Shown: positions 1-64,000 of the stretch, one piece after another | How positions within the stretch are numbered: position 1 is the stretch's first letter | Layout: every line of letters starts with the position of its first letter | Source: Abditibacterium sp. | GTDB taxonomy: Bacteria; Armatimonadota; Abditibacteriia; Abditibacteriales; Abditibacteriaceae | Direction: 5' to 3' | DNA: 64,000 nt | Assembly: GCA_965199495.1 (NCBI GenBank) | Contig: CBDASK010000003.1 | Location: forward strand, 3,968,001-4,032,000 | Program-made: the position numbers and the translations under genes | Notes under the pieces: model-generated | What the model was told of the DNA's origin: nothing | The model's database searches: none | What the model saw: the letters and a program-made list of their open reading frames with translations, nothing else

Positions 1-1275
1 TACGTGACGCGGCCCATCGTGCAAAGCGAGATTCCCAACGCGAGTTTCACGCCGCAGACATTTGGCGATGGTTTGGGCGGGCAAAACGGCGGCGTTGCGC
101 AGGGTTTAATTTATGATAATCCACTGGACGCGCGAATGTCAAAAGGAGAAAGTCGCGCCGTGGCTCCCTCTCCCAGGGTATTTGGGGGGCAGGGCGGCGG
201 TAGCTTTGGCGGCGGTAGCTTTAACGGCCCCGCTGGCCCCGCCGGGCCAATGGGTGCGCGCGACGAGATGTCGCAAATTACCAACATTTCGAGCATCGCG
301 GCGCAGGCCAGCGCCGCCGATGCGGGCGAATTGTTCGTTTACGCGCTCGACCAAAAGCTGACTTTGCCGCACGGCAAAGCGGCGATGGTGCCGATTATTT
401 CGCGCGATGTCGCGGGTGATGCGCTTTCGATTGTCAATAACTTTGGCGGCATCGGCAACCAAGTCGCGCAAAACGGCTTTCGCCTGAAAAACGATTCCGA
501 TTTGCGTTTGAGCGGCGGCCCCATCACGGTTTATCAGGGCGGCATTTACGGCGGCGACGCGCGCTTGGACGGACTTTCGCCGCGCGATTCCAAGCTCATC
601 GCTTATGGCATTGACTTGGATTTGGTCGTCAAGCGCGAAAACGATGAGAACAGCGCGCAGTTGCTGCAAATTATCGCCAACAAAGGCGTGCTGATCCAGC
701 GCTTTCAGAATTTTCTGACGCAAAATTACGCGCTGAAAAACAAAGCCGCCAAAGCCAAAACCGTGTTGCTCCAACAACCAGCCACGTCGGGTTGGGATTT
801 GATTGACGCCAAACAGCGCGACGAGAAATCCACCGAAGGCGACCGTTTCAAAATCGAACTGAAGCCGGGCGAAGCGCGCGATTATCCGATCAAATGGCAG
901 CGCACCACCAGCGAAACCATCGCGATTGGCGATTTCGACTTTGCCAATTTGGATATTTATCTGCGCGACAAGCAAATCGCGCCCGAACTCAAAGCCAAAC
1001 TCGAAATCGTCGGCGCGGCCAAAGCGCGCGTGCAGGATTTGCAACGCCAGATTGACGCGCAAAAAGCCGCGCTCAAAGACATCGGCGAAGATCAGGCGCG
1101 CTTGCGCGAAAACATGAAAGTGCTGGACAAAACCAGCGCTCTCTATCAAACCTATGCCAAAAAGCTGGGCGCACAGGAAGATAAAATCATCGCCATTGAC
1201 GCCGAAATTGATCGTTTGCAGACCGCGCAGAAAACCGCGCAAAGCGCGTTGGACAAAGCGATTGCGGAACTTTAG
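1..1275 (+). CDS. DUF4139-like protein with C-terminal coiled coil (5' end outside window)
   Basis: Frame is open from base 1. GELFVY..LTLPHGKAAMVPI and LSGGPITVY..YGGDA segments resemble DUF4139 proteins; heptad-rich C-terminus. Confidence 0.65.
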   Translation, partial: YVTRPIVQSEIPNASFTPQTFGDGLGGQNGGVAQGLIYDNPLDARMSKGESRAVAPSPRVFGGQGGGSFGGGSFNGPAGPAGPMGARDEMSQITNISSIAAQASAADAGELFVYALDQKLTLPHGKAAMVPIISRDVAGDALSIVNNFGGIGNQVAQNGFRLKNDSDLRLSGGPITVYQGGIYGGDARLDGLSPRDSKLIAYGIDLDLVVKRENDENSAQLLQIIANKGVLIQRFQNFLTQNYALKNKAAKAKTVLLQQPATSGWDLIDAKQRDEKSTEGDRFKIELKPGEARDYPIKWQRTTSETIAIGDFDFANLDIYLRDKQIAPELKAKLEIVGAAKARVQDLQRQIDAQKAALKDIGEDQARLRENMKVLDKTSALYQTYAKKLGAQEDKIIAIDAEIDRLQTAQKTAQSALDKAIAEL

Positions 1276-1282
1276 TATTTGG

Positions 1283-1417
1283 TTGTTCCGTAGAGACAGC
1301 GACCGGGTGCCCTTTGGACGGATGTCTAAAACATAAGGCTTGCTTTAGCGTTATAGAAAATGTAACGTTTTTAGACATCCGCCCAAGGGGCACCCGGTCG
1401 CTGTCTCTACGGAACAA
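1283..1417. repeat. REPIN-like long inverted repeat, family A copy 1
   Basis: ~49-bp arms TTGTTCCGTAGAGACAGCGACCGGGTGCCC..GGATGTCTAAAA and its reverse complement; second copy at 22799-22918. Confidence 0.9.
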
Positions 1418-1491
1418 TCGAGAATCTCTTGCCCATAGCAGCCGCGTCGTCGCAACTTCGCCGTTCGTGTCGCAACGTCGTGCCGTTTAAT

Positions 1492-1660
1492 ATGATGCGT
1501 TATTTATTGTCGGGCATGAAGCGCGGCGATTGCCCGATTTTCTGAGTTTGGTGTGCGATGGCAACAGTTTCAGCAAAGCCTTCGCGCAACAGTTCGGCGC
1601 GAGCGTGCCCGATTTTTATGAGAGTTCGTATCGCGACACCGCGCGCCAATTGAGCGGGGA
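1492..1660 (+). pseudogene. Frameshifted C-terminal remnant of a peptidase MA paralog
   Basis: Restoring one base near 1530 gives MMRYLLSGMKRGDLPDFLSLVCDGNSFSKAFAQQFGASVPDFYESSYRDTARQL, collinear with the end of the next gene ([54 protein letters not shown]). Confidence 0.7.
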
Positions 1661-1757
1661 TGGCTTAAAAAAGGGTTGCAACTCTCTTTCCAAATTTTTG
1701 TCTCTGTTTTGCGAGGATAAGGTTAAAGCCCACTCCGAATTTTTCGGTTAATTACTC

Positions 1758-2909
1758 ATGCGTCGTCTCTGTTTTCTACTTCTGGTATTTTTGATTGGGT
1801 CGGGCGCCGCGCGTGCCCAAACCGATACTTTTTCCCCTGAATTGAAGCCTTTGGCCGAGTTATACGGCAAAGGTTTTAACGATGAATTGGTTTCTAATAT
1901 CAGCGCACGCATTGCAGCCACGGCGCCCGCCGAGCGCCCTCATCCCGATCCACGCCTACTTTATTATCGCGGTTTGGCCTATGCACAAATGGGGTGGCTG
2001 GACGAAGCTAAAGCTGACTTAACGCGCGCGCAAAAAGCGGGTATTTCCAATCTGTGGGGCCAGACCGATGTGAACAAGGAACTGCAATTTCTGGCGCGCC
2101 AGAAAGCGCTGTTGCCACCACATATGGAAGAAGTGCGCGAAGGCGACCGGGTGATTTGCCGGATGTATTACACCGAGATTAACGAGGACACTGCGTTGGT
2201 CAAAGCGACGTTGCGCGATGCTTACCGCATCAACCGCGAGATTTTTGGCACCGATGTTGAGGGGATACCCGTTTACGTCTTTGATGATTTTTCCCAATTT
2301 CTGGCCTTTTATAAGGAGTTGGAAGCGGGCCAAAATCCCGGCAGTTGGGTAGATTGCGTGACCATCGGTGGCAAAAACCTGATCAGTTTGCGCAATGCTC
2401 AGGGCGCTTCGAGGGCCAAGAATAATCCGGGCGAATTCCAAAAAATATTGGTTCACGAGTTCAATCACGCGATGTTTTACCGCCTGATCGGCGCCCGCAA
2501 AGTGCCGGGCTGGTTTACCGAAGGGCTGGCGCAGGTCGCGGGGGCGCGCGAGTATGCAAAGTTCGATGGCGACCAACAAAAAACCTTGAGGCGTATATTC
2601 GCCAACAACGCGCTTTTGTCGTTCGATGAACTTAACGACGAAGCTTCATTCGTTCAACAGGCCGAATCCGGTCTCACACAAAGTCGCGGTCGTGATGCCG
2701 ATTCCGCGCCCGCCCCTTATACGCAGGGTTATAGCATGACGAAATATCTGGTGGATCACGTTTCGCCCGCGCAGTTGCAGAGTTTTCTCAACCGCGTCCG
2801 AGCGTCCGGCGATTTCAAAGCCTCGTTCGACGACGAGTTCGATTTTCCGCTCAAGAAGTTTTACCAATCTTGGGAAATTGATACCGCGAATCAACTCGCA
2901 GTCCAATGA
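1758..2909 (+). CDS. Secreted peptidase MA-family (gluzincin) metallopeptidase with TPR-like segment
   Basis: Signal peptide ending ARA; TPR-like [25 protein letters not shown] zinc motif followed by WFTEGLA. Confidence 0.8.
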
Positions 2910-3094
2910 ACCTTGGGGGACTGCATTTGCGCCATTTAAAGCGTCGAAGTTGCCGCACACTCAACGGTTGTATTGAACTTTCCAAACCTGATAAATCGGT
3001 GTTGCCTCGTTGTTTCTGTATGGCGCGCGCAATTATACAGCAATCGTTGCCAGCCATAACGCGCGAAAACGTAAACTATCGGTCGGTTATTTCC

Positions 3095-4591
3095 ATGAAC
3101 TCCACCGATAATTCCCTTCCCGCGCAGGCCGACGTTTTGCTGATTGGCGCTGGCATTATGAGCGCGACGCTCGCCGTGATGCTACGCCAATTGCAGCCCG
3201 ATTGGACGATTCAGATCATCGAACGTTTGGACGGCGCCGCCGCCGAAAGTTCCGACGCATGGAACAACGCGGGCACCGGCCACGCCGCGTTTTGCGAGCT
3301 GAATTACACGCCCGAAAAAGAAGACGGCCACGTTGACGTCAGCAAAGCCATCGGCATCTGCGAATCGTTCGATGAATCGCGTCAGTTCTGGTCGTATCTG
3401 GTCGAGCAGGGGGTGTTGCCCGATCCGCAAAGTTTCATTCGCCAGACGCCGCATCTGGCGTTCGTGTGGGGTGCCGACAACGTCGAATACCTGCGCAAAC
3501 GCTACGAAGGCATGAAAGCCATCCCGCTTTTTGGCGACATGGAGTGGAGCGAAGACCCGGCCCAATTAAAAGAATGGATGCCTCTGGTGATGGAAGGCCG
3601 CGACCCCAATCAAAAGGTCGCCGCCACGCGTATGAAAATCGGCACCGACGTAAACTTTGGCGCCTTGACGCGCGCGATGATCGAAGATTTGCGCGCGCAA
3701 GACGGCGTGACGCTGGCGTTCAATCAAGCCGTTATCGGTCTGTGCCGCGATGGCGAGACTTGGAAAATTACCATCAAAGATGAAAAACAGGGCACAGTGC
3801 GACAGGTCAACGCCAAATTCGTCTTTATCGGTGCCGGTGGCTATTCGTTGCCCCTACTACTGAAATCGGGCATTCCCGAAAGCAAAGGCTACGGCGGTTT
3901 TCCGGTTTCGGGCCAGTGGCTCAAATGCACCAATCCCGATGTCATCGCCAAACACGGCGCCAAGGTCTATGGCAAAGCCGCCGTCGGCGCGCCGCCGATG
4001 TCAGTTCCGCACCTCGATACGCGCGTGATTGACGGCGAAAAAGCCTTATTGTTTGGCCCGTATGCCGGGTTTTCGACCAAATATTTGAAGAACGGTTCGT
4101 ATCTCGATTTGCCGCTTTCGATTCGGCCCAGCAATATGTTCCCGATGCTTTCGGTTGGGCGCGACAACATTCCTTTAACCAAATATTTGATTGACCAAGT
4201 GCGCCAATCGCCGCAAGATCGGTTGGAAGCGTTGAAGGATTTCTTGCCCGAAGCGAAATTGGAAGATTGGGAACTCGAAGTCGCCGGACAACGCGTGCAG
4301 ATCATCAAAAAAGACCCGAAACGCGGTGGCACTCTGCAGTTTGGGACGGAAGTTGTGAGCGCCGCCGATGGCAGTCTGGCCGCGCTATTGGGCGCCAGTC
4401 CCGGCGCCTCGACGACAGTTTCGATTATGATGACGCTGATGAAAAAATGCTTTCCCGATAAGTTCGCTTCGGACGCGTGGCAAGCGAAAATCAAGCGAAT
4501 GGTGCCCTCGTTCGGACAGAAGTTGGCCGACGATGCCGCTTTGGTGAAAGAAGTTCGCGAGCGGACGGAAAAAGTTTTGGAATTGGGTTGA
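3095..4591 (+). CDS. mqo: Malate:quinone oxidoreductase
   Basis: [58 protein letters not shown] at 3095 preferred as start. Confidence 0.97.
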
Positions 4592-4601
4592 AGTCAACTC
4601 T

Positions 4602-4643
4602 AAAAAAAAGCCCGCTCGATTGCGCAATCGAGCGGGCTTTTTT
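4602..4643. terminator. Bidirectional intrinsic terminator
   Basis: A8-GCCCGCTCGATTG..CAATCGAGCGGGC-T6 between convergent mqo and GH2 genes. Confidence 0.9.
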
Positions 4644-4662
4644 ATTTGTAGCTCCTCGTCAG

Positions 4663-4768
4663 TGGAATTATCATAGTAGCGGGGCTGACGCACCCTTCCA
4701 ATCAATATGCTTTCAAGAAACTCCGCCGATTGGAAGGGTGCGTCAGCCCCGCTACTATGATAATTCCA
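4663..4768. repeat. REPIN-like inverted repeat, family B copy 1
   Basis: Arms TGGAATTATCATAGTAGCGGGGCTGACGCACCCTTCCAATC and its reverse complement; second copy at 30838-30913. Confidence 0.9.
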
Positions 4769-4782
4769 TTGAATCCCATCTT

Positions 4783-7665
4783 CTAACCAACGAGCATTCC
4801 AACGTCAATATATTGGCCGCCTTCGGTTTGGTTGCAATGCACCGCGATGATGTTTTTGCCGGGACGCAGGGCGGCGCGTCCCGCGTCAGTCATCGGCAGA
4901 ATCACGTAATTGGTGGTATATTTATCGGCGCTGGCGGCCAATACGCCGTTGATATAAATTTCCACATTTTCATCGTGCGCGCAGATGAAATCAATTTTAT
5001 CCGGCAGTTTGGCGGGAATGGTGACTTCGCGGCGCATCCAGATGTCGGGCGTAGTCCACGGCGTGCGAATCTTGAAGTTGGGATTGGGATCGATGTCTTT
5101 GCCAAAGCCCGCCATGCCCGCTTTCCAGCCGTTGGTTTTGAAGTCGGGCTTCATCCAATTGTCGGCGGGTTTGCTGGTGCTATAAGACCATTGATTGACC
5201 GCATTGATCGCCGTCGGCAGAATGTCGGGTTTGGGATTGGGCGGTAACGGCAGATAGCGACCCTGCGCCGCCGCCGCCGCGATTTTGAGAATCGGCTTGA
5301 CTTTTTTGCGGTCGTAAGTCATCAAGCCGTTGGTCTCCTGCTCGACATCGGTGAGCTGGGTATAAACGAACGCGCTGGAGCCGCGATTATCGCGCAGGGC
5401 GTTGGCTTTGCGCATCAACTCGCGATACTGGCGCGTCAAGTCCCACGAATTACGCGCCTCGCCATAGTTCATTTTGGCGTCGGTATTCCATGTATGTCCG
5501 GTTTCGACCAAACCGATGCCGCCGAACTCGCCATTGACAACGGCGCGTTTGCCGTCGGGCTTGGGCGCGGCGGGCAGGGGATAACTGTGCCCATCGGAGA
5601 TGTCGCCGCTGCTGGTATCCGTCCAGCCACTCGCTTCATTGATCGGACGGCTGGGGTCGAGTTGATGGGTATAATCCACGATGCTCTGCGTGGCGTGCTG
5701 GCCCCAGCCCTCGTTGAATGTCGTCCAGACGATGACCGAAGGATGGTTCGCCAACTGCTCAACCATGTGCTTGAGTTCGGTTTTGAATTGGCCCGCGATT
5801 TCGGGCGACGGGTCGGTGACGAAGCCCTGCGGCATATCCTGCCACACCAAAAGTCCCAACTGATCGGCGTGATAATACCAACGATCCGGCTCGACTTTGG
5901 CGTGCTTGCGGCACATATTAAAGCCCAGTTTTTTCGTCATCTCGATGTCATATTTCAGAGCGTCATCGGTCGGCGCGGTGTAAAGTCCGTCCGGCCAGTA
6001 ACCTTGGTCTAAAACTCCCCGTTGCATCACGAAGCGGTTGTTGAGCATCAAACGCTTGACGCCATTTTTATCGCTTTGCACGCTGGTTTTGCGCATCGCG
6101 AAATAAGAATCCACGCTATCGCCGGGCGCCCCGTTTTGCAGCAGCGAAACGCGCACGTCGTAAAGTTTGGGCGAGTCGGGCGTCCATAACTTCGGATTTT
6201 TAAGCGTCACCCTGATCGGCTTATCGGAATCGCCCGCGACTTTGGCGAGAGTTTTTCCGCCGTCCAGCACTTCAACCGAAACTTTGCTCGCCAGTCCATC
6301 GCCCGTCAAGGCGCTGATTTCGACGGTTCCGTCATCGATATCGGGCACGATGCGCAGACTTTTGATCGATTTTTCCGGCACCGGTTCCAGCCAGACCGTC
6401 TGCCAGATGCCGGTCGAAGCCGTATAATAAATGCCACCCGATGTCTCGCGTTGCTTGCCCATGATCTGCCCGCCTTTTTCATCCAACGGGTTGGTGACCG
6501 CGACTTCCAACTGGTTTTCGCCGGGTTGGAGCGCGTCGGTGATGTCGAAATCGAAACTGTCGTAGCCACCGCGATGCGTGCCTAAAATTTTGTCGTTGAC
6601 TTTGATTCTGGCTTCCCAGTTGACGGCGCCAAAATGCAAAACCACGCGCCCTTTGCCCCAGTCCGCAGGAACGGTGAAACTGCGCCGATACCATAATTTT
6701 TGGGCGGGAATGCTCTTTTTGGCGACGCCCGAAAGCGCCGATTCGTAAGGATAGGGAACCAAAATTTGCCCATCTTTTTCGGCGGGCGCGCTCTTGGCGT
6801 TTTTCTCGGTTAGCGCATAACTCCACAGACCGTTGAGATTTTGCCATTGTTTGCGCACCATTTGCGGGCGCGGGTATTCGGGCAAAACCGCATCGGGTTT
6901 CACCTTTTGAGTCCAATCGGTCAGGATATAACCGCTCACCGGCTTCCAATCCGCGACGGAAACCGAACTGTTCCCGAAGTCGCTGCCAGCGCCGGTGGCT
7001 GCTCCTCGACCTCGCGTCAACATCCAGCCGCCCACGACCAAAACCGCGAGCGCGCCCAGCGCAAGCGGCAAAATCTGCTTGTTTTTAGGGGGCACAACCA
7101 CAGCCGAACTTGTGGTATTGGCAACGCTTGTTGGCGTAGCGGGCGATGGCGCGGATGGCGTCATCGCAGGCGCAGCAGAAACTTGAGCGACGATTTCCTG
7201 CGGCATAATCTGCGTGGGGATTTCGGCGGCCATGCAGTTTTCGCTCACAGCCACGGCGGGCAACATCGCGATTTCCTCATCGTCAATGGCGCTCAGTCCC
7301 GTCACGATTTTTTCGTGCGTCTGTCGCATTCTCTTAATAAACGTCGGATAAGAGATGGCATCGCTGGCGCCCAAAGCGTGGAGTTGCCACTGGGTATCGT
7401 AGGCTTTGCGCGCCTCGGAATCCAGCAAGATGCGGCGACATTGCGGCAACACCTTTTGCAACAAAAGCTGGTAGTAAAATCGCCGTTTCAACTCGCGATG
7501 ATCCGTATTTTGTTGCGCGCGATCATAAAGCAAATTGATCTGTCTGCGCAAAGTTTGAGGAGCCGCTTCCGGCTCGGCTTCCAACAGGGCGTAAAAATCG
7601 GGCCAACGAGTGAGGGGGGAATGTTCGGTTTCTGCCACGGGTTCAAATCTCCAAAGGTCAATCAA
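4783..7665 (-). CDS. Membrane-anchored glycoside hydrolase family 2 with N-terminal J-domain-like region
   Basis: GH2 motifs PEYPRPQ, LHFGAV, GIWQTVWLE, LDQGYWPDG, GFNMCRKH, WTTFNEGWG (acid/base), NGEFGG (nucleophile); TM helix ILPLALGALAVLVVGGWML. Exact start uncertain. Confidence 0.9.
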   Translation of the reverse strand: MIDLWRFEPVAETEHSPLTRWPDFYALLEAEPEAAPQTLRRQINLLYDRAQQNTDHRELKRRFYYQLLLQKVLPQCRRILLDSEARKAYDTQWQLHALGASDAISYPTFIKRMRQTHEKIVTGLSAIDDEEIAMLPAVAVSENCMAAEIPTQIMPQEIVAQVSAAPAMTPSAPSPATPTSVANTTSSAVVVPPKNKQILPLALGALAVLVVGGWMLTRGRGAATGAGSDFGNSSVSVADWKPVSGYILTDWTQKVKPDAVLPEYPRPQMVRKQWQNLNGLWSYALTEKNAKSAPAEKDGQILVPYPYESALSGVAKKSIPAQKLWYRRSFTVPADWGKGRVVLHFGAVNWEARIKVNDKILGTHRGGYDSFDFDITDALQPGENQLEVAVTNPLDEKGGQIMGKQRETSGGIYYTASTGIWQTVWLEPVPEKSIKSLRIVPDIDDGTVEISALTGDGLASKVSVEVLDGGKTLAKVAGDSDKPIRVTLKNPKLWTPDSPKLYDVRVSLLQNGAPGDSVDSYFAMRKTSVQSDKNGVKRLMLNNRFVMQRGVLDQGYWPDGLYTAPTDDALKYDIEMTKKLGFNMCRKHAKVEPDRWYYHADQLGLLVWQDMPQGFVTDPSPEIAGQFKTELKHMVEQLANHPSVIVWTTFNEGWGQHATQSIVDYTHQLDPSRPINEASGWTDTSSGDISDGHSYPLPAAPKPDGKRAVVNGEFGGIGLVETGHTWNTDAKMNYGEARNSWDLTRQYRELMRKANALRDNRGSSAFVYTQLTDVEQETNGLMTYDRKKVKPILKIAAAAAQGRYLPLPPNPKPDILPTAINAVNQWSYSTSKPADNWMKPDFKTNGWKAGMAGFGKDIDPNPNFKIRTPWTTPDIWMRREVTIPAKLPDKIDFICAHDENVEIYINGVLAASADKYTTNYVILPMTDAGRAALRPGKNIIAVHCNQTEGGQYIDVGMLVG

Positions 7666-7801
7666 AAAATAGAAGGCGTTTCGAGGACACGATGTTTAAT
7701 CGTTAATGCTCTCAAAAATTCAAAACTTTCTATTTCACTAATTTGACCTAACGTGAAAAACCGTGTTTTAGAGCGGTTTTAAACAACAAAAAATCGAGGC
7801 A

Positions 7802-8191
7802 CTAAAGTAGCGTCTCGATTTTTTCTTGCACCGTCTTCGGATAAAACGAGCCGGGCCAACCGCTCCAATCCCACGGGATGTCCAGCACGCCTTCTTTAAG
7901 CGTGAACTCCTGAATATTGGCGACGGTGCCGTTGGAAACACGAATCTGTTTTACGCCTTCTTGCACGGCTTCGACGCCGATGTCGTCAACAGTAATTTTC
8001 TTGAAGATGTCATTGATGACGCGAAAGCATTTTTCTTCGAGATTTTCCAGCGCCTTGATGTCATGCAGGAAACTTTCCCAGATGATTTCGTAGGAAATCT
8101 GATCGCCAGCGATCTTCTGGAGTTCAGCTTCGTAACGGGGCACCACGTTGTCGCGAATGTTAGCGATGGCTCTTTTTTCAATCAATCCCAT
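7802..8191 (-). CDS. Hypothetical protein (129 aa)
   Basis: Intact ATG ORF with protein-like composition; no family recognised. Confidence 0.75.
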   Translation of the reverse strand: MGLIEKRAIANIRDNVVPRYEAELQKIAGDQISYEIIWESFLHDIKALENLEEKCFRVINDIFKKITVDDIGVEAVQEGVKQIRVSNGTVANIQEFTLKEGVLDIPWDWSGWPGSFYPKTVQEKIETLL

Positions 8192-8313
8192 TGGTTTTTA
8201 ATTCCTTGTCCGGTTCGTTTGCGCACGAACCCGCTCGCTCACGAACAATCCCTTTTATTTTAACTGATTTGCCCGCCCTGACGAAATTTGCCGTCCTCTC
8301 CAATTCCGTCCAT

Positions 8314-9210
8314 TCACGCCATCACGCTTTGCAGATAGGTTTCACTGCGTCTCATCATTTCAGTTACGCCCCAATTCGGCAAACCGAACTCGGCCCACGG
8401 ACGATAAAACTCCGGTTCCGGCAGACAAAAATCCAAAATCGAAGCCACGTCCCAATGCGCATGATGCACCCCGCCCGCGATTTCGAGATACGCATCACGA
8501 AACGCGTCGGCACTTTCGACGCCAAACATCAGCGCGAGATTGGTGCGACAATGAGCCACATCCACGCCGCGCGGCCCGATGCAAGCGTTGACCCAATCCA
8601 CCACGCCGCTCACTTTGCCGTTGCGCCACAAAACATTACACGGATGGAAATCGCGATGTATAAACACCGCTTTTTCGTTTGGCGCTCCGGCGCGCCAAAA
8701 CTCAATCGCGCGTTGCCACAATTGCGGTTGCTCCGTCCAATTCGGCACGCGCAAATTTTCTTCGTCTACCCAACTCGTCCAATTCCAGCCGAAATATTTC
8801 GGCTTATGCACATGAATTTTCGCCAAAGTTTGCGCTAATTGTGCGCACCAATCCAATAAATCATCGGGTTGCAGTTCGACGTGGCCGCTTAAACGCGACA
8901 TCAATACAACAGGCGCGCCAAACCCGACTTCGTGAGACGCGACGCAAATTAGTTTAGGCGCAATCACCTCACAATTTTTCGCTTCTTTCATTCCATTCGC
9001 CTCCCGAAACGGCAAATCGGGTTCGCGCCTCAGCCATTGCTCGTCGGTAAAAACACGCAACACGAACTGACGCGATTTCGGTTTATGCGCGTTTGCGATG
9101 GCGTAAACCGCCGACGAATTGGCGCCGGGCAATTCCGAGATTTGCAACGAATCAACGGGAATTTTAGTCTCAAGCGCGAGCCAATCGAGCGCATCATGGT
9201 TGAAAGTCAT
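8314..9210 (-). CDS. APH/choline kinase-family phosphotransferase
   Basis: Brenner motif IHRDFHPCNVL and VVDW. Confidence 0.88.
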   Translation of the reverse strand: MTFNHDALDWLALETKIPVDSLQISELPGANSSAVYAIANAHKPKSRQFVLRVFTDEQWLRREPDLPFREANGMKEAKNCEVIAPKLICVASHEVGFGAPVVLMSRLSGHVELQPDDLLDWCAQLAQTLAKIHVHKPKYFGWNWTSWVDEENLRVPNWTEQPQLWQRAIEFWRAGAPNEKAVFIHRDFHPCNVLWRNGKVSGVVDWVNACIGPRGVDVAHCRTNLALMFGVESADAFRDAYLEIAGGVHHAHWDVASILDFCLPEPEFYRPWAEFGLPNWGVTEMMRRSETYLQSVMA

Positions 9211-9245
9211 GGATAAAAGATTAACATCGGGCGTGCCAAACGATT

Positions 9246-10322
9246 TCAGTTGAGCGAAACTTTCAAGCGTTTCACGCCAGTTTCATCGCCCGCCAACAAT
9301 GTTTGTTTATCCAGCCACGCGACGACGCGCGCGGTTTGCTTGAACTGTCGAACTATCACACCGGTTTTGATTTCGCGAATTTCGATGGAGCCGCTTTTGT
9401 CGTTGGTGCGCAAACCCACTAAAAACCGCGCGTCGGGCGAGAAATCTTGAATCGTAAAAAACGTTCCCCGCTCATCGTCGCTTTTGAAGCGCCGCGTGAG
9501 CTTTGATTTTCGCAGATCATAGGTGAAAATAAAACTGCCCTTATCGCCCGGAATTGTGCCCGCCAACAAACGTCCGTCGCGCGAAAACGCGAACTCGCTC
9601 CAAGTCGAACCTATCGCGATATTGCGCGTTTTCCCGCCCGACAGCGAGTAAATCGTGTAACCATCATAACCCTCAAATCCATCCGAAGTCACGAGCCAGC
9701 GCCCATTGGGCGAAAAGCGGATGGCGGCACTGAGCGATGACCAATCGCCGCCCGGTGGACTCTTTAAATTCGATTTCTTCCATGTCTTGGTATCGTAAAT
9801 TAAAAGGCCCTCCGCCTGCAAAGCCATCGCGATGCTGCGCCCATCGGACGAGTAAGCGAGCGGAGCGCGCGTTTCGTTGTGCGGAGTTTTGCTCTGATGT
9901 AAGAGCTTCCCAGATTTCCAATTCCACACCAAAAATTGGTCTGCACTGCTCGTCATCGCGATGTTCTTTCCATCCGGCGAAAACGCCAGATGACGCACGC
10001 TGCCAGCAACTTTCCAAGTTTTGACCACGCGATTATTGGCACAATCGCGCACCGAGATGCTGCCTTTATCCGGCCATTGCAACAGCCCAATCGCCAACCA
10101 TTTTCGGTCGGGCGAAAACTCGACATCGCGCACATCAAGTCGGGGAGCGACATACGGTTCGGTCTTTGGCTTAGGCGTTGGCTTCATAGCAACGTCTACC
10201 CCTATCGAATTATCTGGCGTCGGCGCGGGCGTAACAGCCACGTCGCCCACTTGCTGGCGCGCACATCCGCCGTTGACGAGTAATATTGAAGCCAATGAGA
10301 AGAGCAGAAAGTTGAGTTTCAT
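9246..10322 (-). CDS. WD40 beta-propeller lipoprotein
   Basis: Lipobox VNGGC; repeated FSPDG/YSSDG/FSRDG units. Confidence 0.85.
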   Translation of the reverse strand: MKLNFLLFSLASILLVNGGCARQQVGDVAVTPAPTPDNSIGVDVAMKPTPKPKTEPYVAPRLDVRDVEFSPDRKWLAIGLLQWPDKGSISVRDCANNRVVKTWKVAGSVRHLAFSPDGKNIAMTSSADQFLVWNWKSGKLLHQSKTPHNETRAPLAYSSDGRSIAMALQAEGLLIYDTKTWKKSNLKSPPGGDWSSLSAAIRFSPNGRWLVTSDGFEGYDGYTIYSLSGGKTRNIAIGSTWSEFAFSRDGRLLAGTIPGDKGSFIFTYDLRKSKLTRRFKSDDERGTFFTIQDFSPDARFLVGLRTNDKSGSIEIREIKTGVIVRQFKQTARVVAWLDKQTLLAGDETGVKRLKVSLN

Positions 10323-10339
10323 GATTATCGAAAGCGCGA

Positions 10340-11434
10340 TTATTTCCGGTTTATCGCCAGTTTGCGCACGCCGTCTACATCGCCCGCCAACAAAGTTTTG
10401 TTGTCGAGCCAGACCAACGCTATTGCTGGATCATCCATTTTTCTGACGCGCTTGCCGGTTACGATATTCCAAATTTCGACTTGGCTGACTTTACGTCCAT
10501 TGATGCCCACCAGCAGTTGCTGATTGGGCGAAATGTCCTGAGCGTCAAAGAAATCCTCGGTTTTCAGAGTGCGCTTGACTTTGAGAGTTCGCGTATCGAA
10601 CACAAAAGTTCCATCTCCCATGTTCGCTCGCCCTTTGCCCGTTTCTAAGGGGGCGCCGTTTCCAATAAACAATTTCGAGTCGCGTGTAAACAGCGGCTCA
10701 TCATAAGGCATGAAATAGGAAAAATCTCGCGATTTGCCGCTCGGAATTGCATAAGCCGTAAAGCCAGAAACACCCTCAAATCCATCCGAAATTAACAAAG
10801 TTCGCCCATCGGGAGAATACGAAATGTGGTTCGCCATTTCGATATACGAATTACGCGTTTTTAGCGGACGGCTCTTCCAAGTTTTCGTATCGAATAGCGG
10901 GATATTGGGAACACCAACCGCGATAGTGCGCCCGTCGGGCGAGTAATCGAGCGGCATGCGTCCTCTATTATCATCGCCGCCGTTGAGCGTGCCCTGATAC
11001 AAAAGTTTTTTGGTTCGCCAGTTCCACACCAGAATTTTGTCATCCGCTCCGGTGATGGCGATCTGTTTCCCATCGGGCGACCACGCCAGAAAGCGCACGC
11101 CACCCGACACTTTCCACCTTTTGACAACGCGATTAGAAGCGCAATCTCGCACCGTAATGAAGCCGTCTATTGAAGCGCTATTGCGCAAAGTTCCCACCAC
11201 CAAATACTTTCGATTCGGCGAAAACTCGACCGCGCGCACCTCGCCCAAATATTCTTCAGGCGTAGGTGTCGGCGTCGGAGCCATCTGTTCGGATTCGACT
11301 TGAGTCGTCGCGCGAGATGTTGGCCGCGAAGTCGGCGTGGCTGCTGTTGTCGCTCGCTTGTCGGTGCAGCCACCGGCAACCAATGCGGCTGTAAACAAAA
11401 TCAAACATAACAAATAGCGCGGCGAAATTTCCAT
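10340..11434 (-). CDS. WD40 beta-propeller lipoprotein (paralog of 9246-10322)
   Basis: Lipobox VAGGC; WSPDG/YSPDG repeats; shares VRDCAxNRVVKxWKV and SDGFEG with its neighbour. Confidence 0.85.
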   Translation of the reverse strand: MEISPRYLLCLILFTAALVAGGCTDKRATTAATPTSRPTSRATTQVESEQMAPTPTPTPEEYLGEVRAVEFSPNRKYLVVGTLRNSASIDGFITVRDCASNRVVKRWKVSGGVRFLAWSPDGKQIAITGADDKILVWNWRTKKLLYQGTLNGGDDNRGRMPLDYSPDGRTIAVGVPNIPLFDTKTWKSRPLKTRNSYIEMANHISYSPDGRTLLISDGFEGVSGFTAYAIPSGKSRDFSYFMPYDEPLFTRDSKLFIGNGAPLETGKGRANMGDGTFVFDTRTLKVKRTLKTEDFFDAQDISPNQQLLVGINGRKVSQVEIWNIVTGKRVRKMDDPAIALVWLDNKTLLAGDVDGVRKLAINRK

Positions 11435-11493
11435 AGATTAAAAATTAACATATTATGAATAAGGGCGCAAGTCGTTCGCTTGGCGTATAAATA

Positions 11494-12355
11494 ACCAATG
11501 GTGCGGGTGTGCGAAGGAGTCATCGGGACGGCAAACTTTGAGGTTGACCAAAACACCAAAGAGCCTCCCCGATGACCACAATTGATTTTACCATTGCCCT
11601 GTTTTGCCGTGTCGATGATGGGTTATTCGACCAAGAGAAACACCCGTTTTCCCTGCTTCATCCCAGCGAAGTTGTGACACTGGCGATGCTGCAAGTGCTG
11701 CGCGGCGAAGGCAATCGCGCTTTTGATCGTTGGGTGCGGCGCGAGTTAGGCCCGCTCTTTCCCCGGCTGCCCGAACGCACACGCCTGTTCCGTTTGTTCG
11801 TCACTTATCAAGCACTCTGTCAACGTTTTCTGGCCACAGCCACGCTCTTTGGCGTGGTGGACTCCTACGGCATCGAGCTTGTGCATCCCTGGCGCGAGCG
11901 GCACACTCAGCGCGAGATTGCGCGCAAAGGCAAGAGTCTGCACCGTTGGATTGTTGGGGCCAAAATCTGCGTATTGACCGATAATCTGGGGCGCATCGTG
12001 GGCTTTCGCGTGGATGGGGCGGGCGTGCATGACAGCGCCTTTCACCCGCTCATCGAGTCGGTCAAAGAGCAGATGATCGTGTTTAGCGACGGAGGCTTCC
12101 ACGCCCGTGGGGGCGACCCAGAAAACCTGAAGATCTGCCGCAAGGGGCAGTGGAACGACCGTATGATCGTCGAGACGCTCTTCTCTTTGTTCACAACCGT
12201 CTTGAGGATGAAGAAGCTCGCCCATCGGTTGCTTGAACCGCTCAAAGCCCGATTGGCTTATACCTGCGCCGTCTGTAATATCTGCTTCGATTGGGACGGA
12301 AAAACCGAACTGCGTTTGGCCCAGTTTAAGCTCTAAAGACACCCGCACCATTGGT
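11494..12355 (+). mobile_element. Complete IS982-family insertion sequence
   Basis: Perfect 17-bp terminal IRs ACCAATGGTGCGGGTGT (11494-11510 / 12339-12355), 6-bp direct repeat TAAATA (11488-11493 / 12356-12361), single DDE transposase. Confidence 0.9.
11572..12336 (+). CDS. IS982-family DDE transposase
   Basis: FCRVDD N-terminus; GVVDS, FSDGGF and RMIVETLFS carry the D-D-E residues. Confidence 0.85.
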   Translation: MTTIDFTIALFCRVDDGLFDQEKHPFSLLHPSEVVTLAMLQVLRGEGNRAFDRWVRRELGPLFPRLPERTRLFRLFVTYQALCQRFLATATLFGVVDSYGIELVHPWRERHTQREIARKGKSLHRWIVGAKICVLTDNLGRIVGFRVDGAGVHDSAFHPLIESVKEQMIVFSDGGFHARGGDPENLKICRKGQWNDRMIVETLFSLFTTVLRMKKLAHRLLEPLKARLAYTCAVCNICFDWDGKTELRLAQFKL

Positions 12356-12380
12356 TAAATAGCGATTGGGCCGCGAAAAT

Positions 12381-13331
12381 ATGAGATTATTCGGTATAGA
12401 CTTCATCGGCGTCAACGCCGAAAACGGGCGCAAACTGTTGATTTCCCTCGCGCTCATCGCGATTATTTTGCTCCTCGGTTGGGTGTTGCGCCGCTTGGCT
12501 AATTTGGTTTTGGGGCGCGACAGCCAACAAAAAACTCGCTTTTGGACGCAGCAGGGCATCGGTTTATTCACCACGATTCTGTTGCTTATTTCGATTGTTT
12601 CGGTTTGGTTCGACGATCCGACTCGACTGACGACGGCAATTGGACTTATCAGCGCGGGGTTGGCGTTTGCGTTGCAAAAAGTCGTGACTTCCATCGCCGG
12701 TTATTTCGTGATTTTGCGCGGCAAAAACTTCACTATTGGCGACCGCATTTCGATGGGTGGCGTGCGCGGCGACGTGATTGGGCTGGGTTTCATCCAAACC
12801 ACGATTATGGAAATGGGCCAACCACCCGCCGTGCAGAGCGCCGACCCCGCCGTTTGGGTGAAAAGCCGCCAGTTCACCGGGCGCATTGTTTCGGTGGCCA
12901 ACGCCAACATTTTCGACGAACCGGTTTTTAATTATACCCGCGATTTCCCGTTTATCTGGGAAGAAATCACGATTCCGATTACTTATCAGGACAAGCGCGT
13001 CAAAGCCGAAGAGATACTTTTGGCGGCGACTAAAAAGCACGTTTTGAAAATCAGCGAAATCAGCGAAACCGCCGTGAAGAAATTGGAAAAAGAATACTTC
13101 GTCAATATCAAAGATTTCGAGCCGCGCGTTTATTATCGTATCACCGATAACTGGCTCGAACTTTCGGTGCGCTTCATCGTGGGCGAACATAACATTCGCG
13201 GCATCAAAGACCAGATCAGCCGCGAAATTTTGCAGGAGTTCGACGCCAACGGCATCGGCATCGCCTCGGCGACTTACGATATCGTCGGTTTCCCGCCGCT
13301 ACGCTACGAAAATAAAGTGCCGGGCGAATAA
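12381..13331 (+). CDS. mscS: MscS-family mechanosensitive channel
   Basis: Three TM helices, then AGLAFALQKVVTSIAG, FTIGDRI, GDVIGLG, VFNYTR. Confidence 0.9.
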   Translation: MRLFGIDFIGVNAENGRKLLISLALIAIILLLGWVLRRLANLVLGRDSQQKTRFWTQQGIGLFTTILLLISIVSVWFDDPTRLTTAIGLISAGLAFALQKVVTSIAGYFVILRGKNFTIGDRISMGGVRGDVIGLGFIQTTIMEMGQPPAVQSADPAVWVKSRQFTGRIVSVANANIFDEPVFNYTRDFPFIWEEITIPITYQDKRVKAEEILLAATKKHVLKISEISETAVKKLEKEYFVNIKDFEPRVYYRITDNWLELSVRFIVGEHNIRGIKDQISREILQEFDANGIGIASATYDIVGFPPLRYENKVPGE

Positions 13332-13446
13332 ATTCGCGGCAACATTGAGCAAAGTCCGCCTGCGCGGACTGAAATTATTACGTCAAAGAATTTGCCCGCA
13401 GTCCGCGCAGGCGGACTTTGCTCAATGTTGCCGCGAATTTATTCGC
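13324..13446. repeat. Long inverted repeat, family C
   Basis: 48-bp perfect arms GCGAATAAATTCGCGGCAACATTGAGCAAAGTCCGCCTGCGCGGACTG; each arm holds internal palindromes; contains the mscS stop codon. Confidence 0.9.
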
Positions 13447-13473
13447 TCGCAGACCTACAAAGCCAACCTATAA

Positions 13474-14115
13474 CTACTTCGATTCCTGCTTCATCCGGTA
13501 AATTACTTTCACCAAACTTTCGGCGTCGGGCGCGTTTTCGGTTGACAAAGCATCGCCGACCAATTTTTCGGCTTCGGCGCGTTTGTGACCGAGCATCATC
13601 AGCAATTGCAGCGCTTCTTCGGCGACATCGGAGTGCGCGCCCAGCGCGGCTTGGCGCGCGCGTTCGTCCATGTCGCCGTCTTGCATCAAGGCGAATTTGG
13701 CCAGTTTGCCTTGCAACGTCGCGATAATGTCGCGCGCCTTTTGCTTGCCGACACCCGGCAAACTCAACAATAAAGTCGTGTTGGCGCTTTCGATGGCGCT
13801 GGCGAGGGTCGAAACCGGGCGCGCAAATGTCGAAAGTCCCGATTTCGGCCCCATGCGCGGCACCAGCAATAATTTCTCGAAAAACTCGCGTTCGATAGAG
13901 TTCTGGAAACCCAACAGCGTCGGCGTGGCTCTGTTCTGGTCTATCTGCAAATAATACATCGTTTCCAGAGTCAGCTTTTCGCCAATCGGCATCGTTTCCA
14001 ATGCTTTGGCCACGATGAGCGGCACGAACACTTCGTAAGTCAGGCCGCCGGAAGTCTCGATGTGCAGCGAATTGTCGCCGCGCCCGGCGAAGGTGCCGGA
14101 AATTTTGGAAATCAT
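13474..14115 (-). CDS. ruvA: Holliday junction DNA helicase subunit RuvA
   Basis: MISKISG..GGLTYEV, HhH motifs VPRMGPK and LPGVGKQKA, C-terminal EALQLLMMLGH. Confidence 0.93.
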   Translation of the reverse strand: MISKISGTFAGRGDNSLHIETSGGLTYEVFVPLIVAKALETMPIGEKLTLETMYYLQIDQNRATPTLLGFQNSIEREFFEKLLLVPRMGPKSGLSTFARPVSTLASAIESANTTLLLSLPGVGKQKARDIIATLQGKLAKFALMQDGDMDERARQAALGAHSDVAEEALQLLMMLGHKRAEAEKLVGDALSTENAPDAESLVKVIYRMKQESK

Positions 14116-14309
14116 AAAGCAAGCTTTAGTTTAAACGTTGCCGCAATCCCGGTGAGACGCCAATTTATCGCGTCTCAAGCGCTGAACTGAGTTCAACTTA
14201 CGGCAGTTCCAATTCCTAAAACGCAAGAAATCGACGTTTCTGCGGCGAATAAAAATCTGGCCGCTCGATTTCGATCAAAGCAAATTTAACCCCAATTCAT
14301 CGTTCGCAC

Positions 14310-14984
14310 CTATTTTGCGATGCGTTCTTCGATAAAGCGGTGATTATCCAATTCGCGCACGATGACGCGGGCGGCGAGTTGGTAGCCGTAGCGCGACGGA
14401 TAAAGGTTGCCGTTTTGATCGTAAAATCGGCGCGCGTTTTCGCCTTCTTTGGCGCGCTTTTGCACTTCGGCGTCAATATCAGCCACGGGCCAGCCCTCGT
14501 CTTCGGCGATGGCGCGCGCTTCGTCAATGAACATCTTCACGCCATCGGCGAAGCGGCCCCGCGTGGCTTTGCTGGTGTTGTGAAACGCGTCCAGACCGTC
14601 CAAAAATTCGCCGCGCGGCGGCGCGGCAGCCAGACAAAATAGGCGTTTGGAAGTCGTCGTGCGCTCGATTTCGTCCCAAATGCGCCGCAAAATATCGCGA
14701 TATTCGCTCAAACCTTCCGGCCCGTCCCAAAATTGAGTGTAGGCGCAACTTTCGATAATCGTGACGTCGGGATTGGTATAAGCCAAGTTTTTGGCGTCTC
14801 CGCTATCGTTGGCGACGCGCCATAACGCGTTGCCAATGCGCGAATCGTCGCGCCCATAGTTGGAAATATGGAAGCTCGAATGCGTATAAAGTCGGGTCAA
14901 CTCGCCGTTAAATTCGGCGCAATCGGCGCCCCAGCGCCCGAAAATGCCATCGCCCAAAAGCGCGATTGAAGAAGAGTTCGTCAT
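14310..14984 (-). CDS. SGNH/GDSL-fold protein with degenerate catalytic residues
   Basis: IALLGDGI (block I), ISNYGR, PDVTIIE, NLYPSRYGYQLAA (block V position). Confidence 0.6.
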   Translation of the reverse strand: MTNSSSIALLGDGIFGRWGADCAEFNGELTRLYTHSSFHISNYGRDDSRIGNALWRVANDSGDAKNLAYTNPDVTIIESCAYTQFWDGPEGLSEYRDILRRIWDEIERTTTSKRLFCLAAAPPRGEFLDGLDAFHNTSKATRGRFADGVKMFIDEARAIAEDEGWPVADIDAEVQKRAKEGENARRFYDQNGNLYPSRYGYQLAARVIVRELDNHRFIEERIAK

Positions 14985-15016
14985 GTATATGAAGATTGCT
15001 TCGCGCGGTTTTGGCC

Positions 15017-15162
15017 TTTAGCCACAGAGTTCACGGAGAACGCACAGAGGGGCACAGAAAAAACAAGAGAACTCTGAAAATTATGTTGGCTGTTCCAACT
15101 TTTTGAATTTCTTTGTTTTCCCTGTGCCCCTCTGTGCGTTCTCCGTGAACTCTGTGGCTAAA
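15017..15162. repeat. CACAGAG-rich inverted repeat, family D copy 1
   Basis: TTTAGCCACAGAGTTCACGGAGAACGCACAGAGGGGCACAG and its reverse complement; related copy at 38614-38751. Confidence 0.88.
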
Positions 15163-16810
15163 TCGTCAATTTGCCGCTGGCGAAATGTCGTCCGCTTGCG
15201 GTGATTTCGATTAAACTCGATTGATAAACGCCCTCGATTTTTTCGGGCAGTGTATCGAGCGCTACCAAGGTTTGATTCAGCACGGCGAATTGCGGGCCTT
15301 CATCGGGATAGAAGCGCGTGCCGGTGGCTATTGGCACGAGGGCGCCATTCTCTAACGCGCGCTCGCGCGTCGCACCGAACGGAATGCGTTCGATGTGCGC
15401 GTGATCGGTTGGCATATCTTCGTCGGCGCGCACCCAAATTTTGGCGTCGGTTTCGAGTTCGAGCGCGCGCGTCCATTCGCCGTCATCGCCGATGAAATCG
15501 CACGCGGTCGAAGGATGCATCTGGACGCGAAACTGCGCGCCGCTTTGGCCCATCGCGAGGGCGCGCAGTTGGCGGCGCGCGTCAATGGCGACCGATTCGC
15601 CGCGCGCCACGAAACCGGCGCCGCCGCAACGCGGGCACGGCTCGCCCAGCGCGGTGCGTAGCGATTGACTTTCGCGGCGCCGCGTCATTTCGACCAAACC
15701 CGACGGCGAAACCTGCACGATGCGCGTGCGATTGCGGTCGTCTTTGAGCGCGGTTTCGAGCGCGTTCAAAACTTTCACGCGGTCGCGCGTTTTGTCCATA
15801 TCAATGAAATCCACCACGATAATGCCGCCCAAATCGCGCGCGCGCAGTTGCCGCGCGATCTCTTCGACCGCTTCCAAATTGGTCGCCACAACGGTTTCGG
15901 CCAAGCCTTTTTTGCCGGTGAAAGAACCAGTATTAACATCAATGGCGACTAAGGCTTCGGCTTCGTCAATGGCGATGGAGCCACCGCGCGGCAGTGGCAC
16001 GCTGCGTTGCGCCGCCAACTCGACATCGCGCGCGATGCCAAAGCGTTCAAAAAGCGGCGTCGGCTCATCGTAAAATTGAATTAAACGCGCCAACTGCGGC
16101 GCCAACTCGCGAATCTGCGCCGCAAACGTTTCGACGACCGAACGCGAATCAATGTAAATCGCGCTTACGTCATCGCTCAAGCGGTCGCGCGCGATGCGGC
16201 CTAAAAGTCCCAAATCTTCGTGAATCAAACCGGGCGCATTGATGTTTTTGGCCGCAGCCGTAACCGTCGCTAACTGGCGCAAAAGCGACGAAATATCGGC
16301 GCCGATTTGCGCTTCGCTCATGCCGTCGGCTTCGGTGCGGATAATCACGCCGTGATCGAGCGGGCGCAAACGGTCGGCGATGCGGCGCAAACGAACGCGC
16401 TCTTCTTCGCTCGAAATGCGCTTGGAAACGCCCGTTCCGTCGCCGCCCGCGACCAAAATCGCGGCACGTCCCGGCAGCGAAAGCCGCGAGGTCACGCGCG
16501 CGCCTTTGGTGCCGACGGGCGGGCGCGCGACCTGAACCAAAATCTCCTGGCGCGGCTGAATCAGTTGGTTAATCGGCCCGATTTTCTCGCTGACGATGTC
16601 GCCGACGTAAAGTAGCGCGTTGCGTTTGTGGCCGATGTCCACGAACGCCGCGTCCATGCCGGGCACGATATTCTCGACTCGGCCCTTGTAAATATTGCCC
16701 AACAATCGTTGCCCGCGCTCGATGTCGAGGTCGAACAGACGCCCATCGCGCACTTCGGCGACGCGAATTTCGGGCGGCTCAACGTTGACTAAAAAGATGC
16801 GCGAACTCAT
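15158..16810 (-). CDS. rng: Ribonuclease E/G family
   Basis: GNIYKGRV, AAFVDIG, IDVNTG, GGIIVVDFIDM, GLVEMTR, CPRCGG Zn-link. Confidence 0.93.
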   Translation of the reverse strand: MSSRIFLVNVEPPEIRVAEVRDGRLFDLDIERGQRLLGNIYKGRVENIVPGMDAAFVDIGHKRNALLYVGDIVSEKIGPINQLIQPRQEILVQVARPPVGTKGARVTSRLSLPGRAAILVAGGDGTGVSKRISSEEERVRLRRIADRLRPLDHGVIIRTEADGMSEAQIGADISSLLRQLATVTAAAKNINAPGLIHEDLGLLGRIARDRLSDDVSAIYIDSRSVVETFAAQIRELAPQLARLIQFYDEPTPLFERFGIARDVELAAQRSVPLPRGGSIAIDEAEALVAIDVNTGSFTGKKGLAETVVATNLEAVEEIARQLRARDLGGIIVVDFIDMDKTRDRVKVLNALETALKDDRNRTRIVQVSPSGLVEMTRRRESQSLRTALGEPCPRCGGAGFVARGESVAIDARRQLRALAMGQSGAQFRVQMHPSTACDFIGDDGEWTRALELETDAKIWVRADEDMPTDHAHIERIPFGATRERALENGALVPIATGTRFYPDEGPQFAVLNQTLVALDTLPEKIEGVYQSSLIEITASGRHFASGKLTI

Positions 16811-16831
16811 AATGTCGGATTTCGGAGAGCA

Positions 16832-17019
16832 GATGTCGGATAATGGCGCGATGTGTCATTTCGAGTGAGGCACAAACCGAGAATAGGTCGCCCACGCGGC
16901 AACGCAGATTACAGCGACTTTTACTTTCTGGCTTGCCCATCCGTTCCGCTGACGCGGTGTCGTAAGATTTCTCGGTTCGTGCCTCACTCGAAATGACAAT
17001 CGCGCCATTATCCGACATC
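16832..17019. repeat. Composite inverted repeat (GTCATTTCGAGTGAGGCAC core inside GATGTCGGA-type arms)
   Basis: GATGTCGGATAATGGCGCGAT-TGTCATTTCGAGTGAGGCACAAACCGAGAA ... TTCTCGGTTCGTGCCTCACTCGAAATGACAATCGCGCCATTATCCGACATC. Confidence 0.85.
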
Positions 17020-17080
17020 CGTAATTCCCGGCGCCTTAGTTTAGCGCGGGGTAAAATATAAGCGGCACGTCGCCAAAATC

Positions 17081-18067
17081 ATGTCAACTCAAATCATTCG
17101 CCGCGCCGCCGTGGCTGCTCCGGTTCAACCCAACTCGGCGCCGCGCCATCTCGATGCGATGGACGCGTTCGAGTGGTTTTTGCGCATTGATGTCGCCAAC
17201 GGCGACGCCACGCCCGACACGGTCGAGGCTTACCGGCGCGAAGTCGGCGCGTGGGTCAATTGGTGCGAAAGCCAAGGTTACGATCCGGCGAACATTTCGC
17301 GCCACGAAATCGAGATGTATCGCGAGAGTATGAAAGAGCGCGGGTTCGCGGTTTCAACGCGCGCCTTCAAACTTTCGATTGTGCGGCGCTTTTACGATTC
17401 GGCGGTGCGCCACGGTTTCGCCCAGACCAATCCCGCCGATGGCGTGCGCCCCGGCAAAGATTTGACAGCGCCCGAAGACAAAATGAAAGTCCTCGACCGC
17501 GAATCGCTGACCAAACTCATCGCCGCGATTCCCGGCGACACGCTCGCCGGAACGCGCGACCGCGCCATCATCGGATTGATGGCGCTGCACGGTTTGCGGC
17601 GCATCGAAGTTCACCGATTGGATCATGCGTCGTTGCGCGGCGGCGACAGCGGCAATCCGCATTTGGAAGTGCAGGGCAAAGGCTCCAAGCGCCGTCTGGT
17701 GTATTTGCGGCAAGACACCTTCGAGGCGCTGGAAATTTATCGCCACGCCAAGTTTGAAGCAAATTTGAAAGACGACGGCGCGATTTTCGTTGGCCACGGC
17801 AACAACGGGCGCGGCCAACGTTTGTCGCGTCAGGCGCTCAACGAAATCGTCGCCAAACATTTGAACGCGGCTCATCTAAAAAAATTGGGCGTCAACTGCC
17901 ACGCGCTGCGCCATACTTTTGGCACTTTGTCAGTTGCGGGCGGCGCCAAAATCGAACATCTGCGCGACGCGATGGGCCACGCGCACATTGACACGACCTC
18001 GATTTACGTCAAAGCCGTCGAAAAGCAAAAGCATAATCCGGCCAACTTTATTGATGTCGAATTGTAA
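17081..18067 (+). CDS. Xer-like tyrosine recombinase
   Basis: N-terminal SAM-like domain; catalytic GLRRIE (R), GKGSK (K), HALRH (HxxR), GH..IDTTSIY (H,Y). Confidence 0.92.
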   Translation: MSTQIIRRAAVAAPVQPNSAPRHLDAMDAFEWFLRIDVANGDATPDTVEAYRREVGAWVNWCESQGYDPANISRHEIEMYRESMKERGFAVSTRAFKLSIVRRFYDSAVRHGFAQTNPADGVRPGKDLTAPEDKMKVLDRESLTKLIAAIPGDTLAGTRDRAIIGLMALHGLRRIEVHRLDHASLRGGDSGNPHLEVQGKGSKRRLVYLRQDTFEALEIYRHAKFEANLKDDGAIFVGHGNNGRGQRLSRQALNEIVAKHLNAAHLKKLGVNCHALRHTFGTLSVAGGAKIEHLRDAMGHAHIDTTSIYVKAVEKQKHNPANFIDVEL

Positions 18068-18153
18068 GAAAGTTATTTTCTCCAATTGGATTTCCTGCTC
18101 TCTTTGTGTCCCTTCGTGTTTAATTTATTTGTATCCTGAATTGAGTCTTGCCA

Positions 18154-19065
18154 ATGCCCGAACCCCTCCTTTCCGTTTCCCATCTCGAAACCCAATTTTT
18201 CACCGATGATGGCGTTGTCAAAGCCGTTGACGACGTGTCGTTCGATATCGCGCCGCGCGAGATTTTGGGCGTCGTCGGCGAATCTGGTTCGGGCAAATCG
18301 GTCACGAGTCTGTCGGTTTTGCGCTTGGTTTCGGCGCCCGGAAAAATTACCGGCGGCCAAATTCGTTGGAAGGGCAAGGATTTGTTGAAGGATTCCGACC
18401 GCGAGATGCGCAAAGTTCGCGGCAACGAAATCGCGATGATTTTTCAGGAGCCGATGACTTCGCTCGATCCGCTTTACACGGTTGGAAATCACATCGAAGA
18501 AGCCTTGTATTTGCATCAAGGCTTGAAAGGCCATAAGGCGCGCGAGCGGGCGATTGCGGCTTTGGAAGAAGTCGGCATCCGCGAGGCTGCCGCGCGCGTT
18601 GATGCGTATCCACACCAACTTTCGGGCGGTATGCGCCAGCGCGTGATGATCGCCGTGGCTCTGAGTTGCAATCCCGATTTACTCATCGCCGACGAGCCAA
18701 CGACGGCGCTGGATGTAACCGTGCAAGCCAAAATCTTGGATTTGATGCGCGGACTTCGCGACGAAAAACAGATGGCGATATTATTAATCACGCACAATAT
18801 GGGTATCGTCGCCGAGATGTGCGACCGCGTGGCTGTGATGCACGGCGGCAAAATCGTCGAAATGGCCTCGTTAAATGATATTTTTGCCAACCCGCGCCAT
18901 CCGTATACGCAGCAACTTTTGCGCTCGATTCCCACTCTCGATAGCCCGCCCAAAACTCCGCTCGCGACGGTGAGTTGGCACCCGACGCCCCAGCAAGCCA
19001 GCCAAGCTAATTTAATCGAAATCGCGCCGGGCCATAGCGTGAGCGCGTGGGCAGCGGGATTGTAA
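18154..19065 (+). CDS. oppD: Oligopeptide/dipeptide ABC ATP-binding subunit (OppD/DppD)
   Basis: [32 protein letters not shown]. Confidence 0.93.
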   Translation: MPEPLLSVSHLETQFFTDDGVVKAVDDVSFDIAPREILGVVGESGSGKSVTSLSVLRLVSAPGKITGGQIRWKGKDLLKDSDREMRKVRGNEIAMIFQEPMTSLDPLYTVGNHIEEALYLHQGLKGHKARERAIAALEEVGIREAAARVDAYPHQLSGGMRQRVMIAVALSCNPDLLIADEPTTALDVTVQAKILDLMRGLRDEKQMAILLITHNMGIVAEMCDRVAVMHGGKIVEMASLNDIFANPRHPYTQQLLRSIPTLDSPPKTPLATVSWHPTPQQASQANLIEIAPGHSVSAWAAGL

Positions 19066-19116
19066 CCGTAAATTTACATTTTGCACCCAAGCGTTAGCAA
19101 ATATCACTGTCAAATC

Positions 19117-19201
19117 TACATCCCGCACCCCCTCTGTCCTTCGGACATCTCCCCCTCCGAAAGGGGGAGATGTCCGAAGGACAGAGGGGATGCGGGATGT
19201 A
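19117..19201. repeat. Near-perfect 85-bp hairpin
   Basis: TACATCCCGCACCCCCTCTGTCCTTCGGACATCTCCCCCT-CCGAA-AGGGGGAGATGTCCGAAGGACAGAGGGGATGCGGGATGTA between oppD and oppF. Confidence 0.9.
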
Positions 19202-19229
19202 ATGCTCTTTCTTTTTCACGAAATTTCTC

Positions 19230-20042
19230 ATGTCTCCTCTTCTTCAAGTCACTAATTTAGTCAAACATTTTCCGCTCAAAGGCGACGTTTCGGGCGGCGG
19301 AAGCGGCGTCGTCAAAGCGGTTGATGACGTTTCGTTTTCCATTCATCAAGGCGAAGTTTTCGGCTTGGTCGGCGAATCGGGAAGCGGCAAATCTACGACG
19401 GGCCGTCTGGTTTTGAAACTGATTGAGGCGACTTCGGGCCGCGTGCAGTTCGATGGCAAAGACGTTTATGGCATCGGCAAAACCGAACTGCGCAACCTGC
19501 GCCGCGAAATGCAGATCGTGTTTCAAGACCCGTATGGCGCCTTCAATCCGCGCATGACCGTCGGCAATATCATCGGCGAAGCGCTCGATTTGAAAGAGAT
19601 TTCGCGTTCGCAGCGCAACGCGGCCATCGGTAAATATCTGGAAATGGTGCAGATGCCGCCTGCGATTGCCGGGCGCTATCCGCACGAATTTTCCGGCGGA
19701 CAACGCCAACGCATCGGCATCGCGCGCGCCCTGGCCGTCGAGCCAAAGTTCATCGTCGCCGACGAACCGGTTTCGGCGCTCGACGTTTCGACGCAAGCCG
19801 AAATCGTCAATTTATTATTGGATTTGCAAAAGCGCCTGAACCTGACGATGCTATTTATCTCGCACGATTTGAGCGTGGTGCGCGTCTTATGCGACCGCGT
19901 GGCTGTGATGCAAAACGGCAAGCTCGTCGAGGTAGCCACGGCGGCGCAGTTGTTCGCCGAACCGCAACAAGAATACACGCGCGAACTGTTGGCGGCGGTG
20001 CCAATTCCCGACCCAGCCCGCGCGCGGCGGCGCGCGGCTTAA
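19230..20042 (+). CDS. oppF: Oligopeptide/dipeptide ABC ATP-binding subunit (OppF/DppF)
   Basis: [28 protein letters not shown]. Confidence 0.93.
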
Positions 20043-20048
20043 TTCATT

Positions 20049-20105
20049 GTCAATTGTGCACTTTTAGGACGAAAGTAGATTCCGGTCTAAAAGTGCACAA
20101 TTAAC
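20049..20105. repeat. Hairpin at the cassette junction
   Basis: GTCAATTGTGCACTTTTAGGAC...GTCTAAAAGTGCACAATTAAC; its end is also the attC R' box. Confidence 0.8.
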
Positions 20106-20183
20106 GACAAGCTCACCTATCGCTGGAAGAGGAGCAAGGAACGAGTGGGGCTGTATGTAGTCGGATGCAGTGGTTTGTTCTGC
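20099..20183 (-). other. Integron attC-like recombination site
   Basis: Minus strand: R'' GCAGAAC, AAACC, L'' ACTGCATC, CGAC ... L' GGTGAGC, TTGTC, R' GTTAATT; 85 bp, starting 15 nt after the stop codon. Confidence 0.78.
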
Positions 20184-20686
20184 CGGTGTTGGAACGCTTT
20201 ACGACGTGTTGACCCTTTTATACACGAAAATACCGTGATGTTGGCCATCGGCAATTTCAAGGGTATCGCCATCAATGGTAACCATCTCAACAGCAATCAT
20301 CGATTTATGCGTTACGGCAGGAGAAGTTCCTTCGACGAAACTTCCCTCTGGAACAGTCCTTTCCAGAGTGGTTCCATCGAGTTTCCAAGCACCTCGTAAC
20401 CGGGTAATGCGTTCAGGCACTAAACCTGGAACAGGACTTAGCGACTCGATCACATCAATGAAGGTGCCATCAGCTTTGAACTTGATTACTCCCGTCTTCA
20501 CACCAAAATCGGCAGGTTGTTTTCCTGCATTGGATTCCAGTTTCCAGATGCCAATTAATTTGTTCGTCTGCATAGCTTGACTTTGACCTCCTGCTGTATG
20601 AACAGTTTCTATTTTTTATCGATCAGCAAACCCTTGCAAGTGTCTAAACGACGCTGCACTTTCCTTCAAGCCGCGCACTGGCAGAA
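20105..20686 (-). mobile_element. Solitary integron-type gene cassette (582 bp)
   Basis: Starts at G^TTCTGC (20687-20681), the exact complement of the attC R'' GCAGAAC; one ORF with AGGAGGT RBS, then attC; lower GC than the flanks. Confidence 0.72.
20199..20573 (-). CDS. Cassette-borne lipocalin-like beta-barrel protein
   Basis: LIGIWKL, IKFKADGTF, GAWKLDG pattern; RBS AGGAGGT at 20586-20592. Confidence 0.65.
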   Translation of the reverse strand: MQTNKLIGIWKLESNAGKQPADFGVKTGVIKFKADGTFIDVIESLSPVPGLVPERITRLRGAWKLDGTTLERTVPEGSFVEGTSPAVTHKSMIAVEMVTIDGDTLEIADGQHHGIFVYKRVNTS

Positions 20687-20881
20687 CAATGTTACTCAAC
20701 CGCAAATTTGCGGTTTAAGCACTTAACTTCTCACTTATGTTGTGCAGAAAACTGCTACTGCTAACGGAAATTTTCGAGCGGCACAACGCGCGAAAATTGA
20801 GTCAAATACCGCTTTAGACAATCCAATCTTTTGTCCCTCGTTGCCCCGCTGAGTATCACAATTGAGAGAAGCGGCAATTTA

Positions 20882-21652
20882 TCATAACAATTCCGAAATC
20901 GCGTCCGCCGCGTCGCCGCTGCGCATCAAACTTTCGCCCACTAACAACGCGTCGGCGCCCGCGTCGCGCAAACGTTGCGCGTCGGCGCGCGTGAAAACGC
21001 CGCTTTCACCGACAACAGTCGCATCGTCGGGCAACAGTTTGCGGATACGTTCTGTCGTGCCCAAATCCACGTTGAAGGTTTTTAAATCACGGTTATTGAT
21101 GCCGATGAAATCGCAGCCGTTGAAGACGGCGCGGCGCGCTTCTTCTTCGTCGTGGACTTCGACCAGAGCGTCCATGCCGTAGCGGTGCGCGGCGGTTTTG
21201 AGTTGGCGAATTTCCCAATCTTTGAGAATCGAGACGATGAGCAAAATGCAATCGGCGCCCGCCAGACGCGCTTCGGCGATTTGAATGTGATCGAGAATGA
21301 ATTCTTTGCGAATAATTGGCTTCACCGTGGCTGTGCGCGCCTTCATCAAATCATCGAGCGAACCTTGGAAAAAATTGGGTTCGGTCAAAACCGAGAGACA
21401 ATCGGCGCCCGAATTTTGATAAATCGTCGCTTGTGCGGCGGCGTCGAAATCGGGCGCGATTAAGCCTTTGGATGGCGAGGCTTTTTTGACTTCGGCGATT
21501 AATCCCAAACGATTCGGATGTTTGAGCGCCGCTTTAAACGGGCGCGCGGGCAGGGCTTCGATGAGCCGTTTTTCCAAAGTCTGCACATCGGTTTGTGCTT
21601 TCAATGCGTCAAGTCGCACGCGCGTGGCGGCGACAATTTGGTCTAAAATCAT
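20882..21652 (-). CDS. trpC: Indole-3-glycerol phosphate synthase
   Basis: IAEVKKASPSKG, LSVLTE, IGINNRDL, ESG, LVGESLM; start at MILDQ. Confidence 0.96.
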   Translation of the reverse strand: MILDQIVAATRVRLDALKAQTDVQTLEKRLIEALPARPFKAALKHPNRLGLIAEVKKASPSKGLIAPDFDAAAQATIYQNSGADCLSVLTEPNFFQGSLDDLMKARTATVKPIIRKEFILDHIQIAEARLAGADCILLIVSILKDWEIRQLKTAAHRYGMDALVEVHDEEEARRAVFNGCDFIGINNRDLKTFNVDLGTTERIRKLLPDDATVVGESGVFTRADAQRLRDAGADALLVGESLMRSGDAADAISELL

Positions 21653-21653
21653 A

Positions 21654-21773
<120 letters not shown>

Positions 21774-22798
21774 TTCGGTGAACTCGCGCAATCGCTGGAG
21801 TTTCTCGCGTGCGGCTCCGGCGCGAATCGTGGCGCGCGCCAGTTTGATGCCCTCGTCGAAATCGGGCACGATGTCGGCGACGACTAAAATCGCGGCGGCA
21901 TTGAGACAGGTAATATCGGCGCTCGGCCCTTCGCCGTCGTGCAAAACTTGCTGGATAATCACGGCGTTTTCGGATGCGTCGCCGCCCTGCAACATTTGGG
22001 CGTTGATACAAGCCACGCCGCCCGCGTGCGGGTCAAAAACGCCTTCGCGGAGCGTGCCGTCGCGGACTTCGATATAATGCGTGGGCGCGCAGGTCGAGAA
22101 TTCGTCCAAACCGTCTTCCGAATGCGCGACGAACGCGCGTTGACAACCCAATTCCAATAACGTTTGCGCGACGGGTCGCAACCATTTGGCGGCGGGCACG
22201 CCCATGACTTGCCGTTTTGTGGACGCCGGATTGGCGAGCGGCGCCGCCAAATTGAAAATTGTGCGAATGCCCAGTTCGCGGCGCAATGGCGCCACGTTTT
22301 TCAGCGCCGGATGGTGATTGGGCGCGAACATAAAACCGATGCCGACTTCATCAATGCAGCGGCCAATCGCTTCGGGCGTGAGATTGAGATGCACGCCCAA
22401 GGCTTCCAAAACATCCGCCGAGCCGCACTTGGACGAGACCGCGCGATTGCCGTGTTTGGCGATGCGCGCGCCCGCCGCCGCCGCGACCAGCGACGCCGCC
22501 GTCGAAATGTTGAACGTGCCGAGCAATTGTTTGGGCGAATCGCCGCCGGTTCCGCAGGTATCAATTAAATCGCTCGATTGCGCCACGACCGGAATCACGC
22601 GCGCGTGCAGCGCGCGCACCCAACCGGTGATTTCGTCGGCGCTTTCGCCGCGCGCACGCAACGCGCCGAGTAACGCTGCGACTTGCAACGACGACGGCGT
22701 GCCATCCACGATGTCGGACAGCGTCGCTTCGGCATCAGCTTGCGATAAAAATTCGCCATGCGAAACGGCTTTCAATGCTTGAGATACGTTCATAAAAA

Positions 22799-22918
22799 TG
22801 TAGAGACACCGACCGGGTGCCCCTTGGGCGGATGTCTAAATATGCAATGTGCGTCAGGCTGAAGCAAGTTCAACCTTTTAGACATCCGCCCAAGGGGCAC
22901 CCGGTCGGTGTCTCTACA
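22799..22918. repeat. REPIN-like inverted repeat, family A copy 2
   Basis: TGTAGAGACACCGACCGGGTGCCCCTTGGGCGGATGTCTAAA and its perfect reverse complement, between trpG and trpD. Confidence 0.92.
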
Positions 22919-22925
22919 AGCCATT

Positions 22926-23495
22926 CTAAAATTTTTCGACAAAATTACGCAACAGTTCGCGTCCGTTTTCGCCGGTTAAAATGCTTTCGGGATGGAACTG
23001 GACGCCTTCCAATTTCCAGGTTTTATGGCGCACACCCATGATTTCGCCGTCGGCGGTTTGCGCGGTAATTTCGAGTTCGGGCGGCAAAGTTTCGCGTTCG
23101 ATAACGAGGGAATGATAGCGCGTGCCGTCGAACGGCGATGGCAAATCCTCGAAGACGCCTTTACCGTCGTGCGTGACGGGCGAAGTTTTGCCGTGCATCA
23201 GAGTTTTGGCGCGGATGATGTTGCCGCCCAGCGCCGCGCCAATCGCCTGATGGCCCAAACAGACGCCCAAAATTGGGATTTTCCCGCCGAATTCTCGAAT
23301 GGTTTCGACCGAAACTCCGGCCTCGGCGGGCGAACAGGGGCCGGGCGAGATGATTATCTTTTCGGGGTTTAACTCGCGGATTTGCTCGATGGAGATTTCG
23401 TCGTTGCGGCGCACCTCAAGATCGCAACCCATTTCGCCCAGATATTGCACCAGATTGTAGGTGAACGAATCGAAATTGTCGATCATCAAAATCAT
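22926..23495 (-). CDS. trpG: Anthranilate synthase component II (glutamine amidotransferase)
   Basis: [33 protein letters not shown] overlap with the upstream gene. Confidence 0.95.
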
Positions 23496-24820
23496 AACTT
23501 CCAAAGTGTAGCGATTAAAGCCGCCAACCCGCATGCGAGCGGAAACCAATCGCCCCATTTCGCGTAAATCGTCGGTCGCCCATTGCCAACAGCCACGTCG
23601 TCAATCAAGGTTTGAAAACCGTCCTCGAAATGCGCCGCACGCTGTGTAATTTCGCCGCGCGCCGAGACAATAACGCTGATGCCATCGCTCGTCGCGCGCG
23701 CGATTCCATAGCGCATTTCGAGCGCGCGCCACAAAGTGCTGGTCAAATGAAAATGTTGCACGCCGCTCCAATCGTTGGTCGGAATTGTCATGAGTTGCAC
23801 GCCGTCGCGCCCATAGCCGCGCGCGATGTCGGAGAAATTATCGTCCTGACAAATCACGCCGCCGACTTTGACGCCCTCGATTTCGAGTTCGGCGCGTTGC
23901 CCGGCGCCGCGCGTGTAGGTTTCGTAAACCGGTACCAAATGCGTTTTTAGGTAACGCGCGCGCACTTCGCCACCGGGCGCGACCCAATCAATGCAGTTGA
24001 TATTACGTTCGTTATCGAAGTAACCCAACGCCAGCCAGACGTTATAACGCTGGGCTAATTCGCCGATTTGCGCGCGCCAAAGTTGTCGGTCGGCGACGCG
24101 AAACGCCGCTTCGGGCGCCACGATAATGCGCGCTCCGTTCGCCGTGGCTGCTTGCAAGTGCGGCGCGATTTTCTCCAACGAAATATCGTTGAACTGCGCT
24201 CCTGCCCAACCGATTGTCGCGACGCGCATCGTTTGCGAGAGTAGGCGTCGCCACAGCCATTCGCTAATCGCGCACAATCCGAGAAGGAAGACGATGAAAG
24301 TTGTGAGCGCCGCCGTTGACCCGGATGCAGCCACGGCGAGAGCTTGCAAGCTCACCAAAACGAAAACGACGCCGATGGCGCCCGTAAAGCAAACCCATTG
24401 AACCAATCGCGGCGCGTGGCTCCAGCCGCGCGCGAAACTCTGCGCGCTACTCCAGAACGGAACGATTTGCGTTTCGAGCCACACCAAAAACGTCGCGCCC
24501 GCACCGGTTGACAGCGCGTTCCAAACCGGCGGCAATTGTTGGATGCGAAAGCAAAACGCGCTGAAAAGTAGCCACGTCAATGTTTGCGATACAACCAAGG
24601 CGCTCGAAACCAACGTCGGCAGTTTGAGCATCCATAAAGTAATCGCCGCGTAACTGGCGCCGAAAATCGCGCCCAAAGCGATATTGGTAAAGAGCGATTG
24701 GCTTTGATTAAGCGCCCACAACATCGGCATAAACGCGACGAGTTGCAGCCAATGCCGTCGCGATGGCGGCTGCGAAAACGCGAGCGTAACGCCGGAGATG
24801 AGGGCGAGGAAAAAAGACAT
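23492..24820 (-). CDS. lnt: Apolipoprotein N-acyltransferase-like protein (nitrilase fold)
   Basis: Multi-TM N-terminus; E-K-C triad in [13 protein letters not shown] and [16 protein letters not shown]. Confidence 0.75.
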
Positions 24821-24837
24821 TCAACGTTTTGGGTTCA

Positions 24838-24966
24838 AATTTCGTGGTGCCCGTAGGGTCAAAACATGTTTTGACCGCGTCACAAATGTTTGCTCTCCAT
24901 AAATTCACATTGCGAACGCGTTGCGCGGTCAAAACATGTTTTGACCCTACGGGCACCACGGAAATT
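24838..24966. repeat. GTAG-type REPIN-like inverted repeat, family F
   Basis: AATTTCGTGGTGCCCGTAGGGTCAAAACATGTTTTGACCGCG and its reverse complement; each arm carries the palindrome GGTCAAAACATGTTTTGACC. Confidence 0.9.
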
Positions 24967-25900
24967 AAACTCGCACGCGCGGGTCAATCACTTTATATGA
25001 GACATCCACCAACAGATTCGCCACCACAACCATCAGCGCAGAAAACAAAACCGTGCCCATAATCATCGGCACGTCTTGATTTTGCACCGAATCAATCGCC
25101 AGACTGCCGATGCCGGGCCAGCCGAAGATTTTTTCGGTAAATATCAAACCGCTCAGCAGCGAAGCGAACTCGGCGCCAAGCACAGCCACGGCGGGAATCA
25201 AGGCGTTTTTGAGCGCGTGCTTGGCCGTGACCTGCGTTTCGCTCAGGCCGCGCGCGCGCGCGGCGCGGATGAAATCTTGCTTCATCACGCCGCGCAAATT
25301 GGCGTGCAGCAAACGCGAATAATAGGCCGCACCGCCGATGCCCAGCGTTATCGCGGGCAACGGCAAATTCCACAGATTGGCGCTGCCGCCAACGCTAAAT
25401 AAATTCAGTTGGTAACCCAAATATTGTTGCAATAGTCGCCCCAGCCAGAACGTCGGGATGGAAACCGCAATTAAAGCCAAAAGTAGCGCGATGCGGTCGA
25501 GCCATTTGCCGTCGTTGCGCGCGGTCATTAACGCGATGGGAATCGCGGCGCCGAGATAAATGACCAGCGCCGTGGCTGCTAACAAGAGCGTGGCCGGAAA
25601 GCGACGCGCGATGGCGGTGAAAACGATGTCGCCGTTGCGATAGGACTTGAGGTTGTTGGTAAAAATGTTCTCGACGAAAATCACGTATTGCTGCGGCAAC
25701 GGTTTGTCGAGACCAAAATCGCGCTTGATGTTGGCGATATTCTCGTCGGTCGCGCGCGCGCCCGCCACCGATTGCGCCATCGCGTCGGTCGGGTCTTTGT
25801 CGGCACCCAGACGCGGAACCCAGAACAATAGCAGAAATATCACGACCGAAACGCCCCACAATGTGATGAGGCTCAGGCCGAGCTTGCGAAGTAGTGACAT
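24965..25900 (-). CDS. oppB: Peptide ABC permease (OppB/DppB)
   Basis: FGLDKPLPQQY, SIPTFWLG, FIRAARARGL, EKIFGWPGIG, IDPRVR. Confidence 0.93.
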   Translation of the reverse strand: MSLLRKLGLSLITLWGVSVVIFLLLFWVPRLGADKDPTDAMAQSVAGARATDENIANIKRDFGLDKPLPQQYVIFVENIFTNNLKSYRNGDIVFTAIARRFPATLLLAATALVIYLGAAIPIALMTARNDGKWLDRIALLLALIAVSIPTFWLGRLLQQYLGYQLNLFSVGGSANLWNLPLPAITLGIGGAAYYSRLLHANLRGVMKQDFIRAARARGLSETQVTAKHALKNALIPAVAVLGAEFASLLSGLIFTEKIFGWPGIGSLAIDSVQNQDVPMIMGTVLFSALMVVVANLLVDVSYKVIDPRVRV

Positions 25901-25922
25901 AATTTCGGTTATCGGACACCCC

Positions 25923-27545
25923 CTATCTGACGCTCACGTCCTCATAGGTTGCGGGCCACGCGGGCGAAAGTTGCAGACCTTCGACCCACGGTTGGCGCAC
26001 CATGTAACGCTGCGAATGGTGCAGGAAAACCATCGGCGCATCGCTGACGACGATTTTTTCGGCCTCTTGATAGAGTTTCAGGCGCATTGGGCCGGGCGGC
26101 AGAGTCAGGCCTTTGGCGAGCAGGGCGTCAACGCGCGGGTTGGAATAAAACGAGCGATTTAGACTGGCTTTGGCCGAAATGCTTTTGGTGGCATAGAGCG
26201 GATCCATAAAATTGGCCGGGTCGGGGAAATCTTGTAGCCAGCCCATCAGCGCCATCTTGGCGCCGTTGGGGCCGCGCAAACCGGCTTTGGCTTTGAGGTC
26301 GCCATAACGCAGCGCCTTGATCGAAACCGACATTCCGATATTTTTCAAATCTTCCATAATGGACTGCGCCGCCTTGCCGTACCACTGCTCGTTGGTCGCG
26401 TAATACAACGTGATAGGCGCGTTGGGCGTATCCTTGAAATTCGCCTCTTTGAGCAGCGCGCGCGCCTTGGCCGGGTCGAACGGATAGCCCTTGAGAGCGG
26501 CATCGTAGCCCGGCATTCCCGGCGGCAACGGCCCGTGCGCGAGCGTGGCGCGTCCGGTCAAGAATGAAGTGATGCGCTCGCGATTGATGCCGTAATTGAC
26601 GGCGCGTCGCACCTTGACGTTATCGAACGGCTTGACCTCGTTGTTCATCGTCATGTAGCGAATGTCCATCATCGGCGCGCTCAAAACTTGATTTTTCCAC
26701 GGCTCGGTCTGCGTCAAGCGCAAAAAGTCGGGCGCGAACGCATCGGAAATCGTCAAAACGTCCAAGGCGCCCTGTTCGTAAAGCATATCTTGCAGCGCCG
26801 ACGAGACGCCAAACTGCGCTTCGATGCGCTCGCATTTGGGCAGTTCGGGCCGGAAATAATGCGGGTTTTTGACCAGGGTCAACCAGCCATCGTGAACCCA
26901 TTCCTGAAGCGTGAACGGCCCGCAACCCATCGGATGCTCGCTCAAGGCTTTGCCGGTGGCTTCTAATTTCGTGGTGTAATCGCGATTGACCGCGTAGGCA
27001 AACGGCAACGCCAAATAATTGAGAAACGTCGCGTCCGGTTTATTCAAGCGGAAGATCAGCGTGTTCGCGTCGGGCACTTCGATGCCTTTGGGATGAGCGA
27101 GCGGAGTTTTGGTGGCCAGACTTTTCACGAACGCATCGGCGCCCACGATGTCGCCGAAAAATGACGAACCATCGGAAGCGGTTTCGGGATTTAAGACGCG
27201 TTCGATGGCAAAGCGAAAATCGTCGGCGGTCACGCGCGCGCCGTTGGTAAATTTTACATCGGGCCGAATCTTGAACGTGTAAGTTTTGCCGTCGGGCGAA
27301 ATCGCGTAAGACGAAGCGACTTCGGGATGCAAATTGGCTTTTTGATCGTATTCGACCAAACCCCGATAGAGCAGACGCGCGAACTGAATCGAAGTCGTGT
27401 CATAGGCTTTGGCCGGATCGAGCGTCGAGGCGTCCGATTCCTGCGCCATGCGCAACACGCCCGCCGGATGAGGCGCGTGCGCGCAACCAGCCACGGCGAC
27501 GCTGAAAAAGAAAATTGCGAGAAGAAAATGAGGAAATCGTCGCAT
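25923..27545 (-). CDS. oppA: Peptide ABC substrate-binding lipoprotein (family 5)
   Basis: Lipobox VAGC; TLDPA, SPDGKTYTF, GCGPF, PFDNVKVRRAV. Confidence 0.93.
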   Translation of the reverse strand: MRRFPHFLLAIFFFSVAVAGCAHAPHPAGVLRMAQESDASTLDPAKAYDTTSIQFARLLYRGLVEYDQKANLHPEVASSYAISPDGKTYTFKIRPDVKFTNGARVTADDFRFAIERVLNPETASDGSSFFGDIVGADAFVKSLATKTPLAHPKGIEVPDANTLIFRLNKPDATFLNYLALPFAYAVNRDYTTKLEATGKALSEHPMGCGPFTLQEWVHDGWLTLVKNPHYFRPELPKCERIEAQFGVSSALQDMLYEQGALDVLTISDAFAPDFLRLTQTEPWKNQVLSAPMMDIRYMTMNNEVKPFDNVKVRRAVNYGINRERITSFLTGRATLAHGPLPPGMPGYDAALKGYPFDPAKARALLKEANFKDTPNAPITLYYATNEQWYGKAAQSIMEDLKNIGMSVSIKALRYGDLKAKAGLRGPNGAKMALMGWLQDFPDPANFMDPLYATKSISAKASLNRSFYSNPRVDALLAKGLTLPPGPMRLKLYQEAEKIVVSDAPMVFLHHSQRYMVRQPWVEGLQLSPAWPATYEDVSVR

Positions 27546-27593
27546 GAAAAATGAGTATTGTTGAAAGTTTGCTCGCCGGTCATAGCTGCAATC

Positions 27594-28694
27594 TCAGCCC
27601 AAAAACTGTTTCGCGCCAAACAAAAAACTCAAGCACGCCGCCAAAATCAACGCAGTGACATTGAGCATCGCGCGGGGCCGTGGCTGCATCGCCGCGACTT
27701 CGAGCGCGAGCAATTGGCTAAACGGCCACAACCCGAACAAGTAGCGTAGCGATGAAGTCGTGTAGGGCGGAAAAACGCGCGCGAATAACAGATTGAGCAA
27801 CAACACGCCGCACAACAAAATCGCGTCGCCGCGCGGTTGCGTCGCGCGGTGTTTCCACGCCAACCCAAAGGCTGCGAGCGTGCCCGCCCAGTTGAGTATC
27901 GTCACCACGTCCAATCTTTGCAGCGTGACGAAGCCGACGAAATCGCGCCACAACGGCACGAGCGGGAAAACTAAGGCGCGCCCAAACTGCGCCTGATTGG
28001 CGACGCTCGAAAGCACGCCGCCAAAACGCGCTTTAAAGTAAAGCTGAATTCCGATGAACGCCAAAAGCGGCAACACGCTCCACGCGAAACCACCGCGCTT
28101 GCGCCCCGAACTCTGAAACCACATCACCAACAAGGCCAGCGCCAAAACCGGCCCGGCGTTGCGCGTGAGTGCGGCGCCCATGCCCCAAACTCCGGCCCAC
28201 AACCACTGCTCGCGGCGCGCGCACCAAAAACTGGCGATGCCCAGCAAAAGCCACAGCGATTCGGTATAGACCGCGCCGCTATAAACCGCGCACGGGAAAA
28301 ACGCCAGCACCAAAACGGCGATATTGGCGATTTTCCCGTCCCACTCGCGCCGCGTCAAATCGTGAAAGAGCCACAGCGCGCCCGCGAAACAAACGTTGGA
28401 AATGACGACGCCCGCCAGCGCCAATGCGATGGGATTCGGGCCGAACGCGCGCATCGCTAACGGATAAAGCGGGAAGAAAACCGAAGTTTCGGGCGTGTAG
28501 CCGTGCGCGGCGATGTCGAGAAAATATTTGGAATCGTAGGTCGTCCAGACGCCCAGCCACGGCGACGGCACGCCCGCCCACGCGCCGGGTTCGAGCGGAG
28601 TATTTCCACGCGAAAGTTGGCCTAAATAAGCGAAAATCGCCAGCCAAATCCGCGATGAAAGCCAAGCCCACAAAACAAATTTGACAGATTTCAA
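27594..28694 (-). CDS. GT-C (PIG-V/Mannosyl_trans2-like) mannosyltransferase
   Basis: WTTYDSKYFLDIAAHGY, FFPLYP, YTESL, LTRNAG; TTG start overlapping the oppC stop. Confidence 0.82.
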   Translation of the reverse strand: MKSVKFVLWAWLSSRIWLAIFAYLGQLSRGNTPLEPGAWAGVPSPWLGVWTTYDSKYFLDIAAHGYTPETSVFFPLYPLAMRAFGPNPIALALAGVVISNVCFAGALWLFHDLTRREWDGKIANIAVLVLAFFPCAVYSGAVYTESLWLLLGIASFWCARREQWLWAGVWGMGAALTRNAGPVLALALLVMWFQSSGRKRGGFAWSVLPLLAFIGIQLYFKARFGGVLSSVANQAQFGRALVFPLVPLWRDFVGFVTLQRLDVVTILNWAGTLAAFGLAWKHRATQPRGDAILLCGVLLLNLLFARVFPPYTTSSLRYLFGLWPFSQLLALEVAAMQPRPRAMLNVTALILAACLSFLFGAKQFLG

Positions 28695-29710
28695 CGGCGC
28701 GTTTCCCAGACTTCGCCCAGCGCGTTGCCGATGAGATTGAACGCGACGACCGCCAACACAATCGCGACGCCGGGCGCGAGCGCGATCCACGGCGCGACCA
28801 ACAAATACGATTGTCCGTCGGCGATAAGTCCGCCCCACGACGCCGCTTCGGGACGGCCCAATCCCAAATAGGAAAGTCCCGCTTCGAGCAGAATGTTCTG
28901 CGCCGTCGCTAAAGTCGCCAATGTCACCACGGTTGGCACGACGTTGGGCAACAAATGCCGTTTTAAAATCGCGAAATTGGAAAGCCCCAGCGCGCGCGCT
29001 GCTTCGATGAACTCGCGTTCGCGCAGCGCCAACGTTTGCCCGCGCACCGCGCGCGCAATGCCAACCCACGTTACAAGTCCAATCGCCAGCAAAAGTTTGA
29101 GCGTGTTCAAATCGGGGTTGGAACTGAGCCACTGGAAAGGGGCATAACCCGGCCACTTGATCGTAGTCAATTCGGGATGGTGACTAAGCCAGACGAAAAG
29201 CCACGCGTTTGGCAGACGGTCGGGCAACACGACGGCGAGCGTGATCGCCAGCAGAATCGTCGGCAACGCCGCCACGATTTCAGTGAATCTCGTCAGAGCG
29301 GCGTCCACCCATCCGCCGAAAAATCCGCCCAAAAGTCCGATTGTTGTGCCGATGACCGTTGAAGTAATCATCGCGCAAAACGCCACGAGCAATGACAATC
29401 GCGCGCCATAAACCACGCGCGTCCAGACATCGCGGCCCAGCGTATCGGCGCCGAGCAAAAAGCCGCCGCCGGGCGCGTGCGGCACGCCCAGTGCGTTGAT
29501 GCCGTTGGGATAAATCTGCTGCGGATCGGTCGGATGGCCCGGCGTCAAAGCGTCGGCGAAAATCGCCATAATCAACAGCGTTCCCAAAATCGCCATGCCG
29601 ATGAGAAATAGCGGATGACGCCGCAAACGCGCCCACGTCGAATCGTTGCGGCGTTTGGCCGCCACGGTTTGCGGCGCGGGCAGGGGAGAAGTGAGAGGAG
29701 CAACGGCCAT
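28691..29710 (-). CDS. oppC: Peptide ABC permease (OppC/DppC)
   Basis: LGADTLGRDVWTRVVYGARLSL, EFIEAARALG, EAGLSYLGLG, SWG. Confidence 0.93.
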   Translation of the reverse strand: MAVAPLTSPLPAPQTVAAKRRNDSTWARLRRHPLFLIGMAILGTLLIMAIFADALTPGHPTDPQQIYPNGINALGVPHAPGGGFLLGADTLGRDVWTRVVYGARLSLLVAFCAMITSTVIGTTIGLLGGFFGGWVDAALTRFTEIVAALPTILLAITLAVVLPDRLPNAWLFVWLSHHPELTTIKWPGYAPFQWLSSNPDLNTLKLLLAIGLVTWVGIARAVRGQTLALREREFIEAARALGLSNFAILKRHLLPNVVPTVVTLATLATAQNILLEAGLSYLGLGRPEAASWGGLIADGQSYLLVAPWIALAPGVAIVLAVVAFNLIGNALGEVWETRR

Positions 29711-29734
29711 AGGGAAAGTAACGGGCGAATGAGC

Positions 29735-30052
29735 TTAATCGTAAAGTTCAATAAAGTCATCTGGTATGGAAATAATTGCACCGTTTTCATCGAGTGAAAA
29801 ACCCGCGAAATAGTTTCGGCGAAATATCAAACCTAATTTGCGATTCGCTTGAAGCACGAACGAATGAAGTTCCAAGCCGCGCCAATTTCCAGGATTTTCA
29901 TGCCAGAGAGCATATTCTACTTCGTCCGTGCCAGTTCTGACTTTATGCTGAGTGAGTTGAGGCAACGCTTTCAATTCGTGCGCCGAGCGCGCGCTCCATC
30001 GCGCGCACTCTTCGTCCAAAAGGCGTTGCCACAAAGCATCTGTCGCATTCAT
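29735..30052 (-). CDS. Hypothetical protein
   Basis: ATG 4 nt after the upstream stop; co-oriented ORF filling the gap. Confidence 0.6.
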   Translation of the reverse strand: MNATDALWQRLLDEECARWSARSAHELKALPQLTQHKVRTGTDEVEYALWHENPGNWRGLELHSFVLQANRKLGLIFRRNYFAGFSLDENGAIISIPDDFIELYD

Positions 30053-30056
30053 GTGT

Positions 30057-30770
30057 TTATCTCGGCATTTTGTCCAAATCTCCGACCCAATGCGCGCCTT
30101 TGAGCATTTCGATTTTATCGTAAATCGCGTTGTCGGCTCCAACGCGCAAAGCCCAGCCGTTGTCGCCGTAGCTCCAATGCCACCATTCGTCGGCGTAGTT
30201 GGTTAATCCGGTCGGCTCCAAAACCGAACGCAGCAAATCGCGGTTTTTCCGTGCTTCGTCGCTCAAACCCGGCGCGTCGAAGGCGGCATGCGTGTTATCG
30301 AGCAAATCGAAGGGCGAAGTGAAATCTAATCTGTCGCCGTTTTTGTCGATAATTTCCAAATCAACCGCGCCGCCAGTTAAGTGCGGCGGCGGCGTGGCTG
30401 CATCGGGCGGCGCGCTGTATCGTCCGGCTTCGATCCCAATCGCGCGTTCGTCGGCAGCGGGCATTTTCTGGCGCGCCAATTTCAGCGAATGCGCGAACAT
30501 CGCGCGCTGCACAGCGATGGGCCGGTAACCTTCGACGATTTGCAAACGTAATCCATCAGGCAAATCTTCGGCGGCGCGGCACACCATTTCGGCGACGCTT
30601 TGACGCAGCAGATGCACGCGCGGAAACTCGAAAACCGGATGCGTGGGAGAGAAAACCAATTTATCGGAATCACATAATTCCAGAAAATCAACGAGCGGTT
30701 CGCCGTTGTCTTGAATTAGGACGGCATCGAGTTCGTCCTGATCTTCGGCGGGCGGGGAATGTTCTGACAT
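30057..30770 (-). CDS. D-Ala-D-Ala dipeptidase (VanX/DdpX, peptidase M15)
   Basis: EGYRP, PPHLTGGAVD, EWWHWSYGD. Confidence 0.9.
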   Translation of the reverse strand: MSEHSPPAEDQDELDAVLIQDNGEPLVDFLELCDSDKLVFSPTHPVFEFPRVHLLRQSVAEMVCRAAEDLPDGLRLQIVEGYRPIAVQRAMFAHSLKLARQKMPAADERAIGIEAGRYSAPPDAATPPPHLTGGAVDLEIIDKNGDRLDFTSPFDLLDNTHAAFDAPGLSDEARKNRDLLRSVLEPTGLTNYADEWWHWSYGDNGWALRVGADNAIYDKIEMLKGAHWVGDLDKMPR

Positions 30771-30837
30771 CGCGCGTCAGTTTAAAAGGAAACAGATATT
30801 TTGCATCCATCAATTTTGAAGCGGGCGCCTCGCTTCG

Positions 30838-30913
30838 AGCGGGGCTAACGCACCCTTCCAATCGGCGTGTTTTCAATGAACTCCGCCGATTGGAAGGGTG
30901 CGTTAGCCCCGCT
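30838..30913. repeat. REPIN-like inverted repeat, family B copy 2
   Basis: AGCGGGGCTAACGCACCCTTCCAATC ... GATTGGAAGGGTGCGTTAGCCCCGCT; spacer partly shared with copy 1. Confidence 0.9.
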
Positions 30914-31598
30914 ATTTATCCGAACGCGCGCGATAAATCTGCGCCAATTCATCGGGCGCTTGGCCGAGTTGAAAACGCATTTGCAATTCTATCCACAGCC
31001 ACAAAATGCGGAACGGCTGATGCGCAAAACGGCGCGCCGAAACCTGTAAGCGCCCGGCGCAGCACGCGGTTTTTCCGCGCGCTTCCAATTGTTTCACCAT
31101 CGCGTAATCCTCGAATAACGGCCAATCGCGAAAGCCGCCGACTTGCAGCCACGCCGCGCGCGTCAGCCAAATTCCCGAATCGCCGTAATAGCAGCCACGG
31201 GCGCGTTGCGCGCGCGCGATTTGTTCAAACAAACGTGGCGCCAAACCGCGCTCCATAAATTTGATGCGAAAATTGCCGCCGACGCAACCGCCCTCCAATG
31301 CGCGCGCGATTTGCGCGGTTGCGCCAAGTGGCGGCAGACAATCGGCGTGCAGAAACCACAAAACGTCGCCGGTTGCGCATTGCGCGCCCAAATTCTGTTG
31401 CGGCCCACGACCGCGCGCGCCTTCGACAACCGTCGCGCCCGCCGCGCGCGCGATTTGCGTCGTTTCGTCCGTCGAACCGCCATCGGCGACGATGATTTGC
31501 GCGATGTTTGGCATCGCGCCCAAACGTTTCAACAAACGCGGCAGATGTGCAGCTTCGTTGTAAGTCGGGATGATGATCGAAATGAATGCGGGCATCAC
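30912..31598 (-). CDS. Glycosyltransferase family 2 (TIGR04283-like)
   Basis: SIIIPTYNE, DGGSTD, FLHAD, YGD, LFED, VSARRF. Confidence 0.88.
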   Translation of the reverse strand: MMPAFISIIIPTYNEAAHLPRLLKRLGAMPNIAQIIVADGGSTDETTQIARAAGATVVEGARGRGPQQNLGAQCATGDVLWFLHADCLPPLGATAQIARALEGGCVGGNFRIKFMERGLAPRLFEQIARAQRARGCYYGDSGIWLTRAAWLQVGGFRDWPLFEDYAMVKQLEARGKTACCAGRLQVSARRFAHQPFRILWLWIELQMRFQLGQAPDELAQIYRARSDK

Positions 31599-31615
31599 AG
31601 GGAATTACGCAATTC

Positions 31616-32680
31616 TCAGTTCACGCGAAACAGCAACACGCGCGCGCTTTGTTGGCCGGTGCGAGGCACGGCGACGGCGAACAATTTTTGTGACGGAATG
31701 TAATATCCGGTGCGCGCGTGCGCGCCCACGGCCAAACGTTGCAGACGGCGTGGCTGCTGCGTCGGCGTGGCATCAAAAACGTCAATGGCGCCTTCTTCGC
31801 CGCCGATCATCACCAATTTGCGCGTGGTCGCATCGTAATAGGCGTCGTCGCAATCGCCCACGCATGGCGTTTGCGATTGCAGTTGGCCGCTTTGCGTATC
31901 GTAAACCAACAACAGCGCCGGTTTGCGCGCGATGACAAACAGCCGATGGTTGGGCGCATCCAAAACCATCGCGAAGTTTTTCTGCGCGACTGCAACCGGA
32001 ATTTTCGTCGTCATTTCCATTGTTTCGCCGCTCGATTTCACCACGCCAACGACGTGTTCGTCGGGCACGTTGACGTAAATCGTCTCGCCGTTAATCTGGA
32101 ACGATTCGGGGTGCGAATCGAGTTCCAATCGCGCGCGCCAATCGGCCTGACGCGGCGCGGTCATGTTCAAATCGGCGGGCGAACGCGGCGGAGCAGCCAC
32201 GCCGCCTTTGTCGGTTGGCAACAGCGCCTTAAGATCAATCGCTGACAGCGTGCCCGCGCCCGGCTCGCCGTTGCTGCCGACGTAAAGCGTTTGCGTCGGC
32301 GCGTCGTAGCGCACGTTGTCGGAGTTGCGGCCCAGATCAACCCACGGCCCGGGTTTAAGCGTTTGCGCGTCGAACGAGCGCAGCGTGCCGTCGCCGCGAC
32401 TGGCGACGAAAACGAAATCTGCGCCGGGCGCGTAAGCCAAACCCTGCGGTTCGGTCAACCCGGTGATTTCGGCGACGCGCCGTTTTTTGTTCAGATCGAG
32501 AACCTCGACGCTGTGATTTTCCAGGCCAGCGAGCCACAATCGGTTGCGACGGGAATCGTAAGTAAAATGGTCAATGCGGCCCACAACGTTTGGCAATTCG
32601 ATTTGGCCGACGGGCGTCAGCGATTGCGCGAAAGACGGCGCGGCGAAAAGGGCGAGCGCGAGTAGAGTTTTGCGAAACAT
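31616..32680 (-). CDS. Secreted YncE-like beta-propeller protein
   Basis: Signal peptide ending SFA; GRIDH, EPQG, DNVRYD, HPESFQ, ART motifs. Confidence 0.78.
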
Positions 32681-32737
32681 CGCAAACAATTTTACCAATC
32701 CGCTTGCCCGCCAAAACAACTTAAACTTCTCTCACCA

Positions 32738-34804
32738 ATGCCCGCTCCCGAACTTTCGTTTCATTCGCTCTATCGTCACGGCTTCGTGCGCACCGCCGTG
32801 GCTGTGCCGCGCGTGCGCGTCGCCGACCCGCATTATAACGCCGCGCGCACGCTCGAAATGGCACGCCGCGCCGCCCAAAATGGCGCCGCTCTGGCGCTGT
32901 TTCCCGAATTAGGAATCACCGCTTACAGTTGCGAAGATTTGTTCGGCCAAGACGCGTTATTGTCCGCCACTCTCGACGCGCTGGGCGAATTTATCGAAGC
33001 GACGCGCGAACTCAACACGATTTTACTCGTCGGCGCGCCCTTGCGCATCGGCCATCGTTTGTTCAATTGCGGCCTCGCGATTTACAAAGGTCAAATTTTG
33101 GGCGCCGCGCCCAAATCGTATTTGCCCAATTATCGCGAGTTTTACGAAGCCCGCCAGTTCGCGCCCGCCAGTGCAGCCACGGCGACCGAGATTACCGTTT
33201 GCGGCCAGACCGTGCCTTTTGGCGCGCGTCTGGTTTTCGCGGCGAATAACCGGCCCGATTTCTCGTTTTCGATGGAAATCTGCGAAGACGTGTGGACGCC
33301 ACTTCCGCCCTCGACTTTCGCGGCGCTGGCGGGAGCGACGGTTTTGTGCAACTTGTCGGCGAGCAATATCACGATTGGCAAGGCCGATTATCGCAAGAAC
33401 TTGTGCAGTTCGCAATCAGCCAAATGTCTGAGCGCTTATCTGTATAGCGCGGCTGGCCCCGGCGAAAGCACGACCGATTTGGCATGGGACGGCCACGCCT
33501 TAATCTACGAGAACGGCGATTTAGTCACCGAATCGCCGCGCTTTTCGCGCGACGAAGAGATTATTTTCGGCGATATTGATCTCGAACGTTTAACCCACGA
33601 ACGCGCGCGTTTGACGAGTTACACCGACACCATCGAGCGTTGGAAAGACGAACTCGCTCTCGTTCGCACGGTTAATTTCGATTGGCAAGCGCCGACCGAA
33701 ATCTTCGCATTAGAACGCGACATCGAACGCTTTCCGTTCGTGCCCAACGACGAGGCTTTGCGCGACGAGCGTTGCTATGAAGCCTACAACATTCAGGTTC
33801 ACGGCCTGATGAAACGTTTGGAATTTATCAAGGGCGAGAAAATTGTCATTGGCGTTTCGGGCGGCTTGGATTCGACGCACGCGCTGATTGTCGCCGCCAA
33901 AACGATGGACAGACTGGGTTTGCCGCGCACCAATATTCTGGGTTATACGATGCCGGGTTACGCGACATCGGCGGGCACCAAAAGCAACGCGCACGCTTTG
34001 ATGGAGGCGTTGGGCGTGACAGTTCACGAAATTGACATTCGTCCGAGCAGTTTGCAGATGCTCAAAGACATCGAGCATCCCTTTGGCGCGGGCGAACCGC
34101 AATACGATGTGACGTTCGAGAATGTGCAGGCGGGCGAACGCACGTCGCATCTGTTTCGATTGGCCAATTTTCAGGACGCCATCGTTTTGGGAACCGGCGA
34201 TTTGAGCGAATTGGCGCTGGGCTGGTGTACCTACGGCGTCGGCGACCACATGAGCCATTACAACGTCAACGCCAGCGTGCCCAAAACGCTGATTCAACAT
34301 CTGATTCGCTACATCATCGAAAGCGGCGAATTCGATACAGCCACCGGCACGATATTGCAAGCGATTCTCGATACCGAAATTTCGCCCGAACTCGTGCCCG
34401 CAGATGCCGATGGCGACGCGGGCATTCAGTCCACGCAGCAGAAAATCGGGCCATACGAGTTGCAGGATTTCAATTTGTATTACATCACGCGTTTTGGTTT
34501 CGCGCCCTCGAAAGTCGCGTTTTTGAGCTATCACGCGTGGAGCAACGCGCAAGATGGCGATTGGCCGCCCGGCTTTGGCGAAGCGGCGCGCAATCAATAT
34601 TCGCTCGCCGAAATCAAACATTGGCTCCAAGTCTTTTGTTTTCGCTTTTTCCAGATTTCGCAGTTCAAACGCTCGACCGTGCCCAACGGCCCGAAAGTCG
34701 GCAGCGGCGGTAGCCTCAGCCCGCGCGGCGATTGGCGCGCGCCGTCCGATGGCGAAAGCGTGGTTTGGCTCGACGAGTTAAAGCGCAACGTGCCGGACGC
34801 GTGA
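32738..34804 (+). CDS. nadE: Glutamine-dependent NAD+ synthetase
   Basis: Nitrilase domain ([22 protein letters not shown]) plus synthetase domain ([23 protein letters not shown]). Confidence 0.97.
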
Positions 34805-34810
34805 TGAATT

Positions 34811-35776
34811 ATGAAACGTAAAATCAAAGAAATCGTGCTGTTGCTGGTGCCCGTGGCTGCTCTTGCCGTTTTGGTGCCGGGGGTGCGTTGGTTTAACAAT
34901 TGGCGCGCAGTTCCACGCATTGAAATGTGCATTTTGCGGCCCGCGACAGCGTGGGAAGCATCGCAGGGGGCGACGGTCGGTTACACCGCGCGCACGGTCA
35001 CACCTGACGCGGGCGGGCCGTTTTGGAGCGGCGGCATCGAAATTCGCAACGCGCGCGGCGAGAGTTGGGCGAGCGATGCGCCCGGTTGGGGGAAAATCGC
35101 GGTGCCGAGCGACGATGATTATCCCGACGATGGCGTCGCAAGCGACGATATTGGTTCGGCGGATAATCGTAGCGGCGGAACTATGGAGCTTCGCGGCGGT
35201 TTGAAGTGGAAGCGGGTCGCGGAAAAAGATGCGAGTGTTCAAGCGGAAATCTCGCTGTGGCCCAATGTCGATGATGGCGCCCCTTATCACGTTGAAAAGA
35301 CGCGAATTTTTACGCTGCAAAATGAGGTTGCGCCGCCCCGCTTCAAGGCTTTGCGCCGCTCAAATTTTCAACTGGAAAAGGTGCAACTAACTACAAGTGA
35401 TTGTGGACAAGGATGTGGCTTGAGTCATCGTCTTGAGTTTCTCCTTGAACGTTCAAGCTCTATTCCAAAACCGTCGCTTTGTGTGAGTAGCGTTGGGCAG
35501 GGTAAGTTAAGTTTCAATGCGAATAATCAGGTTCTCCCGATAATTTCTGCCCTTGAAGATGATTGGTTTAAGCCTGGCCGAATGATGTCAATCACGATGA
35601 CGTATGATGAAAACACCCCGTCGCTTCGTGACCAACCCGCTCATTTTATTGGCCTACTCAGCATTGACGATGGCTGGCCGCAAGAAATCCGCGTCGAATT
35701 ACCGCAAGGTTTGCCCACACAAATCGGCACGATCAATTTGCCATTTACCGCCCCGCTCGCGCCGTTGCCCAAATAA
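34811..35776 (+). CDS. Hypothetical membrane-anchored protein
   Basis: Basic N-terminus and TM helix; 6 nt after nadE. Confidence 0.7.
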   Translation: MKRKIKEIVLLLVPVAALAVLVPGVRWFNNWRAVPRIEMCILRPATAWEASQGATVGYTARTVTPDAGGPFWSGGIEIRNARGESWASDAPGWGKIAVPSDDDYPDDGVASDDIGSADNRSGGTMELRGGLKWKRVAEKDASVQAEISLWPNVDDGAPYHVEKTRIFTLQNEVAPPRFKALRRSNFQLEKVQLTTSDCGQGCGLSHRLEFLLERSSSIPKPSLCVSSVGQGKLSFNANNQVLPIISALEDDWFKPGRMMSITMTYDENTPSLRDQPAHFIGLLSIDDGWPQEIRVELPQGLPTQIGTINLPFTAPLAPLPK

Positions 35777-35777
35777 T

Positions 35778-36764
35778 CTAATTCAACGCGCGGCTCAGCC
35801 AATTCGCGCTTTGGCGCGGCGAAACTTTGTCGCGCAACCAATCGCGCAGTTCGAGTTGGGCTTCCAACTTGTCGTGAGCCGACAAAGAAGATTCGATTTC
35901 GATTGATAATTGAACGTCGGGCGCGACGGTTTCCCAGCGGCCCCGCCAACGTTCGCCCCACCGCGTTTTCGGGCGGTTGGTGGCCTTCTTCCAACTCAGG
36001 CCGACCAGAACGAAATGCGATTCCATCAGGCGCAACAATGGCTCGAAGGCGGGCGAAACTTGCAGATCGCTGGCGAACGACGACTGCCAATCCTGACTGA
36101 ACCAGCCGCCTTCGTTGATCGGACTGCTCGCCGCGAAACTGCGCCGAAACGCTCCGCTTTGCTGCGGGTGATTCGGATCGCGCCGTATGAAAATGCGCGT
36201 GACGAGCGCGAAAATGCGGTTCAATTCGGCTTTGTCGCCCGCGAGCCATTGGAGCGGAATGTCGCGGCGCTCGCCCGGTTCCATCGCGCGATTGATGAGC
36301 GCGTCGGCGGCGTGGCTGTAAGTGCGGCGCGTGGCGTTTTGAAAATGGTTGCCCCAAATATCGAGCGTTTTACGGTCACGATGCACCGGCGTTTGGTGCC
36401 AATCGCGCGCGAACCACTCGCGTAGCCAACCCGAATAATCGGCGCGATGAACGATGGCTAAAGTTGTCGAAATGTTGGTGCCGGGCAACGTCGGGCGATA
36501 AATCACGAAACGCCCATAATTGTCGCGTTCGATTTCCTCGCGCCAAAATTCGATCAGTTCGTCGCCACGCATTTCGCGTTCAAATTGCCGCATTATCGCC
36601 CACATCGGCGCGCGTTTTGGTTCGCGGAAATAAATCATGCCCTCGCGCATTTTGAGCAGGAACTGCCGTTTGCGCCCGGCAATTTCGAGTTCGGTTTGCG
36701 CCTGCGGAATCGTTGAAGCGCCCGCCCCGCGATGTTCCCACGGCAAAATCGAAAACTCACGCAT
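35778..36764 (-). CDS. Orphan protein with C-terminal SAHDKLEAQLELRDW motif (family member 1, 328 aa)
   Basis: ATG 2 nt after the oxidoreductase stop; motif shared with 44370-45353 and 61799-62797. Confidence 0.8.
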   Translation of the reverse strand: MREFSILPWEHRGAGASTIPQAQTELEIAGRKRQFLLKMREGMIYFREPKRAPMWAIMRQFEREMRGDELIEFWREEIERDNYGRFVIYRPTLPGTNISTTLAIVHRADYSGWLREWFARDWHQTPVHRDRKTLDIWGNHFQNATRRTYSHAADALINRAMEPGERRDIPLQWLAGDKAELNRIFALVTRIFIRRDPNHPQQSGAFRRSFAASSPINEGGWFSQDWQSSFASDLQVSPAFEPLLRLMESHFVLVGLSWKKATNRPKTRWGERWRGRWETVAPDVQLSIEIESSLSAHDKLEAQLELRDWLRDKVSPRQSANWLSRALN

Positions 36765-36766
36765 AT

Positions 36767-37906
36767 TCAATAACCCCGCGTCGCGCGCAAGGCGAGCGCG
36801 CTCAAGGGCGGAATTTGGTCGAAAAATCGCAGCGCGGGCAAAGTTAAATTGGGCACGATGAAAAGCGGTTGCAGCGTTTGCGCCCAGCTCAAACGGCGCC
36901 CGAATTCGCGGTGCCAACTGGCGCTGTAAAGCGGCGCGACATCGGCGCGCTTCAAATCTCCACAGATCGCCGCGCCCGTCGTGGCTGCGGCCAACTCGCC
37001 GCTGCGCACGGCCATCGCCATGCCGTCGCCCGAAAGCGGATGAATAGTGCCCGCCGCGTCGCCCGCGCGCAAAATACCGTCTTCGCCGATGGGTTCGCGC
37101 TTCTCGAACGAAACATTGGCCGTCGCCATCCACGCGAAATCGGGCGTCGAGTTCGCCGTCGCGCGGCCCAGCGCGCGGTTTTCGATGCCGATTTTATCCC
37201 AGAACTGCTGCGGTTTCAATCCACGCGTCCGTTCGTAACTCGCCAGCAAACAAGCGTTGGTTAAACCGCCGCCGATGCCGACCAAACCGCAATAACCGCC
37301 GCGAAACGGAAACATCTGCACTTCGCCACTCGGCACATTCGCGCCGCGCAGATGCGTTTTGAATCCGACGAAACGGCGCGCTTTTGCGCGCGCCGTTACT
37401 TCGTGATGGATGCGCGAATTGCGTCCGCTCGCATCAATGACGAAACGCGCCTCGATGAAACGTTCGATGGCTTTGCACGCGCCGAGGCCCAGACGGTAAC
37501 CGTTTCCCAACTTCTCGATATGACCAACGCGTGTTTGTTCCAACCCAAAAACGCTCGCTTCGGCGCAAGCGCACCACATCAAGGCGTCGAGTTTTTGGCG
37601 CGACAGAGCGAATCCGCTCGCGGGCAACGGCATCGCGCCACCCATTCGCTTTGACGTTAAAATGCGGGCGCGATCAACCGGAATCGCGCCCGCGTTTTCG
37701 ATGGAGGCGGTCACGCCCAAACGCGCGAATGTGGCGAGGCTTTCGGGCGAAACGAACTCGCCGCAAACTTTATGACGCCCAGCTTGTCCGGCTTCGATGA
37801 GCGCGACAGAGCAGCCACGGCGAGCCAGTGCCAGAGCCGCGCTGGTACCTCCGAGACCCGCGCCTATGACGGCGACATCGAAAAAGGGGACGGCGGGGTG
37901 AGACAT
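36767..37906 (-). CDS. FAD-dependent oxidoreductase (geranylgeranyl reductase/halogenase-like)
   Basis: DVAVIGAGLGG, HKVCGEF, IDASGR, GDAAGTIHPLSGDGMAMA. Confidence 0.9.
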   Translation of the reverse strand: MSHPAVPFFDVAVIGAGLGGTSAALALARRGCSVALIEAGQAGRHKVCGEFVSPESLATFARLGVTASIENAGAIPVDRARILTSKRMGGAMPLPASGFALSRQKLDALMWCACAEASVFGLEQTRVGHIEKLGNGYRLGLGACKAIERFIEARFVIDASGRNSRIHHEVTARAKARRFVGFKTHLRGANVPSGEVQMFPFRGGYCGLVGIGGGLTNACLLASYERTRGLKPQQFWDKIGIENRALGRATANSTPDFAWMATANVSFEKREPIGEDGILRAGDAAGTIHPLSGDGMAMAVRSGELAAATTGAAICGDLKRADVAPLYSASWHREFGRRLSWAQTLQPLFIVPNLTLPALRFFDQIPPLSALALRATRGY

Positions 37907-37917
37907 GGAAACAAAAG

Positions 37918-38607
37918 TTAGCGGCGCCAGTTCGCGCTCATGCGATAGGGAAAGCTGGTGGCGACCCATGCGCCTTCAATCGGCGCGATAATCTCGCGCA
38001 TTTCATCGGGCGTGTAAGCGCGATAAATCGAAGCGACCGCATCGTAACGCGTTAAATACGAACGTGCCAGAACCGGACGCGCCACGCGGAAAAACCATAA
38101 TGGCAACGCGTCGCGCACCTGATCGTGCATCGTCCAACCGACGCGCGCGACGCGACTAAATTCGTTTAGTAACGCGCGGATTTGTGGCGCGCGAAAGTGA
38201 TGCAGAAACAATGTCGAAATCACCACATCCACGCTTTGATCCCGCAGTGGCAAATTAAAAGCATCCGCACCTAAAAGTTCGATATTAACGTGGTTTATCG
38301 TGTCTTCGCGCGCGATTTGCAGATGGCGCGCGTTGATGTCGAGACCGATCAAATTTAATCTCACGCCGCGTTGTCGCGCCTGTTTTTTCAGCCGCAACAA
38401 AATATCGGCGTTGCCGGTTCCGATGTCCAAAATCGTCGCGTTTTTTGTGTCATCGAGCAGTTCCCAGACGGCATCGCACACCGGTTTGGCGCCGCCCATA
38501 TAGGTATTAATGCGCCGAATATCGCCCAACGAGCGGCGCACTTCGGAAAGATTTCCGGCGTGCAAATCGAGCAGTTCGGGCTTTTCGCGTTGGGGCAGGG
38601 AAGGCAT
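37918..38607 (-). CDS. SAM-dependent methyltransferase
   Basis: ELLD..IRRINTYMG, ILDIGTG, STLFLHHF, DAVASIYRAYT. Confidence 0.9.
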   Translation of the reverse strand: MPSLPQREKPELLDLHAGNLSEVRRSLGDIRRINTYMGGAKPVCDAVWELLDDTKNATILDIGTGNADILLRLKKQARQRGVRLNLIGLDINARHLQIAREDTINHVNIELLGADAFNLPLRDQSVDVVISTLFLHHFRAPQIRALLNEFSRVARVGWTMHDQVRDALPLWFFRVARPVLARSYLTRYDAVASIYRAYTPDEMREIIAPIEGAWVATSFPYRMSANWRR

Positions 38608-38613
38608 AATCTT

Positions 38614-38751
38614 TTAGCCACAGAAGGCACAGAGGGACACAGAAAAGAATGCAAAGAGCAAAAATAAAAGACAAAAACCAGTTCTTTTTCATCATAATTT
38701 CTTTGTTCTTTTCTGTGTCCTTTGTGTGTCCTCTGTGAACTTTGTGGCTAA
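38614..38751. repeat. CACAGAG-rich inverted repeat, family D copy 2
   Basis: TTAGCCACAGAAGGCACAGAGGGACACAGAAAAG ... CTTTTCTGTGTCCTTTGTGTGTCCTCTGTGAACTTTGTGGCTAA. Confidence 0.82.
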
Positions 38752-38761
38752 TTCAAAACTA

Positions 38762-40039
38762 CTAATCTCCCTTACGCACGACCAAAGCCGCGTTTTTTGA
38801 GCCGAATCCCAGACAATTGCACATTGCGACATCCACGTTGCCTCGGCGTGGCTGGTTGGCGATGTAATCTAAATCGCACTTTTCGTCGGGATTATCGAGA
38901 TTAATTGTCGCGGGCAAAGTGCCGGTTTGCATCGCCACAATCGTCGCGCCCAAACCCGCCGAACCCGAAGCGCCCTGTGGATGGCCGATTTGCGATTTAC
39001 TCGAACTCATCGGCACATCATAGGCGCGCTCGCCGAAGACCATCTTGACAGCGGCGGTTTCGAGCGGATCGTTCAGATCGGTCGCGGTACCGTGCAAATT
39101 GACGTAATCAATTTCGCTTTGATCTACGCCCGCATCGGCGAGCGCCAGCGTCATGGCGCGCGCGGCTTCGTCGGGCGTTTTGAGCGCGACGCGATGATAA
39201 GCCTCGCAGGTCGCGCCAAACCCGCAAATTTCGGCGATGATATTGGCGCCGCGCGCCAGAGCGGTTTCGCGTTCTTCGAGAACGTAAATCCACGAACCTT
39301 CGCCCAAAACGAAACCGTCGCGGTCGGCGCTAAACGGGCGCGAGGCATGAGCGGGATCGTCGTTCCAATGTGTCGGCACGGCGCGCATCAGGCAAAATCC
39401 GGCCATCATGCCGGGCGTGACGCAACCGTCGGCGCCGCCGACAATCAAACGTTTCTCGCGGCCATTGCGAATCAAATCGAGCGCGTAACCCAACGCGTCC
39501 GATGAGGAAGTGCAACCATCGGAAACCGTGTGCGAGCGTCCGTTGAAACCGTGCGCGATGGAAATTTCCGACGAGACCATGCCGGGAATTGAACTCGAAA
39601 TCGCGTAGGGCGATAAGCGCTTGTCGTGGCCGGTGAACCACAACGCGAATTGTGCCTCGGCAAAAGAGAAGCCACCGCCGCCGCTGCCCAGCAAAACGCC
39701 GGTTTCATGTTTCTGCTCGCGCGTCATTTCGCCAAGTCCGGCGCTTTGAAGCGCCTCGCGCGCGGCGCACAACGCCAAGGGCACGACGCGCGGCACGCGG
39801 TTTAAATCTTTGGGATCGAGATAAAGCGACGGATCGAAATCGGGCACTTCGCCCGCGACCTGACATTCGAGCGCGTCTATATGCGGGTTAAGCGGGACGG
39901 GGATATCAGGATCGAATAATGAAATGCGGCGAATCGCCGAAGCGCCCGAAGTCAGGCCATCTGTCCACGCTTTCCAGCCTACGCCAAAGGGCGAAACGGC
40001 GCCGATTCCGGTGATGACGGCACGATTTGGTATTGACAC
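38762..40039 (-). CDS. fabF: Beta-ketoacyl-ACP synthase (FabF-like)
   Basis: VITGIG, DGCTSS (Cys), RDGFVLGEG, HGTAT, KSQIGH, GFGSKN; GTG start assumed. Confidence 0.85.
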   Translation of the reverse strand: MSIPNRAVITGIGAVSPFGVGWKAWTDGLTSGASAIRRISLFDPDIPVPLNPHIDALECQVAGEVPDFDPSLYLDPKDLNRVPRVVPLALCAAREALQSAGLGEMTREQKHETGVLLGSGGGGFSFAEAQFALWFTGHDKRLSPYAISSSIPGMVSSEISIAHGFNGRSHTVSDGCTSSSDALGYALDLIRNGREKRLIVGGADGCVTPGMMAGFCLMRAVPTHWNDDPAHASRPFSADRDGFVLGEGSWIYVLEERETALARGANIIAEICGFGATCEAYHRVALKTPDEAARAMTLALADAGVDQSEIDYVNLHGTATDLNDPLETAAVKMVFGERAYDVPMSSSKSQIGHPQGASGSAGLGATIVAMQTGTLPATINLDNPDEKCDLDYIANQPRRGNVDVAMCNCLGFGSKNAALVVRKGD

Positions 40040-40192
40040 AAAAGGTTTGGACGCTTCTAAAACGCAATCGGCGCGCTTATTTCTAATTATGGCAATTGCC
40101 AAAAACGCTTAGTGCAACCGCGAACGCTCGCGCAATTTGCCGCGTAACACGCAACGCGAACGCTGGCACTTTGTCCAGTGGGGCTGAGAACC

Positions 40193-40236
40193 TTGACGTG
40201 ACGGTCTTAGCGCACTATATTCAAGTCACTTGAATA
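40193..40236 (+). promoter_or_regulatory. Sigma70-type promoter with overlapping palindromic operator
   Basis: TTGACG-N17-TATATT (40193-40221); palindrome TATTCAAGT-C-ACTTGAATA (40218-40236). Confidence 0.7.
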
Positions 40237-40252
40237 AAAAGCAAATTTTTCG

Positions 40253-40448
40253 ATGCGCAACGTCCGTTTCCGCATTCGTCCGTTACGCCGTCGGCAAAAA
40301 CTCACCTTGAAAGACGTGCCGCGCAACGCGGTTTCACTGAAAGTTTGCTCTCGAAAATTGAGTCGGCAAAACCACGACGCCACTTGCTACCTTAACGCGC
40401 ATTGCAGCGACGATGGGCGTGTTTGCCGAGCGGTTTGAGACTCCATAA
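40253..40448 (+). pseudogene. Frameshifted XRE-family HTH regulator
   Basis: Repairing two 1-bp deletions (~40319, ~40364) gives IRPLRRRQKLTLKDVAAQRGFTESLLSKIESGKTTTPLATLTRIAATMGV. Confidence 0.8.
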
Positions 40449-40457
40449 AGGAAAAAA

Positions 40458-41450
40458 ATGAAATATCGGATTGCCATTATTGGTTGTGGCGGCGTATCTT
40501 CGATGCACCTCGAAGGCTGTGCGCGCCGCCGCGACCGCGTCGAAGTCGTCGCCGCGTGCGACCCCGATGCGTCGCGTCTCGCTGCAGTGCAGGAGGAATT
40601 TGGCATCGCGCAGGGTTTTGCCACAATCGAAGACCTGCTCGCGGGCGCCGATTTCGATGTGGCGATTGTCTGCACACCGACCAACGTGCGCGAAGCCGTC
40701 GTCGCGACTTTGGCGGCGGCGAAAAAAGCCATTCTGGTCGAAAAACCGTTCGCGTCGTCGCTCGAATCGGGGCAAAAAATGGTCGAAATTTGCGAGAAAA
40801 ACGGTGTTTTGCTCGCGGTTGACCAAAATTTTCGCACCCATTTTCCGTTTCATATCGCCAAAACGCAAATCGCCGCCGGAAGTTTGGGCGCGGTCACGGC
40901 GATTCACCTCCAACACCTTTGTTTTCGCCAGGACAGCGGCTGGCGCACGCGGGAAGAGCGCCACGTCATCGAAATTATGGGCGTGCATTGGCTCGATGGT
41001 TTTCGCTGGATTTTGAATCGTGAGGCGCACAGCGTGACGGCGCAAATCCGCCATTCCAATGCCATCAACTGCGCGGGAGAAACCGATTTGAGCGTGCAAG
41101 TCGCTTTTGAAGGCGGCACTTTTGCGAGCTACGCGGACAGTTTTTCATCGCACTTCAATCGTTGCGAAGCGCTGATTTTGGGCGAACGGGCGACGTTGCA
41201 ACTGGACTACAACGGCGCGACGCTGTTGGAGCGCGGAAAGGCACCGCAGCATTGGGAAAACCCGTTCGCGGGCCAAGGCAAACCCGATGCGGCGTTCGAT
41301 TGCCTGAATCAGCTTTTGGACGCGCTCGAAAACGGCACGCTACCCGGAAATGGTGGGCGTGACAACCTCAAAACTCTGGCGCTGATGGAAGCGGCTTACG
41401 CTTCCGCCGCAAGCGGCGCGACGGTGAATTTGAAGGTGAACGCGTCGTGA
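40458..41450 (+). CDS. Gfo/Idh/MocA oxidoreductase
   Basis: IAIIGCG, ICTP-like VCTP, VEKPF, MGVHWLD. Confidence 0.92.
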   Translation: MKYRIAIIGCGGVSSMHLEGCARRRDRVEVVAACDPDASRLAAVQEEFGIAQGFATIEDLLAGADFDVAIVCTPTNVREAVVATLAAAKKAILVEKPFASSLESGQKMVEICEKNGVLLAVDQNFRTHFPFHIAKTQIAAGSLGAVTAIHLQHLCFRQDSGWRTREERHVIEIMGVHWLDGFRWILNREAHSVTAQIRHSNAINCAGETDLSVQVAFEGGTFASYADSFSSHFNRCEALILGERATLQLDYNGATLLERGKAPQHWENPFAGQGKPDAAFDCLNQLLDALENGTLPGNGGRDNLKTLALMEAAYASAASGATVNLKVNAS

Positions 41451-42220
41451 CAAAACCGCGTTTCGCATTTTCAATTCCAACATATAGTGACGCCGAGCAA
41501 CGCGCGCTCTTCGAGGGTTTTGCAAGCGCCGGATTTGACGGTTTGCAACTCAAAGGCGGCCAATACGCGCGTTATCTGGACGCGCCAGAGCGATTCTTAG
41601 CGGAGTGGGGCGAGTTTGAAGGCGCGCGCGCGGCATTAATTGCCGGCGGGTCGCTCGATGAAAACGGCGTCGCGTCTTTGCAGCGGACTTTTAATTTCGC
41701 GGGGGAAATTGGTGCTGAAATGGTGGTTTTTTGTCACGGACAGGCGCGGGAGACCGTCGGCGACGCGCAAATTCGCGGTTTCGCGCGCCAACTGTCCGAA
41801 TTGGGCGCCGAGGCTGCGACGCGGGGCGTGAAATTGTCGCTGCATAATCATTTCGACAATCCGGTGATGCACCGCGCCGATTTCGACACGTTCTTTGGCT
41901 CGATTGAATTAGGAACCGTCGGTTTGACGCTCGACACCGCGCACCTACAAAAATCCGGTGTTTTCGACATCGCGGGCATAGTGCGCGATTTTGACGTTTT
42001 TCTCGACAACGTGCATCTCAAAGATTTCGCGGCGGGCCAATTCCAAACTCTGGGACGCGGCGAAATCGCGTTCGAGGCTGTTTTTACCGCACTGCATGAT
42101 CTCAATTTCGCGGGTTGGCTGTGCGCCGACGAAGAAAGCGATACGGGCCTTGAAGCCTCGTTGCGCGCCTCGTTCGCGTTTCTCGAAGCGGGCTGGAACT
42201 CTGCAAGGACAAATTTATGA
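41447..42220 (+). CDS. Sugar phosphate isomerase/epimerase (IolE/xylose isomerase-like TIM barrel)
   Basis: LHNH, LDTAH, VHLKD, LGRGEIAF. Confidence 0.88.
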   Translation: MTKPRFAFSIPTYSDAEQRALFEGFASAGFDGLQLKGGQYARYLDAPERFLAEWGEFEGARAALIAGGSLDENGVASLQRTFNFAGEIGAEMVVFCHGQARETVGDAQIRGFARQLSELGAEAATRGVKLSLHNHFDNPVMHRADFDTFFGSIELGTVGLTLDTAHLQKSGVFDIAGIVRDFDVFLDNVHLKDFAAGQFQTLGRGEIAFEAVFTALHDLNFAGWLCADEESDTGLEASLRASFAFLEAGWNSARTNL

Positions 42221-42576
42221 TCGCCAATTTAATCACCAAAACAACAGAAGGCGAAGTCCTCGACCTCGATTGGGGCCGCATCGTCTGGAAAACCGCGCGC
42301 GCTCTCGGTAACTCGCAAACCATGACGTTTGGCCTCGTCACCATCAAAGCGGGTCACGCCAATCCGCGCCATCGCCACCCCAATTGCGACGAAATTTTGC
42401 ACCTGATTTCCGGCGTAATCGAACACAGTCTGGGCGACGAAACGATGGAAATGAACGCGGGCGACACAATTTCCATTCCCACCGGCCTCTGGCACAACGC
42501 TCGGAACTTGGGCGAGCAAGACGCCCAAATGACAATCTGTTTTTCCTCCGCCGACCGCCAAACAGAAAACGAATGA
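42217..42576 (+). CDS. Cupin domain protein
   Basis: HRHPNCDE, GDTISIPTGLWH. Confidence 0.9.
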   Translation: MIANLITKTTEGEVLDLDWGRIVWKTARALGNSQTMTFGLVTIKAGHANPRHRHPNCDEILHLISGVIEHSLGDETMEMNAGDTISIPTGLWHNARNLGEQDAQMTICFSSADRQTENE

Positions 42577-42661
42577 GAGCATCGAAAACACAATAGACAC
42601 CACGGGCGCAATGAATCATGGCGCCGAAGTGGCGAATTATCGCTTCAGAGCGGCGAGTGCG

Positions 42662-43192
42662 TCAAATCAAACGCGCACGCTCGCGCAGTTTGGCGCGTAG
42701 AACGCGCGGCGTGAGAACATCGTCGGTCGTAATCGAGCGAATCGCGGCCCAGAGAATCGCGGTTAGGTTGAGCAGAAATAGGGCAATAAGTGGTAGCACG
42801 CCGAAAAATTTTATCGTCGTATACCCATAGAGATATAAGAGGCCAATAATATGGTTTGGTATGGAAAAAAGCAGCGCATAAAAGAAGCACCAAAAGATAT
42901 TCTGTGGCAGTATGAGTTTTTTGTCTCCTGCGACATTGCGCACTTTATTCCAAATTGCCAGCACTAAACCTACGGTAATGCCAAAAATAATTCCTGTCGT
43001 ATAGCTTGAAAGAAAAACTGTAGAAATCTGTTCTACAAGCAGATTTTGCATTGTGGAAACGCGCGGATTCGTGGTGGAAACAGCCGCCGTCACTCCAACA
43101 TTCACGACAACAGCGAATTGCGCGAAGCAGTAAGTAAGAAAGAACGCGCCACAAATTCCAAGCACCAAAGGAAATACCAAAAATCGTTTCAT
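42662..43192 (-). CDS. Hypothetical integral membrane protein (lower GC)
   Basis: About 4 hydrophobic segments; TGATG coupling with the upstream gene. Confidence 0.7.
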   Translation of the reverse strand: MKRFLVFPLVLGICGAFFLTYCFAQFAVVVNVGVTAAVSTTNPRVSTMQNLLVEQISTVFLSSYTTGIIFGITVGLVLAIWNKVRNVAGDKKLILPQNIFWCFFYALLFSIPNHIIGLLYLYGYTTIKFFGVLPLIALFLLNLTAILWAAIRSITTDDVLTPRVLRAKLRERARLI

Positions 43193-43869
43193 CAATCCAA
43201 TTTCTCCGCCATCATTGTGCGCGCCAACTCGCGGTCGCGCTCGCTTTCCCAAATCCAATTTTCCAACGGCGGCGCCGCGATAATCTGCTTTAACGTGCTG
43301 CGCGCTTTGGCCGGTTGATTATCGGCGATAAGCGCGTCGGCATAATAAAGCAACGTCGTGGAATTATCGGGCGAAATCTGCAAAGCGCGCTCGAAAAACG
43401 CGAGCGCGTAATCGAGGTTGCCGCCTAAAACTAACGGCTTGAGATGCGTGACGCGGCCCAGAACGCGGAGCGGCCCGGCGAAATGATAAGTCTCGTCAAT
43501 TTGCGCGGCGCGATTGAGTTGTTTTTGCGCGCGTCCCAGCGCCAAGCCCGCCGCGAGTTTGCCGCTCAAACGGGCGGCTTCGAGCGCGCAGGTCGCCGAC
43601 CAAAACGCGGCTTCGACGCGGTCGCCTTCCAACAATTGCGCAGCGCGAGCTTGTTCGGCGCCTCCCGCAAATAGCGCACGCGCTGCGTCAGGATTTTCAG
43701 TTTGCTCTTGCATCGCGCGAAAATGAGCGAAGCGCGAAGCGCGCCAGAGCCAACCATAATTGTCGGGTTTACCCGGCTTGATTTGCGCCAGCAACTCGTT
43801 TTGCAACGCGTTCAAATTTTCCGGCACATGGCGATTGGCGTAAAGCGCATCGAATTCGGCGAAAGTCAC
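43192..43869 (-). CDS. TPR protein resembling the TRAP transporter TatT component
   Basis: AGPLRVLGRV..PLVLGGNLDYALAFFERALQISPDN; start uncertain. Confidence 0.6.
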   Translation of the reverse strand: MTFAEFDALYANRHVPENLNALQNELLAQIKPGKPDNYGWLWRASRFAHFRAMQEQTENPDAARALFAGGAEQARAAQLLEGDRVEAAFWSATCALEAARLSGKLAAGLALGRAQKQLNRAAQIDETYHFAGPLRVLGRVTHLKPLVLGGNLDYALAFFERALQISPDNSTTLLYYADALIADNQPAKARSTLKQIIAAPPLENWIWESERDRELARTMMAEKLD

Positions 43870-43937
43870 GGGGAAAGGATAGAAGATAAAGGCGTCAAAA
43901 TGAAAGGGCACCGCTCAAATTTGATAAATTATATTCA

Positions 43938-44360
43938 ATGCAAAATTCACCTCAACCGCCGCTTCCGCCGCCCAACAATACGTGGGGCGGCTCGTCCATC
44001 GGTTCGTCGCCTTCGATGTCGCCGAGCGAAGAGAAAAACTGGGCCGTCGCCACGCATTTGGCTTCGCTTTCCGGTTATCTGGGCATTCCGTTCGGTCACA
44101 TTCTGGGGCCGCTCGTCTGTTGGCTGATGAAAAAGGACAGCTCCAACTTTCTCGATGAAGTCGGCAAAGAAACCGTCAATTACAACATTAGCATTATTAT
44201 TTGGTTCATCGTTTGTATTCCGCTCTGCTTTCTCATCATCGGCTTTTTTATGTTGGGCGCGCTGGCAATAATGGACATCATCGTCACCATCATGGCCGCC
44301 GTGGCTGCATCGAACGGCCAGCAATATAAATATCCGTTGACGATTCGATTCATTTCGTAA
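43938..44360 (+). CDS. DUF4870 membrane protein
   Basis: EKNWAVATHLA, GPLVCWL, GKETVNY, YKYPLTIRF. Confidence 0.88.
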   Translation: MQNSPQPPLPPPNNTWGGSSIGSSPSMSPSEEKNWAVATHLASLSGYLGIPFGHILGPLVCWLMKKDSSNFLDEVGKETVNYNISIIIWFIVCIPLCFLIIGFFMLGALAIMDIIVTIMAAVAASNGQQYKYPLTIRFIS

Positions 44361-44369
44361 AATCGCATT

Positions 44370-45353
44370 ATGTTTTCTGTGGAACCGTATGAATTTATGG
44401 ACGACGATAGCGTTTTTGAGTCACTTCAAAGCGTGAAATGGGGCGGTAAGATATGGGAATTGGCTCTACAAAATGACGCTCATCCCATTTATCTATATCT
44501 ACGTTTTAGGCAACTTGCAGGAGCTTGGCTCGCCGCAACGCCAGCGATAAAAGCTCCCTTCGAAGATGGACGCCGAGAGATTGCGCCAAGAGCGATATGG
44601 GAACGATTCATCGAGTGCCAAGAAAACGGGCGTTGGTCACGTTCATTGTTTTGGAACGAGCGATTTGAATTACGACAAAAAGGAGAACAGGCGCTTTATG
44701 GAATGAGTCTTTCGCCCGATGGAACAGGAAGTTGGGGCATCATGAACGCTCAGCGTCGGCGCGGAGCCGCATTTTTCTGGGGAAAAGACGAGAGAGATTA
44801 TCTTGCGAAGTCCAGTGCCACACAACTCGTGCAAAAGCTGCGAAGTTCTCCTGATGTTGAATTTGCGCGTCGATTACTTTTTACATCGAGAGATGAACTT
44901 TGGAACCTGATGTGGAAATGGAAACGTGGAGACCATCGAGAATTTGAGCGCGTCTTGGCTTGGGCACTTTTGGCTCAGGATGATTTGTGGCGAACCTTAA
45001 GCAATTTAAGTTGGCGCGTGAATTTAATTGAAGACGCCCAAAATAACGGAACCTGTCTGTTCTCCGACCAAAAGCGCAGCAACGATCCCCGAAATCCAAC
45101 CCCTTTGCCCCCAAAACTTGATCAAGCACTCGCGACGGCTTTACAGTGGTTTGGCCCGCGACTCAACCAACAGAGTATTGACCAGCACCTCGGTTTACAA
45201 AGGCTTTTGGGCGGCTTAATGCGCAACACTTGGTGTTTCCAAATAAATCCAGTTGACTTCACCGCGCACGAACAGCTCGAAGCTTCCGTCAAATGGCACG
45301 ATTGGTTGAGCCACGCGCAAAAAGAACTCGACGCCGAAAAAAGCGGAGCGTAA
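44370..45353 (+). CDS. Orphan protein with C-terminal TAHEQLEASVKWHDW motif (family member 2, 327 aa)
   Basis: Trp-rich intact ORF; motif shared with the two other members. Confidence 0.8.
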   Translation: MFSVEPYEFMDDDSVFESLQSVKWGGKIWELALQNDAHPIYLYLRFRQLAGAWLAATPAIKAPFEDGRREIAPRAIWERFIECQENGRWSRSLFWNERFELRQKGEQALYGMSLSPDGTGSWGIMNAQRRRGAAFFWGKDERDYLAKSSATQLVQKLRSSPDVEFARRLLFTSRDELWNLMWKWKRGDHREFERVLAWALLAQDDLWRTLSNLSWRVNLIEDAQNNGTCLFSDQKRSNDPRNPTPLPPKLDQALATALQWFGPRLNQQSIDQHLGLQRLLGGLMRNTWCFQINPVDFTAHEQLEASVKWHDWLSHAQKELDAEKSGA

Positions 45354-45388
45354 TCAGAATTACGCTCCGCGTTTTCGCGCCTAAGTTT

Positions 45389-46834
45389 CTACAACGCTTC
45401 TTGAATCCAGCACAAATTCAAACAGCGCGCCGCGTTCGCTTCGTCCATGCGCCCGACGCTCAAAGTATGCGGTGCGTGATGCAGCAAATCGGCATCGGTG
45501 CGCGCTTCTTCGGCGATTTGGATCATGGCATCGCAAAACTCGTCCAATGTCGCTTTGGTTTCGGTTTCGGTCGGCTCGATCATCAAACTTTCTTTGATAA
45601 TCGTCGGAAAATACATCGTCGGCGCGTGAAAACCATAATCCGGCAAACGTTTAGCCACGTCGAGCGCCGTCACGCCGTAATCGGTTTTGAAGTTGGCCAG
45701 ACTCAACACGCATTCGTGTTTGCAGACGTTTTCGTTAGCGGTTTCGTAGGTGTCTTTCAGGCGCGCCAAAATGTAGTTGGCCGCCAAAACCGCGTCGCTC
45801 GAAATCTCTTTGATGCCGTCGTCGCCGTGACGCAGAATGTAAGTTAAAGCGCGCAAAATCACGCCCGCGTTGCCGCCGAACGCGTGCAAGGCACCGACCG
45901 ATTGCGGCGCGTCGTTCCAGCTAAAAGCGCCGCTTTCGTCTTTGATGACGTGCGGCGAGGGCAAAAACGGGACGAGAATATCGCGCACCGCGACTGGCCC
46001 GGCGCCCGGCCCGCCGCCACCGTGCGGCGTCGAGAAGGTTTTGTGCACGTTGTAGTGCATCACGTCAATACCCATGTCGCCGGGCCGCACTTGACCGACA
46101 ATCGCGTTCATGTTGGCGCCGTCCATGTAAACGAGGGCGCCGTTTTCATGCGCGATTTCGCACAATTCGACTAACTGCGTCTCGAACACGCCCAGCGTGT
46201 TGGGGTTGGTAATCATCACAGCAGCCACGTCGGGGCCAATCGCGGCGCGCATCGCTTCGATGTCCACGCAACCGGCCTCGTTGGAATGCACGCTCGTCAC
46301 GTCATAGCCGCAACGCGCCGCGCTCGCCGGGTTGGTGCCGTGCGCCGAATCGGGCACCACAATGCGGCGGCGTTGGGTCGCTTCGCCGCGCGCTTCATGA
46401 TAGGCGCGAATCATCAACAATCCCGCGAATTCGCCCTGCGCGCCCGCCAGTGGCTGCACGCTGGCGTCGTGCAAACCAGCGATTTTGGCTAAAACGGTTT
46501 GCGCCTCGAACAAAACTTCGAGCCAGCCCTGACAAGTCGCGGCGTCTTGCAACGGATGAACGCTCGCAAAACCCGGCATCGCGGCGACGGCTTCGTTGAG
46601 CTTGGGATTGTATTTCATCGTGCAACTTCCCAACGGATAAAAATGCGTGTCAATCGAGAAGTTGAGTTGCGACAACCGCGTGAAATGGCGCACGAGGGAA
46701 TGCTCGTCCACTTCGGGGAGCGGTAAATCTTCGCGCGGCTCGAACGGCAAAGGCGACGTGGCTACATCGAGCGGCGGCAAGTAATCGTTGAATAGGCCGG
46801 GCTGGGAAAGCTCGAATAAAATGGGTTGATTCAT
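45389..46834 (-). CDS. gcvPB: Glycine dehydrogenase subunit 2
   Basis: YPLGSCTMKYNP, HGTNPASA, DGANMNA, HKTFSTPHGGGGPG. Confidence 0.97.
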   Translation of the reverse strand: MNQPILFELSQPGLFNDYLPPLDVATSPLPFEPREDLPLPEVDEHSLVRHFTRLSQLNFSIDTHFYPLGSCTMKYNPKLNEAVAAMPGFASVHPLQDAATCQGWLEVLFEAQTVLAKIAGLHDASVQPLAGAQGEFAGLLMIRAYHEARGEATQRRRIVVPDSAHGTNPASAARCGYDVTSVHSNEAGCVDIEAMRAAIGPDVAAVMITNPNTLGVFETQLVELCEIAHENGALVYMDGANMNAIVGQVRPGDMGIDVMHYNVHKTFSTPHGGGGPGAGPVAVRDILVPFLPSPHVIKDESGAFSWNDAPQSVGALHAFGGNAGVILRALTYILRHGDDGIKEISSDAVLAANYILARLKDTYETANENVCKHECVLSLANFKTDYGVTALDVAKRLPDYGFHAPTMYFPTIIKESLMIEPTETETKATLDEFCDAMIQIAEEARTDADLLHHAPHTLSVGRMDEANAARCLNLCWIQEAL

Positions 46835-46847
46835 AGTTCGTTTCCAA

Positions 46848-48179
46848 TTAAGCCGTCAAAAGTTCGACTAATTTATCGATGTCTTCGCGGGTGCGTTGTT
46901 CGGTGCAGCAAAGCAACATCGCGTTGCCGAGTTCGGGATAATCGCGGCTCAAATCGTAGCCGCCGATGATGTCGTTTTCGGCCAGCATTGCGTTAATTTC
47001 CGACGCGGGTTTGGCCAACTTAATCGCCCATTCATGGAAAAATGGCGCGTCCCATAACGTTTCGATCCCGGCGTTTTTCAATTGCTCGGCGGCGTAATGC
47101 GCCTTATGAAAGCTCTGTTCCGACACACCACGCACGCCTTGTTTGCCCATCGCGCCCAGATAAATCGTCGCCATCAACGCCATCAACGCTTGATTGGTGC
47201 AAATGTTGGAAGTCGCTTTTTCGCGGCGAATGTGCTGCTCGCGCGTTTGCAACGTCAGCGTAAATCCGGCTTTGCCATTGGCGTCGGTCGTGGTGCCGAC
47301 CAAACGGCCCGGCGCCAGACGAGCGAACTTTTTGCGGCAACAGAACAAACCCACGCCCGGCCCGCCAAAGCTCGACGCGATGCCAAGCGATTGGCCTTCG
47401 GCGACGGCGATGTCGGCATCGTAGCTGCCGGGCGCGGGCAAAATTCCCAGCGTCGCGGGGTTAAATACGACGATCAACAGCGCGCCTTTGGCGTGCGTGG
47501 CGTCGGCAATCGCTTGAACATCTTCCAAGGTGCCGAAGAAGTTCGGCTGCTGAATCACGACGGCGGCGACAGAATTGTCCAACTGCGCTTCGATAGAGGT
47601 CAGTGCCGTGGCTCCATCTTGGAAGTCAACTTCTTGAATATCGAGTTTGAGACCCTGCGTATAAGTCGAAGCGACGCGACGGTAGAACGGCGAAACCGCG
47701 CGCGGCATCAAAATGCGGTCGCGTTTGGTCGAGGCGCTCGCCATAATCAAGGCTTCGGCCAGCGCCGTGGCTCCATCGTAGAGGCTGGCGTTGGCCATTT
47801 CCATTCCACTCAGTTGGCACAAAAGCGTCTGAAATTCGTAGATGACCTGCAACGTGCCCTGCGAAGTTTCGGCCTGATATGGCGTGTAGGCCGTCGCGAA
47901 CTCGCCGCGCAGAGCCACGGCGGGCACGACGGCGGGAATATAATGGTCGTAACTTCCGGCGCCTAAAAAACAAGCGGCGGTCGAGAAATCGAGATTTTTG
48001 CTCGCTAATTTCGCCATGCGACGGCGCGCCTCCATTTCGGAGAGCGGCGCGCCCAAACCCAAATCGGCCTGATCGCGCAGGGATTGACGAATATCGTGGA
48101 ACAAATCGGCGGGCGAATCGATACCGATCCGCTCGCACATCGCGGCCCGGTCGGCGGCGGTGAGGGCAGAGTAGGACAT
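46848..48179 (-). CDS. gcvPA: Glycine dehydrogenase subunit 1
   Basis: FLGAGSY, TAYTPYQAETSQG, ANASLYDG, TREQHIRREKATSNICTNQ. Confidence 0.97.
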   Translation of the reverse strand: MSYSALTAADRAAMCERIGIDSPADLFHDIRQSLRDQADLGLGAPLSEMEARRRMAKLASKNLDFSTAACFLGAGSYDHYIPAVVPAVALRGEFATAYTPYQAETSQGTLQVIYEFQTLLCQLSGMEMANASLYDGATALAEALIMASASTKRDRILMPRAVSPFYRRVASTYTQGLKLDIQEVDFQDGATALTSIEAQLDNSVAAVVIQQPNFFGTLEDVQAIADATHAKGALLIVVFNPATLGILPAPGSYDADIAVAEGQSLGIASSFGGPGVGLFCCRKKFARLAPGRLVGTTTDANGKAGFTLTLQTREQHIRREKATSNICTNQALMALMATIYLGAMGKQGVRGVSEQSFHKAHYAAEQLKNAGIETLWDAPFFHEWAIKLAKPASEINAMLAENDIIGGYDLSRDYPELGNAMLLCCTEQRTREDIDKLVELLTA

Positions 48180-48186
48180 TGTTTTA

Positions 48187-48279
48187 AAGGGACAAGGGGC
48201 AGGGGACAAGGAACAGCAAATCTGCGGATTCGAGGGAGTGTTAGAATTTTCTCCCTTGTTCCTTGCCACTTGTTCCCTT
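48187..48279. repeat. Heptamer-type (GGGACAA) imperfect inverted repeat
   Basis: AGGGACAAGGGGCAGGGGACAAGG ... CCTTGTTCCTTGCCACTTGTTCCCT between gcvH and gcvPA. Confidence 0.7.
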
Positions 48280-48655
48280 AACCGCGATACGCTTGATACT
48301 CGTCGGCGCTCATCAATTCGCCGAGCGCATCGGGATTTTCGATGCGGGCTTTGATGATCCAACCACCCTCAAACGCCGCTTCGTTGATTTGTGCGGGTTC
48401 GGCTTCCAACGCTTCGTTGATTTCGGTTACTTCACCCGCGATGGGCGCATTGAGTTCGGCGACGGCTTTGACCGATTCGACGACGCCAAACGAAACGCCG
48501 GGCGAAAGTTTCTGGCCGACTTCGGGCAGTTCGATAAAGACCAATTCGCCCAGTTCATGTTGAGCGTAATCGGTAATGCCAATGGTGACAACGTCGCCTT
48601 CAAGGCGAACCCACTCGTCGGAGCGCGTATATTTCAGATCGGAAGGAATGTTCAT
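48278..48655 (-). CDS. gcvH: Glycine cleavage system H protein
   Basis: GITDYAQHELG; VESVKA lipoyl-Lys motif. Confidence 0.97.
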   Translation of the reverse strand: MNIPSDLKYTRSDEWVRLEGDVVTIGITDYAQHELGELVFIELPEVGQKLSPGVSFGVVESVKAVAELNAPIAGEVTEINEALEAEPAQINEAAFEGGWIIKARIENPDALGELMSADEYQAYRG

Positions 48656-48764
48656 GGCGATTTCTCTCCCTTATATTTTCCGCGTTTTTCATGCCACGCA
48701 AAACCCCTATTTTGGTAGCACAGCAATCTATCAATGTATCAAGATGGAAGAATGAATGGTTAGC

Positions 48765-49832
48765 TTAGCCTCGCACATGAGCCACGAACGGCTTTTTGAC
48801 GATACGCGCGCGTTGCGGTTTGTCGCGCACCATCACGTCCACCGAATCGCCGATGGCCAATTTAATTTGGCTCGCCGCGAGGGCGATGCCCGCGCCAACT
48901 GTGGGCGACATCGTGCCGCTGGTGATTTCGCCGATAATTTCGCCGTTTTGGGCGATGGGATAACCTTCGCGTGGAATCGCTTTGCCATCCATTTGCAGCG
49001 CGACAATGCGTTGTTGGGCTTCGCGCATTCCAGCTTCGCGCCCGATGAATGGGCCTTTATCAGCCTTAAACGCCCAGCCCGCGCCCGATTCGGCGGGCGT
49101 CCAAGTTTCGCGCAGTTCGTGGCCGTAAAGCGGCAAGCCCGCTTCCAAACGCAAGACATCGCGCGCGCCCAATCCGCACGGCGTCACTTCGACTTGAATC
49201 AAATTGTTCCAAACTTCGGTCGCCGATTCGGCGGGAAAAATAAACTCGAAACCGTCGCTGCCGGTATAGCCACCGCGCGCCAATTGGCCGTTGATGCCGA
49301 AGATTTCGGCTTCGAGATAGTTGCGCCAGACCATCGGATGCGGCAAATTGCCGTGCGCGCTTAAAATCTCGAACGCGCGCGGCCCTTGAATCGCCAGCAT
49401 CGCGGTTTGACTGGTGCGATTTTCCAGTTCGATTCCAGACGGTAAATGCGCGCGCAGATGCGCTTCGACGGCCTCGACGCGGCTGGCGTTTGAGACGATG
49501 TCCCAATGCTGCCGATTGACGTGATAGCCCATAATATCGTCAATGGCGCCGCCATTTTCGTTCAGCAACAGCGAGTAAGCGGCGGTATTATTAGGCGCAT
49601 CGGCCCAATCGGAGCAGACGAGTTGATTGAGCGCCGCGCCGACATTTTCGCCGCGCGCGCTAAAACGCGCCATGTGCGAAACGTCGAAAACGCCGCAACC
49701 CTCGCGCACGGCGCGAACTTCGGGAATGACGCCCGTATATTGAACCGGCATTTCCCATCCGGCAAAAGGCACCATGCGGCCTCCGGTGGCGACGTGGCTG
49801 TTATAGAGGACGGTGCGTTGAAGTGATTCCAT
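48765..49832 (-). CDS. gcvT: Aminomethyltransferase (glycine cleavage T protein)
   Basis: MVPFAGWEMPVQY, FDVSHM, AIQGP, GYTG, GLGARDVLRLEAG. Confidence 0.96.
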   Translation of the reverse strand: MESLQRTVLYNSHVATGGRMVPFAGWEMPVQYTGVIPEVRAVREGCGVFDVSHMARFSARGENVGAALNQLVCSDWADAPNNTAAYSLLLNENGGAIDDIMGYHVNRQHWDIVSNASRVEAVEAHLRAHLPSGIELENRTSQTAMLAIQGPRAFEILSAHGNLPHPMVWRNYLEAEIFGINGQLARGGYTGSDGFEFIFPAESATEVWNNLIQVEVTPCGLGARDVLRLEAGLPLYGHELRETWTPAESGAGWAFKADKGPFIGREAGMREAQQRIVALQMDGKAIPREGYPIAQNGEIIGEITSGTMSPTVGAGIALAASQIKLAIGDSVDVMVRDKPQRARIVKKPFVAHVRG

Positions 49833-49896
49833 CGCTTTACAATTTAACGCACTCTGGGCTGTCGGGACAAAATTGAACAGGTGTCGCGCGCCACAC

Positions 49897-49932
49897 AAAA
49901 AATGAGGCCGCAACCTCAGATTGCGGCCTCAT
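49897..49932 (-). terminator. Intrinsic terminator after the DUF1508 gene
   Basis: 12-bp stem ATGAGGCCGCAA/TTGCGGCCTCAT followed by a T-run on the minus strand. Confidence 0.82.
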
Positions 49933-49950
49933 CAAATGAGAGAGTGCCGA

Positions 49951-50289
49951 TTAATCGGCAACTTCGGTCAAATCTTTGATCGTCGTGGAGACACAGTTTT
50001 TCTGCACTGAGGCCATGCCATTCTTGCAGGCCGCTTCGGAGGAGTAGGATTCGCTGTGTCCGATCTCCTGACCATTGCCAGCTTTGAGAACAAAGTAAGG
50101 CTGATCGGACTTCGTGATGCGGAGTTCATATTTGCTTTCGTCTGGCCCATTTTTTTGCACCGATTCGATGCCCGACATCGCGCCCGATTTCTGGACGTAG
50201 GCTTCGCTGGAAAGGATGATCTCTCCGTTGCCCGCTTTGAGGTTAAAGCGAAATTGGCCCGACTTGTCTTTTTTGATTTCGTAGCTCAT
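49951..50289 (-). CDS. yegP: YegP/DUF1508 tandem-domain protein
   Basis: Two repeats of FxLKAGNGxxIxxSExY. Confidence 0.9.
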   Translation of the reverse strand: MSYEIKKDKSGQFRFNLKAGNGEIILSSEAYVQKSGAMSGIESVQKNGPDESKYELRITKSDQPYFVLKAGNGQEIGHSESYSSEAACKNGMASVQKNCVSTTIKDLTEVAD

Positions 50290-50464
50290 GATGATATTGA
50301 CAAACTCAAATTCAAACTCCCACAGAGAATTTCCTCGCAATCTTTATTCAACTTCATTTAGATTTTTGAAAGGATGATCAGAGTGTAACTAAAAAATTTA
50401 GATTTATGCACCTAAAAAATTGATGATTCCGGTTGGCCCGATGAGGCGAGATGTCCTCAGCGAA

Positions 50465-51676
50465 TTATAAAGCCCAGTAACTCGCGTCCAATTTTTCCAT
50501 CGCTTCATCCACATCGCTTTCGCTGATGGTGAGCGGTGGCAGAAAGCGCGTAATCGAATCGCCGACGGCGTTGAAAACCAAGCCGTTTTCCAGCGATTTC
50601 AACATTAAATCGCGCGCAATCGGACGGTTAAGTTCCAGCCCCAACATCAAGCCACGCCCACGAGCTTGAGTCGCCAGACCGGTTTGCTGGCCCCAGTCGC
50701 TCAGCTTTTGCGCCAAGTAAGTGCCGACGCGCGCGGCGTTTTCCATCGCGTTTTCGTCTTCCATCGCTTGCAATGTCGCCAGCGCCGCCGCGCTCGCCAG
50801 AAAATTGCCGCCGAACGTGGTGCCGTGGCTGCCCGGCGTCATCGCGAGCGCGATTTGGTCGCGCGCCAGAACCGCGCCAATCGGAACGCCGTTGGCCAGA
50901 CCTTTGGCGAGCGGAATCATGTCGGCCTCCACGTCATACCAAGAGTGCGCGAAAAATTTGCCGGTGCGGCCCATGCCACATTGCACTTCGTCCAAAATCA
51001 GTAGTGCCCCTTTTTCGTCGCAGATTTCGCGCGCGGCCTTGACAAAAGCGGCATCCAATTCCAAAACACCGCTTTCGCCTAAAATCGCCTCGAACATCAC
51101 CGCCGCCGTTTTCTCGGTTACGTTCGCGCGCAAATCTTCGATGTCGTTGAGGTGAACGTGTTTGAATCCGTCCGGCAACGGCCCGAAACCTTCTTGATAT
51201 TTCGGCTGGCCCGTCGCGGCCAGAGCGCCCAGCGTGCGACCGTGAAAACTCTTCCACAAAGTCACGATCTCGTTGCGCTCTGTTTCGCCGCGATCATAAG
51301 CGTAGCGGCGCGCGATTTTGATGGCGGCTTCGTTGGCTTCGGTGCCACTGTTGCAGAAAAACGCGCGCATTCCGCCGCTCATTTCGCTCAGTTTGGCGGC
51401 TAACTCGACTTGCGGCTCGATATAAAAATAGTTCGAGGTATGCAGAATTTGGCTCGCTTGATGAGCAATCGCTTCGGTCACGCGCGGATGGTTGTGGCCC
51501 ATCACGACAACGGCGATGCCGCCCAGAAAATCGAGATATTCGCGTCCACTGTCGTCCCACAATCGTGCGCCCTGTCCGCGCACGAAAGCGTAAGGCAAAC
51601 GCGTCCCGTAGTTTTGAAACGCATGGGCGGCGTCGAGCCGTTGAAGGTCGGCAAGCAGAGAAGTTTGAGTGGGCAT
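50465..51676 (-). CDS. argD: Acetylornithine aminotransferase
   Basis: YLDFLGGIAV, NSGTEANEAAIK, FHGRT, DEVQCGMGRTG, AKGL, HGTTFGGN. Confidence 0.93.
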   Translation of the reverse strand: MPTQTSLLADLQRLDAAHAFQNYGTRLPYAFVRGQGARLWDDSGREYLDFLGGIAVVVMGHNHPRVTEAIAHQASQILHTSNYFYIEPQVELAAKLSEMSGGMRAFFCNSGTEANEAAIKIARRYAYDRGETERNEIVTLWKSFHGRTLGALAATGQPKYQEGFGPLPDGFKHVHLNDIEDLRANVTEKTAAVMFEAILGESGVLELDAAFVKAAREICDEKGALLILDEVQCGMGRTGKFFAHSWYDVEADMIPLAKGLANGVPIGAVLARDQIALAMTPGSHGTTFGGNFLASAAALATLQAMEDENAMENAARVGTYLAQKLSDWGQQTGLATQARGRGLMLGLELNRPIARDLMLKSLENGLVFNAVGDSITRFLPPLTISESDVDEAMEKLDASYWAL

Positions 51677-51871
51677 GGTTGGAAAATGTCCGGTGAGCGC
51701 GGCACAGTTTGGCACATTAACGCCGCTTTTATCTCGCATTTCAGAAACATTGCGTGCCAATGCTTCCATAAAAACCAGTTATTGGCGGACACGCGCGCGT
51801 CTTCGTGGTAAATTATTGGTGTCGGTTTGCAATTGTTGTCTTTTAGAAAGTCCACAGATTTTTATTTTCCC

Positions 51872-52936
51872 ATGCACTTCTCTCGCCCCACGCGCGTTTC
51901 CGTCATCGTTTTTCTGTGCGCCGCTTCGTCGTTGGCTCTGGCCCTTCCCAGTCTGTCTCAGCCCGGCTTGACTCCGCCCGGTGCGCTTCCGTCCGGCGCG
52001 GCGACTACGACAACCACCACAACATCATCGGCGCCGCTCATTCAAAGTATGGTCAAAGGGCGAGCGATCATCGGGCAACTGCGCAGTTCGTCGCCTAACC
52101 GCCCGACTCCAGTCAAGAAAAAGCTGACTTCTAAACAGCGCGCCGTTGAAGCGCGTCGCATCGCGAAGATGACGCCCGCCCAGCGCAAAAAAATGGTGAT
52201 GAAGAAATACGATATCGCGCCGCGTGGCTGGCTGGCGTCCTATCTGCCCGCCGACCGCTATAAGTTTGGCAAGGTCTGGCAATACGTTTCGACCGAAACC
52301 GACAAGCGTTATTATCGCCCGCAGGACATGGCGCGCAAAAATTTCAACGCCAACAAAGTCATCGGTTTCCGCACCTGGCAACTGGCATTGGCCGCCGGTT
52401 ACACGCCCGATCCGGTGAGCAAACCCGCGCCCGGCGCGCAGGTTCTGGCGCTCTCGCAATACGCCAAAGGCCCGAACTTTTACCGCTTCGTGGAATATAC
52501 CTATTCGGGGCAGGTCGCGCCCGCCCAATTCGAGGCCAGCTACAATTACGCGCGCAAAGTCACCAACGCCCTGCGCAGTTCCAAAGAGGGGCGCCGCTAC
52601 ATGAGCAACACACTCGACCGCGTTTTTCAGGCGATTGTCGAGGGCAATCCCAACCTGATTCCGCGCACCGTCGGCGGCCCGCCGCCCGCACCAGCCACGG
52701 CAAATGGCAGTTTTGGAGCCGAAGGCGGATTGGGCGGAACTGGCGCGCCCTCCGGTGCGCCTAATTTCCCCGGCAATGTCAACGGCCCCGGCAGTTCGCC
52801 GTCAGGTTTCCCCGGCAGTTCGCCATCGGGCATTCCCAACGATCCCAACGCTGCAAGCGGCGGGCGTGTCGGTCAGTTCAACCAATTCGGCAACCGCGCC
52901 GGAAGCATAGGAAACACGTCGCCCGATGGTCAATAG
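51872..52936 (+). CDS. Secreted protein with Cys-less Ada-like domain and G/P/S-rich tail
   Basis: Signal peptide; WLASYLPADRYK..VWQYVST..VIGF..ALAAGYTPDP. Confidence 0.75.
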   Translation: MHFSRPTRVSVIVFLCAASSLALALPSLSQPGLTPPGALPSGAATTTTTTTSSAPLIQSMVKGRAIIGQLRSSSPNRPTPVKKKLTSKQRAVEARRIAKMTPAQRKKMVMKKYDIAPRGWLASYLPADRYKFGKVWQYVSTETDKRYYRPQDMARKNFNANKVIGFRTWQLALAAGYTPDPVSKPAPGAQVLALSQYAKGPNFYRFVEYTYSGQVAPAQFEASYNYARKVTNALRSSKEGRRYMSNTLDRVFQAIVEGNPNLIPRTVGGPPPAPATANGSFGAEGGLGGTGAPSGAPNFPGNVNGPGSSPSGFPGSSPSGIPNDPNAASGGRVGQFNQFGNRAGSIGNTSPDGQ

Positions 52937-52966
52937 TTTTTGATCTGGTGAAAATTGGAAAGCCTT

Positions 52967-53890
52967 ATGAAACCTCTCATTCCCGCTCTGCTGATCGCGA
53001 CTTTCGCGCTTGCCACCGTCGCTCCCTCGCAAGCCGCTCCCAAAGGCCCCTCGGCCCGTGCGGCTGCCGCCTTGAAAAAGAATCCGCGCACCGAGTGGCT
53101 GGCGCACTATCTGCCCGACGACCGCTATAAAATCGCGGGCAAAGTCTGGAAATACGTTTCGACTAACCTCGATACCTACTATCACATTCCCAGCTCGCCC
53201 AACATGATGCGCCAGCCCAATTCTGGGGTTATCGGTTTTTCGTCGGCGCAGGAAGCCGAAGAAGCGGGTTATAAACCCGATCCGGGCGACGGCACGCTGG
53301 GACAGGTGCGCGGCGCCATCGAAGCCAAACAGTTCGAGATGGAAGAGCAATCGGCTGCGGCTGCGGGCGGTGGCGCCAAGCGCGCTTTCGTCAAACCGTC
53401 GGGCAAAGTGATTCTGGGCGATGGCCGCTCGACGATGACGGTGCCCGCCGGTTGGCAACGATTGCTCAGCGACAGCCAGAGCAAAAACGGCTCGACCTTT
53501 TCGATTGATCTGATGATGCACCCCGCCAGCAAAAAATCGGCGATCCTGTTCACCATGACGGTGCCCAACGTGGATGTCGGGCGCCAGTTGAGCAGTGGCA
53601 ATTTCGCCAACAATCTCAAGCGTTTTGGCACGGTGGCGAATTCGTCGGGCGAGGTCAGCAATTCGGGCGTCGGCAAAGTCGGCGACTGGATGAGTCAGGC
53701 CAAAGTCCGCCGCACGCGTTGGGGTGGCTTGAACGGCGTCGCCGTTTCGCCGCCCCCAAGCCTGGGCGCTAACACGGGCAATATGCTGATGGTCGGACGC
53801 GGCAACAAACTTTACGTGTTCCAGATGGCGGGCAAAGGAAAATCGCCCGCCAATACTTCGGAAATGATCAAAAGTTTTCAGGCGCGCTAA
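52967..53890 (+). CDS. Secreted protein with Cys-less Ada-like domain (paralog)
   Basis: Signal peptide ending SQA; WLAHYLPDDRYK..VWKYVST..YYHIP..VIGFSSAQEAEEAGYKPDP. Confidence 0.75.
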   Translation: MKPLIPALLIATFALATVAPSQAAPKGPSARAAAALKKNPRTEWLAHYLPDDRYKIAGKVWKYVSTNLDTYYHIPSSPNMMRQPNSGVIGFSSAQEAEEAGYKPDPGDGTLGQVRGAIEAKQFEMEEQSAAAAGGGAKRAFVKPSGKVILGDGRSTMTVPAGWQRLLSDSQSKNGSTFSIDLMMHPASKKSAILFTMTVPNVDVGRQLSSGNFANNLKRFGTVANSSGEVSNSGVGKVGDWMSQAKVRRTRWGGLNGVAVSPPPSLGANTGNMLMVGRGNKLYVFQMAGKGKSPANTSEMIKSFQAR

Positions 53891-53909
53891 ACCAAAGATT
53901 AAGCCAAAT

Positions 53910-53950
53910 AAAAACGCCGCTTCCCGATGAAGGAAGCGGCGTTTTTGTTT
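53910..53950. terminator. Bidirectional intrinsic terminator
   Basis: AAAAACGCCGCTTCC..GGAAGCGGCGTTTTT between convergent genes. Confidence 0.88.
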
Positions 53951-53968
53951 GGTCCAATCGCCGTGCTT

Positions 53969-54664
53969 CTACTTGCCACTGCCATAGCGCGCCTGAGTTT
54001 CGCGAGCGATGCCCACGACTTGTTCGACCAATTTATTGATGCCCGGCTCGCACTGCGCGGCGGTTTCACCCAGCATGAAAGCGGGTGTCGAAACGATGTT
54101 GTGAGTCGGATCGTAGCAGATTTGATCAACGCGCGTGTTCTGGTTTTTGGCGCCCATTTCCATCAAATCGTTGGCCACTTTCTCGTCCGAGCCAATGGTC
54201 AAAATCGGATGCGTGTCCGTGTCTCGTAGCGCCATAGCCACGACGACCGAAGCGATGCACATCGCGCCAATCGGCTTGCCCAACTTATTCATTTTAACGA
54301 TGAGGTTGCGCAATTCTTCGTTGACTTTGCCACGCGCGCCGTCGTTGGCGTAGGTGCATAAATTCTTGGTCGCGCCGTAGCCGCCAACTAAAATCAGCGC
54401 GTCCAAGTCCTGTTCCGAAACCGCGCTAATCGCCTGAATTTTGCCGCGCACAATACGCGCCGATTCGCTCAAGACCTCGCGCGTTTCCATGCGAGTTTCG
54501 GCGCCCGTGTAGTGATTGACGATTTCGGCTTGTTCGACATCGGGCGCCATCGCCAAAACCGATACGCCCGCTTTTTCCAGCGCCAAAATCGTCAGCACTG
54601 CTTCGTAAATTTCGCTGCCGTCCTGAACGCCGCAACCCGATAACACAACTCCAATTTTAATCAT
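53969..54664 (-). CDS. elbB: ElbB/ES1 glyoxalase (DJ-1/PfpI family)
   Basis: VVLSGCGVQDGSEIYE, ESARIVRG, GAMCIA, STPAFM. Confidence 0.92.
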   Translation of the reverse strand: MIKIGVVLSGCGVQDGSEIYEAVLTILALEKAGVSVLAMAPDVEQAEIVNHYTGAETRMETREVLSESARIVRGKIQAISAVSEQDLDALILVGGYGATKNLCTYANDGARGKVNEELRNLIVKMNKLGKPIGAMCIASVVVAMALRDTDTHPILTIGSDEKVANDLMEMGAKNQNTRVDQICYDPTHNIVSTPAFMLGETAAQCEPGINKLVEQVVGIARETQARYGSGK

Positions 54665-54700
54665 TTTATTGCTCCTTAATTTGTGTAAATTTTAGACGTC

Positions 54701-55552
54701 CTAATCGACAAATTCCACATCAACGCGGTGCGGGATAATGCCCGCCTCGAAGCCGCGATCTAACAATAATTTTACAGCTTTGCGACCATCGTCGCCGTAA
54801 TCGAGCGTGCGCGCGTTGACATACATTCCGACGAATTCATCGGCCTGTTTTATGTCGGTTTCCAAACCGCGCGCGTATTGCATGGCGTATTCCAATGCTT
54901 CTTCGCGATGGTTGAGCGAGTATTCGATGCTCTGGCGCAACAATTGGGAAACGCGTTTTTGCAAATCGGGATCGAGGTCGCGCCGAATCGCGTTGCCGCC
55001 GAGCGGAAGCGGCAAACCGCCGGTTTGCTCGCCCCACCATTGCCCGAAGTCCGCCGCCAGATGCACGCCCTCGGCGCCATAGGTTAATTGTCCCTCGTGA
55101 ATCAGCACGCCTGCTGGCACCGCGCCAGCAGCCACGGCGGGCAAAATCTCGTCGAACGCCATCGCCTGAACCGGCGCGTCGGGCGCCCACAAACGCAAAG
55201 TTAAATAGGCGCTGGTGCGCGGGCCGGGGTGCGCGATGGTCAATTTCTTCGCTTCATCAACCGAAACTTTCTGGTGCGTCACCAAGCGCGGGCCATAACC
55301 CTTTTCGCCCGGCTCGCCCATCGAGGCGCCATGTCCCATCAGCGCATATTTGTCGGCCAAATAGGCGTAACCGTGAATGGACAGCGCCGTCACTTCGTAG
55401 GTGCCGTGAGCGGCGGCGTTATTGAGCGTTTCGATGTCTTTGAGGACGTGGTGAAATTCGATGTCGCCGGAATCAATTTTGCCTTCGGCGAGCGCGTAAT
55501 GCATGAACGCATCGTCCGAATCGGGCGAGTGCGCAACGGTAATCTGTGGCAT
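54701..55552 (-). CDS. mqnD: 1,4-dihydroxy-6-naphthoate synthase (futalosine pathway)
   Basis: VAHSPDSDDAFM, DIETLN, IHEGQLTY, LPLPLG, MYVN. Confidence 0.92.
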   Translation of the reverse strand: MPQITVAHSPDSDDAFMHYALAEGKIDSGDIEFHHVLKDIETLNNAAAHGTYEVTALSIHGYAYLADKYALMGHGASMGEPGEKGYGPRLVTHQKVSVDEAKKLTIAHPGPRTSAYLTLRLWAPDAPVQAMAFDEILPAVAAGAVPAGVLIHEGQLTYGAEGVHLAADFGQWWGEQTGGLPLPLGGNAIRRDLDPDLQKRVSQLLRQSIEYSLNHREEALEYAMQYARGLETDIKQADEFVGMYVNARTLDYGDDGRKAVKLLLDRGFEAGIIPHRVDVEFVD

Positions 55553-55588
55553 GAAGCCAAAGTTTAGGGCACGAAGCGGGCCAGACAA

Positions 55589-56765
<1,177 letters not shown>

Positions 56766-56768
56766 ATC

Positions 56769-57374
56769 ATGCAATCTCAAATTGAACAGACGACGGACGA
56801 AGCGACTTACGCACGTTTAGCCGAGGAATCGGAGACGCGGCTGGAATGGATCGGCGGGCAAATCGTGGCGATGGCGGGCGCTTCGTGGACGCACAATAAA
56901 CTTAGTACGCGCGCGGCTGGAGCGATTAATCGAGGCCTGGGCGATAGAGACTGCGAAGCGACCGTCGGTGATTTGAGGATTCGCGTCGTAGCCACAGCTG
57001 AAAACTTTTACCCCGATGTCGTTGTTGCGTGCGATGATGCCGAGTTTCATGAAACGTTGCCTCACACGTTATTAAACCCTGTTGTCGCAATCGAAGTTCT
57101 TTCGCCTTCGACCCAAAACTATGATCTCGCCGAAAAGCTCACGGCTTACCAGAGCATTCCGTCGTTGCAACATTATCTAATCATTTGGCAAGATCGTGTG
57201 CAGGTACGTCACTACGCGCGCGCCAGCGATGCGCGGTGGGATTATCAGGCTTATGTCTGGCGCAGCGAAAATGTGCGACTTGAATCGCTGAACGTCTCGA
57301 TTCCACTCGAAGAACTCTATCGCAACCTCAATGTGCCCGAAGGTTTAACACTCGTGCCGCTAACCCAAATTTAA
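56769..57374 (+). CDS. Uma2-family (DUF820) PD-(D/E)XK endonuclease-like protein
   Basis: AMAGAS..H, YPDVVV, IEVLSPST..D..EK..AY. Confidence 0.9.
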   Translation: MQSQIEQTTDEATYARLAEESETRLEWIGGQIVAMAGASWTHNKLSTRAAGAINRGLGDRDCEATVGDLRIRVVATAENFYPDVVVACDDAEFHETLPHTLLNPVVAIEVLSPSTQNYDLAEKLTAYQSIPSLQHYLIIWQDRVQVRHYARASDARWDYQAYVWRSENVRLESLNVSIPLEELYRNLNVPEGLTLVPLTQI

Positions 57375-58246
57375 TGCGTAACCAAACTCCCGAAACGCCC
57401 AGTGCCGCGCAACGCGCGCAAATTATCTCCGAGGCTCTGCCTTCGATTCGCGCTCTGTCCGGCCAAACCGTCGTCATCAAATACGGCGGCGCCGCCATGC
57501 TCGACGACGACCTCAAAGCCGCCGTCATGGGCGACGTGGCTTTATTGCAATACGTCGGCATTCGTCCGATTGTAGTTCATGGCGGCGGCCCGGAAATCTC
57601 GAAAATGTCGCAGCAACTCGGCCTCGAAACCCAATTCGTGGATGGAATGCGCGTCACCGACGCCGAAACCATGCGCGTGACGGAAATGGTTTTGGGCCAA
57701 ATCGGCAAAGGCATCGCGCATTATCTGGGCGAAAAAGGCGCGCCCGCCGTTGGTCTGGCGGGCAAAGATGGCGGGCTTTTGCGCGCTCGCAAAATGGTAA
57801 GCGCAAACGATTACGGTTTGGTCGGCGAAATCGAAAACGTCAATATTGACGTGATTCGCGCGGTTCAGGACGGCGGCTTCGTGCCGGTCATTACGCCCGT
57901 CGCGCCGGGCGCCGATGGCCAGACTTATAACGTCAACGCCGATGTCGCCACGGCGGCGATTGCTCAAGCGTTGGGCGCCTCGAAACTGCTATTGCTCACC
58001 GACGTGGCTGGCGTTTACCGCGACTTTTCGGACAAATCGAGTTTGATCGCCGAAATGACGACGGCACAGGCCGACGAACTCATCGGCAGCGGCTCGCTTT
58101 CCAAGGGCATGATTCCCAAAGTCCAATGCTGCGTTGATGCCGTCAAAGGCGGCGTCACGCGCGCGCACATCGTGGACGGACGCGCGCCGCATTCGTTGTT
58201 AATTGAGTTGTTCACCGATGCGGGCGCGGGCACGATGATTTATTGA
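57374..58246 (+). CDS. argB: Acetylglutamate kinase
   Basis: VVIKYGG, VHGGG, GMRVTD, NVNAD, GMIPKV. Confidence 0.97.
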   Translation: MRNQTPETPSAAQRAQIISEALPSIRALSGQTVVIKYGGAAMLDDDLKAAVMGDVALLQYVGIRPIVVHGGGPEISKMSQQLGLETQFVDGMRVTDAETMRVTEMVLGQIGKGIAHYLGEKGAPAVGLAGKDGGLLRARKMVSANDYGLVGEIENVNIDVIRAVQDGGFVPVITPVAPGADGQTYNVNADVATAAIAQALGASKLLLLTDVAGVYRDFSDKSSLIAEMTTAQADELIGSGSLSKGMIPKVQCCVDAVKGGVTRAHIVDGRAPHSLLIELFTDAGAGTMIY

Positions 58247-58261
58247 TCTAAGTGCGGTAAT

Positions 58262-61200
58262 TTAAACTTTCAACTTCACCAACAAATCTTTCGCTTCGAC
58301 CGTCTCGCCAACAGCCACGGCGATTGACTCAATCGTGCCATCGCTGGGCGAATTGACGACCGTGAGCATTTTCATCGCTTCGATTGTCAGCAATTTATCG
58401 CCTTTGCTCACTTTCTTGCCGCTCGAAACCGCGATTTGCGTCACCATGCCGGGAATCGGCGCGCCGATTTCGGCGGCATTTGAAGCGTCGGCTTTGAGGC
58501 GCACTTTCTTTTCGCCCGCCAACGATTTGTCGTCCACCAACACGCTGCGCGCGATGCCGTTCAACTCGAAGTTGACCGCGCGATTGCCTTCCTTGTTCGC
58601 CTCGCCGATGTTGATGAGTTTGATAATCAGCGTTTTGCCCGCTTCAATCGAAACCGCGATCTCTTCGCCCGGCTGCAATCCGTAAAAATAGGCGGGCGTC
58701 GGCAAAACCGAAACGTCGCCGTAATTCTCGACAAACGCCGCGAAATCGCGCTGCACTTGCGGATACATCAAATGAGAATACAATGCGTCGTCATCAATTT
58801 CGTGATCTTGTTCGGCGCTGAGTTGCGCGCGCAACGCTTCCAAATCGAGCGGTTCCAAATCGGCGCCTGGACGGTGAACCAAAGGTTCTTCGCCGTTCAA
58901 AACGATGCGCTGCAATTCGAGTGGCCAGCCGCCAATCGGCTGGCCCAATCCGCCGCGCATCATGTCAATGACGCTTTCGGGAAACGAAATTTCGCCCGGT
59001 TCCAGCGCCAACACATCGCCCGCTTTCATGCCGCGCGAAACCAAAAACATCGTCATATCGCCGACGACTTTGCTCGATGGCGTAACTTTCACGATGTCGC
59101 CGAACAGTTGATTGACCTCGGCATAAGTGCGCGCAATTTCGCGCCAGCGATGGCCCAATCCCATGCCGTTGGCCTGTTCTTTGAGGTTGGTGAATTGTCC
59201 GCCGGGCATTTCGTGTTCGTAAACCTCGGCGGTTCCAGCGCGGTCGGTGGTGTTGAACGGCGTGTAAAACGGCAAAACCGCTTCCCAATAATCCGATAAT
59301 TCCTGCAACGCTTCCATATCTAACCCGGTATCGCGCGGCGTGTGCTGCAAGGCAGCCACGACGCTGTTCAAATTCGGCTGCGACGTGCCGCCGCTCATCG
59401 AAGCGAGCGCCAAATCCACCACATCTACGCCCGCGTCACTGGCGCGTAACACCGAAGCGGCGGATGTGCCCGACGTATCGTGCGTATGAAAATGAACCGG
59501 CAAACCGATTTCATTTCGCAGAGTTTCGACTAATTTAAAGGCGGCATACGGACGGCAAAGTCCGGCCATATCTTTGATCGCCAAAATATGCGCGCCGCGT
59601 TTTTCCAGTTGCTTCGCCATGTCCACATAATATTGCAACGGATATTTATCGCGCGCCGGGTCGAGAATATCGCCGGTATAGCAAATCGCCGCTTCGCAAA
59701 CCGCGCCGGTTTCGCCGATGGCGTCCATCGCGACTTTCAGGTTAGGCAAGTAATTCAACGAATCGAAAACGCGGAAAATATCAATGCCCGATTCCGCCGA
59801 ATGTTTGACGAAACCGCTCACGACGTTATCGGGATAATTGGAGTAGCCGACAGCGTTGGAGCCGCGAAACAGCATCTGAAAACAGATATTAGGAATCGCT
59901 TCGCGCAGCAACACCAAACGTTCCCACGGGTCTTCGCGCCCGAATCTCATCGAAGTATCGAAAGTCGCGCCGCCCCACATTTCGAGCGAGAACAGACCCG
60001 GCAAACGCGCGGCGATGGCATCAGCCACGCGCAGCATATCGTAGGTGCGCACGCGTGTGGCGAGCAACGATTGGTGCGCGTCGCGTAACGTCGTGTCGGT
60101 AACGAGCAATCGTTCGGTTTCGCGCGTCCACTGCGCGAATTTCGTCGGCCCCTCGCGGCGCAAACGTTGGCGCGTGCCGATTTCGTCGGTCGGCGCGGGC
60201 GGCGTGGCTGCTGGTGCCTTGACGGTTGCGAACGGTTTTTCCGGTTTCCAATTCTTCGCGTTGGCGTTGCCATTCACGATTACATCGCCCAGAAAATTGA
60301 GCAAACGCGTGGCGCGGTCGCGGCGCGGCGTAAATTCAAACAGTTCGGGCGAGGTATCAATCAACGTCGTCGTCGCTTCACCGGCGCGGAAAATCGGATG
60401 CTCGATGACGTTCTCGATAAACGGGATATTGGTCTTGACGCCGCGCACGCGAAACTCGCGTAGCGCCCGATCCAAACGCGAAATCGCCGTCTCAAATGTC
60501 GGCGCCGACGCGGTGACTTTCACCAACAGCGAATCGTAAAACGGCGTAATCACCGCGCCCGAATCGGCCATGCCGCCATCCAAACGAATGCCGAAACCGG
60601 CGGCGCTGCGATAGGCCAAAATTTTTCCGTAATCGGGCGCGAAGCCTTTTTCTGGGTCTTCGGTCGTGATGCGCGCCTGAATCGCGTAACCGTTGCGTGG
60701 AATGTTTTCTTGCGTCGGCAAACCCAATTCGGGCGAATTGAGGGCAAAACCCTGCGCCACCAAAATCTGACTTCTCACCAAGTCAATGCCGGTAATTTGC
60801 TCGGTGACGGTATGCTCGACCTGGATGCGCGGGTTCATTTCGATGAAGAACCATTCGCGCGCGTCCACATCCACCAAAAATTCGACGGTTCCAGCGTTAT
60901 CGTAGCCGATGCTCGCCGCCAAATCGCGCGCGGCCTCGCACATTTGCGCGCGCGTCGTCTCGTCCAAGTTCACGCTGGGCGCGATTTCGACGACTTTCTG
61001 ATGGCGCCGTTGCACGCTGCAATCGCGTTCGTAAAGGTGCAAAACGTTGCCATGACTGTCGCCCAAAATCTGCACTTCGATATGCTTGGCGCGCCCGACA
61101 TATCGCTCCAGAAAAACGCTGCTGTCGCCAAACGCGTTCTGCGCCTCGTTTTGCGCTTCGGCCAACAATGCGGGCAAATCTTCGGCTTTGTGAACCACGC

Positions 61201-61702
61201 GCATCCCGCGCCCGCCGCCTCCGGCTGCGGCTTTGATGATGAGCGGAAAACCAATCGTCGGCGCGATTTCGAGCGCCTCGTCGCGAGTAGCCACGGCGTC
61301 CGGCGTGCCGGGCAAAACGCGCACTCCGGCCTTTTGCGCGGCGGCGCGCGCGGCGACTTTATCGCCCATCATTTCCAATAATTCCGGGCGCGGCCCGACG
61401 AACGTCAAGCCCGCATCGGCGCAGGCGCGCGCGAAATTCGCGTTTTCGGACATAAAGCCGTAACCCGGATGCACCAAATCGGCGCCGCAATCGCGCGCGA
61501 TTTGAATCACGCCCGCAATATCGAGATACGCGCCGACCGGGCCTTTGGTGGAATCGAGTTCATAGGCTTCATCGGCTTTGAAGCGGTGCGTGCCAAAGCG
61601 ATCTTCGGCGGCATAGATGGCGACGGTGCGCAAGCCCAATTCGGTGGCGGCGCGAAAAACGCGAATCGCGATTTCGCTGCGGTTGGCGACGAGAAGTTTC
61701 AT
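58262..61702 (-). CDS. pyc: Pyruvate carboxylase
   Basis: LVANRSEIA, RDCSVQRRHQK, RDAHQSL, WGGATFD, IKDMAG, HTHDT, VKVTPSSK, EAMKM biotin motif. Confidence 0.98.
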   Translation of the reverse strand: MKLLVANRSEIAIRVFRAATELGLRTVAIYAAEDRFGTHRFKADEAYELDSTKGPVGAYLDIAGVIQIARDCGADLVHPGYGFMSENANFARACADAGLTFVGPRPELLEMMGDKVAARAAAQKAGVRVLPGTPDAVATRDEALEIAPTIGFPLIIKAAAGGGGRGMRVVHKAEDLPALLAEAQNEAQNAFGDSSVFLERYVGRAKHIEVQILGDSHGNVLHLYERDCSVQRRHQKVVEIAPSVNLDETTRAQMCEAARDLAASIGYDNAGTVEFLVDVDAREWFFIEMNPRIQVEHTVTEQITGIDLVRSQILVAQGFALNSPELGLPTQENIPRNGYAIQARITTEDPEKGFAPDYGKILAYRSAAGFGIRLDGGMADSGAVITPFYDSLLVKVTASAPTFETAISRLDRALREFRVRGVKTNIPFIENVIEHPIFRAGEATTTLIDTSPELFEFTPRRDRATRLLNFLGDVIVNGNANAKNWKPEKPFATVKAPAATPPAPTDEIGTRQRLRREGPTKFAQWTRETERLLVTDTTLRDAHQSLLATRVRTYDMLRVADAIAARLPGLFSLEMWGGATFDTSMRFGREDPWERLVLLREAIPNICFQMLFRGSNAVGYSNYPDNVVSGFVKHSAESGIDIFRVFDSLNYLPNLKVAMDAIGETGAVCEAAICYTGDILDPARDKYPLQYYVDMAKQLEKRGAHILAIKDMAGLCRPYAAFKLVETLRNEIGLPVHFHTHDTSGTSAASVLRASDAGVDVVDLALASMSGGTSQPNLNSVVAALQHTPRDTGLDMEALQELSDYWEAVLPFYTPFNTTDRAGTAEVYEHEMPGGQFTNLKEQANGMGLGHRWREIARTYAEVNQLFGDIVKVTPSSKVVGDMTMFLVSRGMKAGDVLALEPGEISFPESVIDMMRGGLGQPIGGWPLELQRIVLNGEEPLVHRPGADLEPLDLEALRAQLSAEQDHEIDDDALYSHLMYPQVQRDFAAFVENYGDVSVLPTPAYFYGLQPGEEIAVSIEAGKTLIIKLINIGEANKEGNRAVNFELNGIARSVLVDDKSLAGEKKVRLKADASNAAEIGAPIPGMVTQIAVSSGKKVSKGDKLLTIEAMKMLTVVNSPSDGTIESIAVAVGETVEAKDLLVKLKV

Positions 61703-61798
61703 ATTTCGGGGGACGTAATAGATTTTAACTGAGGTTTGCTCGCGCGGGGCACAGTAGAACGCAAGGGGCAGATTATCGGAGAAACTGAACTGCAAACG

Positions 61799-62797
61799 AT
61801 GAAGATAGAACAGCTTTTAGCGCCTCACGAATATCATCCCGATTTTGCGCCGCAAATCGTGCGTGCCGACGAGCATTTCGTTTGGTGAAATGGACGCAAT
61901 CGTCAGGCGCTCACCGCGATTTTACAGTGGCCTCGCAGTGCAAACATTATACATGTTCGATTTGAAGACGATGCCACAAGCTTCGCACTTTCTACGCCTG
62001 CTATGGGTAGTTTTTCTATACCTCATGATATGCCGTCTAAGAAGAGTTTGCGACGCTTACATAACGCAATTAGGGATGCGCGTTTATGGCGGCGATTCCC
62101 TTTTGATTCTGGCCACCCTGATTTGGATTGCACCGCGTTCGTGCGTAACGGTGGCGTGTGCCAATGGGTTGTCTACGACGCTGCTTTGGCGCGCCAACAA
62201 TATTACTCGCTCAGACTGCCGCAACGTTTTTTGATTGACGACGCTAATATCGCCGAGGATGCACCAGATATTTTACGCGCAAAAATTGCGTCGGCATTGC
62301 GTAATCCCCACAGTGACGCATCTTTTGCTCTTGGTTTGGCCATGCGAAAAGTCACGATGCGCAAATCTGATGAACCAACGCCGTGGAAAAAAGCGAATCG
62401 CGAGAGTTACGCGCCGATGCAAGAACTCTGGCGTTTGGTGTGCCGAGCGTATGGCGCGCCCGAAGCATTGAAGGGCGGCTCGCTGCTACGCACCTGCGGA
62501 TTTGCCATAGACGATTGGAAAAGTGCGCGCGTAGAAACATTTCCTGAATCCCTAACTTTGCAACTTTGGGGCAAAGCGTTGTTGCATTTCGCTCCTGATT
62601 CGCCGCGTCAAAAGTTGCCTTTGCAGCATCTCTGTATCCGCGATGCCATTGGAAGCGTCAATATGAATCTCGGCTGTTGGGCGCGCGAATTTTGGTCACT
62701 CACTTTTCACGAGCAATTGGAAGCGCGTCTCGAATTGCGCGATTGGGCCAGAGCTAATCTGCCAAACGACATTTTATGCGAATTGGAACAAATTTAA
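61799..62797 (+). pseudogene. Orphan family member 3 (TFHEQLEARLELRDW) with in-frame TGA at codon 30
   Basis: ATG 61799 is in frame with ORF 62003-62797; only TGA at 61886-61888 interrupts it; 332 codons, matching the paralog lengths. Confidence 0.68.
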
Positions 62798-62805
62798 TGG
62801 CACGC

Positions 62806-63564
62806 TCACAGCAAATCTAATTTCGCCAACCGCCGCGCAAACATCTCCAAACCCGCCGAATGCGACGGCGTGCGCGTGTGTTCGATGATATTCGACAAAT
62901 AATCCTCGACAATCGCGGGCGAAAGCTGCGGCGGCAACGTTTCGGCGGCGACGAGTTGCGCGATATTCGCTTTGCCGTCGTCGCGCGCTTGATTGAGAAT
63001 TTGCGCGAGTTCGTCGCGGTTTTCCAATCCGTCGCGCGCAGCCCACGTTGCGAAGATGAACGATAAACCGGTGAACTCACGCCACTCGTTCGCCAAGTCG
63101 TAAACGTGCATTTTGCCCGGATTCTGCACCGCGATTAACGCCGGATCGCCGATTAACAACGCGGCGTCGGCGGCGCGCAGCATCGCAGCCACGTCGGGCG
63201 CGTGATGAATCAATCGCGGATTTAAATGGTAAAAATCGCGCGCGATGACCTGCGTTAAAGCCACGCTCGAATGCGAACTGGTATCGAGTGCGATGGATTG
63301 GACGTTTTCGATTTCGACGTTGGAAAACAGCATCACCGAACGGACGCGGCCCGTCGCGCCAACGATGGCATCGCCCAATAATCCGTCGCCGACACCGCGC
63401 AGATGGTCAACGACTGGCATGAGCGCGGCGTCGTAAATTCCGTTTGTTAAACCTTCGGCCAAACGCGCGGGCAGGGCAGGAATAATACAAATATCATCGC
63501 GCTCGCGTAAAGTCGCGTAGAGCGGGAGCGCGTTGAGAAAAGAGACGACGCCTAATCGGAACAT
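62806..63564 (-). CDS. mqnA: Chorismate dehydratase (futalosine pathway)
   Basis: LGVVSFLNALPL, GRVRSV, SSHSSVAL, LLIGDPAL, DLANEWREFTGL. Confidence 0.92.
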   Translation of the reverse strand: MFRLGVVSFLNALPLYATLRERDDICIIPALPARLAEGLTNGIYDAALMPVVDHLRGVGDGLLGDAIVGATGRVRSVMLFSNVEIENVQSIALDTSSHSSVALTQVIARDFYHLNPRLIHHAPDVAAMLRAADAALLIGDPALIAVQNPGKMHVYDLANEWREFTGLSFIFATWAARDGLENRDELAQILNQARDDGKANIAQLVAAETLPPQLSPAIVEDYLSNIIEHTRTPSHSAGLEMFARRLAKLDLL

Positions 63565-63585
63565 GGAATAAATTACTGACGCACG

Positions 63586-63616
63586 AAAAAGCGCGCCGAC
63601 ATCGGTTGGCGCGCTT
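63586..63616 (-). terminator. Intrinsic terminator
   Basis: AAGCGCGCCAAC..GTCGGCGCGCTTTTT on the minus strand after the last gene. Confidence 0.7.
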
Positions 63617-63631
63617 GCGATTTTCGGATAA

Positions 63632-64000
63632 CTAATCCGCGTTTTCCGCTTCCTGCGTTGGCTTGGCCTTCGCCGTGGCTGCTCTTTTGGCCGGAGCTTT
63701 CTTCGCGGCTTTGGGCGCGGACTCGTTGGCCCGCACCGAACGCTTCGTTATTTGGCGCTCACAGATTTTCTATGTCACTGGTCAGTTGTTGCATCTGGCG
63801 TTTTAGCGCGACAAGTTCTGCTTTGAGTCGAGCATTTTCTGCGGCTTCTCCCGCGTAATCGGATTGGCGGCGGCGGCGTTCGAGTTGGGGCGGGCGGTTG
63901 AGACGCAATCGTTCGATCCACAAAACGCCTTCGGGCATTAATCCTTCGAGAGTGCCATCTTGAAGTGCGCGAATGCGCAATGTTAAATTATCGGTTCGCG
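63632..64000 (-). CDS. 3' part of a coiled-coil protein with K/A-rich tail; apparent 1-bp frameshift near 63761
   Basis: ..QLTSDIENL* continues in the +1 frame as ERQITKRSVRANESAPKAAKKAPAKRAATAKAKPTQEAENAD* up to the terminator; 5' end outside window. Confidence 0.55.

Follow-up and report, generated by a model that had tools for sequence, protein, structure and literature searches.

The question raised by this locus is whether a short word scattered over both strands is incidental to the sequences around it, or whether it is a signal maintained and read at the level of DNA. The locus is a 64,000-nt stretch of an Abditibacterium chromosome (hereafter the window). An earlier note on this DNA had counted at least 69 exact copies of a core heptamer (on the + strand, AGCCACG 37 times and CGTGGCT 32 times), and had proposed an uptake or HIP-like signal. 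The count is exact, and every example coordinate given with it is correct. The over-representation is likewise real: 100 dinucleotide-preserving shuffles of the window contained a mean of 7.9 copies (sd 2.8, maximum 17), and 0 of the 100 reached 69. The enrichment is genome-wide, and no peculiarity of the window.

Abundance, strand balance and spacing of the word

Among the 69 heptamers of the window, 20 extend to GCCGTGGCTG, 33 to AGCCACG[G/C]CG and 16 to a full 12-mer, GCAGCCACG[G/C]CG (Table 1, in which genic placement follows our own gene calls); a single inverted pair of cores lies within 60 nt. The source genome (G000) holds 4,553 core heptamers in 4.81 Mb, with a chromosomal density of 0.96 per kb, and 2,237 10-mers on the chromosome. 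The 12-mer occurs 1,047 times (690 + 357), and its two forms are the commonest 12-mers of the genome. The heptamer had at first been taken as the unit; the word proper is 12 nt long and has dialects that differ between species.

Table 1. Core words, full 12-mers and related features of the window.
Feature	Position	Strand	Remarks
Core heptamer AGCCACG, 69 dispersed copies	159..63680	37 on +, 32 on -	~1.08 per kb; 59/69 inside called genes
Full 12-mer GCAGCCACG[G/C]CG	1914..1925	+	
Full 12-mer GCAGCCACG[G/C]CG	11333..11344	-	
Full 12-mer GCAGCCACG[G/C]CG	17107..17118	-	
Full 12-mer GCAGCCACG[G/C]CG	24140..24151	-	
Full 12-mer GCAGCCACG[G/C]CG	24327..24338	+	
Full 12-mer GCAGCCACG[G/C]CG	25568..25579	-	
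Full 12-mer GCAGCCACG[G/C]CG	30390..30401	-	
Full 12-mer GCAGCCACG[G/C]CG	31145..31156	+	
Full 12-mer GCAGCCACG[G/C]CG	31746..31757	-	
Full 12-mer GCAGCCACG[G/C]CG	32193..32204	+	
Full 12-mer GCAGCCACG[G/C]CG	33173..33184	+	
Full 12-mer GCAGCCACG[G/C]CG	37811..37822	+	
Full 12-mer GCAGCCACG[G/C]CG	44297..44308	-	
Full 12-mer GCAGCCACG[G/C]CG	55128..55139	+	
Full 12-mer GCAGCCACG[G/C]CG	60200..60211	-	
Full 12-mer GCAGCCACG[G/C]CG	63671..63682	-	
Loosely spaced inverted core pair, starts 36 nt apart	19898..19940		Within ABC-transporter ATPase gene 19230-20042
Longest window stretch without core, 5.4 kb	38854..44299		Among 31 chromosomal gaps >5 kb

The word is spread evenly. Its spacing has a CV of 0.848; randomly placed sites, merged in the same way, give 0.945 +/- 0.015. 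The observed value is the lowest among 73 7-mers of similar abundance (median 1.04). Every 20-kb interval holds at least 6 word sites, and core-free gaps of more than 5 kb number 31 on the chromosome, as opposed to the 37 expected if cores were placed at random. Copies are uniformly distributed along genes, and their density does not vary with codon-usage quintile.

Orientation is equally balanced, with 530 forward and 517 reverse 12-mers in G000 and balanced strand counts in 20 of 20 chromosome bins; abundance, strand symmetry and even spacing are established properties of the word. This balance bears on a possible role of the word as a polar signal of the Chi or KOPS type, guiding recombination or the segregation of chromosomes. 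Chi in E. coli has a copy number of similar magnitude, and the word is over-represented on the chromosome and missing from the phage contig, as such a signal might be. However, its leading-strand share is 50.4% when the origin is placed by skew, and never exceeds 51.4% whatever origin is assumed, while the KOPS-like GGGCAGG, used as a positive control in the same test, is 73% polar. Strong replichore polarity had been named as the mark of a Chi or KOPS signal, and the word has none even though replichores are detectable. The polarity test refutes a polar signal unless the assembly is grossly scrambled, and the clear polarity of GGGCAGG argues against such scrambling; the chance that this reading is correct is minimal.

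A word of DNA rather than of protein

Most 12-mers of G000 are genic (942 of 1,047), and 102 are fully intergenic. Protein motifs, codon-pair bias or base composition might in principle generate the word as a side effect, and two alanine-rich frames, AAT[A/P] and [A/G]VAA, do hold 81% of the genic 12-mers. The earlier note had described a variety of reading frames, and in this it was mistaken. When synonymous codons were shuffled within each gene (20 shuffles, protein and codon usage kept), however, only ~15.5 genic 12-mers were expected against the 942 observed, a loss of 98%, and ~730 genic heptamers against 4,060. The enrichment that the note took for a DNA signal therefore survives a codon-preserving shuffle. 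The same is true of a sister species, G004, in which a 400-kb sample contains 59 copies of that genome's own 12-mer and 0.56 after synonymous shuffling (50 shuffles).

Codon choice is consistent with this result. Exactly this 12-mer encodes 278 of 362 AATA peptides (77%) and 129 of 193 AATP peptides, where codon usage predicts a share of ~0.4-0.5%, and for Ala these codings employ GCA, a rare codon. AATA itself is 2.5-4 times commoner as a peptide than its own permutations. Relatives of similar composition and with similar proteins show background counts. The shuffle, the relatives' counts and the codon string shared by most AATA peptides refute an origin in protein, codon or composition effects, which the intergenic 12-mers also contradict, and we give that origin almost no weight. 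The placement of the word at silent sites is established.

Its absence from mobile DNA is established as well. A 64.6-kb tailed-phage contig and a 24.7-kb plasmid-like contig, co-assembled with the chromosome and 89 kb together, contain 0 12-mers where ~20 would be expected at chromosomal density, and their core densities are 0.19 and 0.32 per kb, respectively. The longest chromosomal stretches without the core include defence and restriction-modification islands. The comparison of core with accessory DNA that the earlier note had proposed came out as expected of an uptake or HIP-like signal, with low density on both contigs and in islands.

Dialects, silent gains and inverted pairs

The word is confined to three sister species of the soil bacterium Abditibacterium, in which it occurs about once per kb of chromosome. 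Of 31 genomes of the class, and of 251 sampled across the phylum, the same three show enrichment of the core, and these (G000, G011 and G004) form one clade (TGT tree, support 92/99). All share the core CAGCCACG.C. G011 has the same flanks as G000, GCAGCCACG[G/C]CG, whereas G004 has its own dialect, GACACCAGCCACGTCC, with 97 copies in 400 kb (by extrapolation, roughly 1,200 in the genome). G004 also retains 250 copies of the G000-type 12-mer, against at most 28 in every other genome searched; the G004 16-mer is found twice in G000. At shared cores, flanks differ by dialect in 11 of 55 cases.

Between G000 and G011, 158 of 241 cores (65.6%) are conserved, compared with 40.7% for all 7-mers (rank 17 of 1,488); between G000 and G004, conservation is 28.5% against a background of 32.4%, and so is not better. 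Dialects and above-background conservation are both established observations. At sites with the core in G000 alone, the G004 sequence is mostly CGCCACG or GGCCACG, a synonymous Ala change.

Gains of the word are single substitutions at silent sites, which could also reflect a neutral drive: sequence-specific repair, mismatch correction or methylation-linked (VSP-like) conversion of near-matches, with the word as a functionless by-product. Many DNA methyltransferases are present in all genomes tested, and G004 carries a true Vsr match adjoining a C5 methylase on a small contig. But neither G000 nor G011 has a Vsr match over the family cut-off, and the differences at gained sites fall at several positions and include transitions and transversions rather than one specific mismatch type. 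One-mismatch neighbours are not unusually unstable (37.5% conserved vs 40.7% overall). Under a purely mutational drive, spacing should be random, yet the word is spaced more evenly than any other of the 73 comparable ones; nor does such a drive predict a specificity of 12-16 nt or the excess of inverted pairs described below. We consider it improbable.

Close pairs of the word are mostly inverted: within 45 nt of 3,083 CAGCCACG sites, an exact partner is found in inverted orientation for 176 and in direct orientation for 8, a 22-fold excess, and tight inverted pairs are ~10 times enriched at preferred spacings. Inverted pairs, which the earlier note had suggested looking for at terminators, are present, and hairpin pairs can be regarded as established; their location, based on crude gene calls throughout, is more mixed. 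In G000, 68 of 90 tight inverted pairs lie inside genes and 18 of 90 between them, and 14 of 40 tight divergent pairs are intergenic GC-rich hairpins. Intergenic pairs favour 3' ends only weakly: of the 21 in G000, 14 are in tandem spacers, 6 in convergent and 1 in a divergent one; a T-run follows in 8 of 21 there and in 16 of 32 in G004, where 6 of 32 lie in divergent spacers. In known uptake systems, by contrast, inverted repeats are said to be mostly terminator-located (bioRxiv 10.1101/2025.10.24.684340).

G004 differs in the format of its pairs. There, 88 of 183 ACCAGCCACG copies are paired convergently, and 26 of these 44 pairs have a 35-nt spacing, with an inner stem and loop that have a family consensus and occur in either orientation. 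About half of the copies in G004 lie in a fixed-spacing hairpin repeat that looks like a REP/REPIN-type element, and the G004 12-mer is 6 times denser in intergenic DNA. These features, together with the Y1 transposase genes and a small GIY-YIG gene found in these genomes, would suit a selfish hairpin repeat as the source of the word, whether of the NTS/Ssn type or a REP/REPIN with its RAYT-type Y1 transposase, with intragenic singles as decayed or captured half-elements. Yet the 942 genic 12-mers of G000 are in frame and made by point substitution rather than insertion, and the G004 element is almost absent from G000. If one mismatch is allowed, partners are about as frequent in inverted as in direct orientation (130 vs 119), so the single copies are truly single. 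Nor do the candidate genes accompany the word: the six Y1 loci of G000 have no flanking word or doublets beyond background, and the eight of G004 none clearly so; genomes that lack the word have no fewer Y1 genes; and the GIY-YIG genes, present in G000, G004 and also in the word-less G006, have no flanking repeats. We consider a selfish origin for the word as a whole improbable.

Possible readers and comparison with known systems

The properties above may best be explained if the word is a DNA-level self tag of the three-species clade, with a function that most probably resembles that of the uptake sequences known from Neisseriaceae and Pasteurellaceae; this is our leading reading, and a tentative one. 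Both the involvement of uptake and the nature of the reader are inferred. A surface or periplasmic reader in the competence or type IV pilus machinery would prefer DNA with CAGCCACG and species-specific flanks; word-bearing fragments would be taken up and recombined more often, and the word would therefore spread by point substitution at tolerant, mostly synonymous positions until it reached ~1 per kb. Several observations count against this reading: tight inverted pairs of G000 are mostly intragenic, about half of the G004 copies belong to a hairpin repeat, HIP1 has most of the same statistical features, and core conservation between G000 and G004 does not exceed background. The proposal of an uptake or HIP-like signal made at the outset holds in that the word is shuffle-proof, unpolar, paired and scarce on mobile DNA; its varied frames and heptamer unit do not stand.

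The gene content is compatible with uptake without pointing to it. ComEC, ComEA and DprA are present, G000 has 8 secretin matches, and a PilB-PilT-PilC-PilD cluster includes four pilin-like genes; but G006 and G012, both without the word, have competence and pilus genes just as well, so that these do not discriminate. No homologue of ComP, the Neisseria receptor, turned up: a search with PF16732 had no match better than E = 1 in G000, G004, G011, G006 or G012. The expectation of ComP/ComE-type pilus genes is therefore borne out for the pilus and competence genes and not for ComP. A search of literature listings found no paper on transformation or competence in this phylum. It is possible, though less likely than not, that the clade represents a third, independently evolved DNA-uptake-specificity system, in a phylum without known competence, and one caught mid dialect switch: in G004, GACACCAGCCACGTCC would be accumulating as ~250 copies of the earlier GCAGCCACG[G/C]CG persist as relics, and its hairpin repeat, with two word copies, would resemble a mobile element hitch-hiking on the host's uptake preference.

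The word may instead be a HIP1-like one, read by another chromosomal process and kept by selection on DNA, unrelated to uptake; nucleoid organisation, a self/foreign check by defence or repair, and replication or segregation bookkeeping are examples. We regard this as somewhat unlikely. A structural role would be in keeping with the even spacing, a self mark for a defence system with the word's absence from the phage and plasmid-like contigs, and no uptake receptor was found in the ComP (PF16732) search. Against this, the word is non-palindromic where HIP1 is a palindrome, no candidate reader was found, and we know of no nucleoid or defence system with thousands of 12-16-nt asymmetric sites. 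Hyper-abundance, silent codon placement, above-background conservation and lineage variants are common to HIP1 as PMC5861425 describes it; the turnover of dialects among sister species seen here, in which copies of the old dialect survive, speaks against this reading, having until now been described for uptake sequences (PMC3630211).

Compared with known systems, the word shares with Chi and KOPS its over-representation on the chromosome, but those oligomers are strongly strand-polar. The G004 intergenic inverted doublet, with its fixed spacing, long hairpin and family consensus, resembles REPINs, and the G004 family is, like REP/REPIN elements, an extragenic palindrome. The same doublet form recalls NTS, as presented in PMC11893778. 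REP/REPIN and NTS elements are extragenic and flank a cognate gene, however, whereas 90% of G000 copies are single and intragenic, and Y1 and small GIY-YIG genes here lack a flanking word. HIP1 of cyanobacteria (GCGATCGC), for which PMC5861425 reports most of the same statistical features and an unknown function, is likewise a hyper-abundant oligomer, mostly genic, conserved beyond background, with lineage variants and, in that account, no known reader; it is a phylum-wide palindrome, whereas the Abditibacterium word is asymmetric, 12-16 nt long and limited to 3 of 251 sampled genomes.

The DUS of Neisseriaceae is a 12-mer, AT-GCCGTCTGAA, with dialects, read by the minor pilin ComP (as outlined in PMC3630211). 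The Abditibacterium word is unrelated in sequence to DUS and to the uptake signal sequences (USS) of Pasteurellaceae, including AT-GCCGTCTGAA with its functional CTG core; it belongs to another phylum (Abditibacteriota/Armatimonadota), without a ComP homologue (PF16732) in the genomes searched, and to a narrower clade, three species as opposed to a family. Most tight inverted pairs of G000 are intragenic, and the G004 dialect lies partly on a fixed-format hairpin repeat. The likenesses, so far as these systems are described in PMC3630211 and bioRxiv 10.1101/2025.10.24.684340, are these: a short, non-palindromic word at ~1 per kb on both strands, intragenic copies in a few low-cost reading frames, inverted pairs that in some cases form hairpins between genes, scarcity in recently acquired DNA, and species dialects around a conserved core that follow phylogeny, with one genome carrying relics of another dialect.

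The word and its coding context

The count of AGCCACG/CGTGGCT given in the earlier note is exact: the window (C3:3,968,001–4,032,000, in a 4.81-Mb assembly of three contigs) holds 69 copies (37 in the + and 32 in the − orientation), and the example positions listed there are correct. The excess claimed for them is also borne out, as 100 dinucleotide-preserving shuffles of the window give a mean of 7.9 and a maximum of 17. Among these cores, 20/69 extend to GCCGTGGCTG, 33/69 to AGCCACG[G/C]CG, and 16/69 to the 12-mer GCAGCCACG[G/C]CG. The whole assembly of this Abditibacterium sp. (G000) contains 4,553 heptamers (2,263 forward, 2,290 reverse); the 4.72-Mb chromosome carries 0.96 per kb, the two small contigs 0.32 and 0.19. 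The flank consensus is (A)GC-AGCCACG-[G/C]-C-G, and the top 12-mers of the genome are GCAGCCACGGCG (690 copies) and GCAGCCACGCCG (357 copies). A maximal-order Markov model, the k-mer check proposed earlier, returns AGCCAC as the most over-represented hexamer of the genome (z about 60).

The gene content of the window is of the housekeeping kind (Mqo, RNase E/G, trpC/D/G, the glycine cleavage system, pyruvate carboxylase, futalosine-pathway genes, and oligopeptide ABC transport). Among the relatives of its TGT (tRNA-guanine transglycosylase), by which the window is assigned to Abditibacterium, the closest records are 95% and 93% identical, the remainder 84% or lower; some records put the phylum of Abditibacterium, Abditibacteriota, inside Armatimonadota. 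Literature searches with the exact word strings gave incidental matches only, none in the sense of a genomic word, and no such word appears, among the matches listed, in literature naming Abditibacterium or in literature pairing Armatimonadetes with natural competence.

Gene calls for G000 are home-made and crude (long ORFs and an iterated codon model), yielding 3,411 genes and 82% coding sequence. Synonymous codons were shuffled 20 times within each gene, leaving protein sequences and per-gene codon usage unchanged; 942 genic 12-mers are observed versus about 15.5 after shuffling, and 4,060 genic heptamers versus about 730. The enrichment thus survives the codon-preserving control that the earlier note had set against its own claim. 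The same note had argued that no single protein motif explains copies lying in varied frames. The shuffle upholds the first part of that statement but the second needs correction, since 81% of genic 12-mers fall in two frames: GCA GCC ACG GCG/CCG, encoding AAT[A/P] (407 copies), and the reverse strand read as [A/G]VAA (357 copies). The exact 12-mer spells 278 of 362 AATA and 129 of 193 AATP peptides, where codon usage predicts about 0.4–0.5%, and peptides encoded in this way employ the rare codon GCA. AATA is 2.5–4 times commoner than its permutations in G000, and the word has therefore marked the proteome. Words are spread uniformly along genes, at a density that does not change with codon-usage quintile. 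An artefact of protein, codon, or composition is ruled out by the synonymous shuffle, the AATA/AATP codon choice, and the background counts in relatives.

Placement along the chromosome

The strand balance noticed in the window extends to the chromosome, where forward and reverse counts are even in each of 20 bins. With the origin near 1.91 Mb, a placement that rests on the cumulative GC-skew minimum, 50.4% of heptamers lie on the leading strand, and at most 51.4% whatever origin is assumed; the positive control GGGCAGG/GGCAGGG reaches 72–73%. Because the heptamer lacks polarity although the replichores are detectable, Chi/KOPS-type signals, which the earlier note had expected to betray themselves by strong replichore bias, are excluded. 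GGGCAGG itself is a KOPS-like polar word, which suggests for this phylum a signal of the FtsK-orienting type near in sequence to that of E. coli. Other chromosomal repeats of G000 include the 19-nt GTTTTAATCGGGTCTTGTG (131 copies; its sub-words 62–66% strand-polar) and repeats built around TAAATCGGCGTCT and ACGCGATAAATCGG (about 88–129 copies).

Heptamer spacing has a CV of 0.848 versus 0.945 ± 0.015 for randomly placed sites handled in the same way, the lowest among 73 7-mers of similar abundance (median 1.04). Inter-site distances of 60–300 nt and 3–6 kb are depleted and those of 0.5–2 kb enriched, and no 20-kb window holds fewer than 6 sites; the few long gaps between cores include those in the table. 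The comparison of core and accessory DNA suggested earlier shows a deficit in the latter: the two small contigs are without any 12-mer, against about 20 expected at chromosomal density. One (C2, 64.6 kb) is the genome of a tailed phage and encodes terminase, head protease, major head, tape measure, and tail proteins, along with Mu Gam-like and RecT-like ones; the other (C1, 24.7 kb) is plasmid-like and carries genes for an anti-restriction protein and a serine invertase/resolvase.

Close pairs are asymmetric. Adjacent pairs within 60 nt number 168 inverted and 30 direct, where random placement would give about 127 of either kind (about 254 altogether), with inverted-pair peaks at 11–14 nt (convergent) and 15–16 nt (divergent) that reach roughly ten times chance per distance. 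The 8-mer CAGCCACG has an exact inverted partner within 45 nt at 176 of 3,083 sites and a direct one at 8. One-mismatch partners are equal in both orientations (130 inverted vs. 119 direct), so a site either belongs to a perfect hairpin pair or stands truly alone, as about 94% do. The pair asymmetry, like the even spacing and the long specificity, sits poorly with a purely neutral repair drive, which we consider improbable. Tight pairs (20 nt or less; n = 90) lie inside called genes in 68 cases, between genes in 18, and across a gene edge in 4; 14 of the 18 intergenic ones are of the divergent type, with the appearance of GC-rich stem-loops with variable loops. The earlier note had proposed a check for inverted pairs at terminators. 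Intergenic pairs are present, but their placement at gene ends, on crude gene calls, is only weakly terminator-like: the spacers of 21 intergenic pairs are convergent in 6 cases, tandem in 14, and divergent in 1, with a T-run nearby in 8/21. A terminator role for the intergenic pairs is no more than a weak trend.

Locations of features in the window, on the G000 chromosome contig C3, and in G004
Feature	Location	Strand	Remarks
Two adjacent WD40 beta-propeller genes	window 9246-11434	-	
DDE transposase fragment	window 11572-12336	+	
Tyrosine recombinase	window 17081-18067	+	XerC/D-like or integrase
Uma2-family putative endonuclease	window 56769-57374	+	adjoins tgt
DprA gene	C3:4,035,558-4,036,160		3.5 kb past window end
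Type IV pilus gene cluster, complete (locus L061)	C3:861,000-877,000		PilB with MshEN domain, PilT (TIGR01420, 482 bits), PilC, prepilin peptidase PilD; four pilin-like genes (308, 618, 316, 403 aa); 1,366-aa protein without family match
Long core gap	C3, 69.6-78.3 kb		
Long core gap	C3, 437-446 kb		
Long core gap	C3, 470-479 kb		
Cluster of long core gaps	C3, 1.12-1.26 Mb		restriction-modification-type genes
Long core gap	C3, 1.915-1.923 Mb		contains C5 methylase
Stretch of about 200 bp with long inverted arms	G004, L002:1620-1850		arms with CTCCGGGAGAGGGT; bracketed by divergent pair of G004 word
Tandem hexamer array (GCGCTG)n	G004, L002:9247-9330		at least 14 units

Carriers, dialects, and site turnover

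Apart from G000, each species is represented by a single genome, mostly a metagenome bin (79–94% complete in the genus, 63–97% across the class). The heptamer is enriched in 3/31 genomes of the class: G000 (4,553) and two congeners, G011 (4,174) and G004 (4,165). The remaining genomes have 0.1–0.25 heptamers per kb, below their own reversed-pattern control. Across 251 genomes sampled in the phylum, CAGCCACGNC has 2,178–2,735 copies in the three carriers and 382 or fewer in the others. The carriers form a clade on the TGT tree, a single-gene tree, with support 92/99.

Flanks were sampled over 400 kb each of G011 (4.6-Mb genome) and G004 (5.0-Mb genome). Those of G011 equal those of G000; the G004 word differs and is longer, (C)GACACCAGCCACGTCC(T), its 16-mer occurring 97 times in the 400 kb and only twice in G000. 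The G000-type 12-mer has 250 copies in G004 and 28 or fewer in any non-carrier. Within genes, the G004 12-mer is observed 59 times versus 0.56 after synonymous shuffling (about 100-fold; frames TPATS and DVAG), and its intergenic density is 6 times the genic. Convergent pairs take up 88 of 183 ACCAGCCACG copies in G004, and 26 of 44 such pairs have 35-nt spacing; they constitute long hairpins in which a family consensus, present in either orientation, covers inner stem and loop, and the outer stems are often complementary too. This fixed-spacing family implies that part of the word load in G004 is carried by a REP/REPIN-like repeat. A selfish hairpin element accounts in this way for part of G004 but leaves G000 unexplained, and is an improbable reading of the word. 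G004 has other repeats besides. The 14-mer CTCCGGGAGAGGGT has 24 copies in G000, on both strands, and the G004 stretch that bears it may represent a second, MITE-like repeat family. Arrays of (GCGCTG)n are frequent in G004, with 14–16-mers of this repeat at 58–61 copies in the 400-kb sample.

Alignments to G000 (blastn) cover 211 kb of G011 and 225 kb of G004, with identities of 84.8% and 80.5%, respectively. At aligned positions, G000 and G011 have 158 cores in common, with 83 in G000 only and 45 in G011 only; 65.6% of G000 cores are kept, versus 40.7% for all 7-mers and 41.5% for 7-mers of the same composition, ranking the core 17th of 1,488 words (n of at least 40). For G004 the numbers are 65 common, 163 G000-only, and 54 G004-only, and conservation above background was not found between these two genomes (28.5% vs. 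32.4%). At G000-only cores G004 mostly reads CGCCACG or GGCCACG, a synonymous difference in which the preceding Ala codon changes to the rare GCA. Among 55 classifiable cores common to G000 and G004, 11 have flanks in each species' own dialect and 26 have partial G000-type flanks in both. In a small, 7-kb alignment to the non-carrier G006, G000 cores are present at 0/10 positions. These comparisons indicate that sites were gained through point substitutions once the clade had formed, that they go on being maintained within a dialect, and that the G004 dialect is the derived one.

Candidate readers and known systems

The earlier note had proposed a search for competence and pilus genes, which succeeded for the machinery (ComEC, ComEA, DprA, and a pilus cluster) but not for the receptor: a ComP-type protein (ComP_DUS domain) was not found in the three carriers or in the non-carriers G006 and G012. 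ComEC, ComEA, DprA, and secretins (6–8 matches per carrier genome) are equally present in these non-carriers. The 618-aa and 316-aa pilin-like proteins of the pilus cluster are genus-wide and fast-evolving, with identities to G000 of 57% and 82%, respectively, in G011, 47% and 64% in G004, and about 32–47% elsewhere. Because the prepilin-type N-terminal (DUF1559-like) family is very large, counting 49 matches in G000 (as many as about 150 in 7–8-Mb relatives), no single receptor candidate emerges among the pilins. Judged by its genes, transformation machinery exists in G000, and nothing observed links it to the word.

Repair and methylation genes were also compared. Vsr has a true match in G004 only, a weak sub-threshold match in G000, and none in G011. 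On a small G004 contig (G004:C5, loci L059 and L077) the Vsr gene has as neighbors a C5 DNA methyltransferase gene and a weak match to GIY-YIG; with no word copy in 2.5 kb, this locus looks like a mobile methylase-repair module. DNA methyltransferases (PF01555, PF02384, PF00145) have many matches in carriers and non-carriers, with no obvious carrier-only pattern at family level. A RAYT/REP link is unsupported: Y1 transposases occur in 5/5 genomes tested, with more in non-carriers, and word doublets flanking Y1 genes were not found beyond background at 6 G000 and 8 G004 loci. Nor is an Ssn/NTS link supported, as the small GIY-YIG gene is without flanking repeats and occurs in the non-carrier G006 as well.

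It is possible, though on balance doubtful, that the word serves a reader unrelated to uptake, as a counterpart of cyanobacterial HIP1. This is the main rival to an uptake-like role because HIP1, itself unexplained, is reported to have most of the same statistics (PMC5861425). Were the word instead an uptake signal, the system would be a young one—three species only, non-carrying sister species as controls, and visible dialect replacement—and would allow dating of the word's origin, a search for gene gain at the clade's root, and a test of molecular drive. One preprint describes sequence-specific recognition of self-DNA before uptake in two families only, both Proteobacteria, and presents the origin of such words, dialect switching, and proteome effects as still debated (bioRxiv 10.1101/2025.10.24.684340). 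If it is not an uptake signal, the word would be an asymmetric counterpart of HIP1 in a much simpler phylogenetic setting. In practice, it offers a compact marker by which foreign sequence can be distinguished from native, both in these genomes and in metagenome bins.

We tentatively rank first the reading of the word as an uptake-sequence-like self tag, because its properties match those of DUS dialects and of DUS/USS generally. Its sequence is unrelated to theirs, ComP was not found, and the uptake role is one that we infer; for these reasons the word is, on present analysis, not assignable to the DUS or USS family. The likeness lies in its behavior: about one word per kb, strand symmetry, even spacing, and silent positions in cheap frames; inverted hairpin pairs; absence from phage, plasmid-like contig, and islands; and above-background conservation, with dialects that share a conserved core and agree with phylogeny. 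It is by such properties that the DUS dialects of Neisseriaceae were recognized (PMC3630211), and matching properties are summarized for DUS and USS in the preprint (bioRxiv 10.1101/2025.10.24.684340).
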